This document shows positions 1-64,000 of a DNA stretch of 64,000 nucleotides, in pieces. The notes below the pieces were generated by a model, which did no database searches, had not been told where the DNA came from, and saw only the letters and a list, made by a program, of their open reading frames with translations. How positions within the stretch are numbered: the stretch's first letter is position 1; the number at the start of each line of letters is the position of its first letter. The stretch is taken from contig DASSJF010000038.1 of NCBI GenBank assembly GCA_035691305.1, forward strand, positions 3,312 through 67,311. Direction: 5' to 3'. The stretch comes from a bacterium (lineage in GTDB: Bacteria > Sysuimicrobiota > Sysuimicrobiia > Sysuimicrobiales > Segetimicrobiaceae). The translations under genes were made by a program, and so were the position numbers.

Positions 1-62
1 TGAACGCTGACCAGCAGGCCGAGCGCGAGGCCGGCCAGGAGACCTACGATCGGCAGCCACAC
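1..62 (-). CDS. sbp: Small basic protein Sbp (DUF1290), N-terminal fragment. The gene runs off the window start.
   Basis: A minus-strand GTG start follows a GGGAGGG Shine-Dalgarno. Translation VWLPIVGLLAGLALGLLVSV resembles the B. subtilis Sbp N-terminus (MWLP..GL..G). It lies directly downstream of a DUF881 gene, as in the ylxW-sbp arrangement. Confidence 0.4.
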   Translation of the reverse strand, partial: MWLPIVGLLAGLALGLLVSV

Positions 63-66
63 AGCG

Positions 67-822
67 CTACCCTCCCGTCCCGGCCGGCTTAGCGTAGCGG
101 TACACGAACCCGCCGCTGTACGCGGGCACCAACAGGTCGGTGCCCGGCGTCACGGTCACCGGGAACTCGAACGCCCGCAGTTGGTCCAGAATCCCGCCGC
201 GCGCCTGCGCGGCGACCATCATCGCGTCCGTGTTGCCGACGGCGACGATCCGGTACGGCGGGGCCATGCGCCGCGTGTTGCACAGGATTGTGGTCCCGAC
301 GCACGACAAACCGGTCGTCGCCATGATGCGCTCGTCGTTCACCGCGACGGCTTCGGCCCCCGCCGCCCACAGCATGTTGACCACGGCGCGAACGTCGGAG
401 TAGTGGATCAGCACCAGGTTCGGATCCTCGCCCGGCCGAAGCGGCCTCCGGCTGTCGGTGATCGTCACCGACACACCCGGCCCGCGCACCGCGGTCAGGG
501 CGGCCGCGGACCGCAACTTGGCGAGGTCTTCCGTCAGGGAAGCGGCGACGCGCCGATCGCCCGCGGCGCGCTGCTCGTCGTCCGCGATCTCGCGTCGGAG
601 ATCGGCGATCTCCGCGCGCATCGCCGCCTGGCGCCCTTCCTCCGCACGGTACCGGTAGGCCACCTCGTCGAGACGGCCCGAGCTGACCTGGAGGCCGGTT
701 TCAATCGACTGTTCTGTGCGTGACTGCACGGCAAAGACGAAGCCGACCGCAACCGCAACGGCGGTCAGCGCGACCTGCCACCGGCGGATGCCCGCACCCG
801 CGGCGCGCCCGCGGAACCTCAT
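67..822 (-). CDS. DUF881 family protein (YlxW/YlxX-like; division/cell-wall cluster associated).
   Basis: ORF 67..903. An internal ATG (MRFRG...) gives an ATGA overlap with the upstream gene stop. An N-terminal TM segment, a coiled-coil region and the conserved RGPGVSVTITD...NLVLIHYSDVRAVVNMLWAAGAEAVAVNDERI block are typical of DUF881. Confidence 0.65.
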   Translation of the reverse strand: MRFRGRAAGAGIRRWQVALTAVAVAVGFVFAVQSRTEQSIETGLQVSSGRLDEVAYRYRAEEGRQAAMRAEIADLRREIADDEQRAAGDRRVAASLTEDLAKLRSAAALTAVRGPGVSVTITDSRRPLRPGEDPNLVLIHYSDVRAVVNMLWAAGAEAVAVNDERIMATTGLSCVGTTILCNTRRMAPPYRIVAVGNTDAMMVAAQARGGILDQLRAFEFPVTVTPGTDLLVPAYSGGFVYRYAKPAGTGG

Positions 823-1724
823 GCGGGCGCTCCCATCCGATCGAAGAGGCGGCCCGCTTCGCGGCCCCTCGGCGTCACCCGAAGCACGCCCCACTGGACG
901 CATTGGACCGCGCGCGCCGCGACATCCGGCGCCGCTACGACGAGCCGCCGTCCCACCGGGTCCACGTCGACGATTGTACCCATCGCCATGATGGTACCAC
1001 GGCGGGCGGCCAGCCCGACCAGCAGGTGTCGGAGCGCGTCCCGAGGGATGTCGGCAAGGACGCGGGACGGTGCGACCCGCCGTCCGCGATAGACGGCCGG
1101 GCGCTGCGGAATCACGTCGCGAAGATCGAGCACGAGTTCTGCGGCCCCGGCGAAGTAGGCGGCAAACCGCCCCTCGCGACGCGCGCGCCGTTCCGCGGCC
1201 GAGCGGCGCCTGACGGCGGGCGCGGGGCGCAGCCTGTGCACGACGGTGTCATGAGAAACGCGCGCGAGAATCGGCTCGGCTTCGCAGCCGCGCTGAATGG
1301 CCACGAGGTGCCGCGGGGCCAGCAGCCGGATCTTACGGACTTTCGCGGCGGCGCCCGCGCCTTCGATCCACCCCGTCGTATCGACGACCACGATCTCTGC
1401 CCCCTCGCGCCGGGCGCGCCGGGTCAGCTCGAGCGTTCCCTGGAGAAGGTACCGGTACACCCGCTGGGGGGTCGTGTCGCCGACGAACCAGAGCCCGGCC
1501 GGCGGAATGGCATCCATGCGGCGGACCGGCGTCCGCACCGGCCCCCAGCCGACGGCGGCCGGCGGCCCCAGATCAGACTGGCCCGTATCGGCGTCGACAA
1601 CCGCCGCCGCGACGCCCGCGCGCGCGGCCGCGGCGGCCAGATGCGTCGCGGTGGTCGTCTTGCCGACGTCCACCGCCCCGAGCATCATCACGGTTCCGGG
1701 CAAGGCCACGACGGCGGAAGCCAC
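819..1724 (-). CDS. Clp1/Grc3-family P-loop polynucleotide 5'-kinase-like protein.
   Basis: Walker A LGAVDVGKTTT, the clasp-like motif VVDADTGQSDLGPP (Clp1 DxDxGQ) and Walker B/NTxGW-like VVVDTTGWIEG are present. The gene is 301 aa and overlaps both neighbours. Confidence 0.55.
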   Translation of the reverse strand: MASAVVALPGTVMMLGAVDVGKTTTATHLAAAAARAGVAAAVVDADTGQSDLGPPAAVGWGPVRTPVRRMDAIPPAGLWFVGDTTPQRVYRYLLQGTLELTRRARREGAEIVVVDTTGWIEGAGAAAKVRKIRLLAPRHLVAIQRGCEAEPILARVSHDTVVHRLRPAPAVRRRSAAERRARREGRFAAYFAGAAELVLDLRDVIPQRPAVYRGRRVAPSRVLADIPRDALRHLLVGLAARRGTIMAMGTIVDVDPVGRRLVVAAPDVAARAVQCVQWGVLRVTPRGREAGRLFDRMGAPA

Positions 1725-1753
1725 CGTGTGCCAATCGCCACCGCCCGGGACGT

Positions 1754-2389
1754 TCAGTTCTTCGCGCTCTCCAGCTTCTGCTTGATTCGCTTCAGCCGGA
1801 AGACGTCTTCGCGGGCCCGCTGCTCCAGCACGTCGCGGATGTACCGGATCTCGCCGCGCACACGCGGGATCACGACCTGTTCCAGCGCGTTGACCCGGCG
1901 CGTCGTCTTCTTGATCTCTTCGCCGATCTTCCTCAACGTGATCTCAGTCCCGGCCACCTCGAGGAGCGCGTCCACGACGTCTTCGAACCGGTCGGCGCTC
2001 TCGATCGTGCGCGCCGACACGGACGCGGGATCGACGTTGCGCTCCAGCAGGGACCGCTTGACGCCGTTCGTCGCGATGCTGGGGATACGCGTGCCCCAGA
2101 CGTTCTTGGTGTCGATCCCGACCTCCAGGCGGCGGGGATCCGCCAGCGCGACGGCCTCGAGCGTCTCCCGGCCCTCGACGGCCTTGGTCAGCCCGAGCAG
2201 CGTGTAGGACTGCTCCGCGGACTGCGTGAGCTTCTCGCGCGCGGCCAGCGCCCGCCGCACGATATTGAAGAAGTCCGCCACAAGCGCGTCCCGCTTTTTC
2301 TTCAGGAGGTCGACACCCTGCTGCGCCAGCTTCACCTGGTTCTGGCGCTGCAGCAGGTTCATTCGGGTGGGGCTGATCGTCTCAGCCAT
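1754..2389 (-). CDS. atpD: V/A-type ATP synthase subunit D.
   Basis: 211 aa. MNLLQRQNQVKLAQQGVDLLKKKRDALVADF is the canonical NtpD/AtpD N-terminus. It is the last gene of the V-ATPase operon. Confidence 0.9.
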   Translation of the reverse strand: MAETISPTRMNLLQRQNQVKLAQQGVDLLKKKRDALVADFFNIVRRALAAREKLTQSAEQSYTLLGLTKAVEGRETLEAVALADPRRLEVGIDTKNVWGTRIPSIATNGVKRSLLERNVDPASVSARTIESADRFEDVVDALLEVAGTEITLRKIGEEIKKTTRRVNALEQVVIPRVRGEIRYIRDVLEQRAREDVFRLKRIKQKLESAKN

Positions 2390-2435
2390 AACGGCTTCTC
2401 CTCATGTTATCCGAGCGACGGAGGGGACCCCGCCC

Positions 2436-3851
2436 CTACCGCACCTCGCCGGGGCGGAACATCTTGTCGGCCTGCTCCCCGTAGTAGTACTTGTCTACGT
2501 GGTCGCGGCTGATGCGCGTCAGCGCGGTCTTCGGGAACACCGACAGCAGCTTCCAGCCGAGCGTCAGCGAGTCCTGAATGGAGCGGTCGCTGTTGCCTTG
2601 GTTGATGAACTCTTTCTCGAACGAGTCGGCGAACTTCAGGTACAGCCGGTCGTTCTCGGTGAGCGCCTCCTCACCGATGATCGCGACGAGTCGGCGGAGG
2701 TCGAGGCCCTGCGCGTACGCGGAGTAGAGCTGGTCGGCGACCTGCCGGTGGTCCTCGCGCGTGCGGCCCCGTCCGATGCCGTTGTTCATGAGCCGCGAGA
2801 GGCTCGGCAGCGGGTTGATCGGCGGGTAGATGCCCTGCCGGTGGAGCGGCCGCGCCAGCACGAGCTGGCCCTCCGTGATGTAGCCGGTAAGGTCGGCGAT
2901 CGGGTGCGTGATGTCGTCGTCCGGCATTGTGAGGATCGGGAATTGCGTGATCGTGCCCTTCTTGCCCTTGATGCGGCCGGCGCGCTCGTAGATGCTGGCG
3001 AGGTCGGTGTACATGTAGCCGGGGTAGCCGCGGCGCCCGGGGATCTCTTCGCGCGCCGCGCCGATCTCGCGCAGGGCCTCGCAGTAGTTCGTCATGTCGG
3101 TGAGGATGACGAGCACCTGCATGTCGAGCTCGTACGCGAGGTACTCCGCGACGGTGAGCGCGGTCCGCGGTGTCATCAGGCGCTCGATCGTCGGGTCGTC
3201 GGCCAGATTCATGAACACCACGCTGCGCGCGAGGGCCCCCGTCGTCTCGAACTCCTGGATGAAGAACGCGGCCTCGCGCTGAGTGATCCCCATCGCGCCG
3301 AACACGACCGAGAACTGCTCCGCCTCGCCGAGCACTTTCGACTGGCGCGCGATCTGCGCCGCGATCTCGTTCGCGGGCAGGCCGGCGCCGGAGAAGATCG
3401 GCAGCTTCTGGCCCCGGACCAGCGTGTTCATTACGTCGATCGTCGAGATGCCGGTTTGGATGAATTCCGCCGGCTTCTCCCGCGCCACCGGGTTGATCGG
3501 GGCGCCGAGGATCGGCAGGCGCTTCTCGGGGATGATCGGCGGCAGGCCGTCGATCGGATCGCCGAGACCGTTGAACCGCCGGCCGATCATCTCGCGGCTG
3601 ACGCCGATCCGCGCGACGTCCTCGCGCAGGCTGAGCGACGTTTTCGCGAGGTCCATGCCGCGCGTTTCTTCGAACACCTGGATGACCGCGTTTTTCTCCG
3701 AGACTTCGATGACCTGCCCGCCGCGCACGCTGCCGTCCTGCACGTGGATCTCGACGATCGCGCCGTAGGCGAGGTCCCGGGCGCCCTCGACAAACAGCAG
3801 CGGGCCCGAGATGTAGTTGATGCTCGTGTAGCGCTTGGTGGCGAGATCCAT
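2436..3851 (-). CDS. atpB: V/A-type ATP synthase subunit B.
   Basis: [23 protein letters not shown]...[12 protein letters not shown] and the non-catalytic B subunit fold. The start was set at the internal ATG because the Arg-rich N-extension in the ORF track is an artefact. Confidence 0.9.
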
Positions 3852-3852
3852 G

Positions 3853-5679
3853 TCAGCTCCTCCGCCCGTCGCCCGACGCCGCGCCCGCCGACGCCTGCGC
3901 ATCCCGCGGGCTCGTCCCCGCGGCGGCCTCGCCGCCTGCCTTCGCGAACGTCTGCGCGAGCCCGTCCATGAACTCCTTGAGCGCCGCCGGAAACTTGTCG
4001 TTCGGCACTTCCTTGAACCGCGCGATCCGCTCGTTCTGCGGCAGGTTGAGGATCTCGTCGATCGTCATCCCCCGCTGCAGACCCTCGAGCGAGGCTTCGT
4101 AGAACGCCCGGATCCCTTGGATCATCCCGTAGGCCTTCTCGAGCGAGCACGACGCGTCGACGTCGCTGAACGCGCTCTGCTGCAGGTAGAATTCACGGAT
4201 CATGCGCCCGGCCTCGATCACCATGCGCTCCGCGTCCTGGAGCGCGTCGGGGCCGACCAGTTGGACGACCTCCTGCAGGCCCGCCTCGCGCGCGAGGATC
4301 GCGCTCAGCCACGTGCGCTGGTCGGCGAAATCCTCCGCCACCTGCTTCGCGTACCACGGCGCGAGCAGCGCCTCGTACAGGCTGTAGGACCGGTTCCAGT
4401 TGATCGCCGGGAAGTGGCGGCGGTAGGCAAGCTGCGCGTCGAGCGACCAGAACGTGCCGACGATGCGCAGCGTGCTCTGGGTGACCGGCTCGGACAGGTC
4501 GCCGCCCGGCGGCGAGACGGCGCCGACGACCGTGACGGCCCCGATGCGCTCGTCCTTGCCGAGGACGACGGCGCGTCCCGCCCGCTCGTAGAACGCGGAC
4601 AGGCGGCTCGCGAGGTACGGCGGGTAGCCTTCCTCCGCCGGCATCTCCTCCAGGCGGGACGAAATCTCGCGCAGCGCTTCCGCCCAGCGGCTCGTGCTGT
4701 CGGCCATCAGCGCGACGCGGTAGCCCATGTCGCGGAAGTACTCCGCCATCGTGACCCCGGTGTAGATGCTGGCCTCGCGCGCCGCGACCGGCATGTTCGA
4801 GGTGTTGGCGACGAGGATCGTCCGCTCCATGAGCGGCCGGCCGTTGCGCGGGTCTTCGAGCTCCGGAAACTCCGTCAGCACGTCGGTCATCTCGTTGCCG
4901 CGCTCGCCGCAGCCGACGTAGACGATGATGTCGGCGTTGGACCACTTCGAGAGCGTCTGCTGCACGACGGTCTTGCCGCTGCCGAAGGGGCCGGGGACCG
5001 ACGCGGTCCCGCCCATCGCCACCGGGAACAGCACGTCCAGGATCCGCTGGCCGGTGATGAACAGCTCCGTCGGGTCGAGCTTGCGGGCGGCGGGTCGCGG
5101 CACGCGCACGGGCCACGTCTGCATCATCCGCAGCTCGGCGCCGTTCGTGAGGCGGGCGACGACATCGGTCACCGTGAAGTCGCCGCTCTTGATCTCGGCG
5201 ATCTCACCGGCCGGGGCGTCCGGCGGCACCATGATCCGGTGGGCGTAGGAGTACTCCTGGACCTCCCCGAGCACGTCGCCCGGCCCGACCCGCTCACCGG
5301 CCTTCGCCGACGCCTTGAACGCCCACTTTTTCGCCCGATCCAGCGAGTCGACGACCACGCCGCGCGAGATGAAGTCGCCCTGCGCGTCGCGGATCTTGTC
5401 GAGCGGCCGCTGGATGCCGTCGTAGATGCTGCTCAGCATGCCCGGGCCGAGTTCGAGGGCGAGCGGGGCTTCGGTCGACTCGATCGGCTCCCCGACGTAC
5501 AGGCCCGACGTGTCCTCGTAGACCTGGACGAACGCCGTGTCGCCGTCGAGGCGGATGATCTCGCCGATCAGCTTCTCCTTGCCGACGCGGACGATGTCGT
5601 ACATCCGCGCGCCGGCCAGACCTTCGGCGATGACCGCGGGGCCCGAGATACGCGTGATCTTGCCGGTTGGTGCCGCCAT
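3853..5679 (-). CDS. atpA: V/A-type ATP synthase catalytic subunit A.
   Basis: [20 protein letters not shown]... with Walker [10 protein letters not shown]. The chosen ATG is preceded by GGAGGAG. The upstream ATG at 5700 would give an ATGA overlap with atpF instead. Confidence 0.9.
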
Positions 5680-5696
5680 CCCTTCTCCTCCGTCTC

Positions 5697-6014
5697 TCAC
5701 CGCAGCTTGACGGCGAATCCGATGTGCTCCTTCACCAGCCTGGAAATGTACGCCTCTCCGGACTCAAGGTTCGCGCGCGCCGGGGGCAGCGGCACGATCA
5801 GCGGCAGGTCGCGGCCCCGCAGGAGCCGCGTCCGCGCGTCCTCGGTGCCGTGCAGCAGGTCTTCGTTCACCGCGAGCAGCCCGTAGCCGGCCGCGGTCAG
5901 CTCGCGGATCAGCTCGAGCGCCTGCTCGGGCGTGCCCGCCTCGCGGACCTCGACGCCCGCGAGACGGAACCCCGTCGCCGTCTCGGGATCGGTGATCACC
6001 GCGACCTTATACAT
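5697..6014 (-). CDS. atpF: V/A-type ATP synthase subunit F.
   Basis: 105 aa. [23 protein letters not shown] is typical of subunit F. Confidence 0.8.
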
Positions 6015-7032
6015 TCACGATCTCCTGGCGCGCGACGTCCGTCGCAAGCCCGAGCTGCCGCGCGTGCGCGATCACGCGCACGTTGGCGACTTCCGCCGCC
6101 TTGCGCGTGAGGTAGCCGACGACCACGTCGATGCCCAGCGGATCGCCGAGCAGCATCTGCGCGGCCATGCGCTGGACCCCGCGGTCGACGAACCGTTCCA
6201 TCTCGAGCAGGTCTTCCGTGCCCGTCAGATCCACGCCGAGGATCTTCGTGCCCTGGACGTCGGCGATGCTGGTCTGCGGATCGGCGAGTACGAGAAACCG
6301 CTCCCGCGAGATCGCACCGCCCAGCACGAAGAACTGGTCCCGCTCCTCGCGCGGGAGCTCCCGGATCCGCCGCAGACGCAGCGCGGTCTTGAAGTTCGTG
6401 GCGGTGACTTCCGCGCTGAGAAAGCGGCGGAAGCTCGTCTCGCCGTCCCCTTCGCCGTCGGCAACGCGGTAGCCGTACTGCGCGTACGCACGGTCGAGCG
6501 CGAGTTCGACGTCGAGCAGGCCGCCGCTCCGCTGCGCGGCATCCGCGCCTTCCCGCAGCGCCCGGCCCAGCGGATGCATCCAGGTCTGCAGCGTGTCCGC
6601 GATCGCGCGCAGGTCGGGCTGCTCGAGCAGCTCGCGCAGCCGGACCTCGCTGAGCGACCCGCCCGGGTAAAGGGTGGACAGGATGTCGTCGTCGGGCTTG
6701 TCCGTGTGCTTGCCGCGGACGATCGCGCGGATGTTCTGCAGATCATAGCGCAGCAGGACGACCTCGATCTGGCGCCGCTCCGCCCCGTCGGCAAAGCTCA
6801 GAATGCGGCGGGTCGCGTGGTAGAAGTTCTGCGCCAGCGCCTCGTCGATCGCCCGCACGCCGCCGAACCGGCTGAGGGCCTCCTGCAGCTCGGCGTTGTA
6901 CGGGGTGTCGACGAGCGCCTGAATAATCGCGGGGACATCCGGCGCCGCAAGCAGCTCCTCCAGACGCGACGGCGGAAGGAGCTGGGATTTCATGACCTTG
7001 ACCCGCGCGTTTATGTAGGAAAAATCACCCAC
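6007..7032 (-). CDS. atpC: V/A-type ATP synthase subunit C (eukaryotic d-like).
   Basis: 341 aa. MGDFSYINARVKVMKSQLL... matches the NtpC/AtpC family. Confidence 0.85.
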   Translation of the reverse strand: MGDFSYINARVKVMKSQLLPPSRLEELLAAPDVPAIIQALVDTPYNAELQEALSRFGGVRAIDEALAQNFYHATRRILSFADGAERRQIEVVLLRYDLQNIRAIVRGKHTDKPDDDILSTLYPGGSLSEVRLRELLEQPDLRAIADTLQTWMHPLGRALREGADAAQRSGGLLDVELALDRAYAQYGYRVADGEGDGETSFRRFLSAEVTATNFKTALRLRRIRELPREERDQFFVLGGAISRERFLVLADPQTSIADVQGTKILGVDLTGTEDLLEMERFVDRGVQRMAAQMLLGDPLGIDVVVGYLTRKAAEVANVRVIAHARQLGLATDVARQEIVNV

Positions 7033-7035
7033 GCC

Positions 7036-7623
7036 TCACCGGCTCCACAACGTCTCGGCGACCCGGGATACCATCTCCCGCCGGGCGTGGCTCAGGCGGC
7101 TACCGATCGTGTTCTCCACGACCACGCGGCCGTCCGGCGAGGCGACGCGGACACCGTCGGCGACGTCCCGCGCCTCGCGCACCTCGGCGTCGAGTCCGAG
7201 TTCGCGGCACGCGTCGCGAACCGTCTGGACGTCCGCGGGTGCCGTCTCCACCGTGAGGCGGCCGGAGAGGCCCCGCGCCGCCTCGCGCAGCAGCCCGCGG
7301 AGCACCGCGCCGCGCCGCTGCGAGTTGGCCCCGGCCGCGCCGGTGCGCAACTCGGCTTCCGCCTGCTCGAACACTTTGCGGATCGCCTCGTCTTTCGCGG
7401 CCAGCACGAGCGCGGCCGCGCGCAGGCTCGCGGTGCTGGTCGCCCGCGCCCGGGCCTGGGCCTGCTCCGCCTCCACGCGCCGGCGGGCCTCAGCCTCGAT
7501 CTCCTCGGCCTCCCGCGCCGCCGCCGCGGCGACCTCCTCGGCTTTGGCCTGCGCCTCGTTCAGCGCCTGGTCTTTCTCGACCCGCGCTTCCTGCTCGAGG
7601 AGCTGCATCAGCTGCGTTCCCAC
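7036..7623 (-). CDS. atpE: V/A-type ATP synthase subunit E.
   Basis: 195 aa. An Ala/Glu-rich coiled-coil N-terminus is followed by a globular C-terminus, and the gene sits between K and C in the operon. Confidence 0.7.
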   Translation of the reverse strand: MGTQLMQLLEQEARVEKDQALNEAQAKAEEVAAAAAREAEEIEAEARRRVEAEQAQARARATSTASLRAAALVLAAKDEAIRKVFEQAEAELRTGAAGANSQRRGAVLRGLLREAARGLSGRLTVETAPADVQTVRDACRELGLDAEVREARDVADGVRVASPDGRVVVENTIGSRLSHARREMVSRVAETLWSR

Positions 7624-7641
7624 GCGACCGCTCCGCCCGCC

Positions 7642-7965
7642 CTAGATCTTGCCGTACAGAAAGAACGCGATGACGAATCCGAAGATGACCAGCGTCTCGG
7701 GGATCACGAGCAGGATCAGCATCGTGCCGAACATCTCCGGCCGCTCGGCGATGACGCCCGCCGCCGCTCCGCCGATACGCGACTGCGCGATGCCGGTGCC
7801 GACCGCGCCGAGGCCGATCGCGAGGCCCGCGCCCACGCCCAAGAGGCCCGCCCCCGTGCCGGCCCCCGCCGCCTGCGCGGCCTGCTGCGCGCCCGCTCCC
7901 ATTGCCAAGAGCATCAGCCCGACGGCCGTCAGGCCGAGAACCGTCCACACTTTCCGAGACTTCAC
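7642..7965 (-). CDS. atpK: V/A-type ATP synthase proteolipid subunit K (c-ring).
   Basis: The C-terminal 107 aa of ORF 7642..8382 are Gly/Ala-rich TM helices ending VIPETLVIFGFVIAFFLYGKI. A GTG start follows GGTGGAG and gives a GTGA overlap with the atpI stop. Confidence 0.75.
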   Translation of the reverse strand: MKSRKVWTVLGLTAVGLMLLAMGAGAQQAAQAAGAGTGAGLLGVGAGLAIGLGAVGTGIAQSRIGGAAAGVIAERPEMFGTMLILLVIPETLVIFGFVIAFFLYGKI

Positions 7966-9917
7966 GCTCCACCCCCGCTGCGTTGAAATGGCCGGTACGG
8001 TCGACCGGTGTCCTGGTAGTATTTGAACTTGGAGAAAAACTCGACCCAGTTGAGCCGGGCGGGCTGCAGGATGTGCCCGATGATCGTCAGGCCGAAGAAC
8101 ATGATGTGCGCGACGGCGCCGACGAAAATGCCGATGATCAGCGCGGGCGCCTTCCCGCCGATGGTGTTCGCCACGATGGCGAGGGCGAGCGACGCGACGC
8201 CGACCGCGAAGATTCGGGCGTACGAGATGATCGCGCCGAACGTCGAGATCGATTCCATGATCCACATCGCGCTGCCGAAGCTGGCCGAGAACAGCAGCGA
8301 GAGGAGGAACAGCACCGCGCACCCCAGCATGACGGGGCTGAAGAACGACGACGGCAGCACGTGCACCTGCGTCGCGAGCCACAGGAACACCGTCGTCCCG
8401 CCGAAGAGAAGCGCCGCCGCCTCGAGAAATTCCGTCCGCTCACGGTGCCGGACGGCCTTCACCATCTCCATGAAGAGCCCGAGGTAGACCTGGGCGAGGC
8501 CGAAGCCCACCGACAGATAGAGGTAGGTATTGATCCCCTCGAGCCGGTCGAAAATCGGATGGAAGCCCGGGAACAGCCGCTGCGGAAGATCGCCGAAGAA
8601 CTCGCCGAAGACGATCCCGAAGAGGAACGTGAACGAGGTCATCCACGTGAGCAGCGCGACGACGCGCCGCATCACGACCGGCGTCAGCGTGAACCCGAAG
8701 TCCATGCCGGCCAGAACGACGCGCCACGGCTTCCCCGTCCGCGCCTTGCCCGCGAGCCACAGCGTGATTCCCAGCAGGAACAGGCCGTATCCGACGTCCC
8801 CGATGATGAGACCGACCCAGAGCGGCATCGAAATCGCGAACCAGATCGTCGGATCGAGCGTTCCGTACTTCGGCGGGTCGAAGATCGCGAGGAACATCTC
8901 GAACGGCTTGAGCCATCCGGGGTTGTCGAGCAGCACCGGCACGGCTTCCGCGTGGTGCACGGGGGCCGGCTCGTCGAAGACCATGACGCCGTCCGCGAAT
9001 CGCTTCTTGAGGCCCTCGCGCACCGCGGCGACGCGGGCGCTGGGCACCCAGCCGTATAGCACGAACGCGTACCGCGACTGCGGCGTCTGCGCCATCAGCT
9101 CGTAGCGGTGCACCGCGTCCCGCGCCACCACGGCGATCGCCGTCACTTCGGGCCGGTGCCGCCGGCTGAGCTCGATCAGCTGCCGCCGGCAATCCTCGAT
9201 CTCGCCCGGCAGCACGCGCGCCCGCTCCTGGAGGTGGGTCACGGCCTGCGGCAGCGGCATCCCGCGGACGCCGGCGGGCAGGCGGAGTTCGCTCGCCCCG
9301 GCACGGGTCAGCACGGGTCGCACCGCGTCCGCGTCGCGGCGGGCGTACGCCGCCACGACGGCGAGCCGGTGCGCGTCGAGCGCGCGGTTCACCACCTCGA
9401 CCCTGCCCTGCGTCGCCGCGGCCAGTTCGCCGCGCAGCGCCTCGAGCGCGCCCGGCTTCGCGTCGATGAGGAACCCGGCGGCCTCCAGCGTGCGGCTGCC
9501 CTGCAGCGGAGCCAGCAGGGGCGCGAGGATCTCGATCGCGCGCCCGTAGGCCTGGAGGATCTCCTGCTCCTCTTCCGCGTCCAAGAGGCGCCGCGTAAGA
9601 TCCTTGGCCTGCGTCTCCACGGCGTCGAGCCGCGCCCGCAGCGCCTCGGGCGACTGCGTTTCGTACGGTTCGGTGGACACGGGCGGAATCTCGAGGGCCG
9701 GGAGGAGCGCGAGAATCGCCTCGGCGCGGGTGCGCACCGCGTCGATCGTTTCGCGCGCCGCCTGGTCGCGTGCGTCGAGCGGCCGCGGGCCGATGCCGTC
9801 CTCGATCGGCCGGACGTGGTCGACATGCAGGCTGCCGAGGCCCTGAATCGCGCCGGCAACGTCCGCCTGCAGCCGCCGGGGCCCGAGCACGGTCACCCGG
9901 CTCATCGATACGATCAT
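7962..9917 (-). CDS. atpI: V/A-type ATP synthase subunit I (a-subunit, stator/ion channel).
   Basis: 651 aa with an N-terminal cytosolic coiled-coil domain and a C-terminal multi-TM domain. MIVSMSRVTVLG resembles the Thermus MIAPMEKLVL start. An ATGA overlap with the preceding small subunit gene is present. Confidence 0.85.
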   Translation of the reverse strand: MIVSMSRVTVLGPRRLQADVAGAIQGLGSLHVDHVRPIEDGIGPRPLDARDQAARETIDAVRTRAEAILALLPALEIPPVSTEPYETQSPEALRARLDAVETQAKDLTRRLLDAEEEQEILQAYGRAIEILAPLLAPLQGSRTLEAAGFLIDAKPGALEALRGELAAATQGRVEVVNRALDAHRLAVVAAYARRDADAVRPVLTRAGASELRLPAGVRGMPLPQAVTHLQERARVLPGEIEDCRRQLIELSRRHRPEVTAIAVVARDAVHRYELMAQTPQSRYAFVLYGWVPSARVAAVREGLKKRFADGVMVFDEPAPVHHAEAVPVLLDNPGWLKPFEMFLAIFDPPKYGTLDPTIWFAISMPLWVGLIIGDVGYGLFLLGITLWLAGKARTGKPWRVVLAGMDFGFTLTPVVMRRVVALLTWMTSFTFLFGIVFGEFFGDLPQRLFPGFHPIFDRLEGINTYLYLSVGFGLAQVYLGLFMEMVKAVRHRERTEFLEAAALLFGGTTVFLWLATQVHVLPSSFFSPVMLGCAVLFLLSLLFSASFGSAMWIMESISTFGAIISYARIFAVGVASLALAIVANTIGGKAPALIIGIFVGAVAHIMFFGLTIIGHILQPARLNWVEFFSKFKYYQDTGRPYRPFQRSGGGA

Positions 9918-10263
9918 GCCTGGCTCCCGAGAACCTCGCGGACGACGAGCTCGACCGCCTTGGCGCGCCGCTCCTCCGCCTGCTTGCGGATGGCCGCGGC
10001 TTCCGCCTCGGCGCGCGCCACGATTTCCTTCCCGATGCGCTCGGCCTCGCGTGACGCCTCCGCGGAGGCGCCGGACGCGATGTCGCGGGCGCGGTCGCGG
10101 GCCCGCGCGCGCAGTTCCTCGCCCTGCCGCTGTGCCTGTTCCACGCGCCGGGTAGCCTCGGCGCGAGCGTCGGCGACCTGGCGCTGCAGCTCCTGTTCGC
10201 GCTGCGCGATCTCGCGGAGCAGGGCTTCACCCGATTGACTGCCGGGGGAATCGTGTGCGGTCA
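9914..10263 (-). CDS. V/A-type ATP synthase small coiled-coil subunit (G/H-type), the first gene of the operon.
   Basis: MTAHDSPGSQSGEALLREIAQREQELQRQVADARAEA... is about 116 aa and Ala/Glu/Arg-rich. The ATG follows AGGAG. The upstream part of ORF 9914..10405 was rejected. Confidence 0.6.
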
Positions 10264-10284
10264 TCTCGCATGCTCCTGCGTGGA

Positions 10285-10338
10285 ACAAAAAAATACCGTC
10301 CGTAGACCGTGGTTGAGCCGCCTGCCGGCCCGCGGACG
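10285..10338 (-). promoter_or_regulatory. Terminator-like hairpin plus U7 tract inside the atp 5'UTR (candidate attenuator).
   Basis: On the minus-strand RNA, CGUCCG...CGGACG (perfectly complementary 6-mers flanking a GC-rich interior) is followed by GUAUUUUUUUG. It lies about 25 nt upstream of the atpG Shine-Dalgarno and downstream of the predicted promoter. Confidence 0.35.
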
Positions 10339-10360
10339 TTGGCGCTCCACTGCGGCCAAC

Positions 10361-10389
10361 ATCGTAACAACCCCCCAAAATGGTGTCAA
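10361..10389 (-). promoter_or_regulatory. Sigma70/SigA-like promoter of the V/A-ATPase operon.
   Basis: The minus-strand sequence is TTGACA-N17-TACGAT (CTTGACAccattttggggggttgtTACGAT), about 100 nt upstream of the atpG ATG. Confidence 0.4.
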
Positions 10390-10411
10390 GAAAGAAGCCA
10401 AACAACGGTTC

Positions 10412-10500
10412 GACGACGCCGTCGCATACCGACGGCTAGTCCCGCACCGGGGCGACGCCGTCGCATGCCGACGCCTAGTCCCGCGCCGGGGCGACGCCGG
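10412..10500. repeat. Tandem 39-bp GC-rich imperfect-palindrome repeat (about 2.3 copies) between the nuoN stop and the atp promoter.
   Basis: GACGACGCCGTCGCATACCGACGGCTAGTCCCGCACCGG / GGCGACGCCGTCGCATGCCGACGCCTAGTCCCGCGCCGG / GGCGACGCCGG. Each unit contains the self-complementary GCGACG-G-CGTCGC core. Confidence 0.6.
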
Positions 10501-10503
10501 TGT

Positions 10504-11985
10504 CTAGATCTTCAACAGCAGTGATGCCGCCTGGGCGAAGCGGATGAGCGCATCCGGGAAGAACCCCGGCACGAGCGCGCCCGCGGCCGTCACGGCCAGC
10601 ACGCCCCGCAACAGCGGCGTCTCGACCGGCCCGCCGAGCGGCTCGCCGGCCGGAGGTGCCGCCGGTTCGCCGCCGGCGGCGGGCATCTGCCACATCGCCC
10701 GGATGACGCCCACGTAGTAGTAGAGCGACACCACGCTGTTGATGATGCCGACCACGGCCAGCCAGAGGAACCCGGACTGAATCGCGGCGCTGAAGAGAAA
10801 CACTTTTCCCCAGAACAACGCGGTCGGCGGAATGCCTGTGAGGGCGAGCATGAACGCGGCCATCAGCGTCGCCGAAAACGGCGATCGCTGGCCGAGCCCG
10901 GCGTAGCCCGCGATCGCGTCCGTGCCGCTCGCCCGGGCTACGGCGATGGCGACGGTGAAGGCGCCGATGTTGGTGAAGAGGTAGCCCATCAGGTAGAACA
11001 GCAGCGCCGAGACCCCGGAGCCGAGCACCCCCGGCCCGGCGGAGAGCGCCACGACGCCGATCAGCATGTACCCGGCGTGCGCAATCGAGCTGTACGCGAG
11101 CATCCGCTTGATGTTCGACTGCGACAGCGCGAGCAGATTGCCGAACGACATGGAGAGCACGGAGATCGCGGCGACGATGCCGACCCACGCCCCCGGCGGC
11201 AGCGCCACGTAGAGCATCCGCAGCAGGGCGGCGAAACCTGCGGCCTTGCTGGCCACCGACAGAAAGGCGACGATCGGCGTCGGGGCGCCTTCGTACACGT
11301 CCGGCGTCCACTGGTGGAACGGCACCGCGGAGATCTTGAACCCGAACCCGGCGAGGATCAGCACGACCGCGACCACGAGGAACCCCGGCTGGGCGGCTCC
11401 GAGCCGCGAGGCCAGCGCGTAGATGTTCGTCGTGCCGGTTGCCCCGTACAGGTACGTGAAGCCGTACAGCATCACGGCCGACGCCGCGGCGCCGTAGAAG
11501 AAGTACTTCACACCGGCCTCGCTGCTCTTCCGGTTCGCCTTCAGGGCGCCGGCGAGCACATACGAGATCAGCGACACCCACTCGATCGCGAGGAACAGCA
11601 CGATCAGATCGGCCGCCGCCGCCATCGCGAACAGGCCGAGCACCATGAACACGATGAGTACGTAGATGTCGCCCTCGTGCGCCGTCGGGTGGTCCCGGAA
11701 AAAGTCCATCGCCGCGGCGATGACGAGAATCGCGCTCAGGATCGCGACCACCTTGAAGAAGCCGGCGAACGGGTCGACCGCGTAGGTGTCGAACACCACG
11801 AGGTACCGCGGGCCGCCGATCAGCACCGCGGAGGGGCCGAGCGTGAACGCCAGGCCGATGATCGCCGTCCACCCCACGAGGCGGCGGTCTTCCGGCGCGA
11901 CGATCAAGTCGATCACGAGCAGGCCGAGGGCCAGGATCCCGACCGTGATCTCGGGCAGCAGGGGCCGGAGGTCGATTCCCGTCAC
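10504..11985 (-). CDS. nuoN: NADH-quinone oxidoreductase subunit N (antiporter-like).
   Basis: 493 aa, multi-TM, typical NuoN/ND2 sequence (…AFLSVASKAAGFAALLRMLY…). Confidence 0.9.
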   Translation of the reverse strand: MTGIDLRPLLPEITVGILALGLLVIDLIVAPEDRRLVGWTAIIGLAFTLGPSAVLIGGPRYLVVFDTYAVDPFAGFFKVVAILSAILVIAAAMDFFRDHPTAHEGDIYVLIVFMVLGLFAMAAAADLIVLFLAIEWVSLISYVLAGALKANRKSSEAGVKYFFYGAAASAVMLYGFTYLYGATGTTNIYALASRLGAAQPGFLVVAVVLILAGFGFKISAVPFHQWTPDVYEGAPTPIVAFLSVASKAAGFAALLRMLYVALPPGAWVGIVAAISVLSMSFGNLLALSQSNIKRMLAYSSIAHAGYMLIGVVALSAGPGVLGSGVSALLFYLMGYLFTNIGAFTVAIAVARASGTDAIAGYAGLGQRSPFSATLMAAFMLALTGIPPTALFWGKVFLFSAAIQSGFLWLAVVGIINSVVSLYYYVGVIRAMWQMPAAGGEPAAPPAGEPLGGPVETPLLRGVLAVTAAGALVPGFFPDALIRFAQAASLLLKI

Positions 11986-11995
11986 CGGCCGGCCC

Positions 11996-13504
11996 TCATC
12001 GCACGAGGTTGAGGATGCCCAGCATTGCCGCGTTGATCGTGTTGACGACCGGCGCGGGATAGAGCCCGACGGCGATCATCAACGCGGCCAGCGGCGCGAG
12101 CGTCCACGCCTCACGACCGTCCAGATCGGGGAGTCCGGCCCACTTCGCGTTCAGCGGCCCCCAGAAGATGCGGTAGATCGTCCAGAGGAAGAACGCGACC
12201 GTGATCACGACGCCGACGAGCGACACGACGGTCAGCGCCGGATAGACCTGGTAGGCGCCGAGGAAAATCGAGAACTCCGCCACGAACCCCATCAGCCCCG
12301 GCAGACCGAGCGACGCCAGCATCGCCAGCATCGTGAGTCCCGTGTACACCGGGAGGCGCTCCCACAGGCCGCCGAAATCGTTCACGCCGCGGGTGTGCGC
12401 CCGGTAGTCGTAGATCACGCCGACGAGGAAGAACAGCGCCCCGGTGATCACGCCGTGCGCCAGCATCTGCATCGTCGCGCCGTTCAGGGCGATCGCCGCG
12501 GCGTTGCGCAGCGCCGGCTGCCCTTCCGCGGCGGCCGCCGCGGCGACGCCGAGCATCACGTAGCCCATGTGGTTGACGCTCGAATAGGCGACGAGCTTCT
12601 TCAGATCCGTCTGCGCCATCGCCACCAGCGCGCCGTAGACGGCCGCGATCGCGGCGAGAACCGCCACCATGCCCGCCATGAGGTGGAAGGCGCCCGGCAG
12701 CAGCGGCAGCAGGATACGCACGAAGCCGTAGGTGCCGAGCTTCAGGAGGATCGCGGCCAGCAGAACGCTGCCGGCGGTCGGCGCCTCGACGTGCGCGTCC
12801 GGAAGCCAGGTGTGGAACGGGAACATCGGCACCTTGATGGCGAAGCCGAGGAAAAAGCCCCAGAACGCCAGGGTGGCGAGGTGCAGGTCCCCCGCCAGCG
12901 GCTTCTGCTGGAAGAGCGCCACTATGTCGAACGTCCGCGGCGAGGAGTGGAAGTACACGATCAGGATCGCCAGCAGCATCGCCAGCGAGCCGACCAGCGT
13001 GTACAGGAAAAACTTGACCGCGGCGTAGACCCGGCGCGGCCCGCCCCAGACGCCGATGATGAAGTACATCGGGATGAGGCTGACCTCCCAGAACACGTAG
13101 AACAGAAAGAAGTCAAGCGCCAAGAACACGCCGAGCATCCCGGTCTCGAGCAGCAGAAACAGCATCATGTACTCTTTCGGCCGGAGATCCACGCGCCACG
13201 AGTACACGACGCACAGGAGCGTGAGCAGCGTCGTCAGCACCACGAGCGGCAGGCTGAGGCCGTCGACGGCCAGATGGTACGTCGCGCCGAGGGACGGAAT
13301 CCAGCGCGCCTGCTCGGTCAGCTGCAGAGTCCCCGCGCGGCCGAAGTCGAACGCGGCCGCCGCCCACACCGAGGCGAGGAAGTCCGCGATCGCCGCGGCG
13401 AGGGCGACGAGACGGATCGTGCGTACCTGCCCGCGCGGCACGGCGAGCAGCGCGGCGGCGCCGGCGGCGGGGATCCAGAGGACGAGGCTCAGCACGCCGT
13501 TCAC
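11996..13504 (-). CDS. nuoM: NADH-quinone oxidoreductase subunit M (antiporter-like).
   Basis: The C-terminal about 502 aa of ORF 11996..15184 are NuoM/ND4-like (…FFLFYVFWEVSLIPMYFIIGVWGG…). A GTG start gives a GTGA overlap with the nuoL stop, and the long N-extension was rejected. Confidence 0.85.
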   Translation of the reverse strand: MNGVLSLVLWIPAAGAAALLAVPRGQVRTIRLVALAAAIADFLASVWAAAAFDFGRAGTLQLTEQARWIPSLGATYHLAVDGLSLPLVVLTTLLTLLCVVYSWRVDLRPKEYMMLFLLLETGMLGVFLALDFFLFYVFWEVSLIPMYFIIGVWGGPRRVYAAVKFFLYTLVGSLAMLLAILIVYFHSSPRTFDIVALFQQKPLAGDLHLATLAFWGFFLGFAIKVPMFPFHTWLPDAHVEAPTAGSVLLAAILLKLGTYGFVRILLPLLPGAFHLMAGMVAVLAAIAAVYGALVAMAQTDLKKLVAYSSVNHMGYVMLGVAAAAAAEGQPALRNAAAIALNGATMQMLAHGVITGALFFLVGVIYDYRAHTRGVNDFGGLWERLPVYTGLTMLAMLASLGLPGLMGFVAEFSIFLGAYQVYPALTVVSLVGVVITVAFFLWTIYRIFWGPLNAKWAGLPDLDGREAWTLAPLAALMIAVGLYPAPVVNTINAAMLGILNLVR

Positions 13505-15372
13505 CACACCAGCCTGACGACGACGATGAGGACGACGCCGAGGAACACGATCAGCAGATAGGTCTCTTCGCGCCCGGTCTGCAGATAGCGCAGGCCGAGC
13601 CCGAACCACCGGGCCAGCCAGCCGATCAGGTTCACGAGGCCGTCGACGACGTGGCGGTCGAACAACCCGGCGAGCCGCATCACGACGCCGCCGATTCCGA
13701 GGAAGACCCAGGCATAGAGGTCGTCGACGAAGTAGCGCCGCGCGAGCAGCGTATACAGCCACGGCAGCGCCTGCCGCAGCGACTCGGACGGCACGACGCG
13801 CCAGACATAGATCGCCGCGGCCGCGACCCAACCGGCGACGGCGATCGCGATCGACCCGAGGAGCAGGCCGAAGTTCGGCGGCGCCGGCTCGACGCCGGGG
13901 AAGTTGATGAACTTCTCGAACGGGTTGCCGAGCGACTCGGCGCCGATCCAGCCGAGAAACACCGCGAAGACGGCGAGAATCACGAGGGGCGCGACCATCA
14001 CGGCGGGGCTCTCGTGCGGACCGCCGTGCCCGTGCGCGGCCGCCGCGTGGGGATCGCCGCCGCGGTACGTGCCGGCAAACGTGTACCAGAGGAGGCGGCC
14101 CATGTACAGCGACGTGAGGAACGCCCCCGCCGCACCGACCGCCCACAACGCCCGGTTGTGCGCAAACGCCGCGGCCAGGATCTGATCCTTGCTGAAGAAT
14201 CCGGCGAACGGTGGAATGCCGGTCAGCGCGAGCGTCGCGGCGACGAACGTCCAGGTGGTCCACGGCAGGTACCGGGCCAATCCGCCCATCTGCTTCATGT
14301 CGTTGGTCGCGACGGCGTGGATCACGCTCCCGGCGCCGAGGAAGAGCAGCGCCTTGAAGAAGGCGTGCGTGATGAGGTGGAACATGCCGGCGGTGTAGCC
14401 GAGAACGCCGAGGCCGAGCATCATGTAGCCGAGCTGGCTCATGGTCGAGTACGCCAGCACGCGTTTGATGTCGTTCTCGACCACCCCCATCGTCGCCGCG
14501 GCCAGCGCGGTGACCCCGCCGATCCAGGCGACGACGGTCAGTCCCGCCTGGCCCGTCGTGAACAGGAAGAGCGGATAGGTGCGGGCGACGAGGTAGACTC
14601 CGGCGGCGACCATCGTCGCAGCGTGGATCAGCGCGCTGACCGGTGTCGGGCCCTCCATCGCGTCGGGCAGCCAGACGTGCAGCGGGACCTGGGCCGACTT
14701 GCCGACCGCGCCGCCGAAGACCAAGATGGCCGCGGCGGTCAGGAGCGGCCCGGCGAGCGAGCCGGTGTGGATGCCCTTGAACACTTCGTCGAACCGCAAC
14801 GAGCCCGTGTGGAGGAAGATGATCAGGATGCCGATCATCATCGAGAAGTCGCCGACGCGGGTCGTGATGAACGCCTTGAGCGCCGCCTTCGCCGCGGCCG
14901 GCCGTTCGAACCAGAACCCGATCAGCAGGTAGGAGCACAGGCCGACGAGCTCCCAGCCGGCGTAGATGAACAGAAAGTTGTCGGCCAGGACCAGGAACAG
15001 CATCGAGAACTGGAACAGCGACAGGTACGCGAAGAACCGCGGGTAGTGCTCGTCGCCGGCCATGTAGCCGACCGAATAGATCGTGATGAGTGACGAGACC
15101 ACGCCGACCATCGCCAGCATGATCGCGCTCAGCGGATCGACGACGAAGCCGACCGTGATCGGCCGGCCGCCGAGCACCGCCCACGTATAGGTGATATCGG
15201 CACGCGCCCCGCCGGCCACCTCGCCGAGCACGACCAGGCCGCCGAGCCCCGCCAGCACGATGCCGGCGATCGAGACGTAGGCGCCGCGGCCCCGGAGGCG
15301 CGGCCCGACGGCCGTGATCGTCGCGAACGCCGCGAGCGGCAGCAGCGGGATGATCCAGGCGATGTGGGTCAC
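13501..15372 (-). CDS. nuoL: NADH-quinone oxidoreductase subunit L (antiporter-like, long horizontal helix).
   Basis: 623 aa. MTHIAWIIPLLPLAAF... with NuoL/ND5 motifs. Confidence 0.9.
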   Translation of the reverse strand: MTHIAWIIPLLPLAAFATITAVGPRLRGRGAYVSIAGIVLAGLGGLVVLGEVAGGARADITYTWAVLGGRPITVGFVVDPLSAIMLAMVGVVSSLITIYSVGYMAGDEHYPRFFAYLSLFQFSMLFLVLADNFLFIYAGWELVGLCSYLLIGFWFERPAAAKAALKAFITTRVGDFSMMIGILIIFLHTGSLRFDEVFKGIHTGSLAGPLLTAAAILVFGGAVGKSAQVPLHVWLPDAMEGPTPVSALIHAATMVAAGVYLVARTYPLFLFTTGQAGLTVVAWIGGVTALAAATMGVVENDIKRVLAYSTMSQLGYMMLGLGVLGYTAGMFHLITHAFFKALLFLGAGSVIHAVATNDMKQMGGLARYLPWTTWTFVAATLALTGIPPFAGFFSKDQILAAAFAHNRALWAVGAAGAFLTSLYMGRLLWYTFAGTYRGGDPHAAAAHGHGGPHESPAVMVAPLVILAVFAVFLGWIGAESLGNPFEKFINFPGVEPAPPNFGLLLGSIAIAVAGWVAAAAIYVWRVVPSESLRQALPWLYTLLARRYFVDDLYAWVFLGIGGVVMRLAGLFDRHVVDGLVNLIGWLARWFGLGLRYLQTGREETYLLIVFLGVVLIVVVRLVW

Positions 15373-15379
15373 CGCGCGG

Positions 15380-15691
15380 TCACCACTTCATCAGGTTGAT
15401 CTCGTCGACGTAGACCGTCTCGAGGGTCCGGTACGCGGCCAGCACGAGCGCCAGGCCGACCGCGGCTTCGCACGCCGCGAGTGTGATCACGATCAGCGCG
15501 AAGATCTGGCCCTGCATCGCCCCCGGCGCGGCGTACTTGTTGAAGGCGACCAGGTTGATGTTGGCGGCGTTCAGCATCAATTCGACGCCCATCAGGATCG
15601 TCACGGCGTTGCGGCGCGTGACCACCGCGAACAGCCCGAGCGCGAAGAGCAGCGCGCTCACGACGAGGTAGTGCGCGAGGCCCGGCATCAA
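15380..15691 (-). CDS. nuoK: NADH-quinone oxidoreductase subunit K.
   Basis: 103 aa with 3 TM helices. MMPGLAHYLVVSALLFALGLFAVVTRRNAVTILMGVELMLNAANINLVAF is classic NuoK/ND4L. Confidence 0.85.
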   Translation of the reverse strand: MMPGLAHYLVVSALLFALGLFAVVTRRNAVTILMGVELMLNAANINLVAFNKYAAPGAMQGQIFALIVITLAACEAAVGLALVLAAYRTLETVYVDEINLMKW

Positions 15692-16182
15692 TCTTCCCGC
15701 CGCGCGATCATGATCGCGCCCATCAGCGAGATCAGCAGGACGATCGACGTACCTTCGAAGACCAGAATGTTCTGACGGAGAAAGCTCTGCCCGATCGCCC
15801 CGGGCGTGTACGGCGGCAGCGCGCCGGCGCCCGCGGGCCAGCCGGTGCGCGTCGAGACGGCGATCAGCAGCGCGGCCATCGCTGCGGCGACCGCGGTGCC
15901 GATCGCAGCCTGCTCGTTGCGCTGCCGGCCCCCGAGCCCCGTGCCGCCTTCGGTCAGCATGATCGCGAAGAGGATCAGCACGGTGATCGCGCCGGCGTAG
16001 ATCAGGACCTGGATGCCGGCCACGAACTCGGCGTTCAGCAGAATGTACAGGCCGGTGACGCCGAGGAACGCTGGCACGAGGGCCGCGGCGCTGTGCACGA
16101 TGTTGCGGCTGGCGACCACCACCACGCCGGCGCCCAGCGTGACGGCGGCCAGCACGTAGAAGGCGATCGCCTCGCCGGTCAC
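15688..16182 (-). CDS. nuoJ: NADH-quinone oxidoreductase subunit J.
   Basis: The C-terminal 164 aa of ORF 15688..16755 (VTGEAIAFYVLAAVTLGAGVVVVASRNIVHSAAALV...) are NuoJ/ND6-like. The GTG start gives a GTGA overlap with the nuoH stop, and the Arg-rich N-extension was rejected. Confidence 0.8.
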   Translation of the reverse strand: MTGEAIAFYVLAAVTLGAGVVVVASRNIVHSAAALVPAFLGVTGLYILLNAEFVAGIQVLIYAGAITVLILFAIMLTEGGTGLGGRQRNEQAAIGTAVAAAMAALLIAVSTRTGWPAGAGALPPYTPGAIGQSFLRQNILVFEGTSIVLLISLMGAIMIARRED

Positions 16183-17159
16183 GGGTGTCCCACCACCACG
16201 ACGAACGCGGTCACGACGAGGTTGAGCACGGACACCGGGATCAGGACCTTCCAGGAAAAGTTCAGCATCTGGTCGATCCGGAAGCGCGGATACGTCCACC
16301 GCACCCACATGAAGACGAAGATCAACGCGTACAGCTTGATGACGAACCACAGCACCGGCGGCAGCACCGGCCCACGCCAGCCGCCGAGGAACAGCGTAAC
16401 CGCCATCGCCGCCATCGCGAACATCTCGCCGTATTCGCCGAGCTGAAACAGCGCGAACCGCATCCCGCTGTATTCGGAGAAGTAGCCGGCGACCAGCTCG
16501 CTCTCCGCCTCGACCAGGTCGAACGGCACGCGGTTCACCTCGGCGATCGCCGCGATGAGGAAGATCAGAAAGGCCACGGGCTGGGCCACGATGTACCACA
16601 GACGCGCCTGGCCGTTGACGATCGTTACGGTCGACAGCGACCCCGCCATCAACGCGACCGTCACGAGCGCGAGCCCGATGGGGATCTCGTAGGTGACCAT
16701 CTGCGCGGCCGATCGCATGCCGCCGAGCAGGGCGTATTTGTTGTTCGATCCCCATCCCGCCATCAGGATGCCGATCACGACCAGCGACGAGGTCGCCGCG
16801 AAGTACAGCACGCCGATGTTCAGATCGCGGAAGATCAGCGGCCCGGACCGCGTGGTGCCGAACGGAATGACGACGTAGTCGAGCAGCGCCGCCAGCGGCA
16901 CGACGACGACCGCGCTCGCGAAGATGAGGCGGTCGGCGCGGTTCGGGACGATGTGTTCCTTCTGCAGAAGTTTAACCGTGTCGGCCACGGTCTGCAGCAG
17001 GCCCTGCGGCCCGACGTGCTTCGGCCCGAGGCGGCTCTGCATCCACGCGCTGATCTTGCGTTCGAGCAGCACGCCGAACATGACCGCGATGAACGCCACC
17101 GCGGAAAAGATGATGATCGTGCCGACGAACGCGCGGAGGATCTCCCAGAGCCAGTCCAT
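16179..17159 (-). CDS. nuoH: NADH-quinone oxidoreductase subunit H.
   Basis: 326 aa. ...QSRLGPKHVGPQGLLQTVADTVKLLQKE... and ...EVNRVPFDLVEAESELVAGYFSEYSG... are hallmark NuoH/ND1 motifs. Confidence 0.9.
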   Translation of the reverse strand: MDWLWEILRAFVGTIIIFSAVAFIAVMFGVLLERKISAWMQSRLGPKHVGPQGLLQTVADTVKLLQKEHIVPNRADRLIFASAVVVVPLAALLDYVVIPFGTTRSGPLIFRDLNIGVLYFAATSSLVVIGILMAGWGSNNKYALLGGMRSAAQMVTYEIPIGLALVTVALMAGSLSTVTIVNGQARLWYIVAQPVAFLIFLIAAIAEVNRVPFDLVEAESELVAGYFSEYSGMRFALFQLGEYGEMFAMAAMAVTLFLGGWRGPVLPPVLWFVIKLYALIFVFMWVRWTYPRFRIDQMLNFSWKVLIPVSVLNLVVTAFVVVVGHP

Positions 17160-17165
17160 CGCCGC

Positions 17166-17522
17166 CTAAGTCCACTCCAGGGCGCCGCGGCGCCACGCGT
17201 AGGCGAGGCCGAGCACCAGGATCACAAGAAACACCAACATCTCCCAGAACGCGAGCGGGCCGAGGCTGCGCGCGACCACCGCCCAGGGGTACAGGTAGAT
17301 GATCTCGACGTCAAACACGACGAAGACGAGCGAGAACAGGTAGTAGCGAACGTGAAACTGCGACCACGCCTGGCCGATCGTAGGCACGCCCGACTCGTAG
17401 GTCTCGAACTTCTGCGGGTAGTCGCTGCGCGGCGAGATCAGCCAGATGATGAGCAGAGGGAGCGAGACCATCCCCGCGCCGACGAGCGCGAAGATGGCGA
17501 CGTAGCCCCAATCGAGCAGCAT
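17166..17522 (-). CDS. nuoA: NADH-quinone oxidoreductase subunit A.
   Basis: 118 aa, NuoA/ND3-like (…FETYESGVPTIGQAWSQFHVRYYLFSLVFVVFDVEIIYLYPWAV…), preceded by the Shine-Dalgarno AAGGAGGGA. Confidence 0.85.
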   Translation of the reverse strand: MLLDWGYVAIFALVGAGMVSLPLLIIWLISPRSDYPQKFETYESGVPTIGQAWSQFHVRYYLFSLVFVVFDVEIIYLYPWAVVARSLGPLAFWEMLVFLVILVLGLAYAWRRGALEWT

Positions 17523-17630
17523 CGTCGTCCCTCCTTAGAACGTGTTGCGGCGCGGACGCGTGGCGCGAACCCGGTTCTCAGATCAGTTGGTCGCCGGCTC
17601 TGCGAAGTTTTTGGCGATGAACCGCGGCTG

Positions 17631-17660
17631 ATGGTAGTATCCGTCGCCGAAGCGTGTCAA
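17631..17660 (-). promoter_or_regulatory. Sigma70/SigA-like promoter upstream of nuoA.
   Basis: The minus-strand sequence is TTGACA-N18-TACCAT in the 160-bp gap between the yvcK stop and nuoA, so the nuo membrane-arm cluster has its own promoter. Confidence 0.45.
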
Positions 17661-17682
17661 CCCTGCCGGGGCGGCGCCGAGT

Positions 17683-19116
17683 TTACAGCGGCGCGACGTT
17701 CGCGCCGCCTTCCGCCGCCCGCTCCCCCAGAGGCCCCCGCGGGGCCGAGCCGCCGAACTCGGCTGAGGCCGTGCGGCGGAGCTCCGGCGACACCGTCGAC
17801 AGCAGGCGCAGCAGCACGGCCGTCACCTTCCGCGCGTCGTGCCGGACCAGCCCGTCCTCGCTCAACAGATCCTCGGCAACGCAGCGCACGCCCAGCGATT
17901 CGACCGCGGCGACGTCGGCCTCCACCGGCTCCGCGTGCTCCTGCGCGTACCGCGCGAGCAATTCGGGGCTGCGCGGCCGGCTCGTGTTGATCAGCGCGTA
18001 GTCGAAGAGGCCGCCCCCGCCCTGCTCGAGCAGCACGCGGACGTGGTCGGACGCCGTGAACCCGCGGGTTTCGCCGTGCTGCGTCATCACATTGCAGACG
18101 TAGACCTTCATCGCCGGCGACCGGCGAATCGCCTCCACCACGCCCTCCACGAGCAGGTTGGGCAGCAGGCTGGTGTAAAGGCTGCCGGGGCCGATCACGA
18201 CCATGTCCGCGTCCGCGATCGCTTCGAGAACGTCCGCGAGCGGCGGCACCGACGACGGGTTGAGGTAGACGCGGCGGACGGAGCGGCCGGCCCCTGTGAT
18301 CGCCGACTCACCCTCTACGACGCCGCCGTCCTCGAACTCCGCGCACAGCGTGACGTCGTGGAGGGTCGTCGGCAGCACGCGGCCCCGGATGGCGAGCACC
18401 TTGCCGCTCTCCTTGACCGCGGTCTCGAGATCGCCCGCGACCTGCGACATGCTGGCGATGAAGAGATTGCCGAAGCTGTGCCCGTCGAGCTCGCCGCCTT
18501 TGAAGCGATATTCGAAGAGTTGGGTCATCAGCGGTTCCGCCTCCGCGAGCGCGACGAGGCAGTTGCGGATGTCGCCGGGCGGCAGGATGCCCTGCTCGCG
18601 CCGCAGCCGGCCCGAGGAGCCGCCGTCGTCGAACACCGTGACGACCGCCGTGATGTTGGTCGACACTCTCTTCAGGCCGCGCAGCAGCGTGCCGAGACCC
18701 GTCCCGCCGCCGAGCGCGACGATCTTCGGCCCCCGTTGGAGGGCGCGCTGCTGCACGAGCAGCTCAACCAGGCGGGGATCGCCGCGCGGCAAGAACACGT
18801 CGACGATCGACCGGATCGTGGCGCGCAGCCCGTAGGCGATGAGCCCGAGACCGCCGAGCAGCAGCGCGACGCCGCCCAACATCGGCGACAGCACATGCCC
18901 GGTCACCGCGTAGGCGACGCCCACCGCGCGGATGATGGCGAGCTCGAGAACGCCGAGCAGCTTGACGTCCACGATCAGGGCCACGCCGGTGCTGACCAGC
19001 AGCACCCCGACGGCGATGAGAAGGATGTAGCGCTTGACGCCGAGCCCCGGCTCGAACCACCGGATCCAGTGCCGCACCGCGCTGCGCGCGCGGCCGGCGC
19101 CGCCGTTGAGGCTCAT
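17683..19116 (-). CDS. yvcK: YvcK/CofD-like gluconeogenesis factor (UPF0052) with an N-terminal membrane-anchor extension.
   Basis: KIVALGGGTGLGTLLRGLK...TAVVTVFDDGGSSGRLR is the YvcK signature. An ATGA overlap with the rapZ stop sets the start at MSLNGG. The first 130 aa or so contain 3-4 predicted TM helices, and the N-terminal 281 aa of ORF 17683..19959 were rejected. Confidence 0.8.
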   Translation of the reverse strand: MSLNGGAGRARSAVRHWIRWFEPGLGVKRYILLIAVGVLLVSTGVALIVDVKLLGVLELAIIRAVGVAYAVTGHVLSPMLGGVALLLGGLGLIAYGLRATIRSIVDVFLPRGDPRLVELLVQQRALQRGPKIVALGGGTGLGTLLRGLKRVSTNITAVVTVFDDGGSSGRLRREQGILPPGDIRNCLVALAEAEPLMTQLFEYRFKGGELDGHSFGNLFIASMSQVAGDLETAVKESGKVLAIRGRVLPTTLHDVTLCAEFEDGGVVEGESAITGAGRSVRRVYLNPSSVPPLADVLEAIADADMVVIGPGSLYTSLLPNLLVEGVVEAIRRSPAMKVYVCNVMTQHGETRGFTASDHVRVLLEQGGGGLFDYALINTSRPRSPELLARYAQEHAEPVEADVAAVESLGVRCVAEDLLSEDGLVRHDARKVTAVLLRLLSTVSPELRRTASAEFGGSAPRGPLGERAAEGGANVAPL

Positions 19117-20057
19117 TCTTTGCGGACGTCCCGGTGTTTCAGGCGCACCGTGTAGCCGAGCGAGCGGATGAAGCGGGCGAGATCCTCGCCGATCACCACC
19201 GACCGGTGCTTGCCGCCGGTACATCCGATCGCGACGGTCAGGTGCGACTTGCCCTCGGCGGTGTACCGCGGCAGGAGGTAGCCCAGCAGATCGTGGAGGC
19301 GCCGCTGGAACTCGCGCGTGTCGTCCGAGCGCAGCACGTACTCGCGGACCTCCGGGCTGTTGCCCGGCAGCGCGCGGAGCGTCTCGACGTAGTGCGGGTT
19401 CGGCAGAAACCGCACGTCGAACACGAGGTCGGCGTCGAGCGGGATGCCGTACTTGTACCCAAACGACGTGACCCCGACGGTGAGCGTCCGCTGCGCGTCC
19501 GCCCGGACGAACGCCTCCGCCAGCTCCTCGCGCAGCTCGCGCGCGGTCAGCGTGGTCGTGTCGATGACCTTGTTGGCCCGTTCCTTGAGCGGCTGCAGGC
19601 GCCGGCGCTCGCTGCGAATCCCGTCGAGGATGCTGCTCCCGAGCGGGTGCTTGCGCCGGGTCTCCTCGAACCGCCGCACCAGCACCTCGTCGGACGCGTC
19701 CAGGAACACGATCTGAGCGCGGATGCCCATCCCCGCGAGCGCCTGGAGGGCCGCGTCGAGCGAGTCGAAGAACTCGCCGCCGCGCACGTCCATGACGAGG
19801 GCGACGCGCCGGATCCTGCCCTGCGACTCGCGGACGATCTCCGCGAACTTCGTCACGAGCGCGGGCGGCAGGTTGTCGACGCAGAAGAAGCCGAGATCCT
19901 CGAGCGCGTGCATGGCCTGGGACTTGCCGGCGCCGCTCAGTCCCGTGACGATGAGACACTCGATGTCGTCCGTGGCGGTCCGCGGAGCGACCCGGTCCGG
20001 CGCAGGGCCGCCGGCCGGGTCCCGGCCCTCCGCGGGCGCCGGCCGCAGCGATTTCAT
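19113..20057 (-). CDS. rapZ: RNase adapter protein RapZ (YvcJ; P-loop).
   Basis: IVTGLSGAGKSQAMHALEDLGFFCVDNLPPAL and the C-terminal CTGGKHRSV motif. The start MKSLRP overlaps the DUF360 stop as ATGA. Confidence 0.85.
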   Translation of the reverse strand: MKSLRPAPAEGRDPAGGPAPDRVAPRTATDDIECLIVTGLSGAGKSQAMHALEDLGFFCVDNLPPALVTKFAEIVRESQGRIRRVALVMDVRGGEFFDSLDAALQALAGMGIRAQIVFLDASDEVLVRRFEETRRKHPLGSSILDGIRSERRRLQPLKERANKVIDTTTLTARELREELAEAFVRADAQRTLTVGVTSFGYKYGIPLDADLVFDVRFLPNPHYVETLRALPGNSPEVREYVLRSDDTREFQRRLHDLLGYLLPRYTAEGKSHLTVAIGCTGGKHRSVVIGEDLARFIRSLGYTVRLKHRDVRKE

Positions 20058-20395
20058 ACGTCCGCCACGAGGCGCGACAGAACGAAGCTGATCACGCTTA
20101 GAACGATGGCGCCGACGAAGGCCGCGAGCGCGCTCGTCAGGACGAGTTGATGCGTCGTGACCGCGACGATCCAGAGCATGAAGGCGTTGACGACGAAGGT
20201 GAAGAGGCCGAGCGTCAGAATGTTGAGCGGCAGCGTCAGCAGCAGGACGATCGGCCGCAGCACCGCGTTGACGACACCGAGCACCAGCGCGGCCAGCACG
20301 GTCCCGCCGAAACTGGTGACCTCGACGCCGGGCACGACCCGCGTCGTCAGGTAGAGCGCCACGGCGTTGATCAGCCAGCGGATCAGAAATCCCAT
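20054..20395 (-). CDS. DUF360 / phage holin family 4-TM membrane protein.
   Basis: 113 aa, highly hydrophobic (…LTTRVVPGVEVTSFGGTVLAALVLGVVNAVLRPIVLLLTLPLNILTLGLFTFVVNAFMLW…). It is the first gene of the DUF360-rapZ-yvcK unit. An extended -10 TGTTATAAT abuts its ATG. Confidence 0.55.
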   Translation of the reverse strand: MGFLIRWLINAVALYLTTRVVPGVEVTSFGGTVLAALVLGVVNAVLRPIVLLLTLPLNILTLGLFTFVVNAFMLWIVAVTTHQLVLTSALAAFVGAIVLSVISFVLSRLVADV

Positions 20396-20430
20396 ATTCC
20401 ATCCATTATAACAGGCCCCGGCACCCTGCC

Positions 20431-20453
20431 CTCACGGCCCCGTTACGGGGCCG
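20431..20453 (-). terminator. Perfect 10-bp-stem hairpin downstream of sucD (candidate terminator, no U-tract).
   Basis: CACGGCCCCG-TTA-CGGGGCCGTG lies about 50 nt after the sucD stop. Confidence 0.3.
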
Positions 20454-20500
20454 TGGCCGGAACCCGCGCGATGCACCGCCGGGCGGGCGCCGGCGCCAGG

Positions 20501-21367
20501 CTAGAGGCGGGCACGCACCAACGCGGGAACCTGGCTCACCAACTGCGCGACCCCCACACCGGCGGCTTCGAGCGCCGCGACCTTGTGCTGCGCGGTGCCC
20601 TCGGTGCCGGAGATGACCGCGCCGGCGTGCCCCATCCGCTTGCCCGGCGGAGCCGTGCGGCCGGCGATGTACGAGACGACGGGTTTCTTCAGCGACCGCG
20701 CGATGTAGCGCGCCGCGTCTTCCTCCGCGCTGCCCCCGATCTCACCGATCAGCACGACCGCCTTGGTCTCGGGATCGGCGCCGAACCACTCCAGCGCCTC
20801 GACGAACGACGTCCCGGCGACGGGATCACCGCCGAGCCCGACCGCCGTCGTTTGCCCGAGGCCGGCGCGCGTCAGGCCGGCGACGACCTCGTAGGTCAGC
20901 GTGCCGCTGCGCGAGACGACCCCTACGGGCCCCGGCGTAAACAGGTGCCACGGCATGATGCCGACCCGGCACTGACCGGCGGTCGTGACGCCCGGCCCGT
21001 TGGGCCCGAGGACGCGCACCCCCTGGCGGCGCGCGTAGGCAACGACGTCGATCGCGTCGTGCACCGGGAGGCCTTCGGTGATCGTAACGACGGGGTCGAG
21101 GCGCGACGCGATCGCCTCCAGCGCCGCCTCCCTCGCGAACCGCGCCGGCACGAAGATCACGCAGGCGTTGGCCCCGGTCTCCCGCACCGCTTCGTCGATC
21201 GTGTCGAAGACCGGGACGTCGTGGACCCGCTGCCCGCCCTTGCCGGGGGTGACACCGGCGACGACGGCCGTCCCCGCGTCGAGGCTCTGCTTGGCGTGGA
21301 ACGCGCCTTGGTACCCGGTGATCCCCTGGACGAGCAGCCGGGTCTCCCGGCCGACGAGGACGGCCAT
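20501..21367 (-). CDS. sucD: Succinyl-CoA synthetase alpha subunit.
   Basis: 288 aa. [16 protein letters not shown]..., with the ATG overlapping the sucC stop (TGATG). The N-extension of ORF 20501..22075 was rejected. Confidence 0.9.
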
Positions 21368-22497
21368 CAGCCGCGGCCCGCCGCGCCGGAGGTCCCGCCG
21401 CGCGCCAGCGCCACCGCGGCGCGCGCGCCTTCTTCCGGATCGATGCCGACCGTGATGCCCGCCGCCTTGAGAATTTCGCGGGCCTCCACCTCGTTCGTGC
21501 CGGTGAGCCGGATGCTCGCCGGCACGCGCGGCGGCCGCGTCACGATGCCGCGTGCGATGTCGTCGCAGCGCGTGATCCCGCCGAAGATGTTGATGAACAG
21601 CGCGCGGACGCCGGGCTTGCGCTGCACGAGCTCGATCGCGGCCTGCATGCCCTCCTCGCTCGCGCCGCCGCCGACGTCGAGGAAGTTGGCCGCCCGGCCG
21701 CCGAAATGCGCCAGGAGATCGAGCGTGCTCATGACGAGGCCGGCGCCGTTCCCGATCACCGCGATGTCGCCGTCCAGTTCGACGTAGGAGAGGCCGTGCT
21801 CGCGCGCCTCGCGCTCGAGGGCCGTCATCTCCTCCGACGGCGGCCGGTCGTTGTGCCGGTAGGCCGCGTTGTCGTCGAGGACGAGTTTGGCATCCACGCA
21901 CAGCAGGTGGCCGCCGACGCGCGCGAGGGGATTGATCTCCGCGAGGTCCGCGTCTTCGTCCCGGTACAGCCGGTACAGCGTGGCCGCGATCCCGGTGAAC
22001 TCCTCGAGCAGCGGGCCGGTGAAGCCGAGCCGCCGCCCCAACCCCCGCGCGGCGAAGGCGGGCACGCCCAGGCACGGGTCCACGTCCAGGCGCGCGATCC
22101 TTTCCGGGGTCTCGCGCGCGACGGTCTCGATCTCGACGCCGCCCGACGCAGAGGCGATGCCCGCGGCCCGGCGCGGGCCGCGGTCGGTCACGAACGCGAG
22201 ATAGTACTCGGCCTCGATCTCCGCCGCCGGCACCACGAGGACGCGGCCGACGCGCTCGCCTTTGATGTCCATGCCGAGGATCGCCCGGGCGTGCGTCTCC
22301 GCCTCCGCGGGAACCTTGGCCAGCTTCACCCCGCCGGCCTTGCCCCGGCCGCCGACCAGCACCTGGGCCTTCACGACCACCGGGTATTGAATGGAGAGGC
22401 CGCGCACCGCCTCCGGCCGGTCGACGACGGTGCCCGTCTGGACGGGCAGACCGTAGCGCGCGAACACCTCTTTGGCCTGATACTCGTGCAGCTTCAT
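21367..22497 (-). CDS. sucC: Succinyl-CoA synthetase beta subunit.
   Basis: 376 aa. [37 protein letters not shown] is typical SucC. Confidence 0.9.
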
Positions 22498-22516
22498 GAA
22501 ACGGCCGCCGGTCGGG

Positions 22517-23455
22517 CTACAGCTTCAGCAGGGCGACGTTCTCACGGATGCCGGCGACCGCGGCGTCGAACGCCTTCCGCTCGTCGGGCGCAAGCGGCGC
22601 CTCAAAGATCCGCTCGACGCCGCCGGCGCCCAGGACGACCGGCGTCCCCACGTAGAGATCGCGAACACCGTACTGGCCGGTGAGATGCGCGGAAACCGGC
22701 AGCACGCGCTTTCGGTCGAACAGGATCGCCTCGACCATCTGCGTGATGGCGGCGCCGGGCGCGAAGAACGCGCTGCCCGTCTTGAGCAGATTCACGATCT
22801 CCGCGCCGCCCTTGCGGGTCCTCTCCACGACCGCGGCGATCCGGTCGGGAGGCAGCCACTTTGCGAGCGGCAGGCCGCCGATCGTCGCCAGGCTGGCGAG
22901 CGGCACCATGTGGGTGTCGCTGTGCGCGCCCACGACCATCGCCGAAACATCCAGCACGGACACCCCGGCGGCTTCGGCGATGAACGTCCGGAACCGTGTG
23001 CTGTCCAGCGCGCCGCTCTGGCCGATGACGCGCTCCGGCGGGAAGCCGCTGACCTTGTAGGCAAGGTAGACCATCGCGTCGAGCGGGTTCGTGACGACGA
23101 TCAGGCACGCATCCGGGGACCGCTTCGTCAATTCCTGCGTGACGCCGCGGACGATGCCCGCGTTGACGTTGAGCAAATCCTCCCGGCTCATGCCCGGCTT
23201 GCGCGCGACGCCGGCGACAAGCACCATGACGTCGGAGCCCTCGGTCTCGTCGTACTTGTTGGTCCCGACGAGACGGAGGTCGAAGCCCTCGATCGGCCCG
23301 GCCTCGCTCAGGTCGAGCGCCTTGCCCTGCGGCATGCCCTCGATGACGTCGACGAGCACCACGTCGGCGAGGCGGCGCGAGACGATCCACTGGGCCGCGG
23401 AGTGCCCGACGTTGCCGGCGCCGACGATCGAGACTTTCGCGCGGGTGCGTGCCAC
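22517..23455 (-). CDS. mdh: Malate dehydrogenase (LDH-like family, NAD-dependent).
   Basis: KVSIVGAGNVGHS Rossmann motif. Arg in GVARKPGMSR (MDH-type rather than LDH Gln). A GTG start lies 9 nt after AGGGGAG. Confidence 0.8.
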   Translation of the reverse strand: MARTRAKVSIVGAGNVGHSAAQWIVSRRLADVVLVDVIEGMPQGKALDLSEAGPIEGFDLRLVGTNKYDETEGSDVMVLVAGVARKPGMSREDLLNVNAGIVRGVTQELTKRSPDACLIVVTNPLDAMVYLAYKVSGFPPERVIGQSGALDSTRFRTFIAEAAGVSVLDVSAMVVGAHSDTHMVPLASLATIGGLPLAKWLPPDRIAAVVERTRKGGAEIVNLLKTGSAFFAPGAAITQMVEAILFDRKRVLPVSAHLTGQYGVRDLYVGTPVVLGAGGVERIFEAPLAPDERKAFDAAVAGIRENVALLKL

Positions 23456-23472
23456 CGTTGAAACTCCCCTTT

Positions 23473-24231
23473 CTACGTGCCGCGGGGCTCCTTGCGGCCG
23501 CCGAAGGCCCGGAGCAGGGCGCGCCACGGGTCGAAGTGATCGTCCGCGGTGCGCTCCTTCAGCGGGATGATCGCGTTGTCCGTGATGTGGATGCTTTCCG
23601 GGCAGACCTCTTCGCAGCACTTCGTGATGTTGCAGTACCCGATGCCGCCCTTGCCCGCGAGCAGGTCGGTCCGGGTCAGCGTGTCTTTCGGATGCATCTC
23701 GAGGGCGGCGATGCGCACCATGAACCGCGGGCCGTAGTAGCGATCCGTGCCGTGATGCTCGCGCAGGACGTGACAGACGTCCTGGCACAGGAAGCACTCG
23801 ATGCACTTCCGGAACTCGAACAGCCGCTCCACGTCGAGCGGCGTCATGCGCCACTCCTTCGAACGCGCGTCCTCGGCCGAAGGCGTGAACGGCGGGATCT
23901 CCTTGTTCACGCGGTAGTTCCACGAGACGTCGGTGACGAGGTCCTTGAGGAGCGGAAACACCTTGATCGGCCGCACCGTGATCGGCGCGCCGTGAAAGTC
24001 GTCCACGCGGGTCTTGCACATGAGCCGCGGCTTGCCGTTGATCTCGGCGCTGCAGGAGCCGCATTTGGCCGCCTTGCAGTTCCACCGGCAGGCCAACGTC
24101 GAGTCGAAATGCGCCTGAATGTGATGCATCGCGTCGAGGACGACCATGCCCTCCATCGGCGGCACGGCGTACTCCTTGAGGTCGCCGCCTTTCGCGTCGC
24201 CCCGGAAGACGTGGAAGATCTGATCGGCCAT
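23473..24231 (-). CDS. sdhB: Succinate dehydrogenase/fumarate reductase iron-sulfur subunit.
   Basis: 252 aa. CRWNCKAAKCGSCSAEINGKPRLMC (2Fe-2S), CIECFLCQDVC and CNITKCCEEVCP cluster motifs are present. The ATG follows GGTAGGAGAG. Confidence 0.9.
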   Translation of the reverse strand: MADQIFHVFRGDAKGGDLKEYAVPPMEGMVVLDAMHHIQAHFDSTLACRWNCKAAKCGSCSAEINGKPRLMCKTRVDDFHGAPITVRPIKVFPLLKDLVTDVSWNYRVNKEIPPFTPSAEDARSKEWRMTPLDVERLFEFRKCIECFLCQDVCHVLREHHGTDRYYGPRFMVRIAALEMHPKDTLTRTDLLAGKGGIGYCNITKCCEEVCPESIHITDNAIIPLKERTADDHFDPWRALLRAFGGRKEPRGT

Positions 24232-24245
24232 CGCGCTTCGCTCTC

Positions 24246-25985
24246 CTACCGCACAGACTTGACGACGGTCTGGCCCTGCACGAGCTTCGCGAGCTCGGGC
24301 GGCATCTGCGGCACCGGCCGCGTTCGTACCGCCATCCGGCCGTTCTCCTTGACGGCGATCATGTTCTTCTGGCCCCAGTCCGCGTTCTGGTCGGGAAAGT
24401 CGAGCCGCCAATGCGAGCCGCGGCTCTCCCGGCGTTCGATCGCGCAGCGGAAGATCGCCTCCGCGAGCGTCAGCATGAACCGGACGTCGCGGCATTCGTG
24501 CCAGCCGGGGTTGAACAGCATCGACCCGCCGACGTGCAGCCGCTCCGCGCGCGCCTGGAGCGCGAGCAGCTTGTCGAGCCCCTGTTGCAGCCCCTCGCCC
24601 GTCCGCGCGATGCCGGCGTGTTCCGCCATGATCGCCTGGAGGCCCTCGTGAACGGCGTACGGGTTCTCGCTGCCGTCGCCCTCGAACGGCCGGCGGAGCA
24701 GGGTCCGCTCCTCGTCCGCCTGCGCGTCGTCGACGCGCGGCATCCCGGACACGCCTTTCACGTACTGCGCGGCGTGCTCGCCGGCGCGCTTGCCGAAGAC
24801 GATCAGATCGCTCAGGGAGTTGCCGCCGAGCCGGTTCGCACCGTGGAGGCCCGCCGCGACCTCGCCGGCCGCGAAGAGCCCGGGAACCGTCGACTGGCCG
24901 GTGCCCGCCTCGACCCGCACGCCGCCCATCACGTAATGGATGGTGGGCGCCACTTCCATCGGCGACTTTGTGATGTCGATGTCGGCCAGCTTGTGGAACT
25001 GCTCCCACATGCTCGGCAGCTTCCGTTTGATGGCCTCCGCGTCGAGGTGCGTGATCTCGAGCCAGGCACCGCCGTGCGGCGTCCCGCGGCCCGCCTGGAC
25101 CTCCTTGTAGATCGACCGCGCAACCACGTCGCGGCTGCTGAGGTCCTTCTTCACGGGATCGTAGCGCTCCATGAAGCGCTCGCCCTCGGAGTTGCGGAGG
25201 ATCCCGCCCTCGCCGCGCACCGCCTCCGTGACCAGAATCCCTTTCACCCCGGGCGGCCACACCATCCCGGTCGGGTGGAACTGGACCATCTCCATGTCCA
25301 TGAGCTCGGCGCCGGCCTCGTAGGCCATCGCGCAGCCGTCGCCGGTGCACTCCCAGGAGTTGCTGGTCACCTTGTACAGCTTGCCCCAACCGCCGGTCGC
25401 GAGCACGACCGCCTTCGCGCGGAACACGACGAACCGTCCGGTCTCGCGGACGTACCCGAACGCCCCGGCGATGCGGTCGCCGTCCTTGAGGAGGCGGGTG
25501 AGCGTCACTTCCATGTGCACGTCGATGCCGCAGTGGATCGCCTTATCCTGGAGCGTGCGGATCATCTCCAGGCCGGTCCGGTCGCCTACGTGGCACAAGC
25601 GGCGGTAGGTGTGGGCACCGAACGGCCGCTGAAGAATGCGGCCGTCCGGCGTGCGGTCGAAGAGACCGCCCCAGTGCTCCAACTCGTAGACGCGCTCGGG
25701 CGCCTCTTTGGCGAAAAACTCCACCATGCGATAGTCGTTGATCATCTGCCCGCCGCGCATGGTGTCGCCGAAGTGCACTTCCCAGTTGTCCTGTGAGTCG
25801 ACGTTGCCGAGCGCCGCCGCGATGCCGCCTTCGGCCATGACCGTGTGGGCTTTTCCGAGGAGCGACTTGCACACGAGTCCGACCGACACGCCGCCATCGG
25901 CGGCCGCGATCGCGGCGCGCAGGCCGGCGCCGCCCGCACCGACGATCAGAACGTCGTACTGGCGCTCGTCGTACCAATCAGCCAC
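24246..25985 (-). CDS. sdhA: Succinate dehydrogenase flavoprotein subunit.
   Basis: About 579 aa. YDVLIVGAGGAGLRAAI FAD motif, FHPTG, and the HYVMGGV covalent-FAD region. A GTG start follows GAGGGGAGA. The N-extension of ORF 24246..26720 was rejected. Confidence 0.9.
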   Translation of the reverse strand: MADWYDERQYDVLIVGAGGAGLRAAIAAADGGVSVGLVCKSLLGKAHTVMAEGGIAAALGNVDSQDNWEVHFGDTMRGGQMINDYRMVEFFAKEAPERVYELEHWGGLFDRTPDGRILQRPFGAHTYRRLCHVGDRTGLEMIRTLQDKAIHCGIDVHMEVTLTRLLKDGDRIAGAFGYVRETGRFVVFRAKAVVLATGGWGKLYKVTSNSWECTGDGCAMAYEAGAELMDMEMVQFHPTGMVWPPGVKGILVTEAVRGEGGILRNSEGERFMERYDPVKKDLSSRDVVARSIYKEVQAGRGTPHGGAWLEITHLDAEAIKRKLPSMWEQFHKLADIDITKSPMEVAPTIHYVMGGVRVEAGTGQSTVPGLFAAGEVAAGLHGANRLGGNSLSDLIVFGKRAGEHAAQYVKGVSGMPRVDDAQADEERTLLRRPFEGDGSENPYAVHEGLQAIMAEHAGIARTGEGLQQGLDKLLALQARAERLHVGGSMLFNPGWHECRDVRFMLTLAEAIFRCAIERRESRGSHWRLDFPDQNADWGQKNMIAVKENGRMAVRTRPVPQMPPELAKLVQGQTVVKSVR

Positions 25986-26035
25986 GAGACCGTCTCCCCT
26001 CACGCCCGCCTGCGGGCGCTCGACCCGCCGGTTTC

Positions 26036-26773
26036 CTAGAACAGCTTCGGGTCGCCGATTATCCCCGCGCCCAACAACCTGATGAACACGTCCGCGAGTC
26101 CGACGGAGAACAGGCTCAGCCAGGCCCACGCGGCGTGGTGGACCGTGAGCCGGCTGACCCCCTGCCGCAGGCGCGCCCGGAGCAGGCCGCCCCGCGCGCA
26201 GGAGAAGCAGTCGAGATTCCCGCCGACAAGGTGCCGGCACGCGTGGCACCCGAACGTATAGCCGGAGAGCAGAATCACGTTCACGAGGAACAACAGCGAG
26301 CCGAAGTGGACCGTGAACACGCCGTTTTGGAAGAACGTATCGATCGCGTCCTTCCAGAGAAAGAGCAGCACGATGATCGCCGCGTAGAGAAAGTACCGGT
26401 GGAAGTTGCTGAGGACGAACGGGAACCGCGTCTCGCCCGTGTAGCCGCCGCGCCGCTCCGGGATCATGCACGAGACCGGGTCCATGAAGTACGAGCGGTA
26501 GTACGCCTTGCGGTAGTAGTAGCACGTCGCGCGGAATCCGAGCGGCGCCCACAGCACCCAAAACGCGGGTGAGATCGGAATCCCGTTGATCCGCACCGGC
26601 GGCGAGTAGAACGGCGACAGGTAGGGAGCGACGTAGCCGTGTCCCTGCAGCGCGACCCAGATCGAATAGACGCCGAAGGCCGTCAGCACGGTGACGGTCG
26701 CCGCCGGCTGCAACCACCACGGAATCGCGGGAGCAGACGAACCGTGCGGATTGCGGAGTGCCTGATCGCTCAT
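26036..26773 (-). CDS. sdhC: Succinate dehydrogenase cytochrome b558 membrane anchor (single-subunit, Bacillus-type SdhC).
   Basis: 245 aa, 5 predicted TM helices with conserved His residues. It is the first gene of sdhCAB. Confidence 0.75.
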   Translation of the reverse strand: MSDQALRNPHGSSAPAIPWWLQPAATVTVLTAFGVYSIWVALQGHGYVAPYLSPFYSPPVRINGIPISPAFWVLWAPLGFRATCYYYRKAYYRSYFMDPVSCMIPERRGGYTGETRFPFVLSNFHRYFLYAAIIVLLFLWKDAIDTFFQNGVFTVHFGSLLFLVNVILLSGYTFGCHACRHLVGGNLDCFSCARGGLLRARLRQGVSRLTVHHAAWAWLSLFSVGLADVFIRLLGAGIIGDPKLF

Positions 26774-26904
26774 GGGAACCTTCCGGTTTGGTCGACTGGG
26801 CGATTCAAGGGACGCTGCTCGACTTTTCGGGTCACACGAAGGGGTTTCCTCCCCCGCGGCATACTATACGCGCGGGCCCGCTCGTCTTAGCGTGGAGGAC
26901 GACT

Positions 26905-27756
26905 TTGAACTTCAGCGACATCCTCTGGATCCTGTTCGCCATCTCGTTCATTCAGCCGATCCTCCAGCGCCAGTGGCAGCAGGTCGCGCGCATCCGCGCG
27001 CTGCAGGGCCTCGAGCGATCGCGCGGGACCCGCGCGATCGCGCTGATCCACCGGCAGGAAACGATCAGCCTCCTCGGCATCCCGCTCGCCCGCTACATCG
27101 ACATTCAGGACTCCGAGGACGTGCTGCGCGCGATCCGCCTCACGCCGCCGGACCTGCCGATCGACGTGATCATGCACACGCCCGGCGGCCTGGTGCTGGC
27201 GGCGGAGCAGATCGCCCGCGCGCTGCGCAGCCACGAAGGCCGCGTCACCGTCTTCGTGCCGCACTACGCGATGTCCGGTGGGACACTGATCGCGCTGGCC
27301 GCGGACGAGATCGTCATGGACGCGCACGCGGTGCTGGGCCCGGTCGATCCGCAGCTCGGCCAGTACCCGGCCGCGTCGATCGTCGGCGTCGTGGAGCGCA
27401 AGCCGATCGAGCGGGTGGACGACGACACGCTCATTCTCGCGGACGTCGCGAAGAAGGCGCTGCGCCAGGTCCACGCCGCGGTCGTGGAGCTCGCGGCGCG
27501 GCGCCTCTCGCCCGAGCAGGCGAACGCCCTGGCGGACCAGCTCGCGACCGGCCAGTGGACGCACGACTACCCGATCACGGTCGACGAAGCGCGGGGGCTC
27601 GGCTTCACCGTTTCCACGGAGATGCCGCGCGGCGTGTACGAACTGATGGAGCTGTACCCGCAGGCCGGCAACCGGCGGCCGTCCGTACAGTACGTGCCGC
27701 TGCCGTACCGTGGCCCCGCCGCCCCGCCGCTGCCGCGAGGCGGCGAGCGCAAGTAG
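26905..27756 (+). CDS. Membrane-anchored ClpP-class serine protease of the SDH (serine dehydrogenase proteinase, PF01972-like) family.
   Basis: [65 protein letters not shown]...[22 protein letters not shown] is near-identical in pattern to archaeal SDH-family proteases. A TTG start lies 5 nt after GGAGGA and is followed by a TM helix. The 5' part of ORF 26758.. was rejected. Confidence 0.6.
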
Positions 27757-27775
27757 CGGAGGCACAGGAGAACCG

Positions 27776-28990
27776 ATGGCCAGGATCAAGGTGAAAAATC
27801 CGATCGTGGAGATGGACGGCGACGAGATGACGCGGATCATGTGGCACTGGATCCGCGAGCGGCTCATCCTGCCCTACCTCGACCTCGACCTAAAGTACTA
27901 CGATCTCTCGATCCAGAAACGCGACGAGACCGAGGACCGCATCACGGTCGACGCCGCGAACGCGGTGCGCGAGTACGGCGTCGGCGTAAAGTGCGCCACG
28001 ATCACCCCGGACGAGGCGCGCGTCAAAGAGTTCACGCTCAAACAGATGTGGCGCAGCCCGAACGGCACCATCCGCAACATCCTCGACGGCACGATCTTCC
28101 GCGAGCCGATCATCTGCCGCAACGTGCCGCGAATCGTCCCGCAGTGGGACAAGCCGGTCGTGGTGGCCCGCCACGGCTTCGGCGACCAGTACCGGGCGCA
28201 AGATTTCCGGTTTCCGGGTCCGGGCACGCTCACGGTGTCGTGGACGCCCGCGGCCGGCGCGGCGCCGATCGCACGCGAGATCATCAAAGCCGACGGGCCC
28301 GGCGTCGTGCTCGGCATGTTCAACCTCGACAGCTCGATCCGCGGCTTCGCGCACGCGTGCTTCAACTACGCGCTCGACCGCGGGTACCCGGTGTATCTCT
28401 CGACCAAGAACACGATCCTCAAGGCGTACGACGGCCGGTTCAAGGACATCTTCCAGGAGGTCTTCGACGCGGAGTTCCGCGCAAGATTCGAGGCCGCGGG
28501 GCTCACCTACGAGCACCGGCTCATCGACGACATGGTCGCCGCGAGCCTCAAGTGGACCGGCGGGTACCTGTGGGCATGCAAGAACTACGACGGCGACGTG
28601 CAGTCGGACACGGTGGCACAAGGCTACGGTTCGCTTGGGCTGATGACGTCGGTCCTCACCTCGCCGGACGGCAAGGCCGTGGAAGCGGAAGCGGCCCACG
28701 GCACGGTCACGCGACACTACCGGTTGCACCAGCAGGGCAAGCCGACGTCGACGAACCCGATCGCGTCGATCTACGCGTGGACCCGCGGGCTGCAGTACCG
28801 CGGCCGGATGGACGAGACGCCGGCCGTAATGGACTTCGCGCTGTCGCTGGAACGCGTGTGCGTCGAAACGGTCGAGAGCGGCAAGATGACGAAAGATCTG
28901 GCGATCCTGATCGGCCCGAACGAGCCGTTTCTGACAACCGAGGCCTTCATGGACGAAATCGACAAGGGGCTCAAGCGCCGCGTCGTCTGA
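27776..28990 (+). CDS. icd: NADP-dependent isocitrate dehydrogenase (type II, eukaryote-like homodimeric, about 404 aa).
   Basis: [47 protein letters not shown]... The ATG follows GGAGAA. Confidence 0.9.
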
Positions 28991-29800
28991 TCACCCCTCG
29001 AGCAGAGAGCGCAGGCGGGGAAGTTCCCGGCGCACCGCGTCGGGGTCGGTCCCGTGATATTCGAAGGTGACGGCCGCCGGCTGGGCCGCGTCGAGCACCG
29101 TTCGCAGCAGCCGGTCGTCCTCGGCGCTCAAGGGCTCGTGTTCATCGAGCAGCACGCCGTCGCGCATCCGCGGCCCGCTGACGTGTACGGCGCGGACCCG
29201 CCCGAGCGGCAGCCGCGCCAGGTACTCATCGATGGGCAATGACAGCCGGGCGGCGGCGACGCGGGCGTGCGCGAGGTCGAGCAGAAACCCCGTGCCGGCC
29301 GCCTCGAGTACGTCCGTGATGAACCCGGGTTCGGATATGTATTCGTAGGCGCCCGAGGGCCAGTAATCCAGGTTCTCGAACAAGAGCGGGACCGGCAGGG
29401 CGGCCGCGAGCGCCCGGGCGTTCCGGGCGATCGCGGCCTGCGCGGCCTCTCGCGGGAGCACAGGGGAGCGCGGCACCATCATCGGCCCGTCCGCGGCGAC
29501 CCGCGTCGACGCGAACCCGAGATGCACGCTGAGCCACGGCGCCGCGGTCCGGTCGAGAATTTCACGGGTCGCGGACAACACGCCCGGCTCGTCAAGCGCG
29601 CGCGGATGCGCGAGCGACCAATTCCATACCGCGTTGTGCACGAACAGCCGCGCCCCCGAACCCGCGGCGGTGGCCGCCCGCGGGCCGCCGGTCTCGAGAA
29701 AGTCCACGCGGACAGCCGCGCCGGCGATCAACCGCCGTGCGAGATCGGTATCGCCGAGACCCAGCAGCGTGGGCACCGTACCTACCGTGTTTGCCGCCAC
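28991..29800 (-). CDS. DUF692/UPF0276 family protein (MbnB/TglH-like TIM-barrel non-heme iron enzyme family).
   Basis: PWLSVHLGF..., LLFENLDYWP, GFLLDLAHA, RVRAVHVSG and LLDEHEPL..VTFEY blocks align with DUF692 consensus blocks (SEHLa, ENi.yy, LLLDvnN, HLAGH, iDtH). It overlaps the upstream PduO gene by 19 nt, so the start is uncertain. Confidence 0.6.
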   Translation of the reverse strand: MAANTVGTVPTLLGLGDTDLARRLIAGAAVRVDFLETGGPRAATAAGSGARLFVHNAVWNWSLAHPRALDEPGVLSATREILDRTAAPWLSVHLGFASTRVAADGPMMVPRSPVLPREAAQAAIARNARALAAALPVPLLFENLDYWPSGAYEYISEPGFITDVLEAAGTGFLLDLAHARVAAARLSLPIDEYLARLPLGRVRAVHVSGPRMRDGVLLDEHEPLSAEDDRLLRTVLDAAQPAAVTFEYHGTDPDAVRRELPRLRSLLEG

Positions 29801-30342
29801 TCCACGTCGGGACGTCCGGCGGCCTGGTTCGCCGCGCGCGCAAGGACGAACAGCAGGTCGGACACGCGGTTCACGAACTTGAGGAGCTCGGGGTTCAGCG
29901 GCTCGTGCGCGGCGAGCGTCACAATCGCTCGCTCCGCGCGCCGCGCCACGGTCCGGGCGTGGTGCAGCGCCGCGGCCGTCGGCGTTCCGCCCGGCAGGAT
30001 GAACGCCCGGAGCGGCGGCAGCGCGTCCTCCAGCCGGTCGATCTCGCGCTCCAGCGCGTCGACCCAGGCGCCGGTGACACGGCTCGCGTGCGCGGCCGTT
30101 GCGGTCGCGGCCTCGGACGGGGTCGCCAGCTCCGACCCGACGTCGAACAAGTAGTGCTGCAGCTTCTCGATCACGGGCGCAATGGACGCGGGCGGATCCG
30201 TCGCACGCGCCACCCCGAGCACCGCGTTGAGCTCGTCGATTGCGCCGTACGCGGCCACCCGCGGATGGCTCTTGGGGACGCGCCGGCCGCCGAACAGGGC
30301 GGTGTCGCCCGCGTCGCCGGTCTTCGTGTAGATCCGCGTCAC
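29782..30342 (-). CDS. PduO-type ATP:cob(I)alamin adenosyltransferase (MMAB family).
   Basis: VTRIYTKTGDAGDTALFGGRRVPKSHPRVAAYGAIDELNAVLG is the PduO N-terminal signature. The GTG start gives a GTGA overlap with the peptidase stop. The N-extension of ORF 29782..31149 was rejected. Confidence 0.8.
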   Translation of the reverse strand: MTRIYTKTGDAGDTALFGGRRVPKSHPRVAAYGAIDELNAVLGVARATDPPASIAPVIEKLQHYLFDVGSELATPSEAATATAAHASRVTGAWVDALEREIDRLEDALPPLRAFILPGGTPTAAALHHARTVARRAERAIVTLAAHEPLNPELLKFVNRVSDLLFVLARAANQAAGRPDVEWRQTR

Positions 30343-32381
30343 TCGTCCGCCCGCGCGGCGGCGCGCCCGGTACCCGCCGCCTGCCCCGCCGCCTCGCCGC
30401 CGCCGGATACGAGGTACTGCCGAAACCACGCGGTGATGTGGCGCAGCCGTTCGAGACGGTGGCGCGGCTGTCCGTTTCTGGAGAGGTCGTGGCTCTCGTT
30501 CGGGAAGCGCACGAACAGAGTCGGTACCCCCTGCTTCTTGAGCGCGACGAAGAGCTGTTCGCCCTGCTCGATCGGACAGCGGTGGTCCTGCTCGCTGTGC
30601 AGGATCAAGAGCGGCGTGCGCATCTCGCGCACGTACGTAATCGGCGAGCGCTCGAGGTAGAATTGCGGCGCCTCCCACGGATCGCCCGGGTACTCCCACA
30701 TGCCTTTCATGTAGGCGAGGTCGGAGGTCCCCCACTGGCTGTAGGCGTTGCTGATGCTGCGCATCGTCGCCCCGGCCCGGAACCGCCGCGTGTGCCCAAC
30801 GATCCAGTTGGTCATGAAGCCGCCGTAGCTGCCGCCGGCGACGCCAAGCCGCTCGCGGTCGATCCACGGATGTTCGGCCAGGGCGCGGTCGAGCCCGCGC
30901 ATCAAATCCTCGTAGTCCTTGCCGCCCCAGTCGTGGCGCGTCGCCGCGGTGAACCGCTCCCCGTACCCTTGGCTGCCGCGGGGGTTGAGGTAGACGACGC
31001 CGTACCCCTCCGCCGCCAGCACTTGGAATTCGTGGAAGAACGCGTTGCCGTAGGCGGCATGCGGCCCGCCGTGAATCTCCAGTACGGCCGGCGCCTTCGC
31101 GCCGTACACCGGGTTGGTCGGGCGCATCACCCACCCTTCCACCGTCCACCCGTCCAGGCTCTCGAATTCGAAGCGTTCGGGCCGCGCGAGCGCGATCGGA
31201 CCCAGCGCCGGGCCGGTGAGGTCGGTCAGGCGGCGCAGCGGACTCCCGAGGTCGAATACGGCGATCTCACCCGGCGTGGCCGGGTCGCTCTCGATACAGA
31301 CCGCGCGCCGCGCCGCGGCATCGAGCGAGCAGCCGATCAGCTCGTGGTCGCCGCGCGTCTCGAGCCGGATCGCCCGTCGGGGCGCCGCGCCGGCACCCTC
31401 GCCGGGCGTGGGCGGCGACGCGGCCATCGACGCGATTTGTGTATTGCCGCCGTCGGAGACCATGAAGATGAGACGCGTACCGTCGCGGCTCCACGTCAGA
31501 CCGCCCGTCGGCGGGTGGACCCGCGAGTCGGTCGCGATGTGGTGACCGACGTTCCGGTCTTCGTGCGCGGTGAGGCAGACCGGCTCACCGCCGCCCGCGG
31601 GCACCGTCCACACCCCCCAGTTCGTGGCGGCCCAGCAGGCATTGTCGTGCCCGACGTAGGCGATGGTCCGCCCGTCCGGCGACCACGCGGGCACGGACGC
31701 CGGACCGCGGCTGTTGGTAAGGCACCGCGGCGATCCCCCGTCGATCGAGAGCACCCAAATATCCGACGTGTTGCTAAGATCGGCGTCGGGCGAGGCGTTG
31801 CCGGCGTACGCGAGCATCGTGCCCTCGGGCGACCACGCGGGCGTCAGGTGATCGTAGTCCCCCGTCGTGATCTGCCGCGCGCGTCCCCCCGCGGCGGCCA
31901 CGACGAAAATCTGTTTCCAGCGGCCGTCCCAGAAGCCTTCACCGTCCTGCTTGTAGCGCAGGCGCGAGATGACTTTGACGTCGCTCTCTTCGCGCGGGCG
32001 GGCGGCCTCCGGCTTCCCGACGAAGGCGATCCAGCGGCCGTCCGGCGACCAGACGGGATCCGCCGGCGACACCTTGCCGGAGGTGATCGCGCGGGCTTCG
32101 CCCCCGCCGACCGAGATGACCCAGAGCTGCTTGTCGCCGTTCCGGTCGGAGACGAAGACGAGGCGCGTTCCATCCGGCGACCATCGCGGAGAGGTTTCCT
32201 TGGCGGCCGCCGTCGTGAGCTGGCGCGGGTCTCCTCCCGCGGCCGGCACGAGCCACAGATTGATGCGGTAGGTGTTGGCGGCGCGGTCCGCCCGCGTCAC
32301 GGTGAAGGCGACCTGCTCGCCGCCGGGCGACAACTGCGGGTCGTTGAGCACCGGGATGGCGACGAGGTGGTCGATCGTCAT
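30339..32381 (-). CDS. S9 family peptidase (acylaminoacyl-peptidase/prolyl oligopeptidase-like; N-terminal beta-propeller plus C-terminal alpha/beta hydrolase).
   Basis: Repeated SP(R/A)WSPDG propeller blades. The catalytic domain has GGSYGG (nucleophile Ser) and the ...HSEQDHRCP... region. The start was set at MTIDHLV. Confidence 0.8.
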   Translation of the reverse strand: MTIDHLVAIPVLNDPQLSPGGEQVAFTVTRADRAANTYRINLWLVPAAGGDPRQLTTAAAKETSPRWSPDGTRLVFVSDRNGDKQLWVISVGGGEARAITSGKVSPADPVWSPDGRWIAFVGKPEAARPREESDVKVISRLRYKQDGEGFWDGRWKQIFVVAAAGGRARQITTGDYDHLTPAWSPEGTMLAYAGNASPDADLSNTSDIWVLSIDGGSPRCLTNSRGPASVPAWSPDGRTIAYVGHDNACWAATNWGVWTVPAGGGEPVCLTAHEDRNVGHHIATDSRVHPPTGGLTWSRDGTRLIFMVSDGGNTQIASMAASPPTPGEGAGAAPRRAIRLETRGDHELIGCSLDAAARRAVCIESDPATPGEIAVFDLGSPLRRLTDLTGPALGPIALARPERFEFESLDGWTVEGWVMRPTNPVYGAKAPAVLEIHGGPHAAYGNAFFHEFQVLAAEGYGVVYLNPRGSQGYGERFTAATRHDWGGKDYEDLMRGLDRALAEHPWIDRERLGVAGGSYGGFMTNWIVGHTRRFRAGATMRSISNAYSQWGTSDLAYMKGMWEYPGDPWEAPQFYLERSPITYVREMRTPLLILHSEQDHRCPIEQGEQLFVALKKQGVPTLFVRFPNESHDLSRNGQPRHRLERLRHITAWFRQYLVSGGGEAAGQAAGTGRAAARADE

Positions 32382-32481
32382 GCGGTGTGGAGCCCGGATC
32401 ACGCGTGTCCCTCCGGCGCGAAGTGCGTTCGGCGCGTTTCGCTTCGGCGGTGCGGAAAGCGCTCCCTCCGCACCGCCATCC

Positions 32482-33216
32482 CTAGACACCCGCCGCGAGG
32501 CGGCGCGACAAGAGCGTCGGCAGGCCGCGCCGTGCCATCTTCGCCTGCGTCGCGGCGATCGGATAGGCGACGCGGTGGAGCACGGCCTGAAGCCTCGCAT
32601 CGTCGAACACGAGATAGGCGGCGCGGGGATCGCCGTCACGCGGCTGGCCGACGCTGCCGGGATTGATGATGTAGCGGGAGGCGGCGGCGAGATCGAAGGG
32701 CGCCTCGGGAGGCAGCGCCTCGGTCCTGAGGTGCCCGTTCGGATGCCGGGCAAAGACCCCCGCGACGTGCGTGTGCCCGGCGAGACACACGCGGAAGTCG
32801 GCCTCGGCGAATACCGCGAGGGCGGTGGGCAGGTCCAGAATGTACTCCTCGACAGGACGCCGCGGACTGCCGTGCACCGCGACGAATGCCGGGGTGTCGC
32901 AACGCTCGGGCAGCGCCGCGAGGTAGGCGCGGTTGTCCTCGGTCAGCTCCTGCGCGGTCCATTCAATCGCCGCCCGTGCGAGCGGTGAGAACGCCGCGGC
33001 CGCGAGCTGGCCGACCGCGCCGCGATCGTGGTTGCCCGCGATCACCGCTCCCCCGAGGCGGCGCACCCGCTCGACGCAGGCGTTGGGGTCCGGGCCGTAG
33101 CCCACGACGTCGCCGAGGCACAGATATCCGTCCGGCGAACGCGGCGCCGCGTCGGCGAGCACGGCCTGCAGGGCCTCCATGTTCGCGTGGATATCCGAAA
33201 TGACCGCGTAGCGCAC
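32482..33216 (-). CDS. Metallophosphoesterase (calcineurin-like, YfcE/MPP family).
   Basis: MRYAVISDIHANMEAL...GDVVGYGPDP...GNHD motifs. Confidence 0.7.
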   Translation of the reverse strand: MRYAVISDIHANMEALQAVLADAAPRSPDGYLCLGDVVGYGPDPNACVERVRRLGGAVIAGNHDRGAVGQLAAAAFSPLARAAIEWTAQELTEDNRAYLAALPERCDTPAFVAVHGSPRRPVEEYILDLPTALAVFAEADFRVCLAGHTHVAGVFARHPNGHLRTEALPPEAPFDLAAASRYIINPGSVGQPRDGDPRAAYLVFDDARLQAVLHRVAYPIAATQAKMARRGLPTLLSRRLAAGV

Positions 33217-33228
33217 CGCGCTCGGTTC

Positions 33229-33888
33229 TCAGCGCCTCCGCCGGGCCAGCTCTGTGAAGATTTCGGTCGGGCTGATGCCTTGGTGCACGAGCAGGACGAG
33301 CGAGTGGAACCAGAGGTCGGCGGTCTCTTCCACAAGACGGCGGGAAGTCTCCTTGCGCGCCGCCCGCGCGACTTCCGCGGCTTCTTCCATCACCTTCTCG
33401 TTGAGCCGTGCCACGCCTGCGGTGAACAATCCGGCGGTGTATGAGCCCGCGGCGGGCGCTCGCCGGCGCTCGGCGAGCACGGCGGCCAACTCTGTGAGGA
33501 TCTCGGGCCCGGCCGTCCGCGGGGTCTCCGCGACCGCCCCCGCCGGACCGCCGGCCAGACGGCCGTCGGGCGCGACCGAGCGGAAGAAGCACGAGCGGTG
33601 TCCCGTATGGCAGGCCGGCCCCGTTTGCTCCACCTTCAATAAAATCGCGTCGCCGTCGCAGTCGCCCCGTACTTCCACGACGCGCTGGGTGTGGCCGGAG
33701 GTCTCGCCCTTCCGCCACAACTGCCGCCGGCTGCGGCTCCAGTACCATGCCTGACCGGTGGCGAGAGTGCGCTCGAGGGCCTCTCGCGTCATGTGCGCGA
33801 CCATCAGCACCTCTCCGGTCGCGGCATCCTGCGCCACCACCGTCACCAGTCCGGAAGCGTCGTAGATCACCCGATCGGCGTCGTTCAT
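33229..33888 (-). CDS. hisI: Bifunctional phosphoribosyl-AMP cyclohydrolase / phosphoribosyl-ATP pyrophosphatase.
   Basis: 219 aa. The HisI domain (...[23 protein letters not shown]...[10 protein letters not shown]) is followed by the HisE domain. The ATG overlaps the hisF stop as ATGA. Confidence 0.85.
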
Positions 33889-34700
33889 ACGTGCCCACCT
33901 CCGGCCGCGGGGCGTCCTGCCGGCCGGACGAGGATCCCCGCGGCCGCCATCGCGGCTTTCACCGCCGCGATGCTGTGCGTCCGGTAATGAAACACAGACG
34001 CGGCCAGGACCGCGTCGGCGTCGGCGGCCGTGACCGCCTCTACGAAGTGCCGGGGCGCGCCAGCCCCGCCCGACGCGATCACCGGGATCCGGACGGCCCT
34101 CGTCACGGCCCGCACCAGGTCGAGATCGAACCCGTCCTCGCGACCGTCCTGGTCCATGCTGGTCAGGAGGATCTCCCCGGCCCCCAGCGCCGCGGCGCGC
34201 GCCGCCCACTCGACCGCATCCAATCCGGTCGCGCGGCGGCCCCCGTGCGTGAAGACGTCCCATCGCGGCGACGCGGTGCGGGCGCCGGGTCCGGGGCCGG
34301 CGCGCTGCGCATCGATCGCCACCACGATACACTGGCTGCCGAACTGCTCGGCGCCCTCGCGGATCAACTCGGGGCGCCGGACCGCCGCGGTATTGATGCC
34401 GACTTTGTCCGCGCCGGCGCGCAGCATGCGGCGGAGGTCCTCGACGGCCGCCAGCCCGCCGCCCACGGTGAAGGGAATCGTCAGCACCTCCGCGGTCCGC
34501 CGGACGATCGTTTCCATGATCCCGCGGCCCTCATGGCTCGCGGTAATGTCGAGCAAGACCACCTCATCGGCCCCCTCGCGATCATAGACCGTAGCGAGTT
34601 CCACCGGGTCGCCGGCGTCGCGCAGATCGACGAAGCGCGTCCCTTTGACGACGCGGCCGTCCTTCACGTCGAGGCACGCGACGACGCGGCGCGCGAGCAT
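33885..34700 (-). CDS. hisF: Imidazole glycerol phosphate synthase cyclase subunit.
   Basis: [36 protein letters not shown]... is canonical HisF. Confidence 0.9.
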
Positions 34701-34728
34701 CAGCGCCCCGCCGCGGGCATTCGCGCGA

Positions 34729-35469
34729 TCATGCCGGCCCCCGATCGCCGGCCGCCGCGGCGAGAAGGTCCTGCAGCCGCACGCTGCCTTCGTACAGCGC
34801 GCGCCCCACGACCGCCCCTTCCAGCCCCGCGGGCTCGAGCCGGCGGAGGCGTCGCAGATCGCCGGCGGACGTCACGCCGCCTGCGACGATCACGGGGACC
34901 GCGGCCGCCGCCAGGAAGGGCTCGAGCGACGCCACGTCGGGGCCGCCGAGCATGCCGTCGCGGCGCGTGTCCGTGTAGACGATGCGCCGCGCGCCGGCCC
35001 CGACGACCCGGGCCGCGGCCTCCGCCACCGTGAGCGGTGTCGCGGCCGTCCACCCTTCGGTGACAACGCGGCCGTCGCGCGCGTCGATCGCCGCCGCGAT
35101 CCGCCCGCCGAAACGCGCGCAGGCCGCGCGGAGCAGCTCGGGCGCGCTCACCGCGGCCGTCCCGAGGATCACGCGGGCCGCGCCGGCGTCGAGCAGCCGC
35201 TCGATCGTCGCGAGGTCGCGCACACCTCCGCCGACCTCGACCGGGACGCCGGCCTCGGCCAGAATGCGGCCGACGGCGTCGGGGTTGCCGGGGCTCCCGG
35301 CGAACGCGCCGTCGAGGTCCACCACGTGCAGCCAGCGCGCGCCGGCCGACGTCCAGCGGCGGGCGGCCGCCACCGGATCATCGTCGTACACGCGCTCGCG
35401 GCGCCGCTCGCCCTGAATCAGCCGCACGGCCTTGCCGCCGCGGATGTCAACCGCCGGCAGCACCAACAC
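34729..35469 (-). CDS. hisA: Phosphoribosylformimino-5-aminoimidazole carboxamide ribotide isomerase.
   Basis: [20 protein letters not shown]..., a (beta/alpha)8 HisA. Confidence 0.85.
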
Positions 35470-36073
35470 CGGCGGCCCACCGCGCGAAGTTGTTCAGGAT
35501 CCGTTCGCCGACCTCGCCCGACTTCTCCGGGTGGAACTGCGTCGCCCAGAGATTGCCGCGGCCGGCCACCGCGGCGATGTCGGCCCCGTACGAGCAGGTC
35601 GCAGCCACGAGCGTGGGATCCGAGGGCGCGCAGTAGTACGAGTGCACGAAATAGACGTAGTCCCCCGAAGCAACACCGTCGAGCAGCGGGCACGTCCGCT
35701 CCACCCGCAGCTGATTCCAACCCATGTGCGGCACCTTCACGGAATCCGGCAGCCGGACGACCCGGCCCGGCAGGACGCCGAGCCCCCGGGTCACGCCGGC
35801 TTCGACGCTCTCATCGAAGAGGAGCTGCATCCCGAGGCAGATGCCGAGGAAGGGCCGCCCGGACCGGACGTACGCGCGAATCCGCTCCGCGAACCCCGCG
35901 TCGGTCAGCCGGGCCATCGCCGGCCCGAACGCGCCGTCGCCGGGCACGACGAGCGCCGCGGCCGCATCCAGATCCCCAGGATCGTCGGTCACCCGGACGT
36001 CCAGGCCGCGCCGGCGCAGCCCCATCCCGATGCTGTGGAGGTTGCCGGCGCCGTAGTCGGCGACCACGATCAC
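35447..36073 (-). CDS. hisH: Imidazole glycerol phosphate synthase glutamine amidotransferase subunit.
   Basis: MIVVADYGAGNLHSIGMGL..GICLGMQLL..FHPEKS triad motifs. Confidence 0.85.
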   Translation of the reverse strand: MIVVADYGAGNLHSIGMGLRRRGLDVRVTDDPGDLDAAAALVVPGDGAFGPAMARLTDAGFAERIRAYVRSGRPFLGICLGMQLLFDESVEAGVTRGLGVLPGRVVRLPDSVKVPHMGWNQLRVERTCPLLDGVASGDYVYFVHSYYCAPSDPTLVAATCSYGADIAAVAGRGNLWATQFHPEKSGEVGERILNNFARWAAGVGAAGG

Positions 36074-36699
36074 TCGAGCGTTCCCTTCGTCGACGGCACG
36101 CCGGCGACGCGCGGATCGCGTCCCGTCGCGCGGTCCAGTGCGAGCGCGACGGCCTTGAACGCCGCTTCGATGATGTGATGGGCGTTCCGGCCGTGGAGGA
36201 GCATGAGGTGCAGCGTGATCCCCGCGTTCACGGCGAAAGCGCGGAAGAACTCTTCCGTGAGATCCGTGTCGTAGGCGCCGAGGCGCTGGCGCGCGAGAGG
36301 CACCGCGTAACGGAGGAACGGCCGGCCGCTCACGTCCACCACCGCGAGGACCAGCGCCTCGTCGAGCGGCGCGTGCGCGTCCGCGTACCGGAAGATGCCG
36401 GCGCCGCCGCTGATCGCGTCCTTGAACGCCCGGCCCAGCGCGATCCCGACGTCCTCGACCGTGTGGTGCGCGTCGACCTCGAGGTCGCCGGACGCCGCGA
36501 CGACCAGATCAAACCGCCCGTGGCGCGCGATCTGCTCCAGCATGTGATCGAGAAAGGGCACGCCCGTCGCGATCTCCGCATCGCCCGTCCCGTCGAGGTT
36601 CCAGCGGACGTCCACCTTGGTCTCGCCGGTCGCGCGCGACGCGCGGCCGACACGCGCCGCGGCCTCCTCGGCCGCGCCGTCCCGCTGGACGGGGCTCAC
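36070..36699 (-). CDS. hisB: Imidazoleglycerol-phosphate dehydratase.
   Basis: RETGETKVDV-like RATGETKVDVRWNLDGTG..., HHTVEDVGIALG and HIIEAAFKA motifs. Confidence 0.85.
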   Translation of the reverse strand: MSPVQRDGAAEEAAARVGRASRATGETKVDVRWNLDGTGDAEIATGVPFLDHMLEQIARHGRFDLVVAASGDLEVDAHHTVEDVGIALGRAFKDAISGGAGIFRYADAHAPLDEALVLAVVDVSGRPFLRYAVPLARQRLGAYDTDLTEEFFRAFAVNAGITLHLMLLHGRNAHHIIEAAFKAVALALDRATGRDPRVAGVPSTKGTLE

Positions 36700-38006
36700 T
36701 CGTCCACCCCGCGGGCGGTCACCGCGAGGACGTGCGCCGGAAAGTCCTCATACCGCCCGAGCCGCTCGACGACCGGACGGACCGCGGCCAGCCCGCGCGC
36801 GTCCAGGGCGGCCACCGAAGTCGCCTTGAGGTAGCTCATCACGGTCACCCCCGAAGCGACCCGGGCGAACCCGGACGTGGGCAGCGCGGCGGGGACGCCG
36901 ATGGCGTAGTTGCCGGCCGAGAACGGCGTGTCTTGTCCGAGCAGCACTTCGCCGGCGTGCCGGATGGTGCCCAGGGTCCCGAGCGGATCGCGCGTCGCGA
37001 TCTGCAGATGCTCGGGCGCGTACAGATTGACGAACGCGATCGCTTCTTCCATCGACCGGGCCAGAATCGCGCCGCCGTAGCCGCGCAGCGCCGCCTCCGC
37101 GAAGGCGCGGCGGCGCGCCGGAATCCGCGCGAGATACCGCGGCAGACGCTCCTGGACATCGTCGATCAGCGCTTCGGAGACCGTCACGAGAACGGCCGCG
37201 GAGTCCGTGCCGTGTTCCGCTTCGTTCAAGAGGTCGAGCGCGAGCCGGTCCGCGTCCGCCGTCTCGTCGGCGAGGATCATCGACTCGGTCGGCCCGAGCA
37301 CCGACAGGAGGCGGACGCCTCGGGACTGCACGGCGATCTGCGCGGCGGTCACGTAGGGGTTGCCGGGACCGCCGAGGACCCGGACGCGCGGCAGGGTGGC
37401 GGTGCCCGACGCCAGCCCCGCGATGCCGGCCACGCCGTTGCACCGGTAGACCCGCGGAACGCCGAGCATGTCCGCGGCGACCAAGATCGCCGGGTCGACG
37501 CTGCCGTCGGGCCGCGGCGGGACGACGACGGCGATCTCCTCCACCCCGGCGACGACCGCCGGCGTGACGAGGGTCACGAGCGTCGAGGGAAACGTGCCCT
37601 TCCCGCTCGGAACGTACACGCCCGCGGCGTCGATCGGCGTCCACTTCACGCCGGCCGTGATGCCCGGCTCCAACTCGTCGAGCGTGAGACCGGCGGGACG
37701 CAGGCGTTCGTTGTAGCGCCGCGCGCGCGCGATCGACGCGGCGAGCGCGGTGCGCAGCCCGTCGTCGATCTCATCGTACGCCTTCCGCACCTCCGTCCGC
37801 GCCACGGCGAGGCGCTCCGGCGTGAGGGTGACCTTGTCGTACTGCGCGGTGTAGTCCACGATCGCCGCGTCCCCGCGCCGCTCGACGTCGGCGATGATGC
37901 CGGCGACGTGCGCGACGCGCGCCGGGTCGAAGATCTCGGCGCTCGACCGCCGCAAAATTTGCTGCAGGCGGTCGGGCGGCGCATCGGCGAGACGGACGAC
38001 GTCCAC
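36696..38006 (-). CDS. hisD: Histidinol dehydrogenase.
   Basis: The C-terminal about 436 aa of ORF 36696..39188 carry HisD motifs. A GTG start (VDVVRLAD...) follows GGAGGGAG. An alternative GTG at 38024 gives a GTGA overlap with hisG. The Arg-rich N-extension was rejected. Confidence 0.85.
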   Translation of the reverse strand: MDVVRLADAPPDRLQQILRRSSAEIFDPARVAHVAGIIADVERRGDAAIVDYTAQYDKVTLTPERLAVARTEVRKAYDEIDDGLRTALAASIARARRYNERLRPAGLTLDELEPGITAGVKWTPIDAAGVYVPSGKGTFPSTLVTLVTPAVVAGVEEIAVVVPPRPDGSVDPAILVAADMLGVPRVYRCNGVAGIAGLASGTATLPRVRVLGGPGNPYVTAAQIAVQSRGVRLLSVLGPTESMILADETADADRLALDLLNEAEHGTDSAAVLVTVSEALIDDVQERLPRYLARIPARRRAFAEAALRGYGGAILARSMEEAIAFVNLYAPEHLQIATRDPLGTLGTIRHAGEVLLGQDTPFSAGNYAIGVPAALPTSGFARVASGVTVMSYLKATSVAALDARGLAAVRPVVERLGRYEDFPAHVLAVTARGVDE

Positions 38007-38020
38007 GGCGCTCCCTCCGT

Positions 38021-38659
38021 TCACACGATCGGCGGCGCGGCCACGGCCGACCGCACCCGCTCGATCACCGCGGCCACGGCCTCGGCGCGGCTGCGCAGGC
38101 TGATGCGGTTCACGACGAGCCGCGCGGTCGACTGAAACAGCTCCTCGACCTCGACGAGACCGTTCTCGCGCAGCGTCCGCCCGCTCATCACGAGATCCAT
38201 GATCCCGTCGGCCAGCCCGACGAGCGGTGCCAGCTCCACGGTGCCGTTCATCGGAATGATCTCCACCGGACGGCCCTGCGTCCAGAAGCGGCGCTCCGTC
38301 ACGCGCGGATACTTCGTCGCGATGCGCAGCGGCGACAGCCGCTCCCAGGTCGCGGCGAGCCGCCGCGGAAACGCCAGCACGCCGCGGCAGGTTCCGAACC
38401 CGAGGTCGACGAGCTCGTAGACGTCCCGGCCCTGCTCGAGCAGCACGTCCTTGCCGGCAATGCCGAGGTCGGCGGCGCCGTGCTCGACGTACGTCAGCAG
38501 GTCGACGGGCTTGGCGATCAGGCAGCGCAGGCCGGCCTCCGCCCCCTCCACGATCAGCCGCCGGCTGTCCCGCCAGGCCGCGCCGTCGAGGTAGCCCGCG
38601 GCGTCGAGGATGCGCATCGCCCCGTCCAACAGCCGGCCCGACGGCACGGCGACCGTCAC
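38021..38659 (-). CDS. hisG: ATP phosphoribosyltransferase, short form (needs HisZ).
   Basis: VTVAVPSGRLLDGAMRILDAAG... is about 212 aa. The start is uncertain (GTG, overlapping the hisZ 3' end by about 33 nt). The N-extension of ORF 38021..38974 was rejected. Confidence 0.75.
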   Translation of the reverse strand: MTVAVPSGRLLDGAMRILDAAGYLDGAAWRDSRRLIVEGAEAGLRCLIAKPVDLLTYVEHGAADLGIAGKDVLLEQGRDVYELVDLGFGTCRGVLAFPRRLAATWERLSPLRIATKYPRVTERRFWTQGRPVEIIPMNGTVELAPLVGLADGIMDLVMSGRTLRENGLVEVEELFQSTARLVVNRISLRSRAEAVAAVIERVRSAVAAPPIV

Positions 38660-38691
38660 GAGCGGCGCGTCGCCCGGCGTACGCCCGCGCG

Positions 38692-39987
38692 TCACGGCGC
38701 GGTTCCCCGCGCGGCGGCGCCGGGGTCCGCCACCACCTCGGCCGCCGGAACGACGTGCTCCGACGCGGCGCCCTCCCGGACGCGCGCGGTACCGCGCCCG
38801 ACGAGGACCGCGCGCGCGATCCCGCGGCGCGCCGCCTCCGCCGCAACCTGGTCCCACGGGCGTCCGAGCACTTCCAGCGCGACGGCGAACCCACGCGCGC
38901 GAAGCGCGCGCGCACACGCCGCCGCCTCGGCCGCGCACCCGGGCTCCGCGGCCAAGACGACATCCGGCAGCCACGCCTGGCCCGTTCCGCCGGGCGCATC
39001 GCCGTCTTCCGCGGCCAGCACGCGTTCGAGGCGGATCGCAAATCCCGTCGCCGGAAGCGGCACTCCGAACCGCTCCAGCAGCCGGTCGTAACGGCCGCCG
39101 CCCAGGAGCGGCGCGCCGAGCGAGACGGTGTGGCCCTCGAAGACGATGCCGGTGTAGTAGTCGAAGTCGCGGATGATGCTGAGGTCAAACGTCACGGCGT
39201 CCGCCACGCCGTGCGCGGCGAGCGCTTCGCCGAGACGCTCCAGGTCGCGCACGACGTCGCGGCCTTCGGGCGTGTGTACCAGGCGGCGCGCCTCCTCCAA
39301 GGCGCCCGCGCCGCGCAGCGCCGGCAGCGCCATGAGCGCGTCGAGCCGCGCCGCGGGCGCGCGGCGGCGCTCGAGCAGGTTGCGCAGGCCGACGAAGTCT
39401 TTCTGGTACAGGAGCTCCCGCACGCCGCCCGCGTCGTCGCCCGCGAGGTCGAGCCCCGCGAGCACGCCCTGCAGAAAACCGACGTGACCGAGACTCAGCG
39501 AGAAGTCGGACGCGCCCGCGGCGCGCAGCGCGCCGACCGCCAGCGCGACGATCTCCGCGTCCGCCTCCACGCTCTGGGAGCCGATCAGCTCGCACCCGGC
39601 CTGCGGAAACTCGCGCAGCCGCGCGGCGCCGGTTTCGCGTCCGCGGAACACCCAGCCGGCGTAGGCGGCGCGCAGCGGCGCCGGCTCGTCCCGCAGGCGG
39701 GTCGCGACGAGCCGCGCGACCGGCGTCGTCATCTCCGGACGCAGCGCCAGCAGCTCGCCGCCGCGGTCGACCAGCTTGAACAGCCGGTCCGCGGCGTCGG
39801 CGCCCTCGCCCCGCACCAGGACGTCAAGGTACTCGAGCGTCGGCGTGACGACCTCACGGTACCCCCAGCGGGCGGCCTCCGCGAGCACGCCGGCCGTCGC
39901 CGCCCGAAGACGCGCGGCCTGCCGCGGCAGCCAGTCGCGGGTGCCGGAGGGGATCAGCTGCCAGCGCTCTCGCGGATCGCGGTGCAA
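38692..39987 (-). CDS. hisZ: ATP phosphoribosyltransferase regulatory subunit HisZ (HisRS paralogue).
   Basis: 431 aa, class II aaRS-like core without an anticodon-binding domain, sitting in front of short-form hisG. A TTG start follows GAGGTAAAG, with an AT-rich promoter-like stretch upstream. Confidence 0.8.
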   Translation of the reverse strand: MHRDPRERWQLIPSGTRDWLPRQAARLRAATAGVLAEAARWGYREVVTPTLEYLDVLVRGEGADAADRLFKLVDRGGELLALRPEMTTPVARLVATRLRDEPAPLRAAYAGWVFRGRETGAARLREFPQAGCELIGSQSVEADAEIVALAVGALRAAGASDFSLSLGHVGFLQGVLAGLDLAGDDAGGVRELLYQKDFVGLRNLLERRRAPAARLDALMALPALRGAGALEEARRLVHTPEGRDVVRDLERLGEALAAHGVADAVTFDLSIIRDFDYYTGIVFEGHTVSLGAPLLGGGRYDRLLERFGVPLPATGFAIRLERVLAAEDGDAPGGTGQAWLPDVVLAAEPGCAAEAAACARALRARGFAVALEVLGRPWDQVAAEAARRGIARAVLVGRGTARVREGAASEHVVPAAEVVADPGAAARGTAP

Positions 39988-40069
39988 CGGGTACTTTACC
40001 TCGATAAAGTGATAGAGTGTTGAAGCACCCGGCTATCCTACCATGGGCGCCGGGGACCGTCAACGGCGG

Positions 40070-40642
40070 CTAGAACCGGTCGCGGGCCTCCAACTCGCGG
40101 GCCAGGCGGGCGCGGTCGGCCGCGTCCGCGCCGGCCGGCTCGTCCCCCGCGGGAAGGGCGGGCGGCGCTGGCACGGCGGCCCGGGTGCCGGAGCGCGGCG
40201 CGCCCGCTCGGGCCGTCCAGCGACGGATAAGGAGCAGCGCGAGCCCCAACCCGCCGGCGAGCCCGGCGGCCGGACCCGCGTAGAGCAGCAGCGAGAACCC
40301 GCGCCGCGGCGGCTCGGCGAGCACGCTCTCCCCAAACTGGCCCACGAAAAAGCTCAATATCTGGGCCGGGGTCTCGCCGGCCTGAAGCTTGGCGCGGATG
40401 ACGTCGCGCATCTCCCGCGCGACCGCGGAATCGCTCTCTGCGACGGTCTGCCCCACGCAGACAGGACACATCAGCTGGCGCGCGACGGCGTAGACGCGGT
40501 CGTCGAGGGTGTCGGCGCGCGCGGCGGCCGGACGCCACGACGCCGCGGTCGCGGCCGCGAGCAGCACGAACGCGGCGGCAATTACATGGCGGCCGGCCGC
40601 GGGCCGGCCGGCACGAATCGCTCCCGCCTTACGCGCCGTCAC
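40070..40642 (-). CDS. ccmH: CcmH/CycL/NrfF-like cytochrome c biogenesis protein (lone copy).
   Basis: An N-terminal signal/TM segment, LMCPVCVGQTVAESDSAVAREMRDVIRAKLQAGETPAQILSFFVGQFGESVLAEPP (CcmH CxxC thiol-disulfide motif and fold), then a second TM helix. Confidence 0.55.
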   Translation of the reverse strand: MTARKAGAIRAGRPAAGRHVIAAAFVLLAAATAASWRPAAARADTLDDRVYAVARQLMCPVCVGQTVAESDSAVAREMRDVIRAKLQAGETPAQILSFFVGQFGESVLAEPPRRGFSLLLYAGPAAGLAGGLGLALLLIRRWTARAGAPRSGTRAAVPAPPALPAGDEPAGADAADRARLARELEARDRF

Positions 40643-40961
40643 GAGCGGTGCGGGGCCGCCGCCGAAGCCGGTCGAGGACGAGGGCGTATCCGTCCGCCCC
40701 GTAGGTCAGGAACCGCCGAACGCGGCTGATCGTCGCCGACGACGCCCCGGTGCGCTCCGCGATCTGCTGGTAGGTCCGTCCATCGGCCAGCATCCGCGCC
40801 ACCGCGAAGCGCTGGGCGAGCGCCTTCAATTCGCCGATCGTGCAGAGGTCCTCAAAGAACCGGTAGCATTCGTCGACGCTGCGCAGCCGCAGCACCGCGC
40901 GGAAGAGCGCGTCGGTCTCCGGCTCCCGCAGTTTCGGATTGACCACGGCGCGGCTGTTCAC
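40629..40961 (-). CDS. TrpR-like YerC/YecD family regulator (HisR-type candidate his operon repressor).
   Basis: 110 aa. ...CYRFFEDLCTIGELKALAQRFAVARMLADGRTYQQIAERTGASSATISRVRR is the YerC/YecD signature. Its 3' end overlaps ccmH by 14 nt. Confidence 0.65.
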   Translation of the reverse strand: MNSRAVVNPKLREPETDALFRAVLRLRSVDECYRFFEDLCTIGELKALAQRFAVARMLADGRTYQQIAERTGASSATISRVRRFLTYGADGYALVLDRLRRRPRTARDGA

Positions 40962-41018
40962 GGCGGCGGTCCTCCCATTCTCTGCTACGCTGACGCGTGA
41001 AACCGCCGCGCAGTTCGG

Positions 41019-41939
41019 TCAGAGCCAGCGCTCCACCTCCTCCGCCTCGCCCTCGAGCCCCAGATCGCGCAGTGCCGCCGACGCGGCGGCCACGTCGTCG
41101 ACCGCCTCCGGGCGCCCGACCGCGAGGGCCGCGCGCGCGCGCGCTTTGGCGATCCGGGCGGCAAGATAGCGGTTCTCGGGGGGCGCCGCGCGCTCGGCCT
41201 GCCGGAGCAGCTCCTCCGCCCGGTCGACCGCGGACGATCGTGGATGCGCGCCCTCGACGAGCGCCGTCGCGACGTCGGCCCGGAACGCCGCGAGGCCCTC
41301 CGCGTCGCCCGCCGGCCAGCCGGCCAGGGCCGCCGCGGCGAGACGGTCCGCCTCCCGCAGCAGCCCGCGCGCTTCCGCCGCCGCGGAGGCGGAGCGGACG
41401 CCGTCCCCCGAGGGCCGCGTCCGCAGCGCGGCGAGCCGTCGAAGCAGGAGCGATTTTGTCGCCCGCGCGTGCGCCACCGCGTCGCCGGCGTGGAAGCGCT
41501 TCGCGAGCGCGAGGGTACGGTCGCACGCCGCGATCCCGTCCTCCGCGGCGCGCCCGGCCTCGGCGCCCGTCGTCAGGTCGGCCAGGTCGCGGTACGCGTC
41601 CTCGAGATAGGCGCGCAGCGGAACCGCGGCCGCTTCACCGGATTCCCGGCGCACGACGTTGAGCAGTTCCTGCGCCAGCACGACCGCGCGGCGCGCGTCC
41701 TCGGGGCGGCGGCGGAGACGTAGCGCGAGCGACAAGCCGATCAGTACGCCTTCGACGTCCGCGGCGCCGGTCTCCCCGCCGGGGCCGGCGGTCTCCGGAT
41801 CCGCGCGGCGCAGCAGGCGCTCGGCCTCCTCGAACGCGGCGACCGCCTCGGACAGATGCCGCGCGCCCTCCGCGAAAAAGGCGCGGAGCGCGCGCCAGCC
41901 CTCCGCGGCGCGCGTGCGTCCCGTGGGCCGCGCGTCCAC
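41019..41939 (-). CDS. Hypothetical Ala/Arg/Glu-rich alpha-helical repeat protein.
   Basis: The C-terminal about 300 aa of ORF 41019..42575 have protein-like helical composition. The N-terminal 210 aa are Arg-rich frame artefact overlapping the next gene. The start (GTG?) is a guess. Confidence 0.3.
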   Translation of the reverse strand: MDARPTGRTRAAEGWRALRAFFAEGARHLSEAVAAFEEAERLLRRADPETAGPGGETGAADVEGVLIGLSLALRLRRRPEDARRAVVLAQELLNVVRRESGEAAAVPLRAYLEDAYRDLADLTTGAEAGRAAEDGIAACDRTLALAKRFHAGDAVAHARATKSLLLRRLAALRTRPSGDGVRSASAAAEARGLLREADRLAAAALAGWPAGDAEGLAAFRADVATALVEGAHPRSSAVDRAEELLRQAERAAPPENRYLAARIAKARARAALAVGRPEAVDDVAAASAALRDLGLEGEAEEVERWL

Positions 41940-41950
41940 GAGCGGGGCCG

Positions 41951-42664
41951 TCAGGCCGCGGACGGGAGCGCCGCGTCGCCGGCAGGGCGCCGCCGGTCGA
42001 GAATCAACACGCCGACGACCAGCGCCGCGGCGGCGGTCAGCTCCAGCGCGGTCCATACGACGTTCGAGTAGAGCCGAAGCGCGTACAGCAGCCCGAAGGC
42101 GAGAAAGACGCTCTGAAACAAGATGGCTGCGACGAGGTACGCGCCGCCCCGCCCGCGCGCCGCCCCCAGCGCGGCGAGCGCCGTTGACGCGGTGTTGGCG
42201 GCGACGAACGCGAGTTGCTGGAGCAGCGACACACCGAAGGCCGACGCGGAGCTGATCGGCAGGGCGCGGGCCATCAGCGCCAGGTGGATGACTTGATACG
42301 CGCCGACCACCGCGAACCCGGCGCCGGCCGCGGCCCCGAACGCGTACGGCGCCCCGCCGCGCGACAGTCGCCACGCAAGCAGCGCCGCCGCAAGCGTGAA
42401 TACCTCGTTCACGGTCGCGGTCACGACCGCACCTGCGAGCCCCGGACCGAGCGTCATCGCGATCGCGTCGGGTCCCCAGCCGAACAGGGACGCCAATAGG
42501 AGCTGAATCGAGAAAACCAGGAAGACCGTCAGGGGGAAAGCGATACTGCCGGCCGCGAACGCGACAAGAAGCCAAGGCCGCAAGGACCTGGACCCGCCCA
42601 TCACGGCGACCGCCGCCGCCAGCCCGTACCCGAGCGCGAGCCCGGCGGCCGCGGGCATCACCAA
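41951..42664 (-). CDS. Hypothetical polytopic membrane protein (6-7 TM; possibly YhfC/CPBP-like).
   Basis: 237 aa, hydrophobic throughout, with no confident family assignment from sequence alone. Confidence 0.45.
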   Translation of the reverse strand: MVMPAAAGLALGYGLAAAVAVMGGSRSLRPWLLVAFAAGSIAFPLTVFLVFSIQLLLASLFGWGPDAIAMTLGPGLAGAVVTATVNEVFTLAAALLAWRLSRGGAPYAFGAAAGAGFAVVGAYQVIHLALMARALPISSASAFGVSLLQQLAFVAANTASTALAALGAARGRGGAYLVAAILFQSVFLAFGLLYALRLYSNVVWTALELTAAAALVVGVLILDRRRPAGDAALPSAA

Positions 42665-42813
42665 TGCGCGCTGTCTGAACGCACGACAGGGTTATTGTAG
42701 GCTCGGCACGCGCGCAAATGCAAGCAAGACGACGCGATCGTCACCCGGACGAGAGCGCCGGCGGTCGTACGGCGGGTTCCCCTACACGGCCCGGGGCCGC
42801 GGTCGGGTTTTGA

Positions 42814-43071
42814 TTACGCGGTTGCCGGCGCGCGGCCGCAGCGCTCGGGCTTGAGCACGCGCACCGTCGAGGCGGGATGCCGGGCCAACGCGGCCGCGGG
42901 CCGGATCGGGCGCGGAACGAGGCCGCCGCCGCAGTTCGGACACCGGCCGCGGAGAATCCTCTCCGCGCAGCCGCGGCAGAAGGTGCACTCGAAGGAACAG
43001 ATCATCGCGTCCGCCGCATCCGGCGGGAGATCTCGGTCGCAGCACTCGCAGTTGGGACGAATCTCCAACAT
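42814..43071 (-). CDS. DUF1272 zinc-finger domain protein.
   Basis: MLEIRPNCECCDRDLPPDAADAMICSFECTFCRGCAERILRGRCPNCGGGLVPRPIRP matches the DUF1272 Cys pattern. Confidence 0.6.
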   Translation of the reverse strand: MLEIRPNCECCDRDLPPDAADAMICSFECTFCRGCAERILRGRCPNCGGGLVPRPIRPAAALARHPASTVRVLKPERCGRAPATA

Positions 43072-43085
43072 CGCCCGCCTCGCCC

Positions 43086-44150
43086 TCAGGACAGCCGGGC
43101 CAGCACCGCGTCGGCCATCGCCGCGGTCCCGAGCGCCGGCCCGTTTCCGGCCATGTCGGCCGTGCGACAGCCGTCCGCGAGCGCCTGGACGACGGCGATC
43201 TCGATCGCCGACGCCGCGGCTTCGTGCTCGGCGCCGTAGCGCAGCAGCAGCGCGCCCGTCAGAATCGCCGCGAGCGGATTCGCGATCCCGCGGCCGGCGA
43301 TGTCCGGCGCCGTGCCGTGCACCGGCTCGAACAGGCCGGGCGCCGCATCGCCGAGGCTGGCCGACGGCATCAACCCGAGCGTGCCCATCACACCCGCGGC
43401 CTCATCGCTCAGGATGTCGCCGAACATGTTGTCCGTCACGATCACGTCGAACTGCTTCGGGTCGCGCACGAGCTGCATCGCGCAGTTGTCCACCAGCATA
43501 TGCTCGAGTGTCACGTCTGCGAACTCGCGCCCGACCTCCGCGGCCACTTCGCGCCACAACCGGGAGGTCTCGAGCACGTTGGCTTTGTCGACCGACGTGA
43601 CCTTGCGCCGCGGGCGTGTACGCGCGAACCGGCACGCCGCGCGGACGACCCGGCGCACCTCTCCCGCCGAATACGGCAGGGTGTCCTGCGCGGTGGCCGC
43701 CTCGCCTTCCCCGGTGCGCGACTGCGGCCCGAAGTAGAGGCCGCCGGTGAGCTCGCGCACGATCAGCATGTCCACGCCCTCGGCCAGCTCGCGCCGCAGA
43801 GGCGACGCGCCGACGAGCGGCCCGCGCACGACCGCGGGGCGGAGGTTGGCGTAGAGCCCGAACCGCCGGCGCAGCGTGAACAACGCCTGCTCCGGCCGAA
43901 GGTGCCGCGGCCCCTTGTCCCACTTTGGGCCGCCGCACGCGCCGAGGAGAATCGCGTTCGAGCGGGCGCACAGATTGACCGTTTCGTCCGGAATCGGATC
44001 GCCGGTCGCGTCGATCGCGGCGCCGCCGGCGATGCCCTGTTCGAACGAGAGCGAGATCTCGAACCGCCGCCCGGCCTCACGGAGGACCCGCACCGCCTGC
44101 GTGACCACCTCGGGGCCGATCCCGTCGCCGGGAACGACCGCGATCTGCAT
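43086..44150 (-). CDS. leuB: 3-isopropylmalate dehydrogenase.
   Basis: MQIAVVPGDGIGPEV... and the NLFGDILSDEAA-like motif NMFGDILSDEAAGVMGTLGLMPSASL. Confidence 0.9.
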   Translation of the reverse strand: MQIAVVPGDGIGPEVVTQAVRVLREAGRRFEISLSFEQGIAGGAAIDATGDPIPDETVNLCARSNAILLGACGGPKWDKGPRHLRPEQALFTLRRRFGLYANLRPAVVRGPLVGASPLRRELAEGVDMLIVRELTGGLYFGPQSRTGEGEAATAQDTLPYSAGEVRRVVRAACRFARTRPRRKVTSVDKANVLETSRLWREVAAEVGREFADVTLEHMLVDNCAMQLVRDPKQFDVIVTDNMFGDILSDEAAGVMGTLGLMPSASLGDAAPGLFEPVHGTAPDIAGRGIANPLAAILTGALLLRYGAEHEAAASAIEIAVVQALADGCRTADMAGNGPALGTAAMADAVLARLS

Positions 44151-44161
44151 GGCGCGCCCGC

Positions 44162-45790
44162 TCACGGGCGGACGCCCGGGCGCCCTGCCCCGGCCCCGGC
44201 GGGGACCGCGCGGCCTGCGACCTCCGCGCGCAGGAGCACGTACTCGAGGCTGTCGGCCAGCGCCTGCCAGGACGCTTCTACCACGTTTTCGGAGACGCCG
44301 ACGGTGCCCCAGGTGTTCGTCCCGTCGGTGGACTGGATCAGCACGCGCACGCGTGCGGCGGTCGCCGCGTCCGCGTTGAGCACGCGCACCTTGTAGTCAG
44401 TCAGGCGCACGCGCTGGATCGCCGGGTAGAAGCGCCCGAGCGCCTTCCGCAGCGCGCGGTCGAGCGCGTTCACCGGACCGTCGCCCTCCGCGGCGGTGTG
44501 CTCTTCCTGGCCCTCGACCGCGACCTTGATCGTGGCCTCCGCCGCGCTTGCGCCGCCGCCCCGCTTCTCGACCGTCACCCGCAGGCCGAGCAGGGTGAAC
44601 GAGGGCCGGTGCTGACCGAGGATCCGCCGCATGAGCAGCTCGAACGAGGCCTCCGCGGCCTCGAACTGGTATCCTTCGTGCTCCAGCCGCTTGAGCTCCG
44701 CCAGGATCCGGCGGACCTCCGGCCGGTCGCGCGAGAGGTCGATGCCCATCTCCTGCGCTTTGTACATGACGTTGGCGCGCCCCGAGAGATCGCTCACCAC
44801 GACGCGACGCGCGTTGCCCACCGCCTCCGGCGCGATGTGCTCGTAGGTCGGCGGGTGGGCCATCACGGCGCTGACGTGCACGCCGCCCTTGTGCGCGAAC
44901 GCGTTCTGTCCGACGAACGGCTGGTACTCGTCCGGGGTGAGGTTGGCCAGCTCGGCGACGTAGCGCGACACCTCGCCGAGCCGCACGAGGTGCTCCCCCG
45001 GCAGGCAGCGGTAGCCCATCTTCAGCTGGAGGTTCGGAATAATGGAGACGAGGTTCGCGTTGCCGCAGCGCTCGCCGATCCCGTTGATCGTGCCTTGGAC
45101 GTGCACGCAGCCGGCCTCGACCGCGACCAGCGTGTTCGCCACGCCGAGCTCACCGTCGTTGTGCGTGTGGATGCCGAGCGGCCCCGCGACCGTCCCGCGC
45201 GCCGCCTCGACGCCCTTGCGGATTTCGTGCGGGAGGCAGCCGCCGTTCGTGTCGCAGAGCGCGACGACCGATGCGCCGGCGCGCTCCGCCGCGCGGAGGG
45301 TGGCGAGCGCGTAGTCCGGGTTGGCCTTCCAGCCGTCGAAGAAGTGCTCGGCGTCGTAGACGACCTCGAGGCCGCGCGACCGCAGGTAGCGGACCGAATC
45401 CTCGATCATGGCCAGGTTCTCGTCGAGGGTCGTGTGAAGCGCTTCGCGCACGTGCAGATCCCAGGATTTGCCGAAGAGCGCCGCGGCCGGTGTGGCCGCG
45501 GCGAGGATCAGGTTGAGGTTCTCGTCGTCTTGGGCCGGGATCCCGGGCCGCCGGGTGCTGCCGAACGCGGTGAGACGGGCGTGACGCCACGTCCGGCCGC
45601 GGGCCCGCTCGAAGAACTCCATGTCCTTCGGATTGCTGCCGGGCCAGCCCCCTTCAACATAGTCGAGGCCGAACGCGTCGAGGTACTCCGCGATCCGCAA
45701 CTTGTCGTCGGCGGACAACGTGATGCCCGCCCCCTGGGTGCCGTCCCGGAGGGTCGTGTCGTAGAGCGCGATGCGCCCGCCGTTCGGCAT
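44162..45790 (-). CDS. cimA: (R)-citramalate synthase (LeuA-related, TIGR00977-like).
   Basis: IALYDTTLRDGTQGAGITLSADDKLRIAEYLDAFGLDYVEGGWPGSNPKDMEFF is the citramalate-synthase-type N-terminus. About 540 aa with a LeuA_dimer C-terminus. Confidence 0.7.
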   Translation of the reverse strand: MPNGGRIALYDTTLRDGTQGAGITLSADDKLRIAEYLDAFGLDYVEGGWPGSNPKDMEFFERARGRTWRHARLTAFGSTRRPGIPAQDDENLNLILAAATPAAALFGKSWDLHVREALHTTLDENLAMIEDSVRYLRSRGLEVVYDAEHFFDGWKANPDYALATLRAAERAGASVVALCDTNGGCLPHEIRKGVEAARGTVAGPLGIHTHNDGELGVANTLVAVEAGCVHVQGTINGIGERCGNANLVSIIPNLQLKMGYRCLPGEHLVRLGEVSRYVAELANLTPDEYQPFVGQNAFAHKGGVHVSAVMAHPPTYEHIAPEAVGNARRVVVSDLSGRANVMYKAQEMGIDLSRDRPEVRRILAELKRLEHEGYQFEAAEASFELLMRRILGQHRPSFTLLGLRVTVEKRGGGASAAEATIKVAVEGQEEHTAAEGDGPVNALDRALRKALGRFYPAIQRVRLTDYKVRVLNADAATAARVRVLIQSTDGTNTWGTVGVSENVVEASWQALADSLEYVLLRAEVAGRAVPAGAGAGRPGVRP

Positions 45791-45794
45791 TCGT

Positions 45795-47330
45795 CTAGCC
45801 GCCGTAGGTGTTGCTCATCCAGTGCTCGCGCTCGTAGATGAGCTTGTTGACCGCGGTGAGGTAGGCCTTCGCGCTCGCCTCCAGCACGTCGGTGCTGGTT
45901 CCGCGGCCGACGAACAGGCCGTCGCCGTCCCGCACCTTCACCGTGGCTTCGCCGAGCGCGTCGGTGCCGACGGTCACGGCCTTGATCGCGTAGTCGGCCA
46001 GGGTCGGGGAGAGGCCGGTGATCTTGTTGACGGCGTTGTAGATCGCGTCGACCGGGCCGTCGCCGCTCGCCTCCTCCGTGAACAGCTCGCGGCCGCGCGC
46101 GAGGGTGACGGACGCCATCGGCGGGAGCGTGCTGCTCGTCGAGACGTGGAAGGCACGGAGGGCGTAGGTCTGCGGCCCCTGCCCCTCGCTCTCGACGAGC
46201 GAGAGGATGTCCTCGACCGAGACCTGCTTCTTCTTGTCGCAGAGCACCTTGAACTCGACGAACGCCCGCTCGACTTCGGCGTCGCTCAGCTTGAGGCCGT
46301 TTTCCTCGAGCAGGTTCTTGAAGGCGTGGCGGCCGGAGTGCTTCCCGAGCACGAGCTTGTTGCTCGGGATACCGATCGTCTGCGGCGTCATGATCTCGTA
46401 GGTCTCGCGGTTCATGAGGACGCCGTGCTGGTGAATCCCGGCTTCGTGCGCGAACGCGTTGTCGCCGACGATCGCCTTGTTCGGCTGAACGGGCACGCCG
46501 GCGATCGCGCTGATCAGCCGGCTGGTGCGGTAGATCTTCGTCGTGTCGATCCCGGTCTCGCAGCCGTAGTAGCCGCGGCGCGTGTGCAGCGCCATGACGA
46601 TCTCTTCCAGCGCGGCGTTGCCGGCCCGCTCGCCGATGCCGTTGATCGTGCCTTCGATCTGACGCACGCCGACGCGCAGCGCGGCGAGCGAGTTGGCGAC
46701 GGCCAGCCCGAGGTCGTCATGACAGTGCACACTCCAGACGACCTTGTCGCCGCCCCGGGTGTGCTCGATGCAGAACTTGAGCAGCGCCGCGTATTCCTCC
46801 GGCGTCGCGTAACCGGTCGTGTCCGGGACATTGATCGTCGTCGCACCCGCCGCGATCGCGCCGTCGAACACGCGCACCAGGAACGCGGGATCCGACCGGC
46901 TCGCGTCCTCCGCCGAGAACTCGACGTCTTCCACCGACCGCCGCGCGAGCCGCACGGCCGCGACCGAGGCCTCGTAGACCTGGTCCGGCGTCATGCGCAG
47001 CTTATGCTCCATGTGGATCGGGGACGTGGCGATGAAGGTGTGGATGCGCGGGCGCTCCGCCTCGCGCACGCCCTCGATCGCCGCCTCGACGTCGCCGCGA
47101 TTCGCGCGGGCGAGGCCGGCGATCACGGGCCCGCGCACCTCGCGGGCGATCAGCTGCACGCCTTCGAGATCGCCGGGCGAACTCGCCGGGAAGCCGGCTT
47201 CGATGATGTCGACCCGCAGCGCGGCGAGCGCGCGGGCAACCTCGAGCTTCTCCTGCGTGTTCATGGTGAAGCCCGGCGACTGCTCGCCGTCCCGCAGCGT
47301 GGTATCGAAGATCCGGATCATCTCGCCCAT
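45795..47330 (-). CDS. leuA: 2-isopropylmalate synthase.
   Basis: [17 protein letters not shown]...[16 protein letters not shown]...[13 protein letters not shown] motifs. The start is at MGEM/MIRIF (47330 or 47321). The N-extension was rejected. Confidence 0.85.
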
Positions 47331-47435
47331 CCCTTCTCCTCCCCCTCCGGCCTCGCGAATGCGGGGCCGTGATCCGCGCGCGGCCCGCCGCGTCCCTCGC
47401 GGGGACAAGCCGGCGGAATGCGCCGGCGCGGCCGC

Positions 47436-48506
47436 CTACCGCTTGGCACGCGCCTCGGTTTTCCGAGACCCGGCCTTCGCTCCCGCGCCGTCCTGCCCGG
47501 GCACGGAGATGTCCCGCTTCAGCCACGGCATCATCGCGCGCAGCTGCCGCCCGATCTCCTCGATCGGATGATCGGCTTCCTGACGGTAGCGCGCGTTGAA
47601 CACCGGGCGCCCCGCCTCGTTCTCGAGGATCCACTCCTTGGCGAACGCACCGCTCTGGATCTCCGCCAGGATGCGGCGCATCTCGGCCCGCGTCTCGTCG
47701 GTGATGATCCGGCGGCCCCGTGTGAAGTCGCCGAACTTCGCGGTGTTGCTGACGGAATAGCGCATCAGGCCCAGGCCGCCCTCGTAGATGAGGTCGACGA
47801 TGAGCTTCATCTCGTGCAGGCACTCGAAGTACGCGATCTCCGGAGCGTAGCCGGCGGCGACGAGCGTCTCGTACCCCGCCTTGATCAGCTCGGAGATGCC
47901 GCCGCACAGCACGGTCTGCTCGCCGAAGAGGTCGCTCTCGGTCTCCTCGCGGAACGTGGTCTCGATGACCCCGGCGCGCAGGCTGCCGATGCCGTGCGCG
48001 TACGCGAGCGCGGTCGTGCGGGCCTTGCCCGTATGGTCCTGGTGGACCGCGAGCAGCGACGGTACGCCCTTCCCCTCGACGTACATCCGGCGCAGCAGGT
48101 GGCCGGGGCTCTTCGGCGCGATCATGAACACGTCCGCGTCCGCCGGCGGCACGATCTGATGGAAGTGGATGCTGAACCCGTGGGAGAGGCCGAGCGCCTT
48201 GCCGGCCGTGAGGTGCGGCGCGATCTCCTCGCGGTACACCCGGGCCTGAATCTCGTCCGGAATCAGAATCTGAATGATGTCGCACTGAGCGGCGGCCTGG
48301 GAGACCGTCGCGACCTCGAGGCCGTCCGCCTGGGCCTGCTCCCAAGACCGGCTGCCCCTATACAGCCCAACCACGACGGAGACGCCGCTGTCGTGCAGGT
48401 TTTGGGCCTGGGCGTGCCCCTGGCTGCCGTAGCCGATCACCGCGACCCGGCGGCCGCGGAGCACGTTCAGGTTGGCGTCCTGTTCGTAATAGACCTTGGC
48501 CGGCAT
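47436..48506 (-). CDS. ilvC: Ketol-acid reductoisomerase.
   Basis: [37 protein letters not shown] is canonical IlvC. Confidence 0.9.
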
Positions 48507-48541
48507 CGCTGCGCCGCCTCCCTTGGGGCTCGCCCCGAAGA

Positions 48542-49027
48542 TTACGTAGGTTGGGTGCCGCGCACGAGGGTCACCTGACCCGTCCGGACCATCTCGCGCA
48601 CGCCGTACTTCGAAAGCAGTTGGAGAATCGCGTCGATCTTGTCGGACCGGCCCGTGACCTCGAGCGTCATCGTCTTTTCCGTCAGGTCGACGACGCTCGC
48701 GCGGAATACGTTGCTGATCTCCATGATCTCCATCCGCGTCTGCGGGGTCGCGTTGAGCTTGATCAGCGCGAGCTCGCGGTCGACGGTGTTGAAACCGGTG
48801 ACGTCGTTGACCTTGATCGTCTCGATCACCTTGTTGAGCTGCTTGATGATCTGCTCGAGAATCTCCGGCTCGCCCTCGACGACGATGATCATCCGCGACA
48901 CGGTGGGCTGCTCGGTCACGCCGACAGCCAGGCTGTGGATGTTGTAGCCGCGGCGGCGGAACAGGCCGGCAACCTTCATCAGCACGCCCGGCGCGTTGTC
49001 CACCAGCACGGAGATGGTGTGCTTCAT
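48542..49027 (-). CDS. ilvN: Acetolactate synthase small (regulatory) subunit.
   Basis: [39 protein letters not shown] domain. The start was set at the internal ATG. Confidence 0.8.
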
Positions 49028-49064
49028 CGGGCGCTGCGTCCGCGGCGCGGTCTCGTTGAGGGCC

Positions 49065-50807
49065 TCAGTCGCGGATGCGATCATCTTCAACGATCATCTC
49101 CTTGATCGACTGGCCCGACGGGATCATCGGGTAGCAGTTCTCGTCCGGATCGCAGAAGATGTCGACCACGCACGGCCGGTCCGTGACCTCGAGCGAGCGG
49201 CGCACCGCGGGCCCGACCTCGTCCGGCCGCCGGACGCTGATGCCCACCGCCCCGAACGCATCCGCCACCTTGGCGAAGTCCGGGTTTTTGAGGAAGACGT
49301 GCGAGTACCGCTCCCGATAGAACAGTTGCTGCCACTGCCGGACCATGCCGAGCGACCCGTTGTTGATGATGTAGACCTTGATCGGCAGGCCCCACTCCAC
49401 GGCCGTCGCGAGGTCCTGCATCGTCATCTGGTAGCCGCCGTCGCCGACGATCGCGCACACCAGCGCGTTCGGCCTGCCGATCTGGGCGCCGAGCGCCGCC
49501 GGGAAGCCGAAGCCCATCGTCCCGAGACCGCCGGAGCTGACCCAGGTACGCGGCTCCGTCGTGAGGTAGAACTGCGCCGCCCACATCTGGTGCTGGCCGA
49601 CGTCGGTCGCGACGATCGCCTTCCCCTCGGTGATCTTGTAGATCTCCGCGATCGCGAACTGCGGCTTGATCCCGTCGCCGTTCTGCCGGTAGCGCAGCGG
49701 GAAACGCGCCTTCCACTCCGCGAGCTGCGCGTGCCAGGGCTCGCACGCCGGCGCCGTAACCTGCGCCGCCAGCACCCGCAGCGACTCGCGGGCGTCACCG
49801 ACGATCGGCACCGCCGCCGGTTTGATCTTGCCGATCTCCGCCGGGTCGACGTCGACGTGGATGAACTTGGCGTGCGGCGCGAAGTCCTTCACGCGCCCGG
49901 TCACGCGGTCGTCGAAGCGCACGCCGACGGCGAGGACGACGTCCGCCGTGTTGATCGCGTGGTTCGCGTACGCCGTGCCGTGCATGCCGAGCATGCCGAG
50001 CGACAGCGGGTCCGTCTCGGGAAAGCCGCCCTTGCCCATCAGCGTCGTCGTGACCGGGATGCGCGTCTGGCGCGCGAGCGTGGTCAGCTCCGCGGCTCCG
50101 TTCGCGGTGATGACGCCGCCGCCGGCGTAGATGAGGGGACGTGAGGCGCCGGAGAGCAGCGCGGCCGCCGCCGCGATCTGGTTCGGGCTCGGCACGGCCG
50201 GCGGGATCTTCCCGCTGCGCAGCGTCACCTGTTCAGGAAATTCGAAGTCGTGCTCCGCCGCGGCGATGTCGCGCGGGATGTCGACAAGGACCGGACCCGG
50301 CCGGCCGCTGCCGGCGATCAGGAACGCCTGCAGCACGAGGCGCGGAAGCTCGTCCGGCTTCTGCACGATGCAGTTGTGCTTGGTGACCGGCATCGTGATG
50401 CCCGTCACGTCGGCTTCCTGGAACGCGTCGCGGCCGATCGCGAGCGTGCTGACTTGGCCGGTAATCGCGACGATCCCGGCGGAGTCCATCATCGCGTCGG
50501 TGATGCCGGTGATCAGGTTCGTCGCGCCCGGGCCCGACGTCGCCATGCACACGCCGACTTTGCCGGTGACGCGGTGGTACCCGGTCGCCGCGTGCGCCGC
50601 CACCTGCTCGTGGCGGACGAGGACATGGCGGATGCCCCGCGCGTCGTACAGCGCGTCGTAGAGCGGGAGCGCGGCGCCGCCCGGATGGCCGAAGATGACC
50701 TCGACGCCGGCCCGGTGCAGGCATTCGATCAGCGCCTGCGATCCCAGCATGCGTTTCACCGTGGTCGCCGGCCCCGGCTTCACCGTAGACGTCGTCTGAC
50801 GCGTCAT
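49065..50807 (-). CDS. ilvB: Acetolactate synthase large subunit.
   Basis: MTRQTT... then a ThDP enzyme with [14 protein letters not shown] and IVGDGGYQM motifs. The start was set at MTRQ. Confidence 0.9.
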
Positions 50808-50840
50808 CTCACTGTTCCTCCCTCGAATAACGCTGCCGGC

Positions 50841-50888
50841 CAAAAACAAAAACCGCGGGATGCCATCTAAGGACGGGGCTTCCCGCGG
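50841..50888 (-). terminator. Intrinsic terminator of the T-box leader (mutually exclusive with the antiterminator).
   Basis: The minus-strand RNA is CCGCGGGA-agccccguccuuagauggca-UCCCGCGG followed by UUUUUGUUUUUGG. Confidence 0.55.
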
Positions 50889-51110
50889 TACCACCTTAGT
50901 TCCATCCGGCCGGAGGCGGCTCGAACGGCACTCTGCCCGGTTACGGCGGGGGCCGGCGGATGCTACTCGGCTGTCGCCCTTGCGGGGACTGGCCGGCGGG
51001 ATACGGCCGGCGTCGCCTTTGGTTCCGCAGCTCGGAGGTGAGCGGTCACGGTTCCGGATGCTGGCTCACACCTGACCCAGCTCTCTCGGAATCCGGGCTA
51101 CCGCGGCCCG
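50841..51110 (-). promoter_or_regulatory. T-box riboswitch leader of the ilvB-ilvN-ilvC-leuA-cimA-leuB operon.
   Basis: The minus-strand RNA contains an AGAGAG box in stem I and the T-box sequence ACUAAGGUGGUACCGCGGG (consensus AAUUAGGGUGGUACCGCG) overlapping the 5' half of the terminator stem. A TTGACA -35 lies about 51140 upstream. Candidate specifier triplets are GUG-A and CUC-A (Val/Leu). Confidence 0.6.
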
Positions 51111-51246
51111 GCCTCCTCATCGCCTGTATGCGAGAACTTGTCAAGTGACTCTATCAAACCACCGGTACCCTGTCAAGGAACCGGCCTGGCTCCGCCGAAC
51201 GTGCCCTCCCACCGGGCCGCCGACCGGCCCGGCCGGGGGTCGGCGC

Positions 51247-53586
51247 ATGGCCCGCGCGCACCACGTGGTTCCCAACAACCTGTCCGCCTCATTAACGAGT
51301 TTTGTCGGCCGCGAGCGCGAGATCAGTGAAGTGCGGCGGCTCCTCTCCGGCACGCGCCTCCTTACCCTAACCGGAGCAGGAGGATGCGGCAAGTCACGAC
51401 TGGCCTATGAGGTCGCACGGACTCAGCTCGAGGACTTTCGCGACGGCGTATGGCTCGTCGAATTGGCCGGCCTTTCCGAAGCGGCCCTGGTCCCCCATGC
51501 AGCGGCGTCGGCGCTCGGGGTGACCGAGCGCGTCACCCAGGCGGTTACGGATGTGATCGCCCGGGCGCTTCGAGACAAATTGCTGCTGCTGGTTCTCGAC
51601 AATTGCGAACATGTGTTGAGTGCGTGTACCGACCTCTCGGCGGCGTTGCTGCGAGAATGTTCCCGGCTGCGCATCCTCGCCACGAGCCGCGAGCCGGTCG
51701 GGGTACCGGGTGAAACCGTTTGGCGCGTACCCTCGCTCGCGGTTCCGGACCCGCTTCACTTGCCGTCTGCGGATGACCTCATACGGTTCGAGGCGGTGCG
51801 GCTCTTCGTGGAGCGCGCCGCGGCGGTTCGGCCCGGCTTCGGTGTCATGGACGACAACGCCCGCGCGCTCGCGCAGATCTGTCATCGTTTGGACGGGATT
51901 CCGTTGGCGATCGAACTAGCGGCTGCGCGGGTGCGGGCACTCTCGGCTGAGCAGATCGCGGCCCGCCTCGACGATCGGTTCAGTCTGCTGACGAGCGGCA
52001 GCCGGACGGCGCTTCCGAGGCACCGTACCCTGCGCGCCGCGATGGACTGGAGCTACGACCTTCTGACCGAGCGGGAACGGGCGCTGCTCGGCCGGCTGTC
52101 GGTGTTCGCCGGCGGATGGACGCTCGAGGCCGCTGAGGCGGTGTGCGCCGACGACGGGATCCAGCCGGCGGAGATCCTGGATCTGTTGGCCTCTCTGGTC
52201 GATAAATCGCTTGTGCTCGCGGACATCCAAAGCGGCGCGGCGCGTTACGCCCTGCTTGAAACGGTACGGCAGTATGCCGGCGAACGCTTGGACGATACGG
52301 ACTCCGCGGAACCCATCCGGCGACGCCACCGCGATTGGTGTCTCACGACGGCCGAGCAGGGCAGCGTGGAGCTGGACGGAGCGCAGCACACGGCATGGCT
52401 GGACCGCAGCGACGCCGAGTACGACAACATGCGGGCCGCCCTCGAATGGAGCCGTGGGCGCGCCGCAGAAGTGGAGCGCGGTTTGCAGCTGGCGGTGCAC
52501 CTCCAGCGCTACTGGGAGCTGCGCGCCTATTACGCCGAAGCGCGGGCGTGGCTGGAGAGCATGATCGCGGCCGGGGAGAGCGCGACGCCGCGGGTGCGGG
52601 CCCGGGCCCTCAATACCGCCGGCATCCTGGCCTATCGTCAGGGGGACTATGCGCGCACCACGACCCTCTGCTCGACCGCCCTGTCGCTTGCGAAGCAGCA
52701 CGACGACGCATATGCAGCCGCCCAGTCCCTTCATTTCCTTGCGCACGTTCGTCAGAGCGCCGGCGATTACGATGAAGCGGCTCGGATGATGCAACGCAGC
52801 GTGGCGCTGTATGAAGAGGTCCACCATCGCGGCGGGTTGGCCAACTCCATCGACTGCCTCGGCGAGATCGCGCGCAGCAGGGGGGAGTACGACCACGCCG
52901 AGGTTTTGACGCGGCGTGCGATGGCGCTCTACGACGAAATCGGCGACCACCGCGGTCATGCGCATCTCCTCCACAACCTCGGGCACATCAGGCTCCATCA
53001 GGGCAGGATCACCGAGGCGCGCGACCTTCTGCGTGAAAGCCTGTTGAGCGCGAAGAACCTGAGGAGTCCTCGAGACGTTATCATGGCCGTTGCCGGGCTC
53101 GCGGCGGTGTCGCGAGACGCGCAGGCCGGACGATCGGCGCGGCTCACAGGCGCGGTGAGCAGCCTACTCGACGCCGCCGGCCTCTACCTCGAGCCGGCAG
53201 AACGTGCGGAGTTCGAGGAGACGACGGCATCGCTACGCGCCCGCCTCGGGGATCACGCCTTCACCGCCGCGCGCGACGCCGGACGGGCCATGACCGCCGA
53301 CGAAGCCGTCGCGGAAGCGTTCGCCATGTCCGCGACGCCGGTCGGGCGGAGCGAGAGCGCCCGCCGGCGAGATGTCTCCGGGCTCCCGCTGAGCGCCCGC
53401 GAGCGCGAAGTCGCGGCGCTTGTTGCCCGAGGCCTGCCCAACCGACAGATCGCATCGCGCCTCGTGATCGCCGAACGCACCGCCGAAGGCCACGTGCAGA
53501 GCATCCTCAATAAGCTGGGCTTCAGCTCACGCGCCCAGATCGCCGCGTGGGCGGTTGAGCACGGGCTCCGGATCCCGTCGGGCTGA
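51247..53586 (+). CDS. Large ATP-dependent LuxR-family regulator (LAL/MalT-like: AAA/NB-ARC ATPase, TPR repeats, C-terminal LuxR HTH).
   Basis: P-loop LTGAGGCGKSRLA, Walker B LLVLDNCEH, TPR-like repeats and the C-terminal ...LSAREREVAALVARGLPNRQIASRLVIAERTAEGHVQSILNKLG LuxR HTH. The start is MARAHH. Confidence 0.7.
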   Translation: MARAHHVVPNNLSASLTSFVGREREISEVRRLLSGTRLLTLTGAGGCGKSRLAYEVARTQLEDFRDGVWLVELAGLSEAALVPHAAASALGVTERVTQAVTDVIARALRDKLLLLVLDNCEHVLSACTDLSAALLRECSRLRILATSREPVGVPGETVWRVPSLAVPDPLHLPSADDLIRFEAVRLFVERAAAVRPGFGVMDDNARALAQICHRLDGIPLAIELAAARVRALSAEQIAARLDDRFSLLTSGSRTALPRHRTLRAAMDWSYDLLTERERALLGRLSVFAGGWTLEAAEAVCADDGIQPAEILDLLASLVDKSLVLADIQSGAARYALLETVRQYAGERLDDTDSAEPIRRRHRDWCLTTAEQGSVELDGAQHTAWLDRSDAEYDNMRAALEWSRGRAAEVERGLQLAVHLQRYWELRAYYAEARAWLESMIAAGESATPRVRARALNTAGILAYRQGDYARTTTLCSTALSLAKQHDDAYAAAQSLHFLAHVRQSAGDYDEAARMMQRSVALYEEVHHRGGLANSIDCLGEIARSRGEYDHAEVLTRRAMALYDEIGDHRGHAHLLHNLGHIRLHQGRITEARDLLRESLLSAKNLRSPRDVIMAVAGLAAVSRDAQAGRSARLTGAVSSLLDAAGLYLEPAERAEFEETTASLRARLGDHAFTAARDAGRAMTADEAVAEAFAMSATPVGRSESARRRDVSGLPLSAREREVAALVARGLPNRQIASRLVIAERTAEGHVQSILNKLGFSSRAQIAAWAVEHGLRIPSG

Positions 53587-53875
53587 CCGCCGCAGACCTC
53601 CGGACGGTACCCGCGCGCAAAGGACAGGTACCGGCACGACCTCAAACAGGTATTTCTCCCGGTGACCTAACCCCCGGCGCCGCGCTATCCTGAACCCGCC
53701 CCAACGAGGCAATCCGCGACGCGGAGGGAGGGGATTGACGCCGGGCGGCCGAGCGCCCACCGTGCAAGGGCCGGGGCTCGGCGGCCGCGAACCGTCGATG
53801 ACCGGCCGAAAGCAGGAACGCCGGTTCGTCCAGATTTCCTGTACGATAGACATCAAGCATACGGAGGTGCTGAAG

Positions 53876-54535
53876 ATGACGCTTCGGCTTGGCGATACGG
53901 CCCCCGATTTCGAGGCCGAGACGACTGAGGGCCGGATTCGGTTTCACGACTGGATCGGCGGCGGGTGGGCGGTGCTGTTCTCCCACCCGAAGGACTTTAC
54001 GCCGGTCTGCACCACCGAACTCGGTTACATGGCCAAGATCAAGCCGGAATTCGACCGGCGCAACACCAAGATCATCGGACTCAGCGTCGATCCCGTGGGC
54101 AACCACTCCAAGTGGGCCAACGATATCAGAGAGACGCAGGGGCACGCGCCGAACTATCCGATGATCGGGGACACCGAGCTCAAGGTCTCTAAACTATACG
54201 AGATGCTGCCGGCCGACCTCGAAGGGTCGTGCGACGGCCGCACCGCCGCCGACAACCAGACCGTGCGCACAGTCTACGTGATCGGGCCGGACAAGAAGAT
54301 CAAGCTGACGATCGCGTACCCGATGAGCACCGGCCGGAACTTCGACGAGGTACTGCGGGTGATCGATTCGCTCCAGCTCACGGCGAAGCACAAAGTTTCG
54401 ACGCCGGTCAATTGGAAACGCGGCGACGACGTGATCATCTCCGGATCCGTCTCGGACGACGAGGCCAAGAAGACCTATCCCAACGGTTGGAAGGCGCCGC
54501 GACCCTACATCCGGATCGTCCCGCAGCCCGAATGA
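53876..54535 (+). CDS. 1-Cys peroxiredoxin (Prx6 subfamily).
   Basis: MTLRLGDTAPDFEAETTEG...FSHPKDFTPVCTTELG. The ATG follows GGAGGTG. Confidence 0.85.
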   Translation: MTLRLGDTAPDFEAETTEGRIRFHDWIGGGWAVLFSHPKDFTPVCTTELGYMAKIKPEFDRRNTKIIGLSVDPVGNHSKWANDIRETQGHAPNYPMIGDTELKVSKLYEMLPADLEGSCDGRTAADNQTVRTVYVIGPDKKIKLTIAYPMSTGRNFDEVLRVIDSLQLTAKHKVSTPVNWKRGDDVIISGSVSDDEAKKTYPNGWKAPRPYIRIVPQPE

Positions 54536-55965
54536 TCCTCAAACAGTATTATCTCGGCTGCCTCGCGCACGCGTCCTACCTCGTGGCCGACGAGGAAAGC
54601 CGCGCCGCGGCGGTGATCGATCCGCAGCGAGATATCGATCAATATCTCGAGGACGCCGGGCGGCTTGGGCTCGCGATCCGGCACGTCGTGCTGACGCACT
54701 TCCACGCCGACTTTCTTGCCGGGCACCTCGAGCTGCGGGACCGGACCGGCGCCGCGATCTATCTGGGCCGGCGGGCCAAGGCCGAATACACCTTCACGCC
54801 GCTCGGCGACGGCGACACCGTCTCGCTTGGGGGGGCGCGCCTCTCGGCGCTCGAGACGCCCGGGCACTCGCCCGAATCGATCTGCCTCCTTGTGTTCGAC
54901 CTCAAGAAGGACGCCGTGCGGCCGCAGGCGGTGCTGACGGGCGACACGCTGTTCATCGGCGAGGTCGGGCGGCCGGACCTGCGCGCCGCGCTCGGCTGGT
55001 CGGCGGAGGAGCTCGCCGGCATGCTCTACGACTCGCTGCACACGAAGCTTCTCCCGCTGCCGGACGACACGCTCGTATACCCGACACACGGCGCCGGCTC
55101 GCTCTGCGGCCGCAATATCAGCAAGGACACCGTCTCAACCATCGGCACGCAGCGTCGATACAACTACGCGCTGCAGCCAATGAACCGGGAAGACTTCATC
55201 AAGATCATCACCGCCGATCAGCCCGATGCGCCCGCGTATTTCACCTACGACGCCGTCCTCAACACGAAGGAACGGCCGATTCTGGACCAATCGCTGTCGC
55301 GGGGGCTCCGGCCGCTGACGCTGGGCTCGCTGTTGACACTCTGCGGCGAGGGCGGCCAGCTGCTCGACGCCCGCGAGCCGACCGATTACTGGGGCGCCCA
55401 CCTCTCCGACAGCATCAACATCCCGCTCGGCGGGCAGTACGCGACCTGGGCCGGCACTCTGCTCGACCGCCAGCGCCCGATCGCGATCGTCGCGCCGCGG
55501 GAACGGGAGCGGGAGGCGGCGATACGCCTCGGGCGGATCGGGTTCGACCACGTCGCCGGCTATCTCGAGAACGGCATGGAGGCCGTCGCGGCGCGGGATG
55601 ATCTCGTCCGCACCCGGCCCCGGATGACGGCACAGGCCCTGGCCGAGTTGTTGGCCTCTCCGACCCCACCCGTCGTCCTCGACGTGCGCGCGGACGCGGA
55701 GCGGAGACAAGGCCGCATCGCCGGCAGCATGCACATCCCGCTCCAGCATCTCCTGGAGCGGCTGGACGAGGTGCCGCTCGGTCCGCGCACCGTCGTCGTC
55801 CACTGTGCGAGCGCCTACCGCTCCTCGATCGCCGCCAGCATCTTGGAGCAGCACGGGGTTCAGGAAGTCGCTGACCTCGCCGGCGGCTTCACCGCGTGGA
55901 TCGCCTCGGGCCTTCCCACGGTCTCCGGCGACGCACCCGCGGAGTCGCAGCCGTCTCCGAGCTAG
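54532..55965 (+). CDS. MBL-fold metallo-hydrolase fused to C-terminal rhodanese domain(s) (persulfide dioxygenase-rhodanese-like).
   Basis: An ATGA overlap with the prx stop. LTHFHADFLAGH metal-binding region. The C-terminal rhodanese has active-site VVVHCASAYRSS. Confidence 0.7.
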   Translation: MILKQYYLGCLAHASYLVADEESRAAAVIDPQRDIDQYLEDAGRLGLAIRHVVLTHFHADFLAGHLELRDRTGAAIYLGRRAKAEYTFTPLGDGDTVSLGGARLSALETPGHSPESICLLVFDLKKDAVRPQAVLTGDTLFIGEVGRPDLRAALGWSAEELAGMLYDSLHTKLLPLPDDTLVYPTHGAGSLCGRNISKDTVSTIGTQRRYNYALQPMNREDFIKIITADQPDAPAYFTYDAVLNTKERPILDQSLSRGLRPLTLGSLLTLCGEGGQLLDAREPTDYWGAHLSDSINIPLGGQYATWAGTLLDRQRPIAIVAPREREREAAIRLGRIGFDHVAGYLENGMEAVAARDDLVRTRPRMTAQALAELLASPTPPVVLDVRADAERRQGRIAGSMHIPLQHLLERLDEVPLGPRTVVVHCASAYRSSIAASILEQHGVQEVADLAGGFTAWIASGLPTVSGDAPAESQPSPS

Positions 55966-55978
55966 ACGCCATACCCTG

Positions 55979-56722
55979 ATGAAGGGCTGGCGCCGGGACC
56001 CCGAGCATGCGGAGGTTCGCGTCCTGCGGCGCCGGGTGCGGCTCGATGACGCGCGCGTCCTGGACGTGGGGTGCGGCGACGGACGGCTGACGCGCCGCGT
56101 CGCCGGCGCGGCGCGGACCGTCGTAGGCATCGACCCAAACGGCGCGGCCCTCGACCGAGCCCGCGCGCTGACTCCCCGACGGTTGAGCCGAAAGATTGAA
56201 TACCGCCTGGGGACGGCCGAGCATCCGGGGATCTCACGCCGCCGCTTCGATGTCGCGATCTTTTCCGGATCGTTGTGATGAGTGCCCCGCGAGGGCATGG
56301 TTCATGCCCTGACGGCTGCCCGGCGCCTGCTCCGGCCGCACGGCATGCTGGTCGATCTGCGCAGCGATCGGTTCGCGCACGTCCGGGCGCGGCACGACCA
56401 AGTCTACTGCCTGGCGGGTAGACGGCGCTTCCACGCGGGTCCGCTGAAGATCAACCGGCCTCTCGCGGATTTCCGCGCCGCCGACCGGGCGATCAGGGAA
56501 GTCGTGCGCCGCGGCTTATTCCGGCACACGGCCTCCGACTTCTTCGAAATCCGCTCCTACGCCGCCGGCCCCGCGGAGCTAGAGCGATACGCGATCACGA
56601 ATCCGTATGCGACCGTGGATGCGACGACGCTCCGGCGGCTGCGCAACCTGCTTCGGCGCCACCCCGGCGCCCGAATTCTCGTGGTCACCCTATCGCGGTT
56701 GACCGTCTTGGAGAAAGCCTGA
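55979..56722 (+). pseudogene. Class I SAM-dependent methyltransferase interrupted by two consecutive in-frame TGA codons (56276..56281).
   Basis: ORFs 55805..56278 and 56282..56722 are in the same frame. The upstream part has motif I VLDVGCGDGRLT and post-I/II. The downstream part (VPREGMVHALTAARRLLRPHGMLVDL = motif III) is needed to complete one Rossmann fold. The sequence reads ...FSGSL-TGA-TGA-VPREG... Confidence 0.5.
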
Positions 56723-56725
56723 GGA

Positions 56726-57133
56726 CTACCGTCCGAGCATGCCGGTCATGTACGCCCGGCCGACCAAGCTCCCGAGAAAGAGGACGAGCAGCACCATCCA
56801 GCGCGACTCGCGGTAGGTCCGCTCGTTCAACGATGCGCGCAGCGCGCCGCCCGGCCTCAGCACGAACAACGCCAGCAGCGTCAGCACGATCAGCGCGTCG
56901 TACATGAGATGGTACGGCGTGCGTGGCCGCGCCCCGCCGGCGAAGAGCGCCATGCCCGCGAGCGCCATAATCGCGAGGGGCACCTGCGCCAGCCAGAGAA
57001 TCCACCAGAACAGTTGCGGCATCCGGAATCGCCCCGTCAGATCGCCGAAGAACGCGAACAGAAAGCACAGGGCGTCTCCGGCCAGTGTGAGACTCAGGAG
57101 CAACGTCGACCCGTGCCACGCGGCTATTGTCAT
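56726..57133 (-). CDS. Hypothetical 4-TM membrane protein.
   Basis: MTIAAWHGSTLLLSLTLAGDALCFLFAFFGDL... is hydrophobic. The Arg-rich N-extension of ORF 56726..57250 was rejected. Confidence 0.4.
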   Translation of the reverse strand: MTIAAWHGSTLLLSLTLAGDALCFLFAFFGDLTGRFRMPQLFWWILWLAQVPLAIMALAGMALFAGGARPRTPYHLMYDALIVLTLLALFVLRPGGALRASLNERTYRESRWMVLLVLFLGSLVGRAYMTGMLGR

Positions 57134-57204
57134 GGGCCGGTGATTCGCGCGGCGGCGACGCGCTCCTCCCCCACCTGCCGACGTGGGAGAGAGCCGCCGG
57201 AGGG

Positions 57205-57990
57205 ATGCGTGTGTGCAACGAAACCGACGCGAAGAAGGCCGTGCAGTCACAATTCGGGCGCCAGGCTGAATGGTACACGGTCAGCCGGCGTCACGAGCAG
57301 TCGCCGGGGCTCGACATCCTGAAGCGCCTCGCCGCGCCCTCTCCCGCCGACCGGGTCTTGGACGTCGCGACGGGGACCGGGTTCACGGCGTTCGCGATGG
57401 CCGAACGCTCCCGGAGCGTCGTGGCCCTCGACTTCACGGCGGGCATGGTGCGCGAGGCACGGAGCCTGCGCGACCAACGAGGCCTGACCAACGTGACATT
57501 CTGCCTCGGTGACGCAGAGGCGATGCCGTTTCGGAGCGGCGCCTTCGACCTGGTCGTGTGCCGTTACGCGTCCCACCACTTCCCCGACGCGGCCCGCGCA
57601 ATCGCCGAGATGGTTCGGGTCGCCCGGACGGGCGGCCGCGTGGTCGTCGAGGACACGTGCGCGCCCGAGGACCCGGCGCTCGACGATTTGATGAACCGCT
57701 GGGAAGTAACGCGCGACAACTCTCATGTGCGCAATATCCCGCCGAGCCGGCTGCGCGCGCTCCTCGAGGCGGCCGGGCTCGACGTCCGCGCCGCCGAGCG
57801 GACGGCGATCCCCCAGCACTTCAACGAGTGGGCGCGACGCGGCGGCATGAGCGAGGCGGGCGCCGCGGCGCTGCGGACCGAGTTCGTGAACGCGGGCCCG
57901 AAGGCCCGCGCGGAGTTTCAGATACGGCCCGAGGACGGCGACCTCGCGTTTTCGTGGGGCGAGGCCGTCGTCCTCGGGGTCAAGCGTTAA
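57205..57990 (+). CDS. Class I SAM-dependent methyltransferase (UbiE/COQ5-like, Methyltransf_11).
   Basis: RVLDVATGTGFTAFAMAE motif I, FDLVVCRYASHHFPD and GGRVVVEDT motifs. Confidence 0.7.
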   Translation: MRVCNETDAKKAVQSQFGRQAEWYTVSRRHEQSPGLDILKRLAAPSPADRVLDVATGTGFTAFAMAERSRSVVALDFTAGMVREARSLRDQRGLTNVTFCLGDAEAMPFRSGAFDLVVCRYASHHFPDAARAIAEMVRVARTGGRVVVEDTCAPEDPALDDLMNRWEVTRDNSHVRNIPPSRLRALLEAAGLDVRAAERTAIPQHFNEWARRGGMSEAGAAALRTEFVNAGPKARAEFQIRPEDGDLAFSWGEAVVLGVKR

Positions 57991-58038
57991 TTCCATGGCG
58001 GCCGGCCGCGGGCCGGCGGCACTGACCGCGCCGGGGCG

Positions 58039-58716
58039 TTACCGCCGCGCCGTCAGCACCATGATCGTCGTCGCGGAGAACGAGCCGTCCGCGTTGAGCG
58101 TCCCCATCGCCGCCACGTGCGCGCCCGCGGCAAGGCTGGCCACCGGCACGGCGGTCAGTTTGGAGATCCGCGCCGACGCCGGGACCGCGACCGTCGTCGC
58201 CGCGCCGGCGCTCGATGCGACGGAGAGCGACGAGCCGGTCGCGCCCGCCACCAACCCCGCCACGAAGACGCGGCCCGAGCCAGAGTCGCGGACGCCGCCG
58301 CGGCCCGGCCCCGCGGAGCCGAGACCGGCCGGCGCAGCCCGCACGGCCTCCGCGGTCAGCGAGCCGTCCGCGGACTTCTGCGCGACGACGCGAACCATAT
58401 CGCCCGCTTTGATCTCGGTGATACGGGCCGCGGCCTGCGTGAGCACCTTCGTCGCCGTCGTGGTCTTCACGGTGTACGACGTACCGTCGCGGCCCGTCAC
58501 GACCAACGAGCCGGTCGAGACCGACTGGATCGTGCCGAACACGCGACTGCCGCGGTGCTGCCCGCCCTGCGCGGGCGGTTGGGTCTGCGCGGACGCGTGC
58601 CGCTTGACGGATACGAACGTGAAGCCCGCCGCCAGAACCGCGATCAGCGCGATAACGATTGGGTAGAACCGAGCCTTCTGCACTCCGCCTTCCTCCCGTG
58701 TTCTTGGTGTCTTCAC
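58039..58716 (-). CDS. Secreted/membrane-anchored DUF5666-like repeat protein.
   Basis: An N-terminal TM/signal segment (FYPIVIALIAVLAAGFTFVSV) is followed by two similar Gly/Thr/Val-rich repeats (GTIQSVSTGSLVVTGRDGTSYTVKTT... / ...SLSVASSAGAATTVAV...). Confidence 0.45.
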   Translation of the reverse strand: MKTPRTREEGGVQKARFYPIVIALIAVLAAGFTFVSVKRHASAQTQPPAQGGQHRGSRVFGTIQSVSTGSLVVTGRDGTSYTVKTTTATKVLTQAAARITEIKAGDMVRVVAQKSADGSLTAEAVRAAPAGLGSAGPGRGGVRDSGSGRVFVAGLVAGATGSSLSVASSAGAATTVAVPASARISKLTAVPVASLAAGAHVAAMGTLNADGSFSATTIMVLTARR

Positions 58717-58813
58717 CGGCTGTAATCGAGTCTAAATCGCAGGCGGGGGCGGAAAGGTTCCGCTACGTTTATGAAAATTTGTTCGGAGATGTGAAGGGCC
58801 GGGTCCCGATCCG

Positions 58814-59425
58814 TTAGACCCGCTCGACCAGCTGCGCCGCACCGAAGCCGGCGATAACGGCGCCCGAAAGCCGGCTCACCCAGGCAAGCACGCGGGCGCC
58901 CGCCGCCTGCCGCAGCGCGCCGACTCCGGCGCTTAGGATCAGCCACCACGCCGCGGATCCGAGGAACACGCCCGCCACCGTGAGGGCGGCGGAGCCAAAG
59001 TTCAGGCCGCCCGCCGGCGCGATTACCGCGAAGACCGCGGCGAAGCTGATGATCGTCATCGGGTTGGTGATCGTCAGGAACAACGTGGACGCGTACGCTG
59101 GGAGGAGCGCGGGACCCCGTGCGTCCGTACCCGCGGAGGCCGCGAGATCGCGCCGCGCGAGCATTGTGCGAATCCCGATCGCCAGCAGCAAGGCGCCGCC
59201 GGCGAGATGGAGCGGCCGGGCGTTCTGCACGAAGAAGCGGAACAACACAGTCAGTCCGAAGGCCGCGACGGCGCCGTACAACGCGTCTGCCGTGGCGGCC
59301 CCGAGGCCCGACACGAAACCGACCCGGCGACCAAACACGAGCGTCCGCCGGATGCACAAAACGCCGATGGGCCCGACCGGCGCCGCGATCGACAGCCCGA
59401 TGACAAATGCCTTCAAGAACAACAT
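58814..59425 (-). CDS. LysE/RhtB family amino-acid exporter.
   Basis: MLFLKAFVIGLSIAAPVGPIGVLCIRRTL is the LysE-type N-terminus. About 203 aa with 6 TM helices. Confidence 0.7.
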   Translation of the reverse strand: MLFLKAFVIGLSIAAPVGPIGVLCIRRTLVFGRRVGFVSGLGAATADALYGAVAAFGLTVLFRFFVQNARPLHLAGGALLLAIGIRTMLARRDLAASAGTDARGPALLPAYASTLFLTITNPMTIISFAAVFAVIAPAGGLNFGSAALTVAGVFLGSAAWWLILSAGVGALRQAAGARVLAWVSRLSGAVIAGFGAAQLVERV

Positions 59426-59522
59426 ACAGGGATTATACAGGCCTGTGACCGGGATCATATCGGCGCCTGCCCGCACCGCCTATGCTCGACAGCGGACCGG
59501 GCGCATATGCCCCAAGGAGCCG

Positions 59523-59717
59523 ATGATGACGACCCCCCTCGGATCCGGACTGACATGGCAGCAGGTCCTGGCGCTGGGCCTGGTCGCCGCCTTTGTCGGC
59601 GCGGCGAGGATCCTGGACCACCTTCACCAGTCCGCCGTCGTGCCCCCGTCCGAGGCAAGATCAGGCTCTGATCCGATGCGCGCCGAGCGGCCGCGTGGTA
59701 CGCGTAGCCTGGAGTAG
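59523..59717 (+). CDS. Small (64 aa) single-TM protein with a strong Shine-Dalgarno, immediately upstream of nirK.
   Basis: AAGGAG-ccg-ATGATG. MMTTPLGSGLTWQQVLALGLVAAFVGAARILDHLHQSAVVPPSEARSGSDPMRAERPRGTRSLE. It is the tail of ORF 58980..59717, the rest of which is antisense to the LysE gene. Confidence 0.4.
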   Translation: MMTTPLGSGLTWQQVLALGLVAAFVGAARILDHLHQSAVVPPSEARSGSDPMRAERPRGTRSLE

Positions 59718-59759
59718 TGTAGGTTCGCACTCCACCCTACTCCAGGGGGGGGCGTTTGT

Positions 59760-60824
59760 ATGAGCAACGGATCAGCCGCGATGAATCGCCGCGCATTCTT
59801 CCGCGCCTTCGGAGGCGTCGCCGCCGGCTCCGCGGCGGGCCTGCCGCTGGCGGCGCAGTTGAGCGCGCAGGCTGCTCCACCACAGATGCCGCTGGTGAAA
59901 CGTGTTGCCGCAAACCCGGCCGCCGTCCCGGCGCCAATCCGCCGGTCGCAGGCCGCGCATCATACCCTCACGCTCACGGCCCGAGAGGTTGTGGCTGAGA
60001 TCGAGCCGGGTCTCAAGTTCCTCTACATGACGTTCGACGGTCAAGTGCCGGGCCCGCTGCTCCGCATCAGGGTGGGCGATACCGTCCAGCTCACGTTCAG
60101 AAATCCGCGCGAAAACCTCATGCCGCATACCGTCGACTTCCACGCGGTCTACGGACCGGGCGGCGGCATGGAAGCGCTGCTGGCCAAACCCGGACAGGAA
60201 AAGGGCCTCTACTTCAAGGCGCTCTATCCCGGCAGCTTCGTGTACCACTGCGCGGTCGCCGACCTCGACTATCACATCGCCAGCGGCATGTACGGGATGA
60301 TCGTCGTGGAACCGGAACAGGGCCTGCCTCCGGTATCGCGGGAATTCTACCTCGGCCAGAACGAGATGTACGTGGGCCAGTCCGCGGGCCCGGACGGCTA
60401 CCGCACCTTCGATTTCGACGCCCTGCTGCGGGAGAATCCAACGCACGTGCTCTTGAACGGACAAAAGAAGGCGGTGACCCCGGACGGCTACGGGGCGCTG
60501 AAAGCCAAGGTCGGAGAGACCATACGGATCTTTTTCGTCAACGGCGGACCGAACTTGACGAGCAGTTTCCACCCGATTGGCAACATCTGGACGAGGGTGT
60601 GGGGCAACGGATCGTTCAGAACCGCGGCGGACGCGTACATGCAGACGGTCACGGTCGGCCCGGGCAGCACGCTGGTGGGCGACCTCGCCCTGCCGGTGCC
60701 CGGATCCGTCAGGCTGGTCGATCATGCGATCACCCGCGTCGTCAGGAAGGGCATGCTCGCGGTGATCGACGTCGCCGGACCCGCTCAGCCGCAGATCTTC
60801 AAGCCATTGACGCCCGGCGTATGA
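59760..60824 (+). CDS. nirK: Copper-containing nitrite reductase NirK with a Tat signal peptide.
   Basis: Tat motif NRRAFFRAFGGVAAGSAAG. HTVDFHAVYGPGGG (T1/T2 Cu His ligands) and YHCAVADLDYHIASGMYGMIVVEP (Cys-His-Met T1 Cu site) are two-domain cupredoxin hallmarks of NirK. An alternative start at 59781 (MNRR) is possible. Confidence 0.85.
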   Translation: MSNGSAAMNRRAFFRAFGGVAAGSAAGLPLAAQLSAQAAPPQMPLVKRVAANPAAVPAPIRRSQAAHHTLTLTAREVVAEIEPGLKFLYMTFDGQVPGPLLRIRVGDTVQLTFRNPRENLMPHTVDFHAVYGPGGGMEALLAKPGQEKGLYFKALYPGSFVYHCAVADLDYHIASGMYGMIVVEPEQGLPPVSREFYLGQNEMYVGQSAGPDGYRTFDFDALLRENPTHVLLNGQKKAVTPDGYGALKAKVGETIRIFFVNGGPNLTSSFHPIGNIWTRVWGNGSFRTAADAYMQTVTVGPGSTLVGDLALPVPGSVRLVDHAITRVVRKGMLAVIDVAGPAQPQIFKPLTPGV

Positions 60825-61199
60825 AAACGGGCGGGACCGCGGGCTCCGCGCCCGGCCGCGGCCGGCGCGGAGCCTGTGCTCGCGCCTCCGAAGTCGGAGG
60901 GAAACGACGCTACCGGCCCGCTCGAATTACCGTTGCGGTGGCAGCAATTTCTCGTCTACGAGCACGATCGAAGTGACGGCGTGCCGGCAGACCAGCTCCG
61001 GACCGGCCGGCGTCTCGACGAGGAGGGCATTCAGATCGGCGGCGCGGACGATCACCTGGGAGAGTTCGTAGCCGTCGGCGCACCGCAGATGAACAGGGAC
61101 ACGGCGCGCAACGAGCGCGTCGACAAACGCGCCCGCGTGTGAAAGGTACCCGAGACCGCCGACCGCGACGCCGCACCCGTGGCGTCCGGCGCCGTCCAG

Positions 61200-61403
61200 T
61201 CAGCCGGTAATGGCGGGCTGTGTAACAGCCTCCAGTTCGTTCAACCGGCGATCCAGCTCGAGCATGCGGCGCCGGTAGTCCAGTTCGGTGACTACGGCGT
61301 CATGGACGTAGCTTAACACGGGGTCTTCGGCGGCATGCGCAATCTTCTGCTCTTGTTGCCAAATCAGGTCTGCGAGCTCACGCACTACGTCCTTGAGGTG
61401 CAT
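61200..61403 (-). CDS. Hypothetical small coiled-coil protein.
   Basis: MHLKDVVRELADLIWQQEQKIAHAAEDPVLSYVHDAVVTELDYRRRMLELDRRLNELEA. It is divergent from the next ORF across an AT-rich region. Confidence 0.3.
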   Translation of the reverse strand: MHLKDVVRELADLIWQQEQKIAHAAEDPVLSYVHDAVVTELDYRRRMLELDRRLNELEAVTQPAITG

Positions 61404-61511
61404 CCTCACGCCCCCCAATTGGTTCCGGCAGCGCCGAACCGAACTCGATAACTCGTAATTCTGTGCGTCGCAGAGATTTCCTGGAATGTTGCGTTATCTC
61501 GTGGTAAGAAT

Positions 61512-61937
61512 TTGGTGAGGTTTTTCGGTCGCCGGCGCAGGCATGACGCACCGCGGCAAGAAATCTTATCGAAACGCGGCGGCAATCAATACGGGAGGCA
61601 GACGTTGTCGCATCTCGGCAGTGATTTTTGGCACGACTTCGAAGGGACACGCACCGATCAAGACGTCGCGCTCATCCAGACGATGCGCACTGTGCGCGCA
61701 ATTCGCGGCGCCGACCGTCCGCGCGCCGGCGTTCCGGAGGAGATCCGCGCGGCCCTCGCGCATCTTTGCGCCGCGATGGAGGGCCTGGTCGACTGGATGG
61801 AGCAGGAAGGCGGGACCGACTCCAACGCGATGCAGCTGCTGCAAGACCTTCACCGGGTCGGAGACGGCGTCGTGCGATGCCTCTCCGCGTGTCCCGTCCA
61901 GATAATTCTAGAGAAAGCCGACGAAGACGCCGGATAG
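61512..61937 (+). CDS. Hypothetical protein.
   Basis: ORF 141 aa. A TTG start about 61612 after GGGAGG (giving about 108 aa) is plausible. No family recognised. Confidence 0.3.
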   Translation: MVRFFGRRRRHDAPRQEILSKRGGNQYGRQTLSHLGSDFWHDFEGTRTDQDVALIQTMRTVRAIRGADRPRAGVPEEIRAALAHLCAAMEGLVDWMEQEGGTDSNAMQLLQDLHRVGDGVVRCLSACPVQIILEKADEDAG

Positions 61938-61944
61938 CAGAAGA

Positions 61945-62020
61945 TGGCGCGCCCGGAGGGATTTGAACCCCCGACCTACGGCTCCGGAGGCCGGCGCTCT
62001 ATCCGCTGAGCTACGGGCGC
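61945..62020 (-). tRNA. tRNA-Arg (anticodon CCG).
   Basis: The 76-nt cloverleaf is GCGCCCG-UA-GCUC-AGCGGAUA-GAGC-G-CCGGC-CUCCGGA-GCCGU-AGGUC-GGGGG-UUCAAAU-CCCUC-CGGGCGC-G-CCA. The 7-bp acceptor stem, the T-loop TTCAAAT and the encoded CCA are present. Confidence 0.85.
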
Positions 62021-62064
62021 GCGCGTCCCTACTATTATAACAAAGACGTAGGGCCGAGACTCCG

Positions 62065-63096
62065 CTACACCGCCGGAGCCGCGGGCGCAGGCGGCGGAAC
62101 CGTCGGCGCGGGCGGGACCGGTCCGTGCCGCCGCCGCTCAACGATGGCCATGATCACACCGCCCGTACCCCAGGTCACCGCGGCGAAACCGGCCAACCAC
62201 CCAAGGTGTGGAATCGCAAAGGCGATCGCCAGCAGCAGCCCGCCGATCAGCGCTTCAAACGCGATCCGGCCCGGATGGACGCGGTGTCCCACGAGCACCG
62301 CGACGGCGCTGAACCCCAGTTGGATCGCGATCAGCAGAGCCGCCAGTAGCACCAGCACAAGGAGAATGCCCGCGACGCTCAGCACGAGCAGCACCACGGC
62401 GGGCCCGAGCAGCAGCCACACGAGAACGCCCGCGAGCACCGAGCCCGCGGGGCTTCGTTCGAGGGCCTGCACTACCGCCGCGGTGACGCCGGGGAAGAAC
62501 GCGGCGGTGATCCATGCCGTCCCGACGACGGTCGCCGCCCAGAGCAGAAACAGCAGCCCCGCGACAATCTTCCACGCCGCGATGATGCCGAAGATCGCCG
62601 GCGGCATCCACGGCGGCAAGCCGGGAGAGAGCCACGGCGGCGACGACGGCGGAGCCGCGGGCGGCGGAAACGGCATCGGCGGCACCGACGGGACCTGGGG
62701 GTTCGGCGGCGCCGGGTGTCCGGGCGGCGCCTTTCGGATCACCGCACCCGGCGCGATGCGCACGCTGCCGCCGGTGGCCTGCACCGTCCCGTCGACGACG
62801 GCCGTAGAGTCGAGGATGACATTGCCGCCGGTCGCGCGCACGTCGCCGCCCACGTGCCCGCCGACGTGCACCGAACCCGCGGTCGCAGACGCGTTGCCGG
62901 TCACGGTTCCGCCGACGTCGAGTGTGCCGCCGATTACGATGGCGTCCCCGTACACGATCGTGCCCGGCGGCACCGTCGCGTCCCCGATGCGGAGCAGCGT
63001 TTCCCCGGCCTGCGCCGCGGTGCCCGCAAGCGCCGCGGCCGCGACAACGGCGGCGGCAGTGGCGCAAGCCCGCGAGAGTACGCGCCGGATCATCAT
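62065..63096 (-). CDS. Bactofilin-like beta-helical repeat protein with a Pro-rich linker and a C-terminal polytopic membrane domain.
   Basis: A signal peptide, then degenerate G-x-V-x-(G/A)-x-V repeats (GTIVYGDAIVIGGTLDVGGTVTGNASATAGSVHVGGHVGGDVRATGGNVILDSTAVVDGTVQATGGSVRI), then PPxP-rich segments, then about 5 TM helices. Confidence 0.45.
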   Translation of the reverse strand: MMIRRVLSRACATAAAVVAAAALAGTAAQAGETLLRIGDATVPPGTIVYGDAIVIGGTLDVGGTVTGNASATAGSVHVGGHVGGDVRATGGNVILDSTAVVDGTVQATGGSVRIAPGAVIRKAPPGHPAPPNPQVPSVPPMPFPPPAAPPSSPPWLSPGLPPWMPPAIFGIIAAWKIVAGLLFLLWAATVVGTAWITAAFFPGVTAAVVQALERSPAGSVLAGVLVWLLLGPAVVLLVLSVAGILLVLVLLAALLIAIQLGFSAVAVLVGHRVHPGRIAFEALIGGLLLAIAFAIPHLGWLAGFAAVTWGTGGVIMAIVERRRHGPVPPAPTVPPPAPAAPAV

Positions 63097-63821
63097 CCCA
63101 GCAGCGTGAGCCGGTCTCCGACCCGCGGCACGAACTCCGAGCCGTCCCGGACGGCGCAGTAGTCAAGATCCTTTTCGAGGCCGATGGCCAGCACGTTCCG
63201 GCCGCCGGCCGTCTGCCGGAACACCTCGATCGGATCGGGCCACGCACGATACAGCGTGCGCGCGGCCAGGACGGCATCGGTTGCGCGGTAGTCGGCGCGC
63301 CCCGCGAAATACTCGACGAGCGCGTCGGCCACACCGCCGGCCGCGTACGCGTCGTCCAGGCTGAACCGGCCCTCCCGGCCGGCACAGACCACGGTGAGAT
63401 CGAGGCCGCCGTCCCGCGCCGCCGCGGCGGCGGCGCGGGCCGCCGCCGCCCGGTTGCGCAGGCACGCCGCGAAAACGACCGGCGCCAGCCGAACGGCGTG
63501 AAGCGCCCGCGTCCCGTTCGTGGTCGCGATGACTACCCTGCTTCCCGCGACGTCCGCGCGCGCGAAGGCGGACGGGCTGTTGCCGAACTCGAACCCCGCG
63601 GGCGGCAGGCCGCCCTCTTCCCCGGCGGTGCGCACCCGCAGCGCCGATCCCGCCGCGTAGCCTCGGGCGCTCTCCACGTCCGGCGCCGCGATCACTTCGG
63701 CGCAGCCGCGTTCCAAAAGGGTCAGAATCGATGTCGTGGCGCGAAGCACATCAATCACCACGGCGACGCGGCGGCGCACGTCGCCCGCCTCCTGCGGCAG
63801 GAACGCGACGTGAATTTCCAC
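63093..63821 (-). CDS. 2-phosphosulfolactate phosphatase (ComB) family protein.
   Basis: VAVVIDVLRATTSILTLLERGCAEVIAAPDVESA matches the ComB family N-terminus. 242 aa. Confidence 0.55.
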   Translation of the reverse strand: MEIHVAFLPQEAGDVRRRVAVVIDVLRATTSILTLLERGCAEVIAAPDVESARGYAAGSALRVRTAGEEGGLPPAGFEFGNSPSAFARADVAGSRVVIATTNGTRALHAVRLAPVVFAACLRNRAAAARAAAAAARDGGLDLTVVCAGREGRFSLDDAYAAGGVADALVEYFAGRADYRATDAVLAARTLYRAWPDPIEVFRQTAGGRNVLAIGLEKDLDYCAVRDGSEFVPRVGDRLTLLG

Positions 63822-64000
63822 TCAGAACTTCCGGACGTAGGGCGCCGCCGAGATCACACGCGCGAGCCTGGCGCGCATCTCCTCCGCCATCGCCTGCGCG
63901 GAGGTCTGCGCGAATGCCGCGTCTTGGGGCGTAACCTCGAACAGCGGCATCTCCCCGCCCACCACGTTCCAGGTGCCCCCGGCCGCGACCGCGCGAACGT
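63822..64000 (-). CDS. C-terminal fragment of a CDS running off the window end, possibly (2R)-phospho-3-sulfolactate synthase (ComA-like).
   Basis: The minus-strand frame ending in TGA at 63822 translates to ...GGTWNVVGGEMPLFEVTPQDAAFAQTSAQAMAEEMRARLARVISAAPYVRKF*. It lies adjacent to comB-like, as in yitD-yitC-type pairs. Confidence 0.3.
   Translation of the reverse strand, partial: VRAVAAGGTWNVVGGEMPLFEVTPQDAAFAQTSAQAMAEEMRARLARVISAAPYVRKF

Follow-up and report, generated by a model that had tools for sequence, protein, structure and literature searches.

In the literature searched, bacterial Clp1 proteins are covered by the work of Saito et al. (2019; PMC6777427) and by a 2023 follow-up study. 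The former catalogued 149 bacterial Clp1-family proteins and reported Clp1 in 14 of 1,543 complete bacterial genomes (0.9%), scattered over phyla (PMC6777427). The Thermus scotoductus protein, Ts-Clp1 (E8PQM6), was shown to be an ATP-dependent 5'-OH kinase, thermostable and with a preference for ssRNA over ssDNA, and its archaeal relative from Pyrococcus horikoshii, Ph-Clp1 (PH0197), is a 5'-OH kinase that acts on both RNA and DNA, with a preference for RNA (PMC6777427). These prokaryotic forms, devoid of an N-terminal domain, are active as 5'-OH kinases on ssRNA and ssDNA; eukaryotic Clp1 needs this domain to bind ATP, and yeast Clp1 has no kinase activity, a loss ascribed to mutations accumulated in its kinase domain (PMC6777427). 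The operon context of the bacterial genes was not analysed in that work (PMC6777427).

The gene described here, denoted clp1, belongs to an uncultured Bacillati (Terrabacteria) lineage and lies near one end of the window, that is, the whole stretch of 64,000 nucleotides that was analysed. The gene and its surroundings are as follows:

819 to 1724, minus strand: clp1, the ORF of a Clp1-family polynucleotide kinase of 301 aa, with a GTG start at 1724 and a TGA stop at 819-821
1754 to 2389, minus strand: atpD, V/A-type ATPase subunit D (PF01813, E 1.1e-50; NCBIfam V-type ATP synthase subunit D), which closes the ATPase operon and lies directly upstream of clp1
2436 to 9917, minus strand: V/A-type ATPase genes I, (K), E, C, F, A and B, from Pfam matches
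67 to 822, minus strand: DUF881 gene (PF05949, E 8.8e-39), encoding 251 aa from an ATG at 822, directly downstream of clp1
1 to 62, minus strand: first part of the sbp/DUF1290 gene, which runs off the window; the reverse complement of this stretch encodes MWLPIVGLLAGLALGLLVSV

The neighbours named in the initial annotation, V-ATPase subunit D and a DUF881 protein (PF01813 and PF05949), were thus confirmed, and the start of sbp was found at the window edge: MWLPIVGLLAGLALGLLVSV corresponds to the N-terminus of the PF06947 (DUF1290/sbp) gene of locus L085 at 19 of 20 residues, the sole mismatch being the start residue. The remaining window carries ordinary core metabolism (nuo, sucC, his and ilv/leu genes) and one tRNA-Arg.

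The proposal that a Clp1-type P-loop protein is encoded at 819-1724 was fully borne out. The Pfam model CLP1_P (PF16575) matched the product with an E value of 2.4e-36 and 125.7 bits (cut-off 26.6), and the match, from residue 16 to 193, covers positions 1-188 of the 188 in the profile, that is, the profile from end to end. Among solved structures, the top sequence matches were human Clp1 (E 6.7e-7), NOL9 and C. elegans Clp1, and the fold is that of Clp1, well apart from other P-loop NTPases. An assignment to a different P-loop family of the MobB/CobW type, which the initial annotation had set against its own reading, did not emerge, and a ParA/MinD, SRP54 or CobW/MobB-like identity was rejected, since such matches are confined to the P-loop region and the scores of the structure search are far lower. 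The CbiA, ParA and MinD models gave no full-length match, reaching only residues ~16-51 (about 35 residues; for example, NF041546 scored 28 bits against a cut-off of 180), and every other match to a profile distinct from CLP1_P (CbiA/ParA, SRP54, MipZ and others) comprised those ~35 residues round the P-loop. The SIMIBI NTPases at large (SRP54/FtsY, MinD/ParA, BioD) score far lower and lack the Clasp, the Lid and the Clp1 C-terminal domain, so that the protein is not one of them. Its membership of the Clp1 family can be taken as practically certain. A role in a defence system was also considered and discarded, as the PADLOC models yielded only a 14-bit match (E 0.005) without a significant stretch. 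The product is very basic, with a pI of 11.5.

All four motifs that define the kinase, in their published form (PMC6777427), are found in the protein, followed by a second domain:

1656 to 1679, minus strand: Walker A (P-loop) GAVDVGKT, residues 16-23, defined as GxxxxGK[S/T] (PMC6777427)
1578 to 1589, minus strand: Walker B DTGQ, D46-Q49, defined as [D/E]hhQ (PMC6777427)
1368 to 1379, minus strand: Clasp TTGW, an RNA-binding element, T116-W119, defined as [T/S/L]xGW (PMC6777427)
1188 to 1205, minus strand: Lid RSAAER, R174-R179, defined as RxxxxR (PMC6777427)
822 to 1145, minus strand: C-terminal beta-rich domain of Clp1 type, residues 194-301

The peptides quoted in the initial annotation are all present (GAVDVGKT at 16-23, VVDADTGQSDLGPP at 42-55 and TTGW at 116-119), an agreement well outside what chance would give, although two of its labels had been swapped: by the published definitions, the DxDxGQ element, held within the VVDADTGQSDLGPP span, is the Walker B, and TxGW is the Clasp. 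In an alignment of 33 homologues, with identities down to 49%, G16, D19, V20, G21, K22 and T23 of the Walker A, D46, G48 and Q49 of the Walker B, T116, G118 and W119 of the Clasp, and R174 and R179 of the Lid are invariant. Furthermore, D46 and Q49 align with the Asp and Gln of VELDVGQ in human Clp1 (chain 8hmy_E), and the Lid aligns with its ERSKDFRR segment.

As for the architecture, no sequence model detects the C-terminal domain, but 271 to 289 positions align, which indicates that the beta-rich region from residue 194 to 301 is also of Clp1 type. The eukaryotic Clp1_eN domain is absent: the P-loop begins at residue 16 and at most ~11 residues could be added upstream, leaving no space for such a domain. 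The product is therefore a prokaryotic-type Clp1, made of a P-loop kinase domain and a Clp1-type C-terminal domain without the eukaryotic N-terminal one, and its architecture is archaeal-like. Indeed, the archaeal protein, as described for Ph-Clp1, shows the same layout of kinase and C-terminal domains, also without the N-terminal domain of eukaryotes, and the tblastn matches to several archaeal homologues span residues ~9-293, although identity is only ~26-38%. In contrast, Ts-Clp1 is described as a protein of 240 aa that lacks both N- and C-terminal domains and has a degenerate Lid, whereas the clp1 product, with 301 aa, has the C-terminal domain and a canonical RxxxxR Lid. It resembles, in addition to the archaeal type, the longer bacterial members, the other bacterial proteins of the Saito list being 272-368 aa in length (PMC6777427). 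The eukaryotic Clp1 (human, C. elegans) and Grc3/Nol9 proteins are more distant, sharing 15-21% identity, and eukaryotic Clp1 has the N-terminal domain that the bacterial protein lacks; TSEN, Pcf11 and Las1 partners (the last, a HEPN nuclease, being obligate for Grc3/Nol9) are not evident near clp1, and the genomic and cellular context also differs.

The notion that such a gene is rare in bacteria, put forward in the initial annotation, stands for cultured genomes (0.9%; PMC6777427) but not for metagenome-assembled genomes, among which homologues were found in many bacterial phyla. A word-indexed search returned 126 homologues, and an exhaustive phmmer search over 1.84 billion cluster representatives matched 2048 clusters at E <=1e-3, of which 1442 reached E <=1e-10; the window's own clade contributes no more than two or three clusters. 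When each of 185,579 species was scanned for the pattern in a single genome, at least 190 relatives were confirmed, and the best 80 of these belong to unclassified bacteria, Bacillota and Armatimonadota MAGs, Nitrospirota, Rokubacteria/Methylomirabilia, anammox Planctomycetota, Atribacterota, Actinomycetota, Acidobacteriota and others, together with many archaea. This shows that bacterial clp1 genes are more widespread in uncultured phyla than surveys of cultured genomes implied. In a neighbour-joining tree, which is a crude one, built on BLOSUM distances and without support values, the window and seven genome loci (L001-L007) form one clade within a group that is largely bacterial and distinct from the main cluster of archaea. 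The novelty that the initial annotation implied finds no support, since a catalogue of bacterial Clp1 proteins exists and 5'-OH kinase activity has been demonstrated for one of them (PMC6777427), and since the closest homologues are publicly named polynucleotide 5'-hydroxyl-kinase. Many homologues already bear the annotation "polynucleotide 5'-hydroxyl-kinase (GRC3/NOL9)" or "Clp1/GlmU family protein" (JGI, NCBI).

The explanation that accounts best for the observations as a whole, and that we regard as likely, is that the clp1 product is a 5'-OH polynucleotide kinase acting in end-healing and expressed with the ATPase operon. The kinase activity can be strongly inferred from the invariant catalytic and substrate-binding residues and from the characterised prokaryotic relatives. 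Most likely, the enzyme would use ATP-Mg2+ to phosphorylate the 5'-hydroxyl ends of ssRNA and, less well, those of DNA, this preference being proposed by analogy. Briefly, K22 and T23 of the Walker A would hold the phosphates, D46 of the Walker B would coordinate the metal and activate the 5'-OH, Q49 and the Clasp residue W119 would grip the first nucleotides of the substrate, and R174 and R179 of the Lid would stabilise the transition state. The role of the enzyme would be to act on the 5'-OH ends that result from chemical cleavage or from the action of toxins or metal-independent ribonucleases, giving them the 5'-phosphate that permits ligation or degradation.

The genes that accompany the more distant homologues bear on the nature of the substrate. 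When the ORFs within 6 kb of 80 homologue loci were clustered in search of a universal partner gene, no neighbour was common beyond single clades. Within such clades, a RecJ gene lies ~69 nt upstream on the same strand in seven Brocadia/Planctomycetota loci, and the genes for RecG, RsmD and an aminotransferase precede clp1 in eleven loci of the Rokubacteria/Methylomirabilia clade (four of them labelled only 'uncultured bacterium'). Upstream proC and yggT genes occur in three Moduliflexus-like loci, and a Der gene is found downstream in two Actinomycetota loci and one Planctomycetota locus. In an archaeal cluster of upstream neighbours from eight loci, one representative gave a weak, below-cut-off match to DUF460 and a second one gave no Pfam match; CoxG, nitroreductase and EamA transporter genes are further annotated neighbours in distant loci. 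Several of these genes encode proteins with nucleic acids or ribosomes as their targets, as would suit a polynucleotide kinase. RtcB, RNA ligase and Hen1 do not recur beside the distant homologues, nor was any of them, or another repair partner, found in the window or in related loci. No nuclease figures among the annotated neighbours of clp1, and the Rfam and tRNA scans revealed no RNA element near it.

The RecJ and RecG neighbourhoods could be taken to mean that the protein is mainly a DNA-end kinase of repair or recombination, supplying the 5'-phosphate ends on which ligases, or 5'-3' exonucleases of the RecJ kind, would then work, all the more so because the prokaryotic Clp1 enzymes also phosphorylate ssDNA (PMC6777427). 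However, both Ts-Clp1 and Ph-Clp1 prefer RNA (PMC6777427), the loci with RecJ or with RecG, RsmD and the aminotransferase belong to other clades, with at most 41% identity to the clp1 product, and nothing related to DNA flanks the gene in the window's own clade. This possibility, the best placed of the rivals, is considered unlikely. Even less probable, and indeed very doubtful, is the idea that the protein is a non-catalytic, ATP-binding scaffold that tethers partner proteins. The precedent would be yeast Clp1, a family member that binds ATP and has no kinase function; yet the inactivity of the yeast protein is ascribed to mutations accumulated in its kinase domain (PMC6777427), whereas the clade shows no variation at D46, Q49, W119 or either Lid arginine, and homologues of the Pcf11, TSEN or Las1 partners are not evident near clp1. 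An end-healing kinase remains the preferred reading.

The initial annotation had also raised the question of a consistent linkage to the V-ATPase or to DUF881/sbp, and this linkage is found within one clade. The gene lies directly after atpD in the seven clade genome loci (49-72% identity) and directly before DUF881 in six of them; in the seventh, L004 (ANGP1), clp1 still follows atpD but is itself followed directly by the gap gene, and DUF881/sbp is absent from the site. Two of these loci (L006 and L007) have far more diverged ATPase genes (AtpD 35-38% and AtpA 56-57% identity), and the position of clp1 and DUF881 is kept. The same order was found in the called genes of 12 metagenome contigs with eight different clade proteins. 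Where metagenome contig and fetched stretch reach far enough for the full array to be read, it runs on one strand as nuoN, a small ORF, V-ATPase I-K-E-C-F-A-B-D, clp1, DUF881, DUF1290 (sbp), gap, pgk, tpi, secG and nadC. Outside the clade, the linkage disappears: among the 73 more distant loci of the best 80 of at least 190 relatives, none has an adjacent atpD on the same strand and none has DUF881 nearby. Only one of them (L026, Nitrospirae) has an ATPase operon in its vicinity, convergent and ~4 kb off, and this was judged to be chance.

Since the adjacency of clp1 to atpD and DUF881 sits within a syntenic housekeeping array of ~20 kb, inherited gene order can explain it, and the restriction of the linkage to one clade, together with the synteny of the whole array, means that there is no evidence for a functional connection with cell division or the synthesis of ATP. 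As gene order, the association with the V-ATPase and DUF881/sbp is real, and lineage-wide synteny is its best explanation. A predicted AtpD::Clp1 fusion (P0070) was considered as a possible Rosetta-stone link and set aside: the last ~30 residues of AtpD are missing and the join falls at a shared 'RGE' microhomology, so that a deletion, an assembly artefact or a gene-model artefact is most likely. The GC3 of clp1 (0.83) was considered as a test of recent horizontal transfer; its neighbours have slightly higher values (0.86 for the DUF881 gene and 0.92-0.94 for the ATPase genes), a small difference that expression level could account for.

The initial annotation described both ends of clp1 as overlapping its neighbours. 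This is correct for the 3' end, where the clp1 stop and the DUF881 start overlap as ATGA, but not for the 5' end, where the GTG comes only after a spacer of 29 nt (1725-1753) that begins past the atpD stop. The same 4-nt overlap, followed by a DUF881 product of 251 aa, was found in six loci (L085, L086, L088, L089, L090 and L091), and in three others (L081, L082 and L092) with a product of 247 or 249 aa. The order of the V/A-ATPase genes, including that for subunit K, is the same in the called genes of L081 and L083. A consensus scan revealed the following candidate promoter upstream of the ATPase operon:

10361 to 10389, minus strand: promoter-like site TTGACA-17-TACGAT with an extended TG, a pattern match only

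It is the only such site on the minus strand in 1..10500 and stands directly after a terminator-like hairpin that follows nuoN; the same scan found no promoter-like or terminator-like site on the minus strand in 1-2400. The scan and the tight spacing of the genes would fit a transcript that starts at the ATPase promoter and runs on through clp1. Co-transcription of clp1 with the operon of the V/A-type ATP synthase is thus probable, as is translational coupling to the downstream DUF881 gene, and its position at the tail of that operon, with this coupling, would predict constitutive expression together with housekeeping genes.

The spacer between atpD and clp1 presents a peculiarity of its own. 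In the window and in eight loci of the closest subclade (68-85% identity), ATG, GTG and TTG are absent between the atpD stop and the GTG used by the gene caller. In these nine loci the clp1 frame is open, without an in-frame stop, back to a CTG that overlaps the atpD stop, so that the window might encode an additional segment:

1725 to 1757, minus strand: N-terminal extension LNVPGGGDWHT, possibly translated, which shares the frame of clp1 and reaches back to the CTG that overlaps the atpD TGA (CTGA)

The nine spacers measure 32, 32, 68, 74, 38, 35, 68, 35 and 32 nt. All of these values are 2 mod 3, so that four or more indels must have left the frame intact, with a chance probability of ~(1/3)^4. 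A Trp is kept in seven of the nine spacers, its distance to the PG motif in the window equals that in P0069, which has a canonical upstream start, and a PPERG peptide is kept through synonymous changes in three loci. Moreover, the deeper-branching members of the clade start 2-6 codons before the conserved Trp (for example, MAPTRGEWRETV and MTEWRRTV). These features of the sequence suggest that the spacer is translated, with initiation at or near the atpD stop. The start codon of clp1 is uncertain, owing to the conserved Trp upstream of the first canonical start; P0040 and P0107 begin with an ATG just past the Trp position, and the short form from the GTG at 1724 would therefore also be viable. 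A programmed -1 frameshift from atpD into clp1, as the cause of the frame-preserving spacer, was judged unlikely, because G-AAG-AAC-TGA is not a canonical slippery heptamer and because rotor subunit D would probably not work with a large protein fused to its C-terminus.

A more elaborate scenario can be built on this junction. Here, clp1 would have become an accessory gene of the ATP synthase operon, dedicated to it and without a start codon of its own, and its only translation would come from ribosomes that end atpD and re-initiate at the CTGA, so that its dose would be tied to that of the ATP synthase; the kinase would couple the phosphorylation and turnover of RNA 5' ends to the supply of energy, or have the ATPase or the division proteins themselves as its targets. 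Such a scenario is regarded as highly improbable. The least credible of all the explanations is that the clp1 product serves its neighbours as an assembly or regulatory NTPase of the V/A-ATP synthase or as a MinD/ParA-like ATPase acting with the DUF881/sbp membrane proteins: in its favour could be cited the position directly after atpD in all the clade loci checked (7 genome loci and 12 metagenome contigs), even beside the divergent ATPase operons of L006 and L007, the conserved ATGA coupling to DUF881, the frame-preserving spacer reaching back to the atpD stop and the weak CbiA/ParA matches at the P-loop, but the ~20-kb array is syntenic as a whole and the adjacency may simply be inherited, neither an adjacent same-strand atpD nor DUF881 recurs in the 73 more distant loci of the best 80 of at least 190 (the operon of L026 being convergent and ~4 kb off), clp1 is kept at the L004 site from which DUF881/sbp is missing, and the ParA/SRP matches extend over only ~35 residues in a protein whose polynucleotide-binding residues are conserved.

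For the 5'-OH polynucleotide kinase proposed here, the gene context gives no specific functional clue, and the finding alone therefore opens no new question; one small curiosity is the lack of a canonical start codon at the CTGA junction of the closest subclade. What the locus does contribute is one further clade, of uncultured soil bacteria, to the scattered set of bacterial Clp1 kinases, with a well-conserved protein of archaeal-like architecture. A clade that carries clp1 in a presumably constitutive housekeeping operon could serve as a model in the search for the physiological role of bacterial Clp1.

In the nine loci of the closest subclade (the window, L001 and the metagenome contigs L085 and L087-L092), no canonical start codon is found upstream of the conserved N-terminal Trp of clp1, the clp1 frame runs uninterrupted back to a CTGA in which a CTG and the atpD stop codon overlap, and the atpD-clp1 spacers range from 32 to 74 nt, every length being equal to 2 modulo 3. 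The corresponding spacer of the window is as follows.

Positions 1725-1757, minus strand: spacer with an open clp1 frame, which reaches a CTG overlapping the atpD stop codon (CTGA)

The open frame and the spacer lengths indicate that clp1 may be translated by termination-reinitiation at a non-canonical start. The database protein P0070 (481 aa), from the genome it shares with P0069 and L081, joins AtpD residues 1 to ~178 to the Clp1 homologue, the junction being an 'RGE' microhomology common to both partners. P0070 probably reflects a deletion, or an artefact of assembly or gene modelling, rather than a natural AtpD-Clp1 fusion.

The V-ATPase operon upstream of clp1-DUF881 is of two very different types at one position: AtpD is 79-85% identical to that of the window in the clade loci L002, L003 and L005, versus 35-38% in L006 and L007. 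This sequence comparison suggests either in-place operon replacement or strongly uneven divergence. Furthermore, some relatives carry an intein within the gene for V-ATPase subunit B, and the AtpB of the window (488 aa) lacks one. In the window, a hairpin and a promoter-like site (positions 10361-10414) mark where transcription of the ATPase-clp1 unit probably begins, as judged from sequence. The features concerned are:

L006 59-7886 and L007 10-7568: divergent V-ATPase operon
L092 1-694: AtpB with intein (981-aa product, Intein_splicing and LAGLIDADG_3 domains)
L001 about 5000-6552: AtpB match with a 1.5-kb gap
Window 10414-10397, minus strand: terminator-like hairpin 3' of nuoN
Window 10389-10361, minus strand: promoter-like site TTGACA-17-TACGAT, the sole strong one, directly after the nuoN hairpin

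Elsewhere in the window, the ilv/leu cluster holds a tandem LeuA-type pair, presumably one isopropylmalate synthase plus a paralogue of the citramalate or homocitrate type, and a DUF692-family gene adjoins an isocitrate dehydrogenase-like gene. Rfam and ARAGORN scans of the 64-kb window returned a single tRNA and nothing else.

44162-45790 and 45795-47408, minus strand: LeuA-type genes, each HMGL-like + LeuA_dimer
28991-29800, minus strand: MbnB/TglH/ChrH (DUF692) family gene, of a RiPP-modifying enzyme family (E 2.5e-20)
61945-62020, minus strand: tRNA-Arg(CCG), single copy (Rfam/ARAGORN)

The neighbours of clp1 vary among relatives. The ANGP1 MAG (L004 356-2299) has the order atpD, clp1, gap, the DUF881-sbp pair being absent between the last two. 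Among more distant homologues, the Rokubacteria/Methylomirabilia clade conserves the order recG, rsmD (Cons_hypoth95), aminotransferase, Clp1 homologue (L023, L024, L027-L029, L033-L035, L037, L040 and L050), and a CoxG-like gene often comes next. In Planctomycetota, anammox members among them, the Clp1 homologue directly follows recJ on the same strand, after a gap of ~69 nt (L030, L044, L047, L049, L051, L066 and L068). The two products, a 5' kinase and a 5'-3' exonuclease, may be functionally paired.

Follow-up and report, generated by a model that had tools for sequence, protein, structure and literature searches.

The 64-kb stretch of DNA analyzed here (the window) carries a nuo gene cluster followed by a V/A-type ATPase gene cluster. 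They are likely to be distinct oxidative-phosphorylation operons of canonical make-up, arranged head to tail within a conserved gene-order block of one uncultured lineage, which, from homologue labels and shared synteny, is probably the phylum CSP1-3 (Sysuimicrobiota). The minus strand carries nuoA-H-J-K-L-M-N (17522..10504), then a 239-bp spacer, then atpG-I-K-E-C-F-A-B-D (10264..1754). All 16 genes are on this strand, and every one was identified by Pfam or NCBIfam. The original prediction was right, by Pfam, NCBIfam and gene call, about which genes are present and about their order, orientation and coordinates, and the gap it put at 240 bp measures 239 bp from the nuoN stop to the atpG ATG (10265-10503).

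The membrane-arm genes

17166..17522, minus strand: nuoA, 118 aa; PF00507, E 1e-36; top NCBIfam model NuoA
16179..17159, minus strand: nuoH, 326 aa; PF00146, E 6e-121; NF004741 (NuoH) 358 bits, cut-off 305
15688..16182, minus strand: nuoJ, 164 aa; PF00499; top NCBIfam models NuoJ; overlaps the nuoH stop, so no nuoI
15380..15691, minus strand: nuoK, 102-103 aa; PF00420
13501..15372, minus strand: nuoL, 623 aa; PF00361 and PF00662; NF005141 (NuoL) 678 bits, cut-off 556
11996..13507, minus strand: nuoM, 503 aa; PF00361; TIGR01972 571 bits, cut-off 264
10504..11985, minus strand: nuoN, 493 aa; PF00361; TIGR01770 370 bits, cut-off 333

The nuoH gene lies directly 3' of nuoA, with none of nuoB/C/D in between; as the nuoA-nuoH gap is 6 bp and nuoH overlaps nuoJ, there is no space for nuoB/C/D/I inside the cluster. 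A codon-usage gene call of all 64 kb contained none of nuoB/C/D/I/E/F/G, and tblastn with NuoD and NuoI against the window returned no peripheral-arm gene. The claim that the block has no redox module was thus borne out across the window.

Judged by model scores and retained residues, the Nuo subunits are all canonical complex I components. The nuoA product is 96% identical to its counterpart in locus L001. NuoH aligned over its full length with E. coli NuoH (7nyh_H), and the acidic EAExEL / EYSGM stretch and its surroundings are kept. Both membrane glutamates are present in NuoK (GVELMLNA, AACEAAVG), and E135, K217, K247 and K394 of NuoN are invariant among 36 homologues. The description of three subunits as Mrp-like antiporters did not hold: the Nuo models scored above their curated NCBIfam cut-offs and the Mrp models far under theirs, NuoL reaching at most 314 bits with MrpA models whose cut-offs exceed 900. 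NuoL/M/N have the PF00361 fold in common with MrpA/D of the Mrp (Mnh/Pha) antiporters, but MrpB/C/E/F/G are absent here.

As in the contiguous complex I operons (E. coli nuoA-N, T. thermophilus nqo1-14), the membrane subunits are all clear orthologues and retain their functional residues; the difference is that the peripheral-arm genes here lie outside the cluster and outside the 64 kb. This split membrane-arm layout is of a known type. Partial nuoAHJKLMN operons have been described in the actinomycetes Salinispora, Streptomyces and Kocuria, where they occur as additional copies beside a complete nuoA-N operon, and those of marine actinomycetes have been proposed as stand-alone pumps (PMC6676996). 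Such clusters (actinomycete and Anaerolineae-type loci) contain these seven genes in this order, without nuoB/C/D and nuoI, but in none of these loci is a rotary ATPase operon next downstream. Among 79 distant nuoN loci, 12 have nuoH directly after nuoA and lack NuoD and NuoI within 10 kb.

The location of the quinone-reducing arm was sought in published KEGG counts for MAGs of the phylum. In the part of PMC11604079 Table S5 considered here (45 of 112 MAG columns), CSP1-3 MAGs list nuoB twice, nuoC plus ndhJ, nuoD plus ndhH, nuoI twice and nuoE/F/G once. The Q-module copy number (two each) in these columns equals the number of membrane-arm sets. In comparison with the actinomycetes, the same columns suggest two full sets of parts with one N-module only. 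These counts suggest that NuoB/C/D/I are encoded elsewhere in the genome. The nuoAHJKLMN cluster would then be a membrane-arm operon that has split off from the rest of a complex I-type enzyme; genes elsewhere would supply the quinone-reducing arm (NuoB/C/D/I, and perhaps NuoE/F/G), and the assembled enzyme would pump protons like any complex I. An mrp system is listed separately in those columns.

The V/A-ATPase genes

9914..10264, minus strand: atpG, peripheral-stalk subunit G, 116 aa; PF16999, E 6e-12
7962..9917, minus strand: atpI, stator subunit I/a, 651 aa; PF01496 and PF18670
7642..7965, minus strand: atpK, c-ring subunit, 107 aa; PF00137
7036..7623, minus strand: atpE, 195 aa; PF01991
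6007..7032, minus strand: atpC, subunit C/d, 341 aa; PF01992, E 1e-60
5697..6014, minus strand: atpF, 105 aa; PF01990
3853..5679, minus strand: atpA, catalytic subunit A, 608 aa; PF00006, PF16886, PF22919, PF02874
2436..3851, minus strand: atpB, subunit B, 471 aa, without intein; PF00006, PF22919, PF02874
1754..2389, minus strand: atpD, central-stalk subunit D, 211 aa; PF01813, E 1e-50

The operon matches that of the Thermus thermophilus V/A ATP synthase (PDB 5gar, 6qum) subunit for subunit, with all nine genes in identical order, and the V/A operons of Thermus, Meiothermus and Oceanithermus likewise run atpG-I-K(L)-E-C-F-A-B-D. In those genera, however, a divergent methyltransferase gene rather than nuo lies 5' of the operon. 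AtpA contains the Walker A motif GPFGSGKT and PF16886, an insertion domain of A subunits; AtpB is 80-97% identical across the lineage, and a gene of 114-120 aa was called at the atpG position in relatives.

By homology, AtpK and AtpI share key ion-path residues with the T. thermophilus enzyme. AtpI aligned over its full length with subunit I (5gar_N, E 3e-96) and retains both arginine motifs, SYARIFAVG and HILQPARLNWVEFF. The top PDB match of AtpK is T. thermophilus subunit K (99 residues, E 3e-21), which is presumably a single hairpin; GTGIAQSRIG / VIPETLVIFG in AtpK correspond to GTGVAQARIG / LLPETLVIFG, so that the helix-1 Q and helix-2 PET are common to both. The K-ring thus has canonical, Thermus-like ion-binding residues, although the Q...ET site may, on sequence alone, also suit Na+. 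AtpK differs from subunit K in its longer Ala/Gly-rich N-terminal extension.

The Thermus V/A enzyme is H+-coupled and is the sole rotary ATP synthase of that organism. The same apparently applies to this lineage: in the columns of PMC11604079 Table S5 considered, V/A-type ATPase is listed once and the F-type rows are empty for CSP1-3 MAGs. Homology and these gene tables indicate that the V/A enzyme is probably the only rotary ATP synthase of the cell, and it is therefore expected to run as a synthase. The atpGIKECFABD operon would accordingly encode a Thermus-type V/A-ATP synthase whose ATP production is driven by the proton gradient.

The spacer

17631..17660, minus strand: promoter-like site 5' of nuoA, TTGACA-18-TACCAT; 10/12 consensus
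10436..10499, minus strand: GC-rich direct repeat, two copies, just past the nuoN stop; hairpins predicted
10361..10389, minus strand: predicted promoter of the V/A-ATPase operon, TTGACA-17-TGTTACGAT; 10/12 consensus, extended -10 TG
10286..10337, minus strand: predicted leader hairpin and U7 tract, between the atp promoter and the atpG ribosome-binding site

On the coding strand between 1600 and 17800, only two sites match the promoter consensus at 10/12 positions, one before nuoA and one before atpG. The atp site is sigma-70-type, with 0.0 matches expected in shuffled sequence, and was found in 22 of 24 related spacers. When 21 spacers were aligned, the sole invariant columns were TTG.C (from the -35 TTGAC) and G.TA...T (from the extended -10 TGnTAnnnT), while the stretch between the two elements varied. 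A similar TTGACACG...TAC(C/G)AT element precedes nuoA in L081, L083, L086 and L087. From these predicted sites, nuo and atp each have their own promoter, and the loci bear no sign of a joint machine.

The leader hairpin has a predicted stem at 10298-10337, followed by GGUAUUUUUUUG. A hairpin and U tract were predicted at the equivalent place in both clade alignments and seen in 21/21 leaders compared. The hairpin had no Rfam match, its fold z-score was -1.85, and covariation was seen in 0/12 pairs in the soil clade and 4/10 in the deep clade. The GC-rich repeat folded no better than shuffles (z -1.1), is not kept in relatives and had no further copies in the window by exact-pattern search.

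Conservation of the tandem

The original prediction had proposed looking for the adjacency in other genomes. It recurs lineage-wide: nuoN and atpG are adjacent in 23/23 assessable related loci, with NuoN identity down to 53% and AtpI down to 37%, and GCA_031459555.1, a MAG that GTDB places in CSP1-3 (Sysuimicrobiota) and that PMC11604079 Table S5 gives as p__CSP1-3, has the same nuo-atp block. Redox-arm genes were found in no related locus, nor within 10 kb of the cluster. The yvcK-nuoA and atpD-(Clp1)-DUF881 junctions are retained in every locus of sufficient length, and the full retained block is holin4-rapZ-yvcK-nuo-atp-(Clp1)-DUF881. As these flanking junctions are equally conserved, the tandem is a case of block synteny. 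The adjacency nevertheless outlasts the usual survival of random gene order, being present at the deepest divergence (AtpI identity 37-42%), so there may be some selective advantage, such as co-regulation.

In uninterrupted loci, 0-184 nt separate the nuoN stop from the -35 element. In L097 and L102 the -35 begins 0-1 nt past the stop, and there is consequently no terminator ahead of the promoter; in L097 the sole terminator-like element is 3' of the promoter, so nuo transcripts may enter atp. L081/L082 and L098 carry an insertion of 1.3-1.5 kb between nuoN and the atp promoter, with an ORF on the opposite strand. The L098 insertion, whose ORF encodes HTH domains and gave a weak integrase-core match, arose independently of that in L081/L082, and the sister locus L097 is uninterrupted. 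Since two lineages tolerate such insertions, read-through appears dispensable.

Outside the lineage, a V-type operon follows nuoN in 0/79 nuoN loci, and nuo precedes the V/A operon in 0/3 Thermaceae operons. In one Poribacteria MAG (L043, JADFGN010000071.1), nuoN is followed, 284 bp past its stop and in the same orientation, by a complete operon for a rotary ATP synthase; this operon differs in being F-type (atpI-B-F-H-A-G-D-C, the c-subunit gene being below the listed ORF size) and in belonging to an unrelated phylum. Three further Poribacteria loci lack a nuo-atp tandem in the downstream sequence available, which is about 10 kb for L013 and L035 and only about 0.5 kb for L020.

Interpretation of the tandem

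The preferred explanation for these observations is that the tandem is inherited gene order. In this reading, transcription of the atp operon would start at a sigma-70-type promoter of its own in the 239-bp spacer and run through the conserved leader hairpin and U tract; nuo and atp, as gradient maker and gradient user, would at most share some read-through or co-regulation. It is unlikely that the two clusters form a regulatory super-operon, in which nuo read-through, tuned by the hairpin and U tract, couples expression of proton pump and ATP synthase and the internal promoter is a second, independent input. The shared strand, short spacers, constant adjacency, lack of a terminator ahead of the promoter in L097 and L102, leader hairpin in all 21 sequences compared and analogous L043 tandem would all fit; the tolerated insertions and the equal conservation of junctions with the functionally unrelated yvcK and DUF881 argue against it, as do the slight covariation and fold score of a hairpin that could equally be a 5' stabilizer with a U-rich translation enhancer.

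The suggestion that the Nuo arm translocates ions or serves as an antiporter with no redox arm attached, for example interconverting H+ and Na+ gradients together with the V/A-ATPase, is very improbable. The local lack of redox-arm genes, the conserved adjacency, the pump role proposed for the marine actinomycete clusters and the possible Na+ compatibility of the AtpK site speak for it. Against this, Q-module copies match two membrane-arm sets, Mrp is separate and the V/A enzyme is the sole rotary ATPase in the columns considered of PMC11604079 Table S5; the atp operon has its own predicted promoter, and insertions between the clusters are tolerated. NuoA, NuoH, NuoJ and NuoK are fully conserved, including the NuoH acidic stretch, though they are not known to have a role without a quinone module, and the key AtpK and AtpI residues are those of the H+-coupled Thermus enzyme. 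The tandem is very probably not a physical or ion-converting supermodule; of the original prediction, the evolutionary association of bioenergetic modules stands. Independent regulation, canonical components and nuo genes elsewhere (the last from the partial table) had been named as findings against the supermodule and are largely what was found, but the adjacency also occurs in other genomes.

There is minimal probability that the neighborhood merely reflects slow rearrangement of the region, a frozen accident without regulatory or functional effect. Retention of the whole block and the lack of V-type adjacency outside the lineage are consistent with this view, which largely overlaps the preferred reading of inherited order and is indistinguishable from weak co-regulation by sequence. 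The independent tandem of nuo and F-type atp in L043, however, is a hint of more than one origin for such pairings.

Gene content of the two clusters

Because the window has a G+C content of about 70%, spurious frames were abundant in a mechanical ORF listing, and clean calls were taken from a codon-usage gene call, Pfam and NCBIfam. These calls bore out, in every detail, the genes of the original prediction, in which a cluster for the membrane arm of complex I (nuo) is followed by a V/A-type ATPase operon (atp). Together they gave the following features:

nuoA, 17522-17166, minus strand
nuoH, 17159-16179, minus strand
nuoJ, 16182-15688, minus strand
nuoK, 15691-15380, minus strand
nuoL, 15372-13501, minus strand
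nuoM, 13507-11996, minus strand
nuoN, 11985-10504, minus strand
(spacer between nuoN and atpG, 239 bp)
atpG, 10264-9914, minus strand
atpI, 9917-7962, minus strand
atpK, 7965-7642, minus strand
atpE, 7623-7036, minus strand
atpC, 7032-6007, minus strand
atpF, 6014-5697, minus strand
atpA, 5679-3853, minus strand
atpB, 3851-2436, minus strand
atpD, 2389-1754, minus strand

The gap between nuoA and nuoH is only 6 bp and nuoH overlaps nuoJ; nuoB, nuoC, nuoD and nuoI are therefore truly missing from the cluster. The codon-usage gene call and tblastn with NuoD and NuoI found no peripheral-arm genes in the 64-kb window. The Q-module (NuoB, C, D and I) was absent from the cluster, the window and every related locus, and tblastn detected neither NuoD nor NuoI in the window, the related loci or 12 distant loci in which nuoA is followed directly by nuoH. 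Housekeeping genes lie on both sides: sucCD, a holin-4-family membrane protein, rapZ and yvcK (CofD family) upstream of nuoA, and a Clp1-type P-loop protein followed by DUF881 downstream of atpD.

Conservation of the adjacency

Recurrence of the adjacency in relatives had been proposed as a check in the original prediction, and nuoN was found next to atpG in all 23 assessable loci. The complete order atpG-I-K-E-C-F-A-B-D follows nuoN in the close relative L001 (80% identity) and in the further relatives L081/L082 (70%), L083 (66%) and L084/L085 (59%). Scanning metagenomes with AtpI gave 31 loci, 17 of which reach far enough upstream to be judged; nuoN precedes atpG on the same strand in all 17, at identities down to 53% for NuoN and 37% for AtpI. 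The yvcK-nuoA and atpD-(Clp1)-DUF881 junctions are also retained wherever a locus is long enough to show them. Since these flanking junctions are equally constant, the conserved unit is a block comprising four or more unrelated transcription units, and not specifically nuo plus atp.

A search of genome contigs with the NuoN alignment gave, among the matches listed, at least 79 distant nuoN loci (37-51% identity, many phyla) in addition to L001; these serve as an outgroup sample and not as sampling of the lineage. A V-type operon lay within 10 kb of nuoN in none of the 79 distant loci among the matches listed. The V/A operons of Thermaceae (three examined) also differ, having a divergent methyltransferase upstream and no nuo genes. 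In a Poribacteria MAG (L043, JADFGN010000071.1; 5147-14687), a complete F-type atp operon in the same orientation as nuoN begins 284 bp past the nuoN stop. Complex I and ATP synthase genes thus stand in tandem in another phylum as well, and a tandem of this kind can therefore arise independently with a different type of synthase. The genes of the L043 operon are atpI, a, b, delta, alpha, gamma, beta and epsilon.

The nuoN-atpG junction

Between positions 1600 and 17800, the coding strand holds only two matches to 10 of the 12 positions of the sigma-70 consensus:

139 nt before nuoA, coding strand, predicted promoter upstream of nuoA
10389-10361, minus strand, predicted spacer promoter TTGACA-17-TACGAT with an extended -10 TG

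The spacer promoter was found in 22 of 24 related spacers. When 21 spacers are aligned, precisely the columns TTG.C and G.TA...T are invariant and the intervening 17 nt and the flanks vary, a pattern that is a textbook example of a promoter's phylogenetic footprint. The stretch from the nuoN stop to the promoter is not conserved among relatives. In this stretch the window carries, immediately past the nuoN stop (10436-10499, minus strand), two GC-rich direct repeat copies with the core CGGCGTCGCCCCGGYGCGGGACTAG, 39 bp apart; the repeat has no further copies in the 64-kb window and is absent from the relatives, and its predicted fold brings no significant gain over shuffled sequences (z -1.1).

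The junction has been interrupted in two lineages. In L081/L082 (11450-12815), a 1.3-kb element with repeated ends and an opposite-strand ORF that has no Pfam match lies between nuoN and an intact promoter; its repeated, roughly inverted ends, read by eye, are the sole basis for calling it IS-like. In the related contig L098 (5539-7007), a 1.47-kb insertion at the same place encodes, on the opposite strand, a helix-turn-helix protein (HTH_29) with a weak integrase-core (rve_3) match, and in its sister contig L097 the promoter abuts the nuoN stop. These are two independent interruptions. That they leave the promoter intact, in a lineage with one listed ATP synthase, argues that the atp operon would not depend on transcription from nuo. 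A single nuo-atp transcription unit, which was also considered, is thus made improbable by the conserved spacer promoter and the opposite-strand ORFs inserted in L081/L082 and L098.

Downstream of the promoter and ahead of the atpG ribosome-binding site, every one of the 21 leaders compared has a GC hairpin with a U tract behind it. This element follows the promoter by 20-35 nt; promoter and element together lie at 10286-10389 (minus strand) of the window and at the same place in L001, L081, L083, L084 and L086-L107. The predicted stem in the window spans 10337-10298 and is followed by GGUAUUUUUUUG; the element of the deep-branching clade reads CCCCCAGGG-loop-CCUGGGGG, then UUUCUUG. The element resembles an intrinsic terminator, but is positioned after a promoter. 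L097 and L102 have the promoter abutting nuoN, which also makes this element the first terminator-like one past nuoN. The element may terminate nuo transcripts and attenuate atp transcripts, or may instead be a 5' stabilizer with a U-rich translation enhancer. It is not put forward as a structured regulatory RNA, since covariation is weak, the fold z-score of -1.85 against shuffles is not significant, and an Rfam search of the spacer gave no match.

The Nuo subunits and the rest of complex I

Under the curated NCBIfam cut-offs, NuoH, L, M and N qualify as complex I subunits; for NuoL, the complex I model gave 678 bits against a cut-off of 556, and the MrpA models gave at most 314 bits against cut-offs above 900. 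Across the MrpA and MrpD models, scores were 140-314 bits against cut-offs of 540-1100, and neither Pfam nor the codon-usage gene call found any MrpB, C, E, F or G-like gene. These sub-cut-off scores and missing genes argue against an Mrp-type cation/H+ antiporter identity. NuoH can be aligned with E. coli NuoH over the whole protein and retains the acidic EAExEL / EYSGM stretch, both membrane glutamates are present in the NuoK translation, and NuoN E135, K217, K247 and K394 are invariant among 36 homologues. By these sequence measures, subunits A, H, J, K, L, M and N are canonical parts of complex I with their functional residues.

A partial nuo operon described in actinomycetes (PMC6676996) resembles the cluster in gene set and order: it has the same seven genes as A-H-J-K-L-M-N and lacks B, C, D, I, E, F and G. 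The same arrangement, with nuoH directly after nuoA, then J-K-L-M-N, and no NuoD or NuoI within 10 kb, was found in 12 of the 79 distant loci among the matches listed. Split nuoAHJKLMN clusters are a known layout. The 12 loci (L002, L014, L025, L029, L031, L033, L037, L045, L054, L056, L059 and L072) are mostly from Anaerolineae, with one from a Methanosarcinales archaeon; in several, about 3 kb separates the starts of nuoM and nuoN, leaving room for an extra antiporter-like gene.

Homologues of NuoN with 55-88% identity were found in metagenomes and in MAGs that carry the label 'Armatimonadetes/Armatimonadota bacterium'. One of these MAGs, GCA_031459555.1 (locus L084; NuoN 59% identical), carries the same nuo-atp block and is placed in p__CSP1-3 in the supplement of PMC11604079. 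Across 45 of the 112 MAG columns of Table S5 of that paper, nuoB and nuoI are listed twice, nuoC and ndhJ once each, nuoD and ndhH once each, and nuoE, nuoF and nuoG once; each membrane subunit has about two copies and the V/A-type ATPase subunits one, the rows for F-type ATPase have no entries, and mrp genes are listed separately. From these copy numbers, CSP1-3 appears to have two enzymes of the complex I type, the membrane arm of one being encoded apart, by the operon in the window; the V/A enzyme appears to be the only rotary ATP synthase of the phylum. A second CSP1-3 paper (PMC11962464) contains nothing on nuo or ATPase.

The V/A-type ATPase

The nine subunits A, B, D, F, C(d), E, G, I(a) and K(c) each gave one Pfam match per gene within a single operon, and the nine-gene order is identical to that in Thermus oshimai, Meiothermus and Oceanithermus. 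AtpA carries the A-specific inserted domain (PF16886; E 2.5e-26) as well as PF00006, and its translation holds the P-loop GPFGSGKT. AtpI aligns over its full length with subunit I of T. thermophilus (E 3e-96), keeping SYxRI and QPxRLxWVEFF (SYARIFAVG and QPARLNWVEFF here, SHIRIYAVG and QPIRLIWVEFF in Thermus). The best structural relative of AtpK is Thermus subunit K (GTGIAQSRIG and VIPETLVIFG against GTGVAQARIG and LLPETLVIFG). The ion-carrying carboxylate of AtpK and the arginines of AtpI correspond to the residues that are essential in the Thermus structures.

The Thermus V/A enzyme is an H+-driven ATP synthase. The AtpK ring motif has the same Q/E/T residues as that enzyme, so the motif itself does not discriminate between H+ and Na+. 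The residues equal to those of Thermus, together with the lack of any F-type ATPase listed for the phylum, suggest that the enzyme here would also be an H+-driven synthase; there is no sign of a coupling ion other than that of the Thermus enzyme, although sequence alone is no proof.

In the deep-branching relatives L095 (16025-19015) and L099 (16030-18987), atpB contains an in-frame insertion of about 430-530 codons at ...TDMT(N/S)Y|C...SN|CE(A/S)LREI.... LAGLIDADG-like blocks within it (LGLVASDGTV, LRGYFDGDG) mark it as an intein with a homing endonuclease. The atpB gene of the window has no intein.

Interpretation

The best-supported reading of these observations, and in our judgment a probable one, takes the locus as two standard operons whose tandem arrangement the lineage has conserved. 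One would encode the membrane arm of a complex I, split off from a Q-module whose genes lie elsewhere, and the other would be the cell's Thermus-type V/A-ATP synthase operon, transcribed from its own promoter. The original prediction had suggested, as one possibility, that the two may form an H+/Na+-converting supermodule without a redox arm. This is highly improbable, because NuoA, H, J and K are kept in canonical form, the published copies of the Q-module genes equal the number of membrane arms and a separate Mrp system exists (both from Table S5 of PMC11604079), and the key residues of the K ring and stator are the same as in the Thermus enzyme.

Read-through from nuo that gives weak transcriptional coupling to atp is unlikely. 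It is likewise unlikely that the Nuo arm is functionally tied to the V/A-ATPase, as an ion-converting partner or through a conserved read-through/attenuator circuit, and does not simply dock onto a remote Q-module. In such a circuit, the hairpin and U tract past the internal promoter would set the ratio of pump to synthase phylum-wide. Read-through control or physical coupling would, if demonstrated, bear on the balance between generation and use of the proton gradient.

Under the preferred reading of two standard operons in tandem, both machines belong to familiar types, and a published table already lists them for CSP1-3 (PMC11604079). No description of the tandem layout or of the promoter/leader footprint was found, and neither changes the understanding of either machine. 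The significance is modest: in one poorly known uncultured phylum, the operons for a membrane arm and for the sole, Thermus-type synthase are neighbors with their own promoters. For annotation, the nuo-atp cluster should not be taken for a redox-less ion machine, and split nuoAHJKLMN is a recurring operon type worth recognizing. The TTGAC-17-TGnTAnnnT footprint is usable as a promoter model for this high-GC lineage.

Flanking genes

The gene 29 bp after atpD (819-1724, minus strand) encodes a 301-aa protein with a Clp1 P-loop domain (PF16575, E 2e-36); Clp1 is a eukaryotic and archaeal mRNA-processing kinase. The soil clade (L001, L083, L086, L087, L093 and L094) has this gene; in the deep clade, which lacks it, DUF881 directly follows atpD. 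Translations of 20501-50800, read by eye only, indicate ordinary central metabolism, mostly on the minus strand, with sucCD, mdh, sdhBAC, icd, a histidine-biosynthesis cluster and an ilv/leu cluster.

Follow-up and report, generated by a model that had tools for sequence, protein, structure and literature searches.

With good probability, the locus described here encodes the membrane arm of a complex I (NDH-1) whose genes are split between loci, in an uncultured soil bacterium of the candidate phylum CSP1-3 (Sysuimicrobiota). Within the window, i.e., the whole 64-kb stretch of DNA that was analyzed, seven close-packed minus-strand genes in the order nuoA-H-J-K-L-M-N occupy positions 10504-17522 with all open reading frames (ORFs) intact. 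The operon is real, and it most likely constitutes one half of a split gene set of a kind that has precedents rather than a new type of ion pump. We infer that a separate nuoBCDI set is present in the source genome and pairs with the membrane arm encoded here.

Gene content and transcriptional setting of the operon

The operon and its flanking elements are, in the direction of transcription:

17631..17660, minus strand: candidate sigma-70-like promoter, TTGACA-N18-TACCAT, matching the consensus at 10 of 12 positions and lying some 110 nt ahead of the nuoA start codon
17166..17522, minus strand: nuoA, 118 aa, with the ribosome-binding site AAGGAGG ahead of it; PF00507, 1e-36
16179..17159, minus strand: nuoH, 326 aa; PF00146, 6e-121; NF004741, 358 bits (cut-off 305)
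15688..16182, minus strand: nuoJ, 164 aa, GTG start; PF00499, 3e-32
15380..15688, minus strand: nuoK, 102 aa; PF00420, 1e-29; NF004320, 107 bits (cut-off 57)
13501..15372, minus strand: nuoL, 623 aa, full length; NF005141 over residues 2-621, 678 bits (cut-off 556)
11996..13507, minus strand: nuoM, 502-503 aa, GTG start at 13504 or 13507; TIGR01972, 571 bits (cut-off 264)
10504..11985, minus strand: nuoN, 493 aa, last gene of the operon; TIGR01770, 370 bits (cut-off 333)
10397..10499, minus strand: intergenic region 3' of nuoN, with 2.2 copies of a 39-bp unit at 10414-10499, followed by a terminator-like hairpin and T-rich tail (10414-10397)
10361..10389, minus strand: promoter-like site TTGACA-N17-TACGAT with an upstream TG, a separate candidate promoter for the downstream V/A-type ATPase operon
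1754-10144: V/A-type ATPase genes, downstream of the nuo operon

The products of the seven co-oriented ORFs match the Pfam families of NuoA, NuoH, NuoJ and NuoK and, three times, that of the antiporter-like subunits (PF00361), the latter being told apart by NCBIfam as NuoL, NuoM and NuoN; NuoA and NuoJ pass the Pfam models and score under the NCBIfam equivalog cut-offs. These matches, together with the junctions, bear out the cluster lacking nuoB, nuoC, nuoD and nuoI that the first-pass annotation had proposed. Its reading of the junctions also held when they were examined in the sequence: nuoA and nuoH are separated by 6 nt, the GTG start of nuoJ lies on the nuoH stop in a GTGA overlap, and nuoL and nuoM share a second GTGA overlap, which extends to 7 nt if nuoM starts at the upstream GTG. 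The remaining junctions are a 1-nt overlap of the nuoK ATG with the nuoJ stop (TGATG) and gaps of 7 nt (nuoK/nuoL) and 10 nt (nuoM/nuoN). There is consequently no space for nuoB, nuoC or nuoD between nuoA and nuoH, nor for nuoI between nuoH and nuoJ.

The operon is set between TCA-cycle genes on one side and an A/V-type ATP synthase operon on the other. Scanning positions 9900-17900 (8 kb) for promoter-like sites yielded two, as compared to 0.4 expected by chance. One is the candidate ahead of nuoA, where the scan and a YvcK/CofD-family match of the adjacent upstream gene product agree with the promoter-like site and the yvcK neighbor previously noted; the other lies ahead of the ATPase operon and, as context, shows where the nuo transcription unit ends. 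A terminator role of the hairpin after nuoN is only suggested. The repeat was rejected as a structured RNA or terminator, given that its fold is no more stable than that of shuffled controls (z = -0.8) and that Rfam has no match there; over the 64-kb window, Rfam recognized a single tRNA and nothing else.

Conservation of functional residues

In complex I structures, the TM1-2 and TM5-6 loops of NuoH line the quinone cavity shared with NuoB/D. Taking as reference those residues conserved in at least 90% of 75 NuoH sequences from clusters with linked BCD and I, NuoH of the window retains 77 of 78, among them both quinone-site loops, namely E33, R34, Q41, R43, G45 and P46 in TM1-2 and E207, R210, D214, E217, E219 and E221 in TM5-6. 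Full-length alignments of the protein were obtained with E. coli NuoH, T. elongatus NdhA and T. thermophilus Nqo8, the scores for NdhA and E. coli NuoH being equal (262 bits each). NuoK keeps both membrane glutamates (E36 and E74), NuoJ 11 of 13 conserved residues with Y62 and E143 present, and NuoA 19 of the 22 residues conserved in BCDI-linked clusters, including D71. Both checks called for by the first-pass annotation, that of the NuoH quinone site and that of the NuoA/J/K membrane carboxylates, thus came out in favor of conservation. The loop motif YECG of NuoA is changed to YESG, and this replacement of the conserved loop Cys by Ser counts against the split-set reading.

The Lys/Glu/His set of the three antiporter-like subunits is likewise kept: NuoL retains 132 of 136 conserved residues (including E141, K225, H250, K340, K395, D550 and D572) as well as the C-terminal stretch corresponding to the lateral helix, NuoM 75 of 79 (including E141, K256 and E411) and NuoN 59 of 64 (including E135, K217, K247 and K394). 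With quinone-cavity loops in NuoH, carboxylates in NuoA/J/K, and the Lys/Glu/His residues and NuoL extension in place, the seven predicted proteins have the appearance of a functional membrane arm of complex I.

Other identities were rejected. The presence of NuoH, NuoA and NuoJ is incompatible with a Mrp (Mnh/Pha) antiporter, whose models scored 140-314 bits against cut-offs of 540-1100 and whose MrpE/F/G families are not found in neighboring genes. Relatives of group 4 hydrogenases (Mbh, Mbx, Hyf, Ech, FHL) were dismissed since the window holds no NuoB/D-like ORF and the Hyf and Mbh models scored far under their cut-offs, and F420H2 dehydrogenase (Fpo) on the basis of its scores (FpoH 322, cut-off 475; FpoK 114, cut-off 145; FpoL 490, cut-off 1050) and the bacterial context.

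Conservation of the operon in related genomes

An identical NuoH is encoded on eleven independent ENA/Logan metagenome contigs from different samples, and the gene order is the same on all six of these that were displayed. The block rapZ-yvcK-nuoAHJKLMN-V/A-ATPase is present in every relative inspected down to a NuoH identity of 63%, the values being 88% (L007), 85% (L095/96), 67% (L093/94), 64-65% (L046, L097, L099 and L101-103) and 63% (L008), but in L008 no ATPase genes occur within the 2.8 kb after nuoN that were fetched. Three of these loci, L008, L093 and L094, belong to genomes named as CSP1-3 (Sysuimicrobiota). The synteny comparison that had been suggested earlier therefore shows the nuoAHJKLMN order to be kept down to 63% NuoH identity. 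Relative to L007, dN/dS ranges from 0.04 to 0.18 over all seven genes, with the lowest value for nuoA (0.04); judged by these substitution ratios, the genes are under strong purifying selection.

An unusual gene order taken alone might reflect either a mis-assembly that lost nuoBCD and nuoI or a degenerating operon. The probability of this explanation is close to nil: the eleven contigs with identical NuoH and the common order in the six displayed show that the arrangement is not an assembly artefact and counter the idea that contiguous nuoBCDI genes were hidden by mis-assembly, while the order kept among relatives, the intact ORFs and the low dN/dS values argue against decay.

Search for the peripheral-arm genes

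Searching all six-frame ORFs of at least 60 aa with phmmer, using queries from seven linked clusters, detected no NuoB, NuoC, NuoD or NuoI homologues in the 64-kb window, and no NuoE/F/G families were detected when most of the other called genes were compared with Pfam, five his-operon genes (34729-38695) having been named from sequence only. Hence, peripheral-arm genes are absent within 10.5 kb downstream and 46 kb upstream of the operon. The approximately 7 kb beyond the right end of the window carry no nuo genes either, but genes for an M48 peptidase, TatD and an oxidoreductase, followed by relaxase/T4SS genes; for the left end, no contigs carrying its terminal genes, by which the window might be extended, are on record.

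In the ±10 kb flanks of the related loci L007, L008, L046, L069 and L086, nuoB/C/D/I genes were found in L086 only. A profile search of a 5.8-billion-protein set for a NuoD of this lineage returned, among the best 120 matches, proteins of Dehalococcoidia or of ordinary ABCD clusters. JGI metagenomes were scanned with a two-gap, high-GC and thus codon-biased pattern for 11-subunit-type NuoD, and the 80 resulting loci were sorted by the order of their genes, by clustering of NuoD and by tetranucleotide similarity, the last of which gave no discrimination; none of the 80 was attributable to CSP1-3. Clusters of the type (E)F-A-B-C-D-x-G without H/J-N (L145 and L121) were considered as partner and turned out to belong to Desulfobaccales/Syntrophobacterales. 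The other loci comprised lone ndhH-like genes, which we take to be cyanobacterial, A-B-C-D-I-H... clusters, or loci without attribution.

The absence of peripheral-arm genes from the window and the approximately 7 kb to its right, the operon's own candidate promoter and its position next to an ATP synthase operon would fit a stand-alone ion-translocating module devoid of a NuoB/D-type quinone module, either Mrp-like or docked to an unrelated redox partner. We regard such a module as highly improbable, and the stand-alone NuoH-anchored pump with a different partner, which the first-pass annotation had offered as one alternative, received no positive support. The quinone-cavity loops of NuoH and the NuoA loop are conserved as in BCDI-linked enzymes, and it is difficult to account for this conservation, under strong purifying selection, unless a quinone module is present. 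Moreover, MrpE/F/G are absent, the Mrp, Hyf and Mbh models score far under their cut-offs, and no gene for an alternative redox partner adjoins the operon in relatives. To our knowledge, a stand-alone NuoAHJKLMN module has no characterized precedent.

Comparison with known complex I gene arrangements

Cyanobacterial and chloroplast NDH-1 (PDB 6hum, 6nbq) likewise has its genes scattered over several loci. However, the cyanobacterial groups ndhA-I-G-E and ndhC-K-J keep I together with H, and B and C together with A, whereas the split observed here runs exactly along the boundary between membrane and peripheral arm. This exact boundary had been recognized from the start, yet the rarity then ascribed to it was overstated, as precedents exist in Chloroflexi, in marine actinomycetes and in metagenome loci, the last showing A-C-D-H-J-K-L-M-N and A-B-C-D-H-J... 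orders with B and/or I missing from the cluster.

For cultured Chloroflexi (Anaerolineae), a location of nuoBCDI away from the genes of the membrane arm is described (PMC7117926, citing Chadwick et al., 2018, ISME J 12:2668). Similarly, the membrane-arm genes of the window form one operon, and nuoBCDI are absent from cluster and window. By contrast, the Chloroflexi type as described there contains two nuoM genes (nuoLM1M2N), and its nuoC and nuoD are fused (PMC7117926), whereas here nuoL is followed by one NuoM-class and one NuoN-class gene. Among the loci retrieved, L069, a Chloroflexi genome, has contiguous AHJKLMN, and in L086 nuoAHJK occupy one strand, the opposite strand carrying nuoB and a nuoC-D fusion at a distance of 5 kb; NuoH of both loci is only about 50% identical to that of the window, and the CSP1-3 operon has a conserved neighborhood of its own, with rapZ-yvcK upstream and V/A-ATPase genes downstream.

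The nearest relatives of all seven proteins outside CSP1-3 are found in the 11-subunit complex I (nuoABCDHIJKLMN without nuoEFG) known from Clostridia, Zixibacteria, Ignavibacteria, Dehalococcoidia and others (Moparthi and Hagerhall, 2011, PMC3144371), with NuoH identities of 49-58% and the top summed scores for Zixibacteria and Ignavibacteria clusters. In these clusters B, C and D lie between A and H, and I between H and J, all of which are absent from the cluster here. The closest NuoH proteins from outside CSP1-3 all derive from clusters with approximately 2.4 kb between A and H, a spacing that fits BCD without EFG and points to an 11-subunit-type ancestry.

Marine actinomycetes (Salinispora, Streptomyces sp. 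SM17/SM18, Kocuria flava) are reported to carry a partial operon, nuoA-hypothetical-nuoHJKLMN (PMC6676996; Penn and Jensen, 2012, cited there), with the same seven subunits in the same order and without B, C, D, I, E, F and G, as an extra copy accompanying a full nuo operon. It has been suggested for this extra operon that membrane arms compete, and a spare or alternative arm of this sort, in which a complete nuoA-N operon and a partial copy share a single NuoBCDI(EFG) peripheral arm, might be considered for the window as well, given the matching gene content. This is unlikely, since the actinomycete operon contains a hypothetical gene between A and H, while A and H are only 6 nt apart here, and since no actinomycete NuoH occurs among the best 80 loci or the best 120 proteins matched, which indicates another operon lineage rather than a close relative.

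Copy numbers bear on the same question. PMC11604079 Table S5, for 45 CSP1-3 genomes, counts each of the 11 core subunits (A, B, C, D, H, I, J, K, L, M and N) twice per genome and NuoE, F and G once, these counts being automated KO calls summed over nuo and ndh KOs without gene positions and covering the family Sysuimicrobiaceae only, all from hot-spring or hydrothermal sites. The duplication of H, J, K, L, M and N in these tabulated genomes would agree with a spare membrane arm, but B, C, D and I are duplicated too, which makes sharing needless: as tabulated, the quinone modules suffice for two membrane arms.

Proposed function of the split gene set

Of the two alternatives originally put forward, peripheral-arm genes encoded elsewhere are favored, because the retained residues are sensible only beside a NuoB/D quinone module, because of the purifying selection seen in dN/dS, and because B, C, D and I are counted twice in the phylum (PMC11604079 Table S5). 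Following this, we propose that NuoA, H, J and K, which would form the base of the quinone site and the E-channel, and NuoL, M and N, as antiporter-like proton pumps, are expressed from the operon's own promoter, and that a NuoB, C, D and I quinone module supplied from another locus assembles with NuoAHJKLMN. The assembled enzyme would reduce quinone and pump protons in the ordinary way, and it would probably be of the 11-subunit type. It is very unlikely, by comparison, that the CSP1-3 membrane arm exists as an independent module with its own transcription and a fixed genetic tie to the A/V-type ATP synthase operon, either accepting different electron-input modules (a non-Nuo partner, or two NuoBCDI sets in which NuoEFG may or may not take part) or pumping ions by itself; if true, this would mean modular complex I assembly and not a simple split operon.

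If the split-operon reading is true, its value is limited: CSP1-3/Sysuimicrobiota, an abundant uncultured phylum of soil and hot springs, would keep its membrane-arm genes as a separate operon, the AHJKLMN order having been seen in the soil lineage and in the named CSP1-3 relatives, and the hot-spring Sysuimicrobiaceae being covered by tabulated copy counts. No new mechanism is opened, and wide interest would arise only if the unlikely stand-alone or module-swapping reading were true. The split would nonetheless be of use in annotating CSP1-3 genomes and in judging their completeness, and it would add a further natural case in which complex I genes part exactly at the border between modules, in agreement with a modular evolution of the enzyme.

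Content and surroundings of the nuo cluster

The window, with a G+C content of about 70% over its whole length, carries seven co-oriented genes whose products were recognized by Pfam as NuoA, NuoH, NuoJ, NuoK and three antiporter-like proteins, the latter being identified as NuoL, NuoM and NuoN by NCBIfam models whose curated cut-offs all three exceed. Mrp, Hyf, Mbh and Fpo identities were rejected, as their NCBIfam models score far under their own cut-offs.

Features of the window
1754-27756, single long co-oriented energy-metabolism block: sdhA-sdhB-mdh-sucC-sucD-small membrane protein-rapZ-yvcK-nuoAHJKLMN-V/A-type ATPase operon
10414-10499, 39-bp unit repeated 2.2 times (93% identical), immediately after the nuoN stop
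10504-17522, minus strand, nuoAHJKLMN
17683-19116, YvcK/CofD homologue, 477 aa
20054-20395, PF04020 protein ('4 TMS phage holin' family), 113 aa, 4-nt overlap with the rapZ start
28991-29800, MbnB/TglH/ChrH-domain gene (RiPP precursor modification, DUF692-type), adjoining a cobalamin adenosyltransferase gene
44162-47330, tandem pair of LeuA-family genes, 542 and 511 aa (HMGL-like plus LeuA dimerisation domain), flanked by leuB and ilvC
61948-62020, minus strand, lone tRNA gene, the sole Rfam match in the window

As read from the sequence, nuoA and nuoH are separated by a 6-nt gap, nuoH and nuoJ share a GTGA overlap, nuoJ and nuoK overlap by 1 nt, nuoK and nuoL lie 7 nt apart, nuoL and nuoM overlap by 4 or 7 nt, and nuoM is followed by nuoN after 10 nt; no space for nuoB/C/D or nuoI exists within the cluster. 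Families and junctions together bear out the membrane-arm-only cluster described in the first-pass annotation. A consensus scan of 9900-17900 returned two promoter-like sites where 0.4 would be expected, one upstream of nuoA, which recovers the putative promoter already named there, and one between nuoN and the following operon.

Upstream of nuoA, the same strand encodes a long YvcK/CofD homologue, RapZ, the small PF04020 membrane protein, sucD, sucC, mdh, sdhB and sdhA; downstream of nuoN, the tandem repeat and the second promoter-like site precede a complete V/A-type ATPase operon. The other genes of the window are icd, leu/ilv genes, those of a his operon and further unrelated ones. The core of the block order is kept in relatives from CSP1-3, the candidate phylum of the source (L095, L097, L099, L101), and icd and fumarase/sdhCD also adjoin the block in some of them. 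The window has no other copy of the 39-bp unit, whose predicted fold does not exceed that of shuffled sequence in stability. Since its CofD domain spans residues 132-418, the YvcK/CofD homologue (437-477 aa in relatives) is extended at its N terminus by about 130 aa. In Firmicutes and Actinobacteria the gene after rapZ-yvcK is usually whiA; here there is no whiA after the pair and nuoA occupies that place. The PF04020 protein sits beside rapZ in all relatives, and a holin role seems unlikely given the housekeeping context. One of the two LeuA-family genes may encode citramalate synthase. Just past the window's right end, two contigs sharing its last gene (L090, 1305-3844; L091, 195-2734) carry genes for a relaxase (Replic_Relax), a T4SS coupling protein and SSB, and therefore a mobile element flanks the region in some strains; the neighbours differ in L089.

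Conservation of the arrangement in CSP1-3

An assembly artefact is refuted by the identical NuoH found on eleven independent ENA/Logan soil contigs; the six shown keep the window's gene order. Among the matches listed, a NuoH protein search returned a large soil clade of 80-100% identity and a second tier of 63-68%; 'Armatimonadota bacterium' appears among them because several CSP1-3 genomes carry that NCBI label. The order rapZ-yvcK-nuoAHJKLMN followed by the ATPase operon was found in L007, L046, L093-L097, L099 and L101-L103; the paper describing the phylum lists the L093 and L094 assemblies under p__CSP1-3. L008 (Candidatus Fervidifonticultor quartus) keeps it through nuoN, ATPase genes being absent from the 2.8 kb read past nuoN. 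The synteny comparison thus gave the same order through nuoN in every relative whose neighbourhood was read. The window accordingly derives from a soil-dwelling CSP1-3 (Sysuimicrobiota) bacterium, and the arrangement is an old, stable CSP1-3 trait.

Integrity as a complex I membrane arm

All seven genes showed dN/dS values of 0.04-0.18 between the window and L007, a relative with 88% NuoH identity. Each subunit was further aligned with homologues from 55-75 clusters having linked nuoB, C, D and I, and residues at least 90% conserved among these were scored in the window.

Conserved residues kept in the window relative to linked clusters
NuoA, 19/22
NuoH, 77/78
NuoJ, 11/13
NuoK, 12/15
NuoL, 132/136
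NuoM, 75/79
NuoN, 59/64

The quinone-cavity residues of NuoH and the membrane carboxylates of NuoK, both singled out in the first-pass annotation, are in place: the NuoH residues kept include the TM1-2 and TM5-6 loops, both NuoK glutamates are present, and so are the Lys/Glu/His sets of NuoL, NuoM and NuoN. At residue 44 of NuoA (gene 17166-17522), the TM1-2 loop YECG of NuoA/ND3 reads YESG, the conserved Cys being replaced by Ser. In solved complex I structures, the two NuoH loops line the quinone cavity formed with NuoB and NuoD. An arm that pumps by itself or with a partner other than Nuo proteins would accord with a cluster of membrane-arm genes only, but constraint on these loops is not expected without any NuoB/D partner, and we regard this explanation as very improbable.

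Peripheral-arm genes and subunit type

No NuoB, C, D or I homologue was detected in six-frame ORFs of the window using phmmer with queries from seven linked clusters, verified with Pfam; Pfam scans of most of the window's called genes revealed no NuoE, F or G families, and contigs sharing the window's last gene carried no nuo genes beyond its right end. The matches listed for a NuoD profile search were dominated by Dehalococcoidia, and scanning JGI metagenomes with a codon-biased NuoD pattern yielded nothing attributable to CSP1-3, the best candidate group proving to be Desulfobaccales.

Among the matches listed, the closest NuoH proteins outside CSP1-3 all lie in clusters with an A-to-H spacing of about 2.4 kb, i.e., BCD without EFG, and hence the membrane arm is probably of the 11-subunit type. 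In the part of Table S5 of PMC11604079 available to us, automated KO calls for 45 genomes, all Sysuimicrobiaceae and outside the window's own clade, give counts without positions of two copies each for A, B, C, D, H, I, J, K, L, M and N (nuo and ndh KOs summed) and one each for nuoE, F and G. Within this family, these counts fit one 14-gene and one 11-gene complement, and with them a quinone module for each membrane arm; for the window's arm they are indirect evidence of peripheral-arm genes at another locus. That the window's arm is instead a spare one, with a single peripheral arm shared, appears unlikely.

Split nuo operons and the favoured explanation

According to PMC7117926 (citing Chadwick et al., 2018), cultured Chloroflexi encode nuoBCDI apart from the operon, with nuoC and nuoD fused. 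Exactly this reported split is seen in the Anaerolineae locus L086, where nuoAHJK and, 5 kb away, nuoB with a nuoC-D fusion behind it occupy opposite strands. The CSP1-3 case departs from the Chloroflexi one in that only one nuoM is present and the neighbouring genes are constant. L086 (1-1323 and 5919-6870) also has two divergent nuoA genes, one heading nuoAHJK, so each half of a split set may own a nuoA copy. Salinispora, Streptomyces and Kocuria carry an extra-copy partial operon, nuoA-hypothetical-HJKLMN (PMC6676996). Gene orders among 80 metagenome loci with 11-subunit-type NuoD include A-B-C-D-I-H..., A-C-D-H-J-K-L-M-N (without nuoB and nuoI), A-B-C-D-H-J-K-L-M-N (without nuoI), lone ndhH-like genes and, in Desulfobaccales, (E)F-A-B-C-D-x-G clusters. 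Orders lacking B and/or I occur in L169 (2306-12016), L148 and L172, in whose lineages the missing small Fe-S subunits are encoded elsewhere; the peripheral-arm-rich (E)F-A-B-C-D-x-G loci L145 (3-6581) and L121 (326-5122; Desulfobaccales/Syntrophobacterales) have no nuoH or J-N within reach. Given the Chloroflexi, actinomycete and metagenome cases, nuo gene splitting, the module boundary included, is not rare, and the earlier view of such a split as unusual is overstated.

To our knowledge, the nuo split in CSP1-3 has not been pointed out before. Of the two possibilities raised in the first-pass annotation, the stand-alone module is disfavoured by the constrained NuoH loops, and peripheral genes encoded elsewhere are favoured: a split operon, with a canonical membrane arm here and the quinone module at another locus, is the best-supported explanation and in our judgement a likely one. 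NuoAHJKLMN would accordingly pair with a quinone module expressed from a separate locus.

Follow-up and report, generated by a model that had tools for sequence, protein, structure and literature searches.

Characterised enzymes of the DUF692/MNIO superfamily all act on peptides, and nearly all of them need a partner protein (PMC12452194). MbnB of methanobactin and TglH of 3-thiaglutamate biosynthesis (PDB 7TCR, 7DZ9, 7FC0, 8HCI) have a partner of the MbnC/TglI type, and their third iron, Fe3, is held by Asn, Asp and His (N166, D208 and H210 in MbnB; N187, D229 and H231 in TglH). The aminopyruvatide enzyme, ApyH, acts with the RRE-containing partner, ApyI, and its gene cluster also codes for a P450, a B12-dependent radical SAM enzyme and a methyltransferase (PMC11002830). 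Moreover, proteases and B12-dependent radical SAM enzymes occur in some MNIO gene clusters (PMC11002830, PMC12257519), and the bufABC-type gene order has been reported to be strictly conserved for the canonical systems. One MNIO, MovX of a Vibrio methanobactin-like cluster, has been reported to work without a partner, and the landscape study also recorded gene clusters devoid of partner genes, which it left unexplained (PMC12452194). Because surveys of the family begin from adjacent precursor and partner genes (PMC12452194, PMC12257519), clades that have neither have remained undescribed.

In this study, a 64-kb window, the whole stretch of DNA analysed here, was examined around a DUF692/MNIO gene that follows the genes of an S9 family peptidase and a PduO-type adenosyltransferase (Table 1). 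A sequence-only reading had named these three genes, which lie on the minus strand, and the Pfam and TIGR matches (PF05114, PF01923, TIGR00636, PF00326) bore this out; the same reading had proposed either that the trio forms a tailoring system or that the DUF692 enzyme acts on a non-peptide substrate. The evidence gathered here argues instead, with a probability of about 60%, that the trio is an ordinary gene adjacency, its members being neighbours by descent, and does not make up a pathway. The trio itself is ordinary and serves as a cautionary case: in a genome that is compact and rich in GC, a pathway is not defined by genes that overlap or abut. What is of use here is the MNIO, which represents a well-populated and strongly constrained clade that has no partner or precursor and carries an altered third-metal ligand.

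Table 1. Features of the window discussed in the text, with positions counted from the first nucleotide of the window.
Feature	Position	Strand	Basis
Isocitrate/isopropylmalate dehydrogenase-family gene	27776..28990	+	PF00180 Iso_dh on identical gene in L001/L002
DUF692/MNIO TIM-barrel metalloenzyme, 'DxxH' clade	28991..29800 (longest ORF) or ..29776	-	PF05114 E 2.5e-20
MNIO ligand codon H55	29638-29636	-	aligned with MbnB H54
MNIO ligand codon H93	29524-29522	-	aligned with MbnB H90
MNIO ligand codon E142	29377-29375	-	aligned with MbnB E133
MNIO ligand codon D175	29278-29276	-	aligned with MbnB D163
MNIO ligand codon H178	29269-29267	-	
MNIO ligand codon H206	29185-29183	-	aligned with MbnB H192
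MNIO ligand codon D219	29146-29144	-	
MNIO ligand codon H221	29140-29138	-	
MNIO ligand codon E247	29062-29060	-	aligned with MbnB E239
PduO-type ATP:cob(I)alamin adenosyltransferase, 186 aa	29782..30342	-	PF01923 E 4.2e-61, TIGR00636 195.6 bits
S9 family serine peptidase	30339..32381	-	PF00326 E 1.4e-54, PF07676 x4
Metallophosphoesterase	32482..33216	-	PF00149/PF12850 on identical gene in L002
Histidine-biosynthesis operon (hisIE, hisF, hisA, hisH, hisB, hisD and further his genes upstream)	33229..39987	-	Pfam matches in relatives, window gene map
DUF1272 gene (Cys-rich small ORF)	42814..43071		

The two genes ahead of the MNIO encode ordinary members of their families. The S9 protein has an N-terminal PD40/Tricorn-like beta-propeller with four PD40 repeats and a C-terminal alpha/beta hydrolase domain that matches PF00326 with 185 bits, which places it in family S9. 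Its nucleophile motif, GGSYGG, of the GxSxGG form, is identical in the alignment to that of the solved S9 peptidase 8WT1, as are the Asp and His regions further downstream; the protein matches 8WT1 over its full length with 507 bits, as it does the acyl-peptide hydrolase of Deinococcus radiodurans (5YZM) with 313 bits. On these alignments the protein is classified as an acylaminoacyl-peptidase of the prolyl oligopeptidase clan, and it is probably cytoplasmic. Its family is very large and of a housekeeping type, with 7520 homologues at E<=1e-30, and the nearest named homologue, from Armatimonadota, shares 56% identity; in the relatives the gene was called 7 codons longer (687 aa). The adenosyltransferase, likewise, is a full-length, high-scoring member of the PduO type, matching the TIGR00636 (PduO_Nterm) model well above its cutoff of 108.45 bits, PF01923 over profile positions 1-170 of 171 and corrinoid adenosyltransferases in the PDB (among them 2ZHY and 3CI1) at E 1e-44.

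The gene spacing at the locus is tight, and from the overlaps the sequence-only reading had judged co-expression likely. The 4-nt GTGA overlap, in which the S9 stop codon runs over the GTG start of PduO, can be read directly in the sequence, as had been claimed, and is seen again in L007, L085, L086, L087 and L089, its conservation being confined to this lineage. The 19-nt overlap that had been described between PduO and DUF692 did not stand in the same way, and is probably an effect of choosing the longest ORF, which starts at GTG 29800 and gives 269 aa. The MNIO start is probably the GTG at 29776, 5 nt after PduO, because homologues begin 2-4 residues ahead of the first strand ('MLGLNDGDL', 'MVGVRDDEL'), the relatives' MNIO was called at 260-263 aa with gaps of 26 and 61 nt after PduO, the codon-usage score chose 29776 (261 aa), and pLDDT is low for residues 1-10 of the model. 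An exact-sequence look-up of the 269-aa ORF returned no match, since the relatives on deposit (P0001) are about 1% different from it.

Tight spacing is, moreover, the norm of the window, since 39 of its 54 co-directional neighbour pairs, clearly unrelated pairs included, either overlap (19) or are separated by no more than 30 nt (20). The string continues upstream through the metallophosphoesterase gene, which ends 100 nt ahead of the S9 gene, into the his operon, which runs in the same direction and was assigned from PRA-CH/PRA-PH, two His_biosynth, GATase, IGPD and Histidinol_dh domains, its two most upstream genes being named by position alone. On the other side, the Iso_dh-family gene is convergent with the MNIO gene, and the two stop codons abut with 0 intergenic bases; this gene is context and not a partner of the MNIO. 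A scan for promoters and terminators between 28500 and 33500 found none, a result that is uninformative at 70% GC, and Rfam placed a single tRNA and no rRNA in the window.

Synteny decided whether the trio is a unit. The backbone of his operon, metallophosphoesterase, S9 and PduO has the same order in L007, L085, L086, L087 and L089, and the slot after PduO varies, holding the MNIO, uppS plus the MNIO, a toxin-antitoxin pair or nothing. The S9-PduO pair stands without an MNIO in L085, L086 and L087, and in L007 uppS, on the opposite strand, separates PduO from the MNIO. Furthermore, among the 74 species loci there were 73 from other species that carry an MNIO of this clade, and in none of these did a homologue of S9 or PduO lie within 8 kb of it. 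The S9-PduO-DUF692 trio is not conserved as a three-gene unit, the outcome of the synteny comparison that the sequence-only reading had itself counted against its proposal, and the tailoring-system reading fails on this ground.

Spelled out as a novel tailoring pathway for a peptide or small molecule, that reading could, for example, have the MNIO modify the substrate, the peptidase trim it and PduO supply a corrinoid cofactor. The three genes are indeed tightly packed on one strand, the order of PduO to MNIO is found in three lineage members, and the clusters with proteases and B12-dependent radical SAM enzymes cited above (PMC11002830, PMC12257519) offer a parallel. However, apart from the synteny and the general tightness of the window, no radical SAM, precursor or exporter gene was found nearby, and the S9 protein reaches only 186 bits against the lasso-peptide isopeptidase model, whose cutoff is 400. 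That PduO might supply the cofactor for a partner of the B12-radical-SAM kind, known from the apy and pbs clusters, was rejected for lack of such a gene nearby. A joint pathway is largely refuted by the synteny and appears very improbable. The preferred reading, descent as neighbours, would make S9-PduO a lineage-specific conserved pair that ends the string of his operon and metallophosphoesterase, within a compact, housekeeping-rich stretch of an uncultured, high-GC soil bacterium; the variable slot after PduO is filled in this genome by an accessory MNIO gene, which is probably co-transcribed simply by its position in the string.

The MNIO itself is clearly placed in the superfamily by its match to PF05114 (MbnB_TglH_ChrH; 73.3 bits, cutoff 25). 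This match spans profile positions 58-244, and the N-terminal 60 residues are divergent in sequence and are modelled as barrel strands 1-3. The model is a confident TIM barrel that is closest to TglH and MbnB among solved structures, although identity to these proteins is only 15-22%. All nine metal-ligand positions are conserved, so the loss of ligands that the sequence-only reading had offered as a counter-test was not seen. The Fe1/Fe2 ligands (His, His, bridging Glu, Asp, His, Glu) are all present, align with those of MbnB (Table 1) and are kept in 93% or more of the 127 representatives of the clade. At the third site, D219 and H221 are conserved, and the position of the Fe3 Asn of MbnB and TglH is occupied by a near-invariant His (H178), found in 34 of 34 and in 125 of 127 clade members. 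A third metal site, chemically different from that of the solved MNIOs, is plausible on this pattern. Taken together, model and alignment suggest a bona fide DUF692/MNIO member whose predicted three-metal site is intact and selectively maintained and looks functional.

The same His draws attention to endonuclease IV (Nfo/End; PDB 1QTW, 5ZHZ), which shares the xylose-isomerase-like TIM-barrel superfamily with the MNIOs. The trinuclear site of endonuclease IV, as in E. coli Nfo, has the same nine ligand types as the MNIO, among them the His that follows the Asp of DxxH, and in this pattern, with His at the Asn position, the protein resembles endonuclease IV. It may be asked, therefore, whether the protein is not an oxidase but a hydrolytic trinuclear (Zn/Mn/Fe) TIM barrel, endonuclease IV-like or other, such as a phosphodiesterase or nuclease, which merely scores best against MNIO models. 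We consider this quite improbable. Sequence and structure scores to endonuclease IV are far weaker than those to MNIOs, PF01261 (18.7 bits, cutoff 31.1) and the deoxyribonuclease IV model (14.8 against 244) both fall short, and no DNA-repair context was found around the gene.

Within the superfamily, the protein is far from the described types. The best NCBIfam model is ApyH (84.2 bits over residues 72-267, cutoff 400), followed by BufB (57 against 310), HvfB (47 against 360), ChrH (21 against 600) and MbnB (19 against 325), so that it reaches none of these equivalog cutoffs. By its sequence, it is a member of a distinct, uncharacterised and partner-less clade, here named 'DxxH', of which no description was found in the literature. 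Clustered at 50% identity, the clade comprises at least 346 groups of single-domain proteins of about 260 aa, mainly from Chloroflexota and Deinococcota, with some from Bacillota, Armatimonadota and others. Domain fusions, sought as Rosetta-stone hints, gave a single hit, the 2768-aa P0276, which was dismissed as it looks like merged bacterial genes (DUF218, MNIO fragments and a deaminase), a gene-caller artefact.

The claims that a DUF2063 partner and an evident precursor ORF are missing held for the window. A Pfam search of its unannotated ORFs found no DUF2063/MbnC-like partner, and precomputed Pfam matches on the near-identical contigs showed neither such a partner nor a precursor within about 10 kb. 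A clade HMM run over six-frame ORFs found this MNIO copy and no second one in the window. The canonical arrangement of precursor, MNIO and DUF2063/PME-type partner is therefore lacking in two of its parts, and the 5-nt gap, or overlap, leaves no room for a precursor directly upstream. The window has a single small ORF rich in Cys, the DUF1272 gene, which is 13 kb from the MNIO and unlinked to the clade; it was dropped as a candidate substrate because of this distance and because it is absent from all 90 fetched loci. None of the ApyI, P450, B12-rSAM and methyltransferase genes of the ApyH cluster is present at the locus.

The same picture was obtained across the clade, where about 77 loci showed no DUF2063/PME-type partner gene on either side of the MNIO. 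An all-against-all BLAST of the ORFs lying +/-5 kb around the MNIO at 77 loci revealed no common theme among the neighbours, and the recurrent clusters were each limited to close relatives (response regulators/kinases, asd/hom, cytochrome bd, FabG/FabD/FabK, acyl-CoA dehydrogenase, GNAT with M29 aminopeptidase, and ECF sigma factor). A search for conserved small ORFs within 1.5 kb of clade MNIOs gave only wrong-frame translations of low complexity and conserved genes read in an alternative frame. Like the clade, MovX has no separate partner protein (PMC12452194), but in MovX an extra winged helix-turn-helix domain is thought to replace it and the RiPP cluster includes a precursor, whereas the clade members are bare catalytic domains outside any cluster, so that by this description the two are set apart.

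A RiPP-type MNIO of the canonical kind, with its partner and a Cys-containing precursor encoded in trans elsewhere in the genome and its local context uninformative, would also agree with the peptide-acting, largely partner-dependent nature of the characterised enzymes, with the unexplained partner-less clusters (both PMC12452194) and with the peptide-modifying character of the closest models and structures (ApyH, BufB and TglH). Against it stand the strictly conserved order described for canonical systems, the uniform absence of an adjoining partner or precursor from so many diverse loci, scores far under every equivalog cutoff, a window with neither DUF2063 nor a second MNIO, and a DUF1272 gene that is never near clade members. 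This explanation seems rather unlikely. The suggestion that the DUF692 enzyme acts with no peptide encoded nearby, and perhaps on a substrate other than a peptide, is consistent with the clade-wide lack of partner, precursor and conserved neighbour.

In the mechanism that we tentatively propose, the MNIO would be a cytoplasmic multi-iron, O2-dependent oxidase whose substrate binds to the metal cluster itself, with no partner for peptide recognition, and comes from elsewhere, as a small molecule or as a protein or peptide supplied in trans; His in place of Asn should hold the third metal more tightly than in MbnB or TglH. It is possible, though a minority chance, that the clade represents the first MNIOs with neither partner nor cis-encoded peptide, minimal cytoplasmic three-metal oxidases that act on a small molecule or a housekeeping protein through an all-His/carboxylate third site of the endonuclease IV type. 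If this is true, the clade could mark an intermediate branch, with hydrolytic TIM-barrel metalloenzymes on one side and the MNIOs that modify RiPPs on the other. The clade offers a well-defined case in which to ask if the chemistry of MNIOs reaches beyond RiPPs, and it is experimentally approachable, since distant members occur in the cultured strains Calidithermus chliarophilus DSM 9957, with the MNIO match at about 8001-8543 of L061, and Deinococcus xinjiangensis.

The three gene identities proposed by the sequence-only reading were recovered with Pfam and TIGR00636 models in a window with a G+C content of about 70%, and the GTGA at the peptidase/PduO junction is indeed shared by the S9 stop codon and the PduO GTG start. 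The 19-nt overlap between PduO and the DUF692-family metalloenzyme (MNIO) gene exists for the longest ORF only and is lost with the favoured start, a GTG at 29776, which leaves a 5-nt gap after PduO and yields a 261-aa protein. The N-termini of homologues, the gene calls of relatives (260-263 aa, with gaps of 26 and 61 nt after PduO), the codon-usage score and the low confidence of the structure model at residues 1-10 all point to this start. The spacing of the genes suggests that the trio is likely co-transcribed. Tight packing is nothing special in the window: 19 of 54 co-directional neighbour pairs overlap and 20 more lie within 30 nt, including plainly unrelated genes (DUF881 with a CLP1-like P-loop protein; RapZ with a holin-like protein).

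Features of the window, with supporting matches or sizes
Feature	Position	Strand	Support
S9 peptidase with PD40 beta-propeller repeats	30339-32381	-	PF00326, E 1.4e-54
PduO-type cob(I)alamin adenosyltransferase	29782-30342	-	PF01923, E 4e-61; TIGR00636, 195.6 bits (cutoff 108)
DUF692/MNIO protein (longest ORF)	28991-29800	-	PF05114, E 2.5e-20, 73.3 bits (cutoff 25)
DUF1272 ORF	42814-43071	-	85 aa, 10 Cys, GC3 0.87; PF06906, 102 bits
V/A-type ATPase-like operon	1754-10144	-	large subunits of 608 and 471 aa, small subunits, 651-aa membrane subunit
NADH-dehydrogenase-like membrane subunits	10504-17522	-
Peroxiredoxin-like and metallo-beta-lactamase-fold genes	53762-55965	+	4-nt overlap
Cupredoxin/multicopper-like protein	59991-60824	+	277 aa
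ORF-poor stretch	60825-62064		1.2 kb
tRNA gene	61948-62020	-	Rfam, 67 bits

The sequence-only reading was to be refuted if the trio proved not to be conserved as a unit, and this is what the relatives show. In them the backbone of his operon, metallophosphoesterase, S9 and PduO is retained with an identical 4-nt S9/PduO overlap, whereas what lies 3' of PduO differs. The MNIO gene follows PduO directly in L089 (S9 88% identical to that of the window) and in L090 (S9 cut by the contig end), and stands behind an opposite-strand uppS in L007 (6109-6882; 81%). Nothing follows PduO in L087 (70%) or in L085 (7621-7640; 84%), where only 18 nt precede the Iso_dh-family gene; a PhdYeFM antitoxin and PIN toxin pair takes the place in L086 (7776-8500; 79%), and L088 (62%) is missing PduO itself. 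From the MNIO side, one genome per species gave 74 loci, chiefly from Anaerolineae and other Chloroflexota, Trueperaceae and Deinococcales, with a few from Bacillota, Armatimonadota and others; S9 or PduO occurred within 8 kb of the MNIO gene in the sister species only. Since the synteny breaks from both sides, the MNIO gene is accessory: in this lineage the interval from PduO to the Iso_dh-family gene is a variable slot, and the trio is an ordinary gene adjacency. The three genes would be functionally independent even if co-transcribed, and the three-gene tailoring system that had been proposed is very improbable.

The surroundings were read from precomputed gene calls on near-identical soil-metagenome contigs and from our own gene map, and they are a core-metabolism region. 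The his operon, metallophosphoesterase, S9, PduO and MNIO genes share one orientation and are opposed by an Iso_dh-family gene and NfeD, beyond which lie the genes for succinate dehydrogenase, malate dehydrogenase and succinyl-CoA ligase. The convergent Iso_dh-family (+) and MNIO (-) genes end on adjoining bases (28990/28991, TGA/TCA) with zero intergenic nucleotides, so that a terminator could not fit between them; the near-identical contigs L001 and L002, and also L089, show this junction too. These gene calls and the map contained no DUF2063, radical SAM, exporter or precursor-like gene in the region, and the unannotated window ORFs gave no relevant Pfam match, in agreement with the earlier remark that the DUF2063 partner and a precursor ORF are missing. 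Moreover, a search of the six-frame translation with an HMM of the clade (the MNIO branch containing this protein) returned this MNIO as the single match in the window.

The same picture was obtained across the clade. When every ORF within 5 kb of the MNIO gene was clustered over 77 loci, no family reached more than 10 of them; gene maps showed neighbours differing from lineage to lineage, and those that recurred were generic housekeeping or regulatory genes. No conserved small ORF was found within 1.5 kb. The only Cys-rich small ORF of the window, the DUF1272 ORF, was overlooked by the gene caller in the 424 nt that separate a membrane-protein gene from a leuB-like gene; it lies 13 kb away and is missing from all fetched loci, and a link to the MNIO was rejected.

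Several local arrangements were also observed. In six Deinococcales MAGs of a distant subclade (about 33% identity; L063, L065, L067, L069, L071, L074), the MNIO gene comes after a large pilin-like gene and is followed after 10-68 nt by a 153-aa GNAT acetyltransferase-like gene, with an M29-type aminopeptidase-like gene behind where the contig is long enough; as these genomes are closely related, the GNAT/M29 arrangement may reflect common descent. Two Anaerolineae/Chloroflexota MAGs (L040, L042) have FabK- and FabD-like genes upstream, with a FabG-like SDR immediately before the MNIO gene in L040 and none at that place in L042. In two further MAGs, L073 (Armatimonadota) and L068 (labelled Capsulimonadaceae), the MNIO stop and an SDR gene overlap by 16 nt. 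Any association with SDR genes is weak and may stem from generic SDR similarity.

For this MNIO, membership of the family and the fold are shown, as is a conserved set of residues matching the ligands of a trinuclear site, of which the third metal position is plausible; the enzyme is probably functional. Ligands were mapped by aligning the clade profile to solved structures and reading it against published lists for MbnB (PMC9060507) and TglH (PMC10880893). The predicted ligands are H55, H93 and E142 for Fe1, E142, D175, H206 and E247 for Fe2, and H178, D219 and H221 for Fe3. At one Fe3 position, 125 of 127 clade members carry His, whereas all four solved MNIOs carry Asn; endonuclease IV of M. 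tuberculosis, in a separate alignment, has His there. The E. coli enzyme likewise uses His at the equivalent position. An endonuclease IV-like hydrolase is improbable. No characterised MNIO subfamily was matched (top curated model ApyH: 84 bits, cutoff 400). The clade comprises 346 clusters at 50% identity (E<=1e-30), nearly all single-domain proteins of 255-290 aa. The sole long outlier, P0276 from the representative protein library (2768 aa; DUF218, fragmented MNIO stretches and a cytidine-deaminase domain), most likely arose when a gene caller merged several adjoining bacterial genes.

This MNIO is new in being partner-less, precursor-less and altered in a third-site ligand. Its predicted role is that of an O2-dependent, multi-iron oxidase of the cytoplasm that would bind its substrate unaided by a recognition partner; this substrate is presumably encoded or made elsewhere. 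More boldly, and with a probability of about 0.3, the clade may be a case of MNIO chemistry that lies outside RiPP biosynthesis. A canonical RiPP enzyme served in trans by a partner and precursor seems doubtful. A landscape study of MNIOs, which gathers the genes preceding and following MNIOs, treats which MNIOs act partner-free as an open question and names only MovX, with its extra wHTH domain (PMC12452194); no description of the clade was found there or in the other literature searched.

Elsewhere in the window, the ATPase-like genes and the NADH-dehydrogenase-like run after them were assigned from sizes and N-terminal sequences only. The metallo-beta-lactamase-fold protein bears rhodanese-like domains and could form a persulfide/thiol-stress pair with the peroxiredoxin-like protein. 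The cupredoxin-like gene, assigned by sequence only, is solitary. The adjoining stretch without a convincing ORF lies within the lowest-G+C 2-kb bin (0.641, 60001-62000), ends at the tRNA gene and could be an integration-site remnant.
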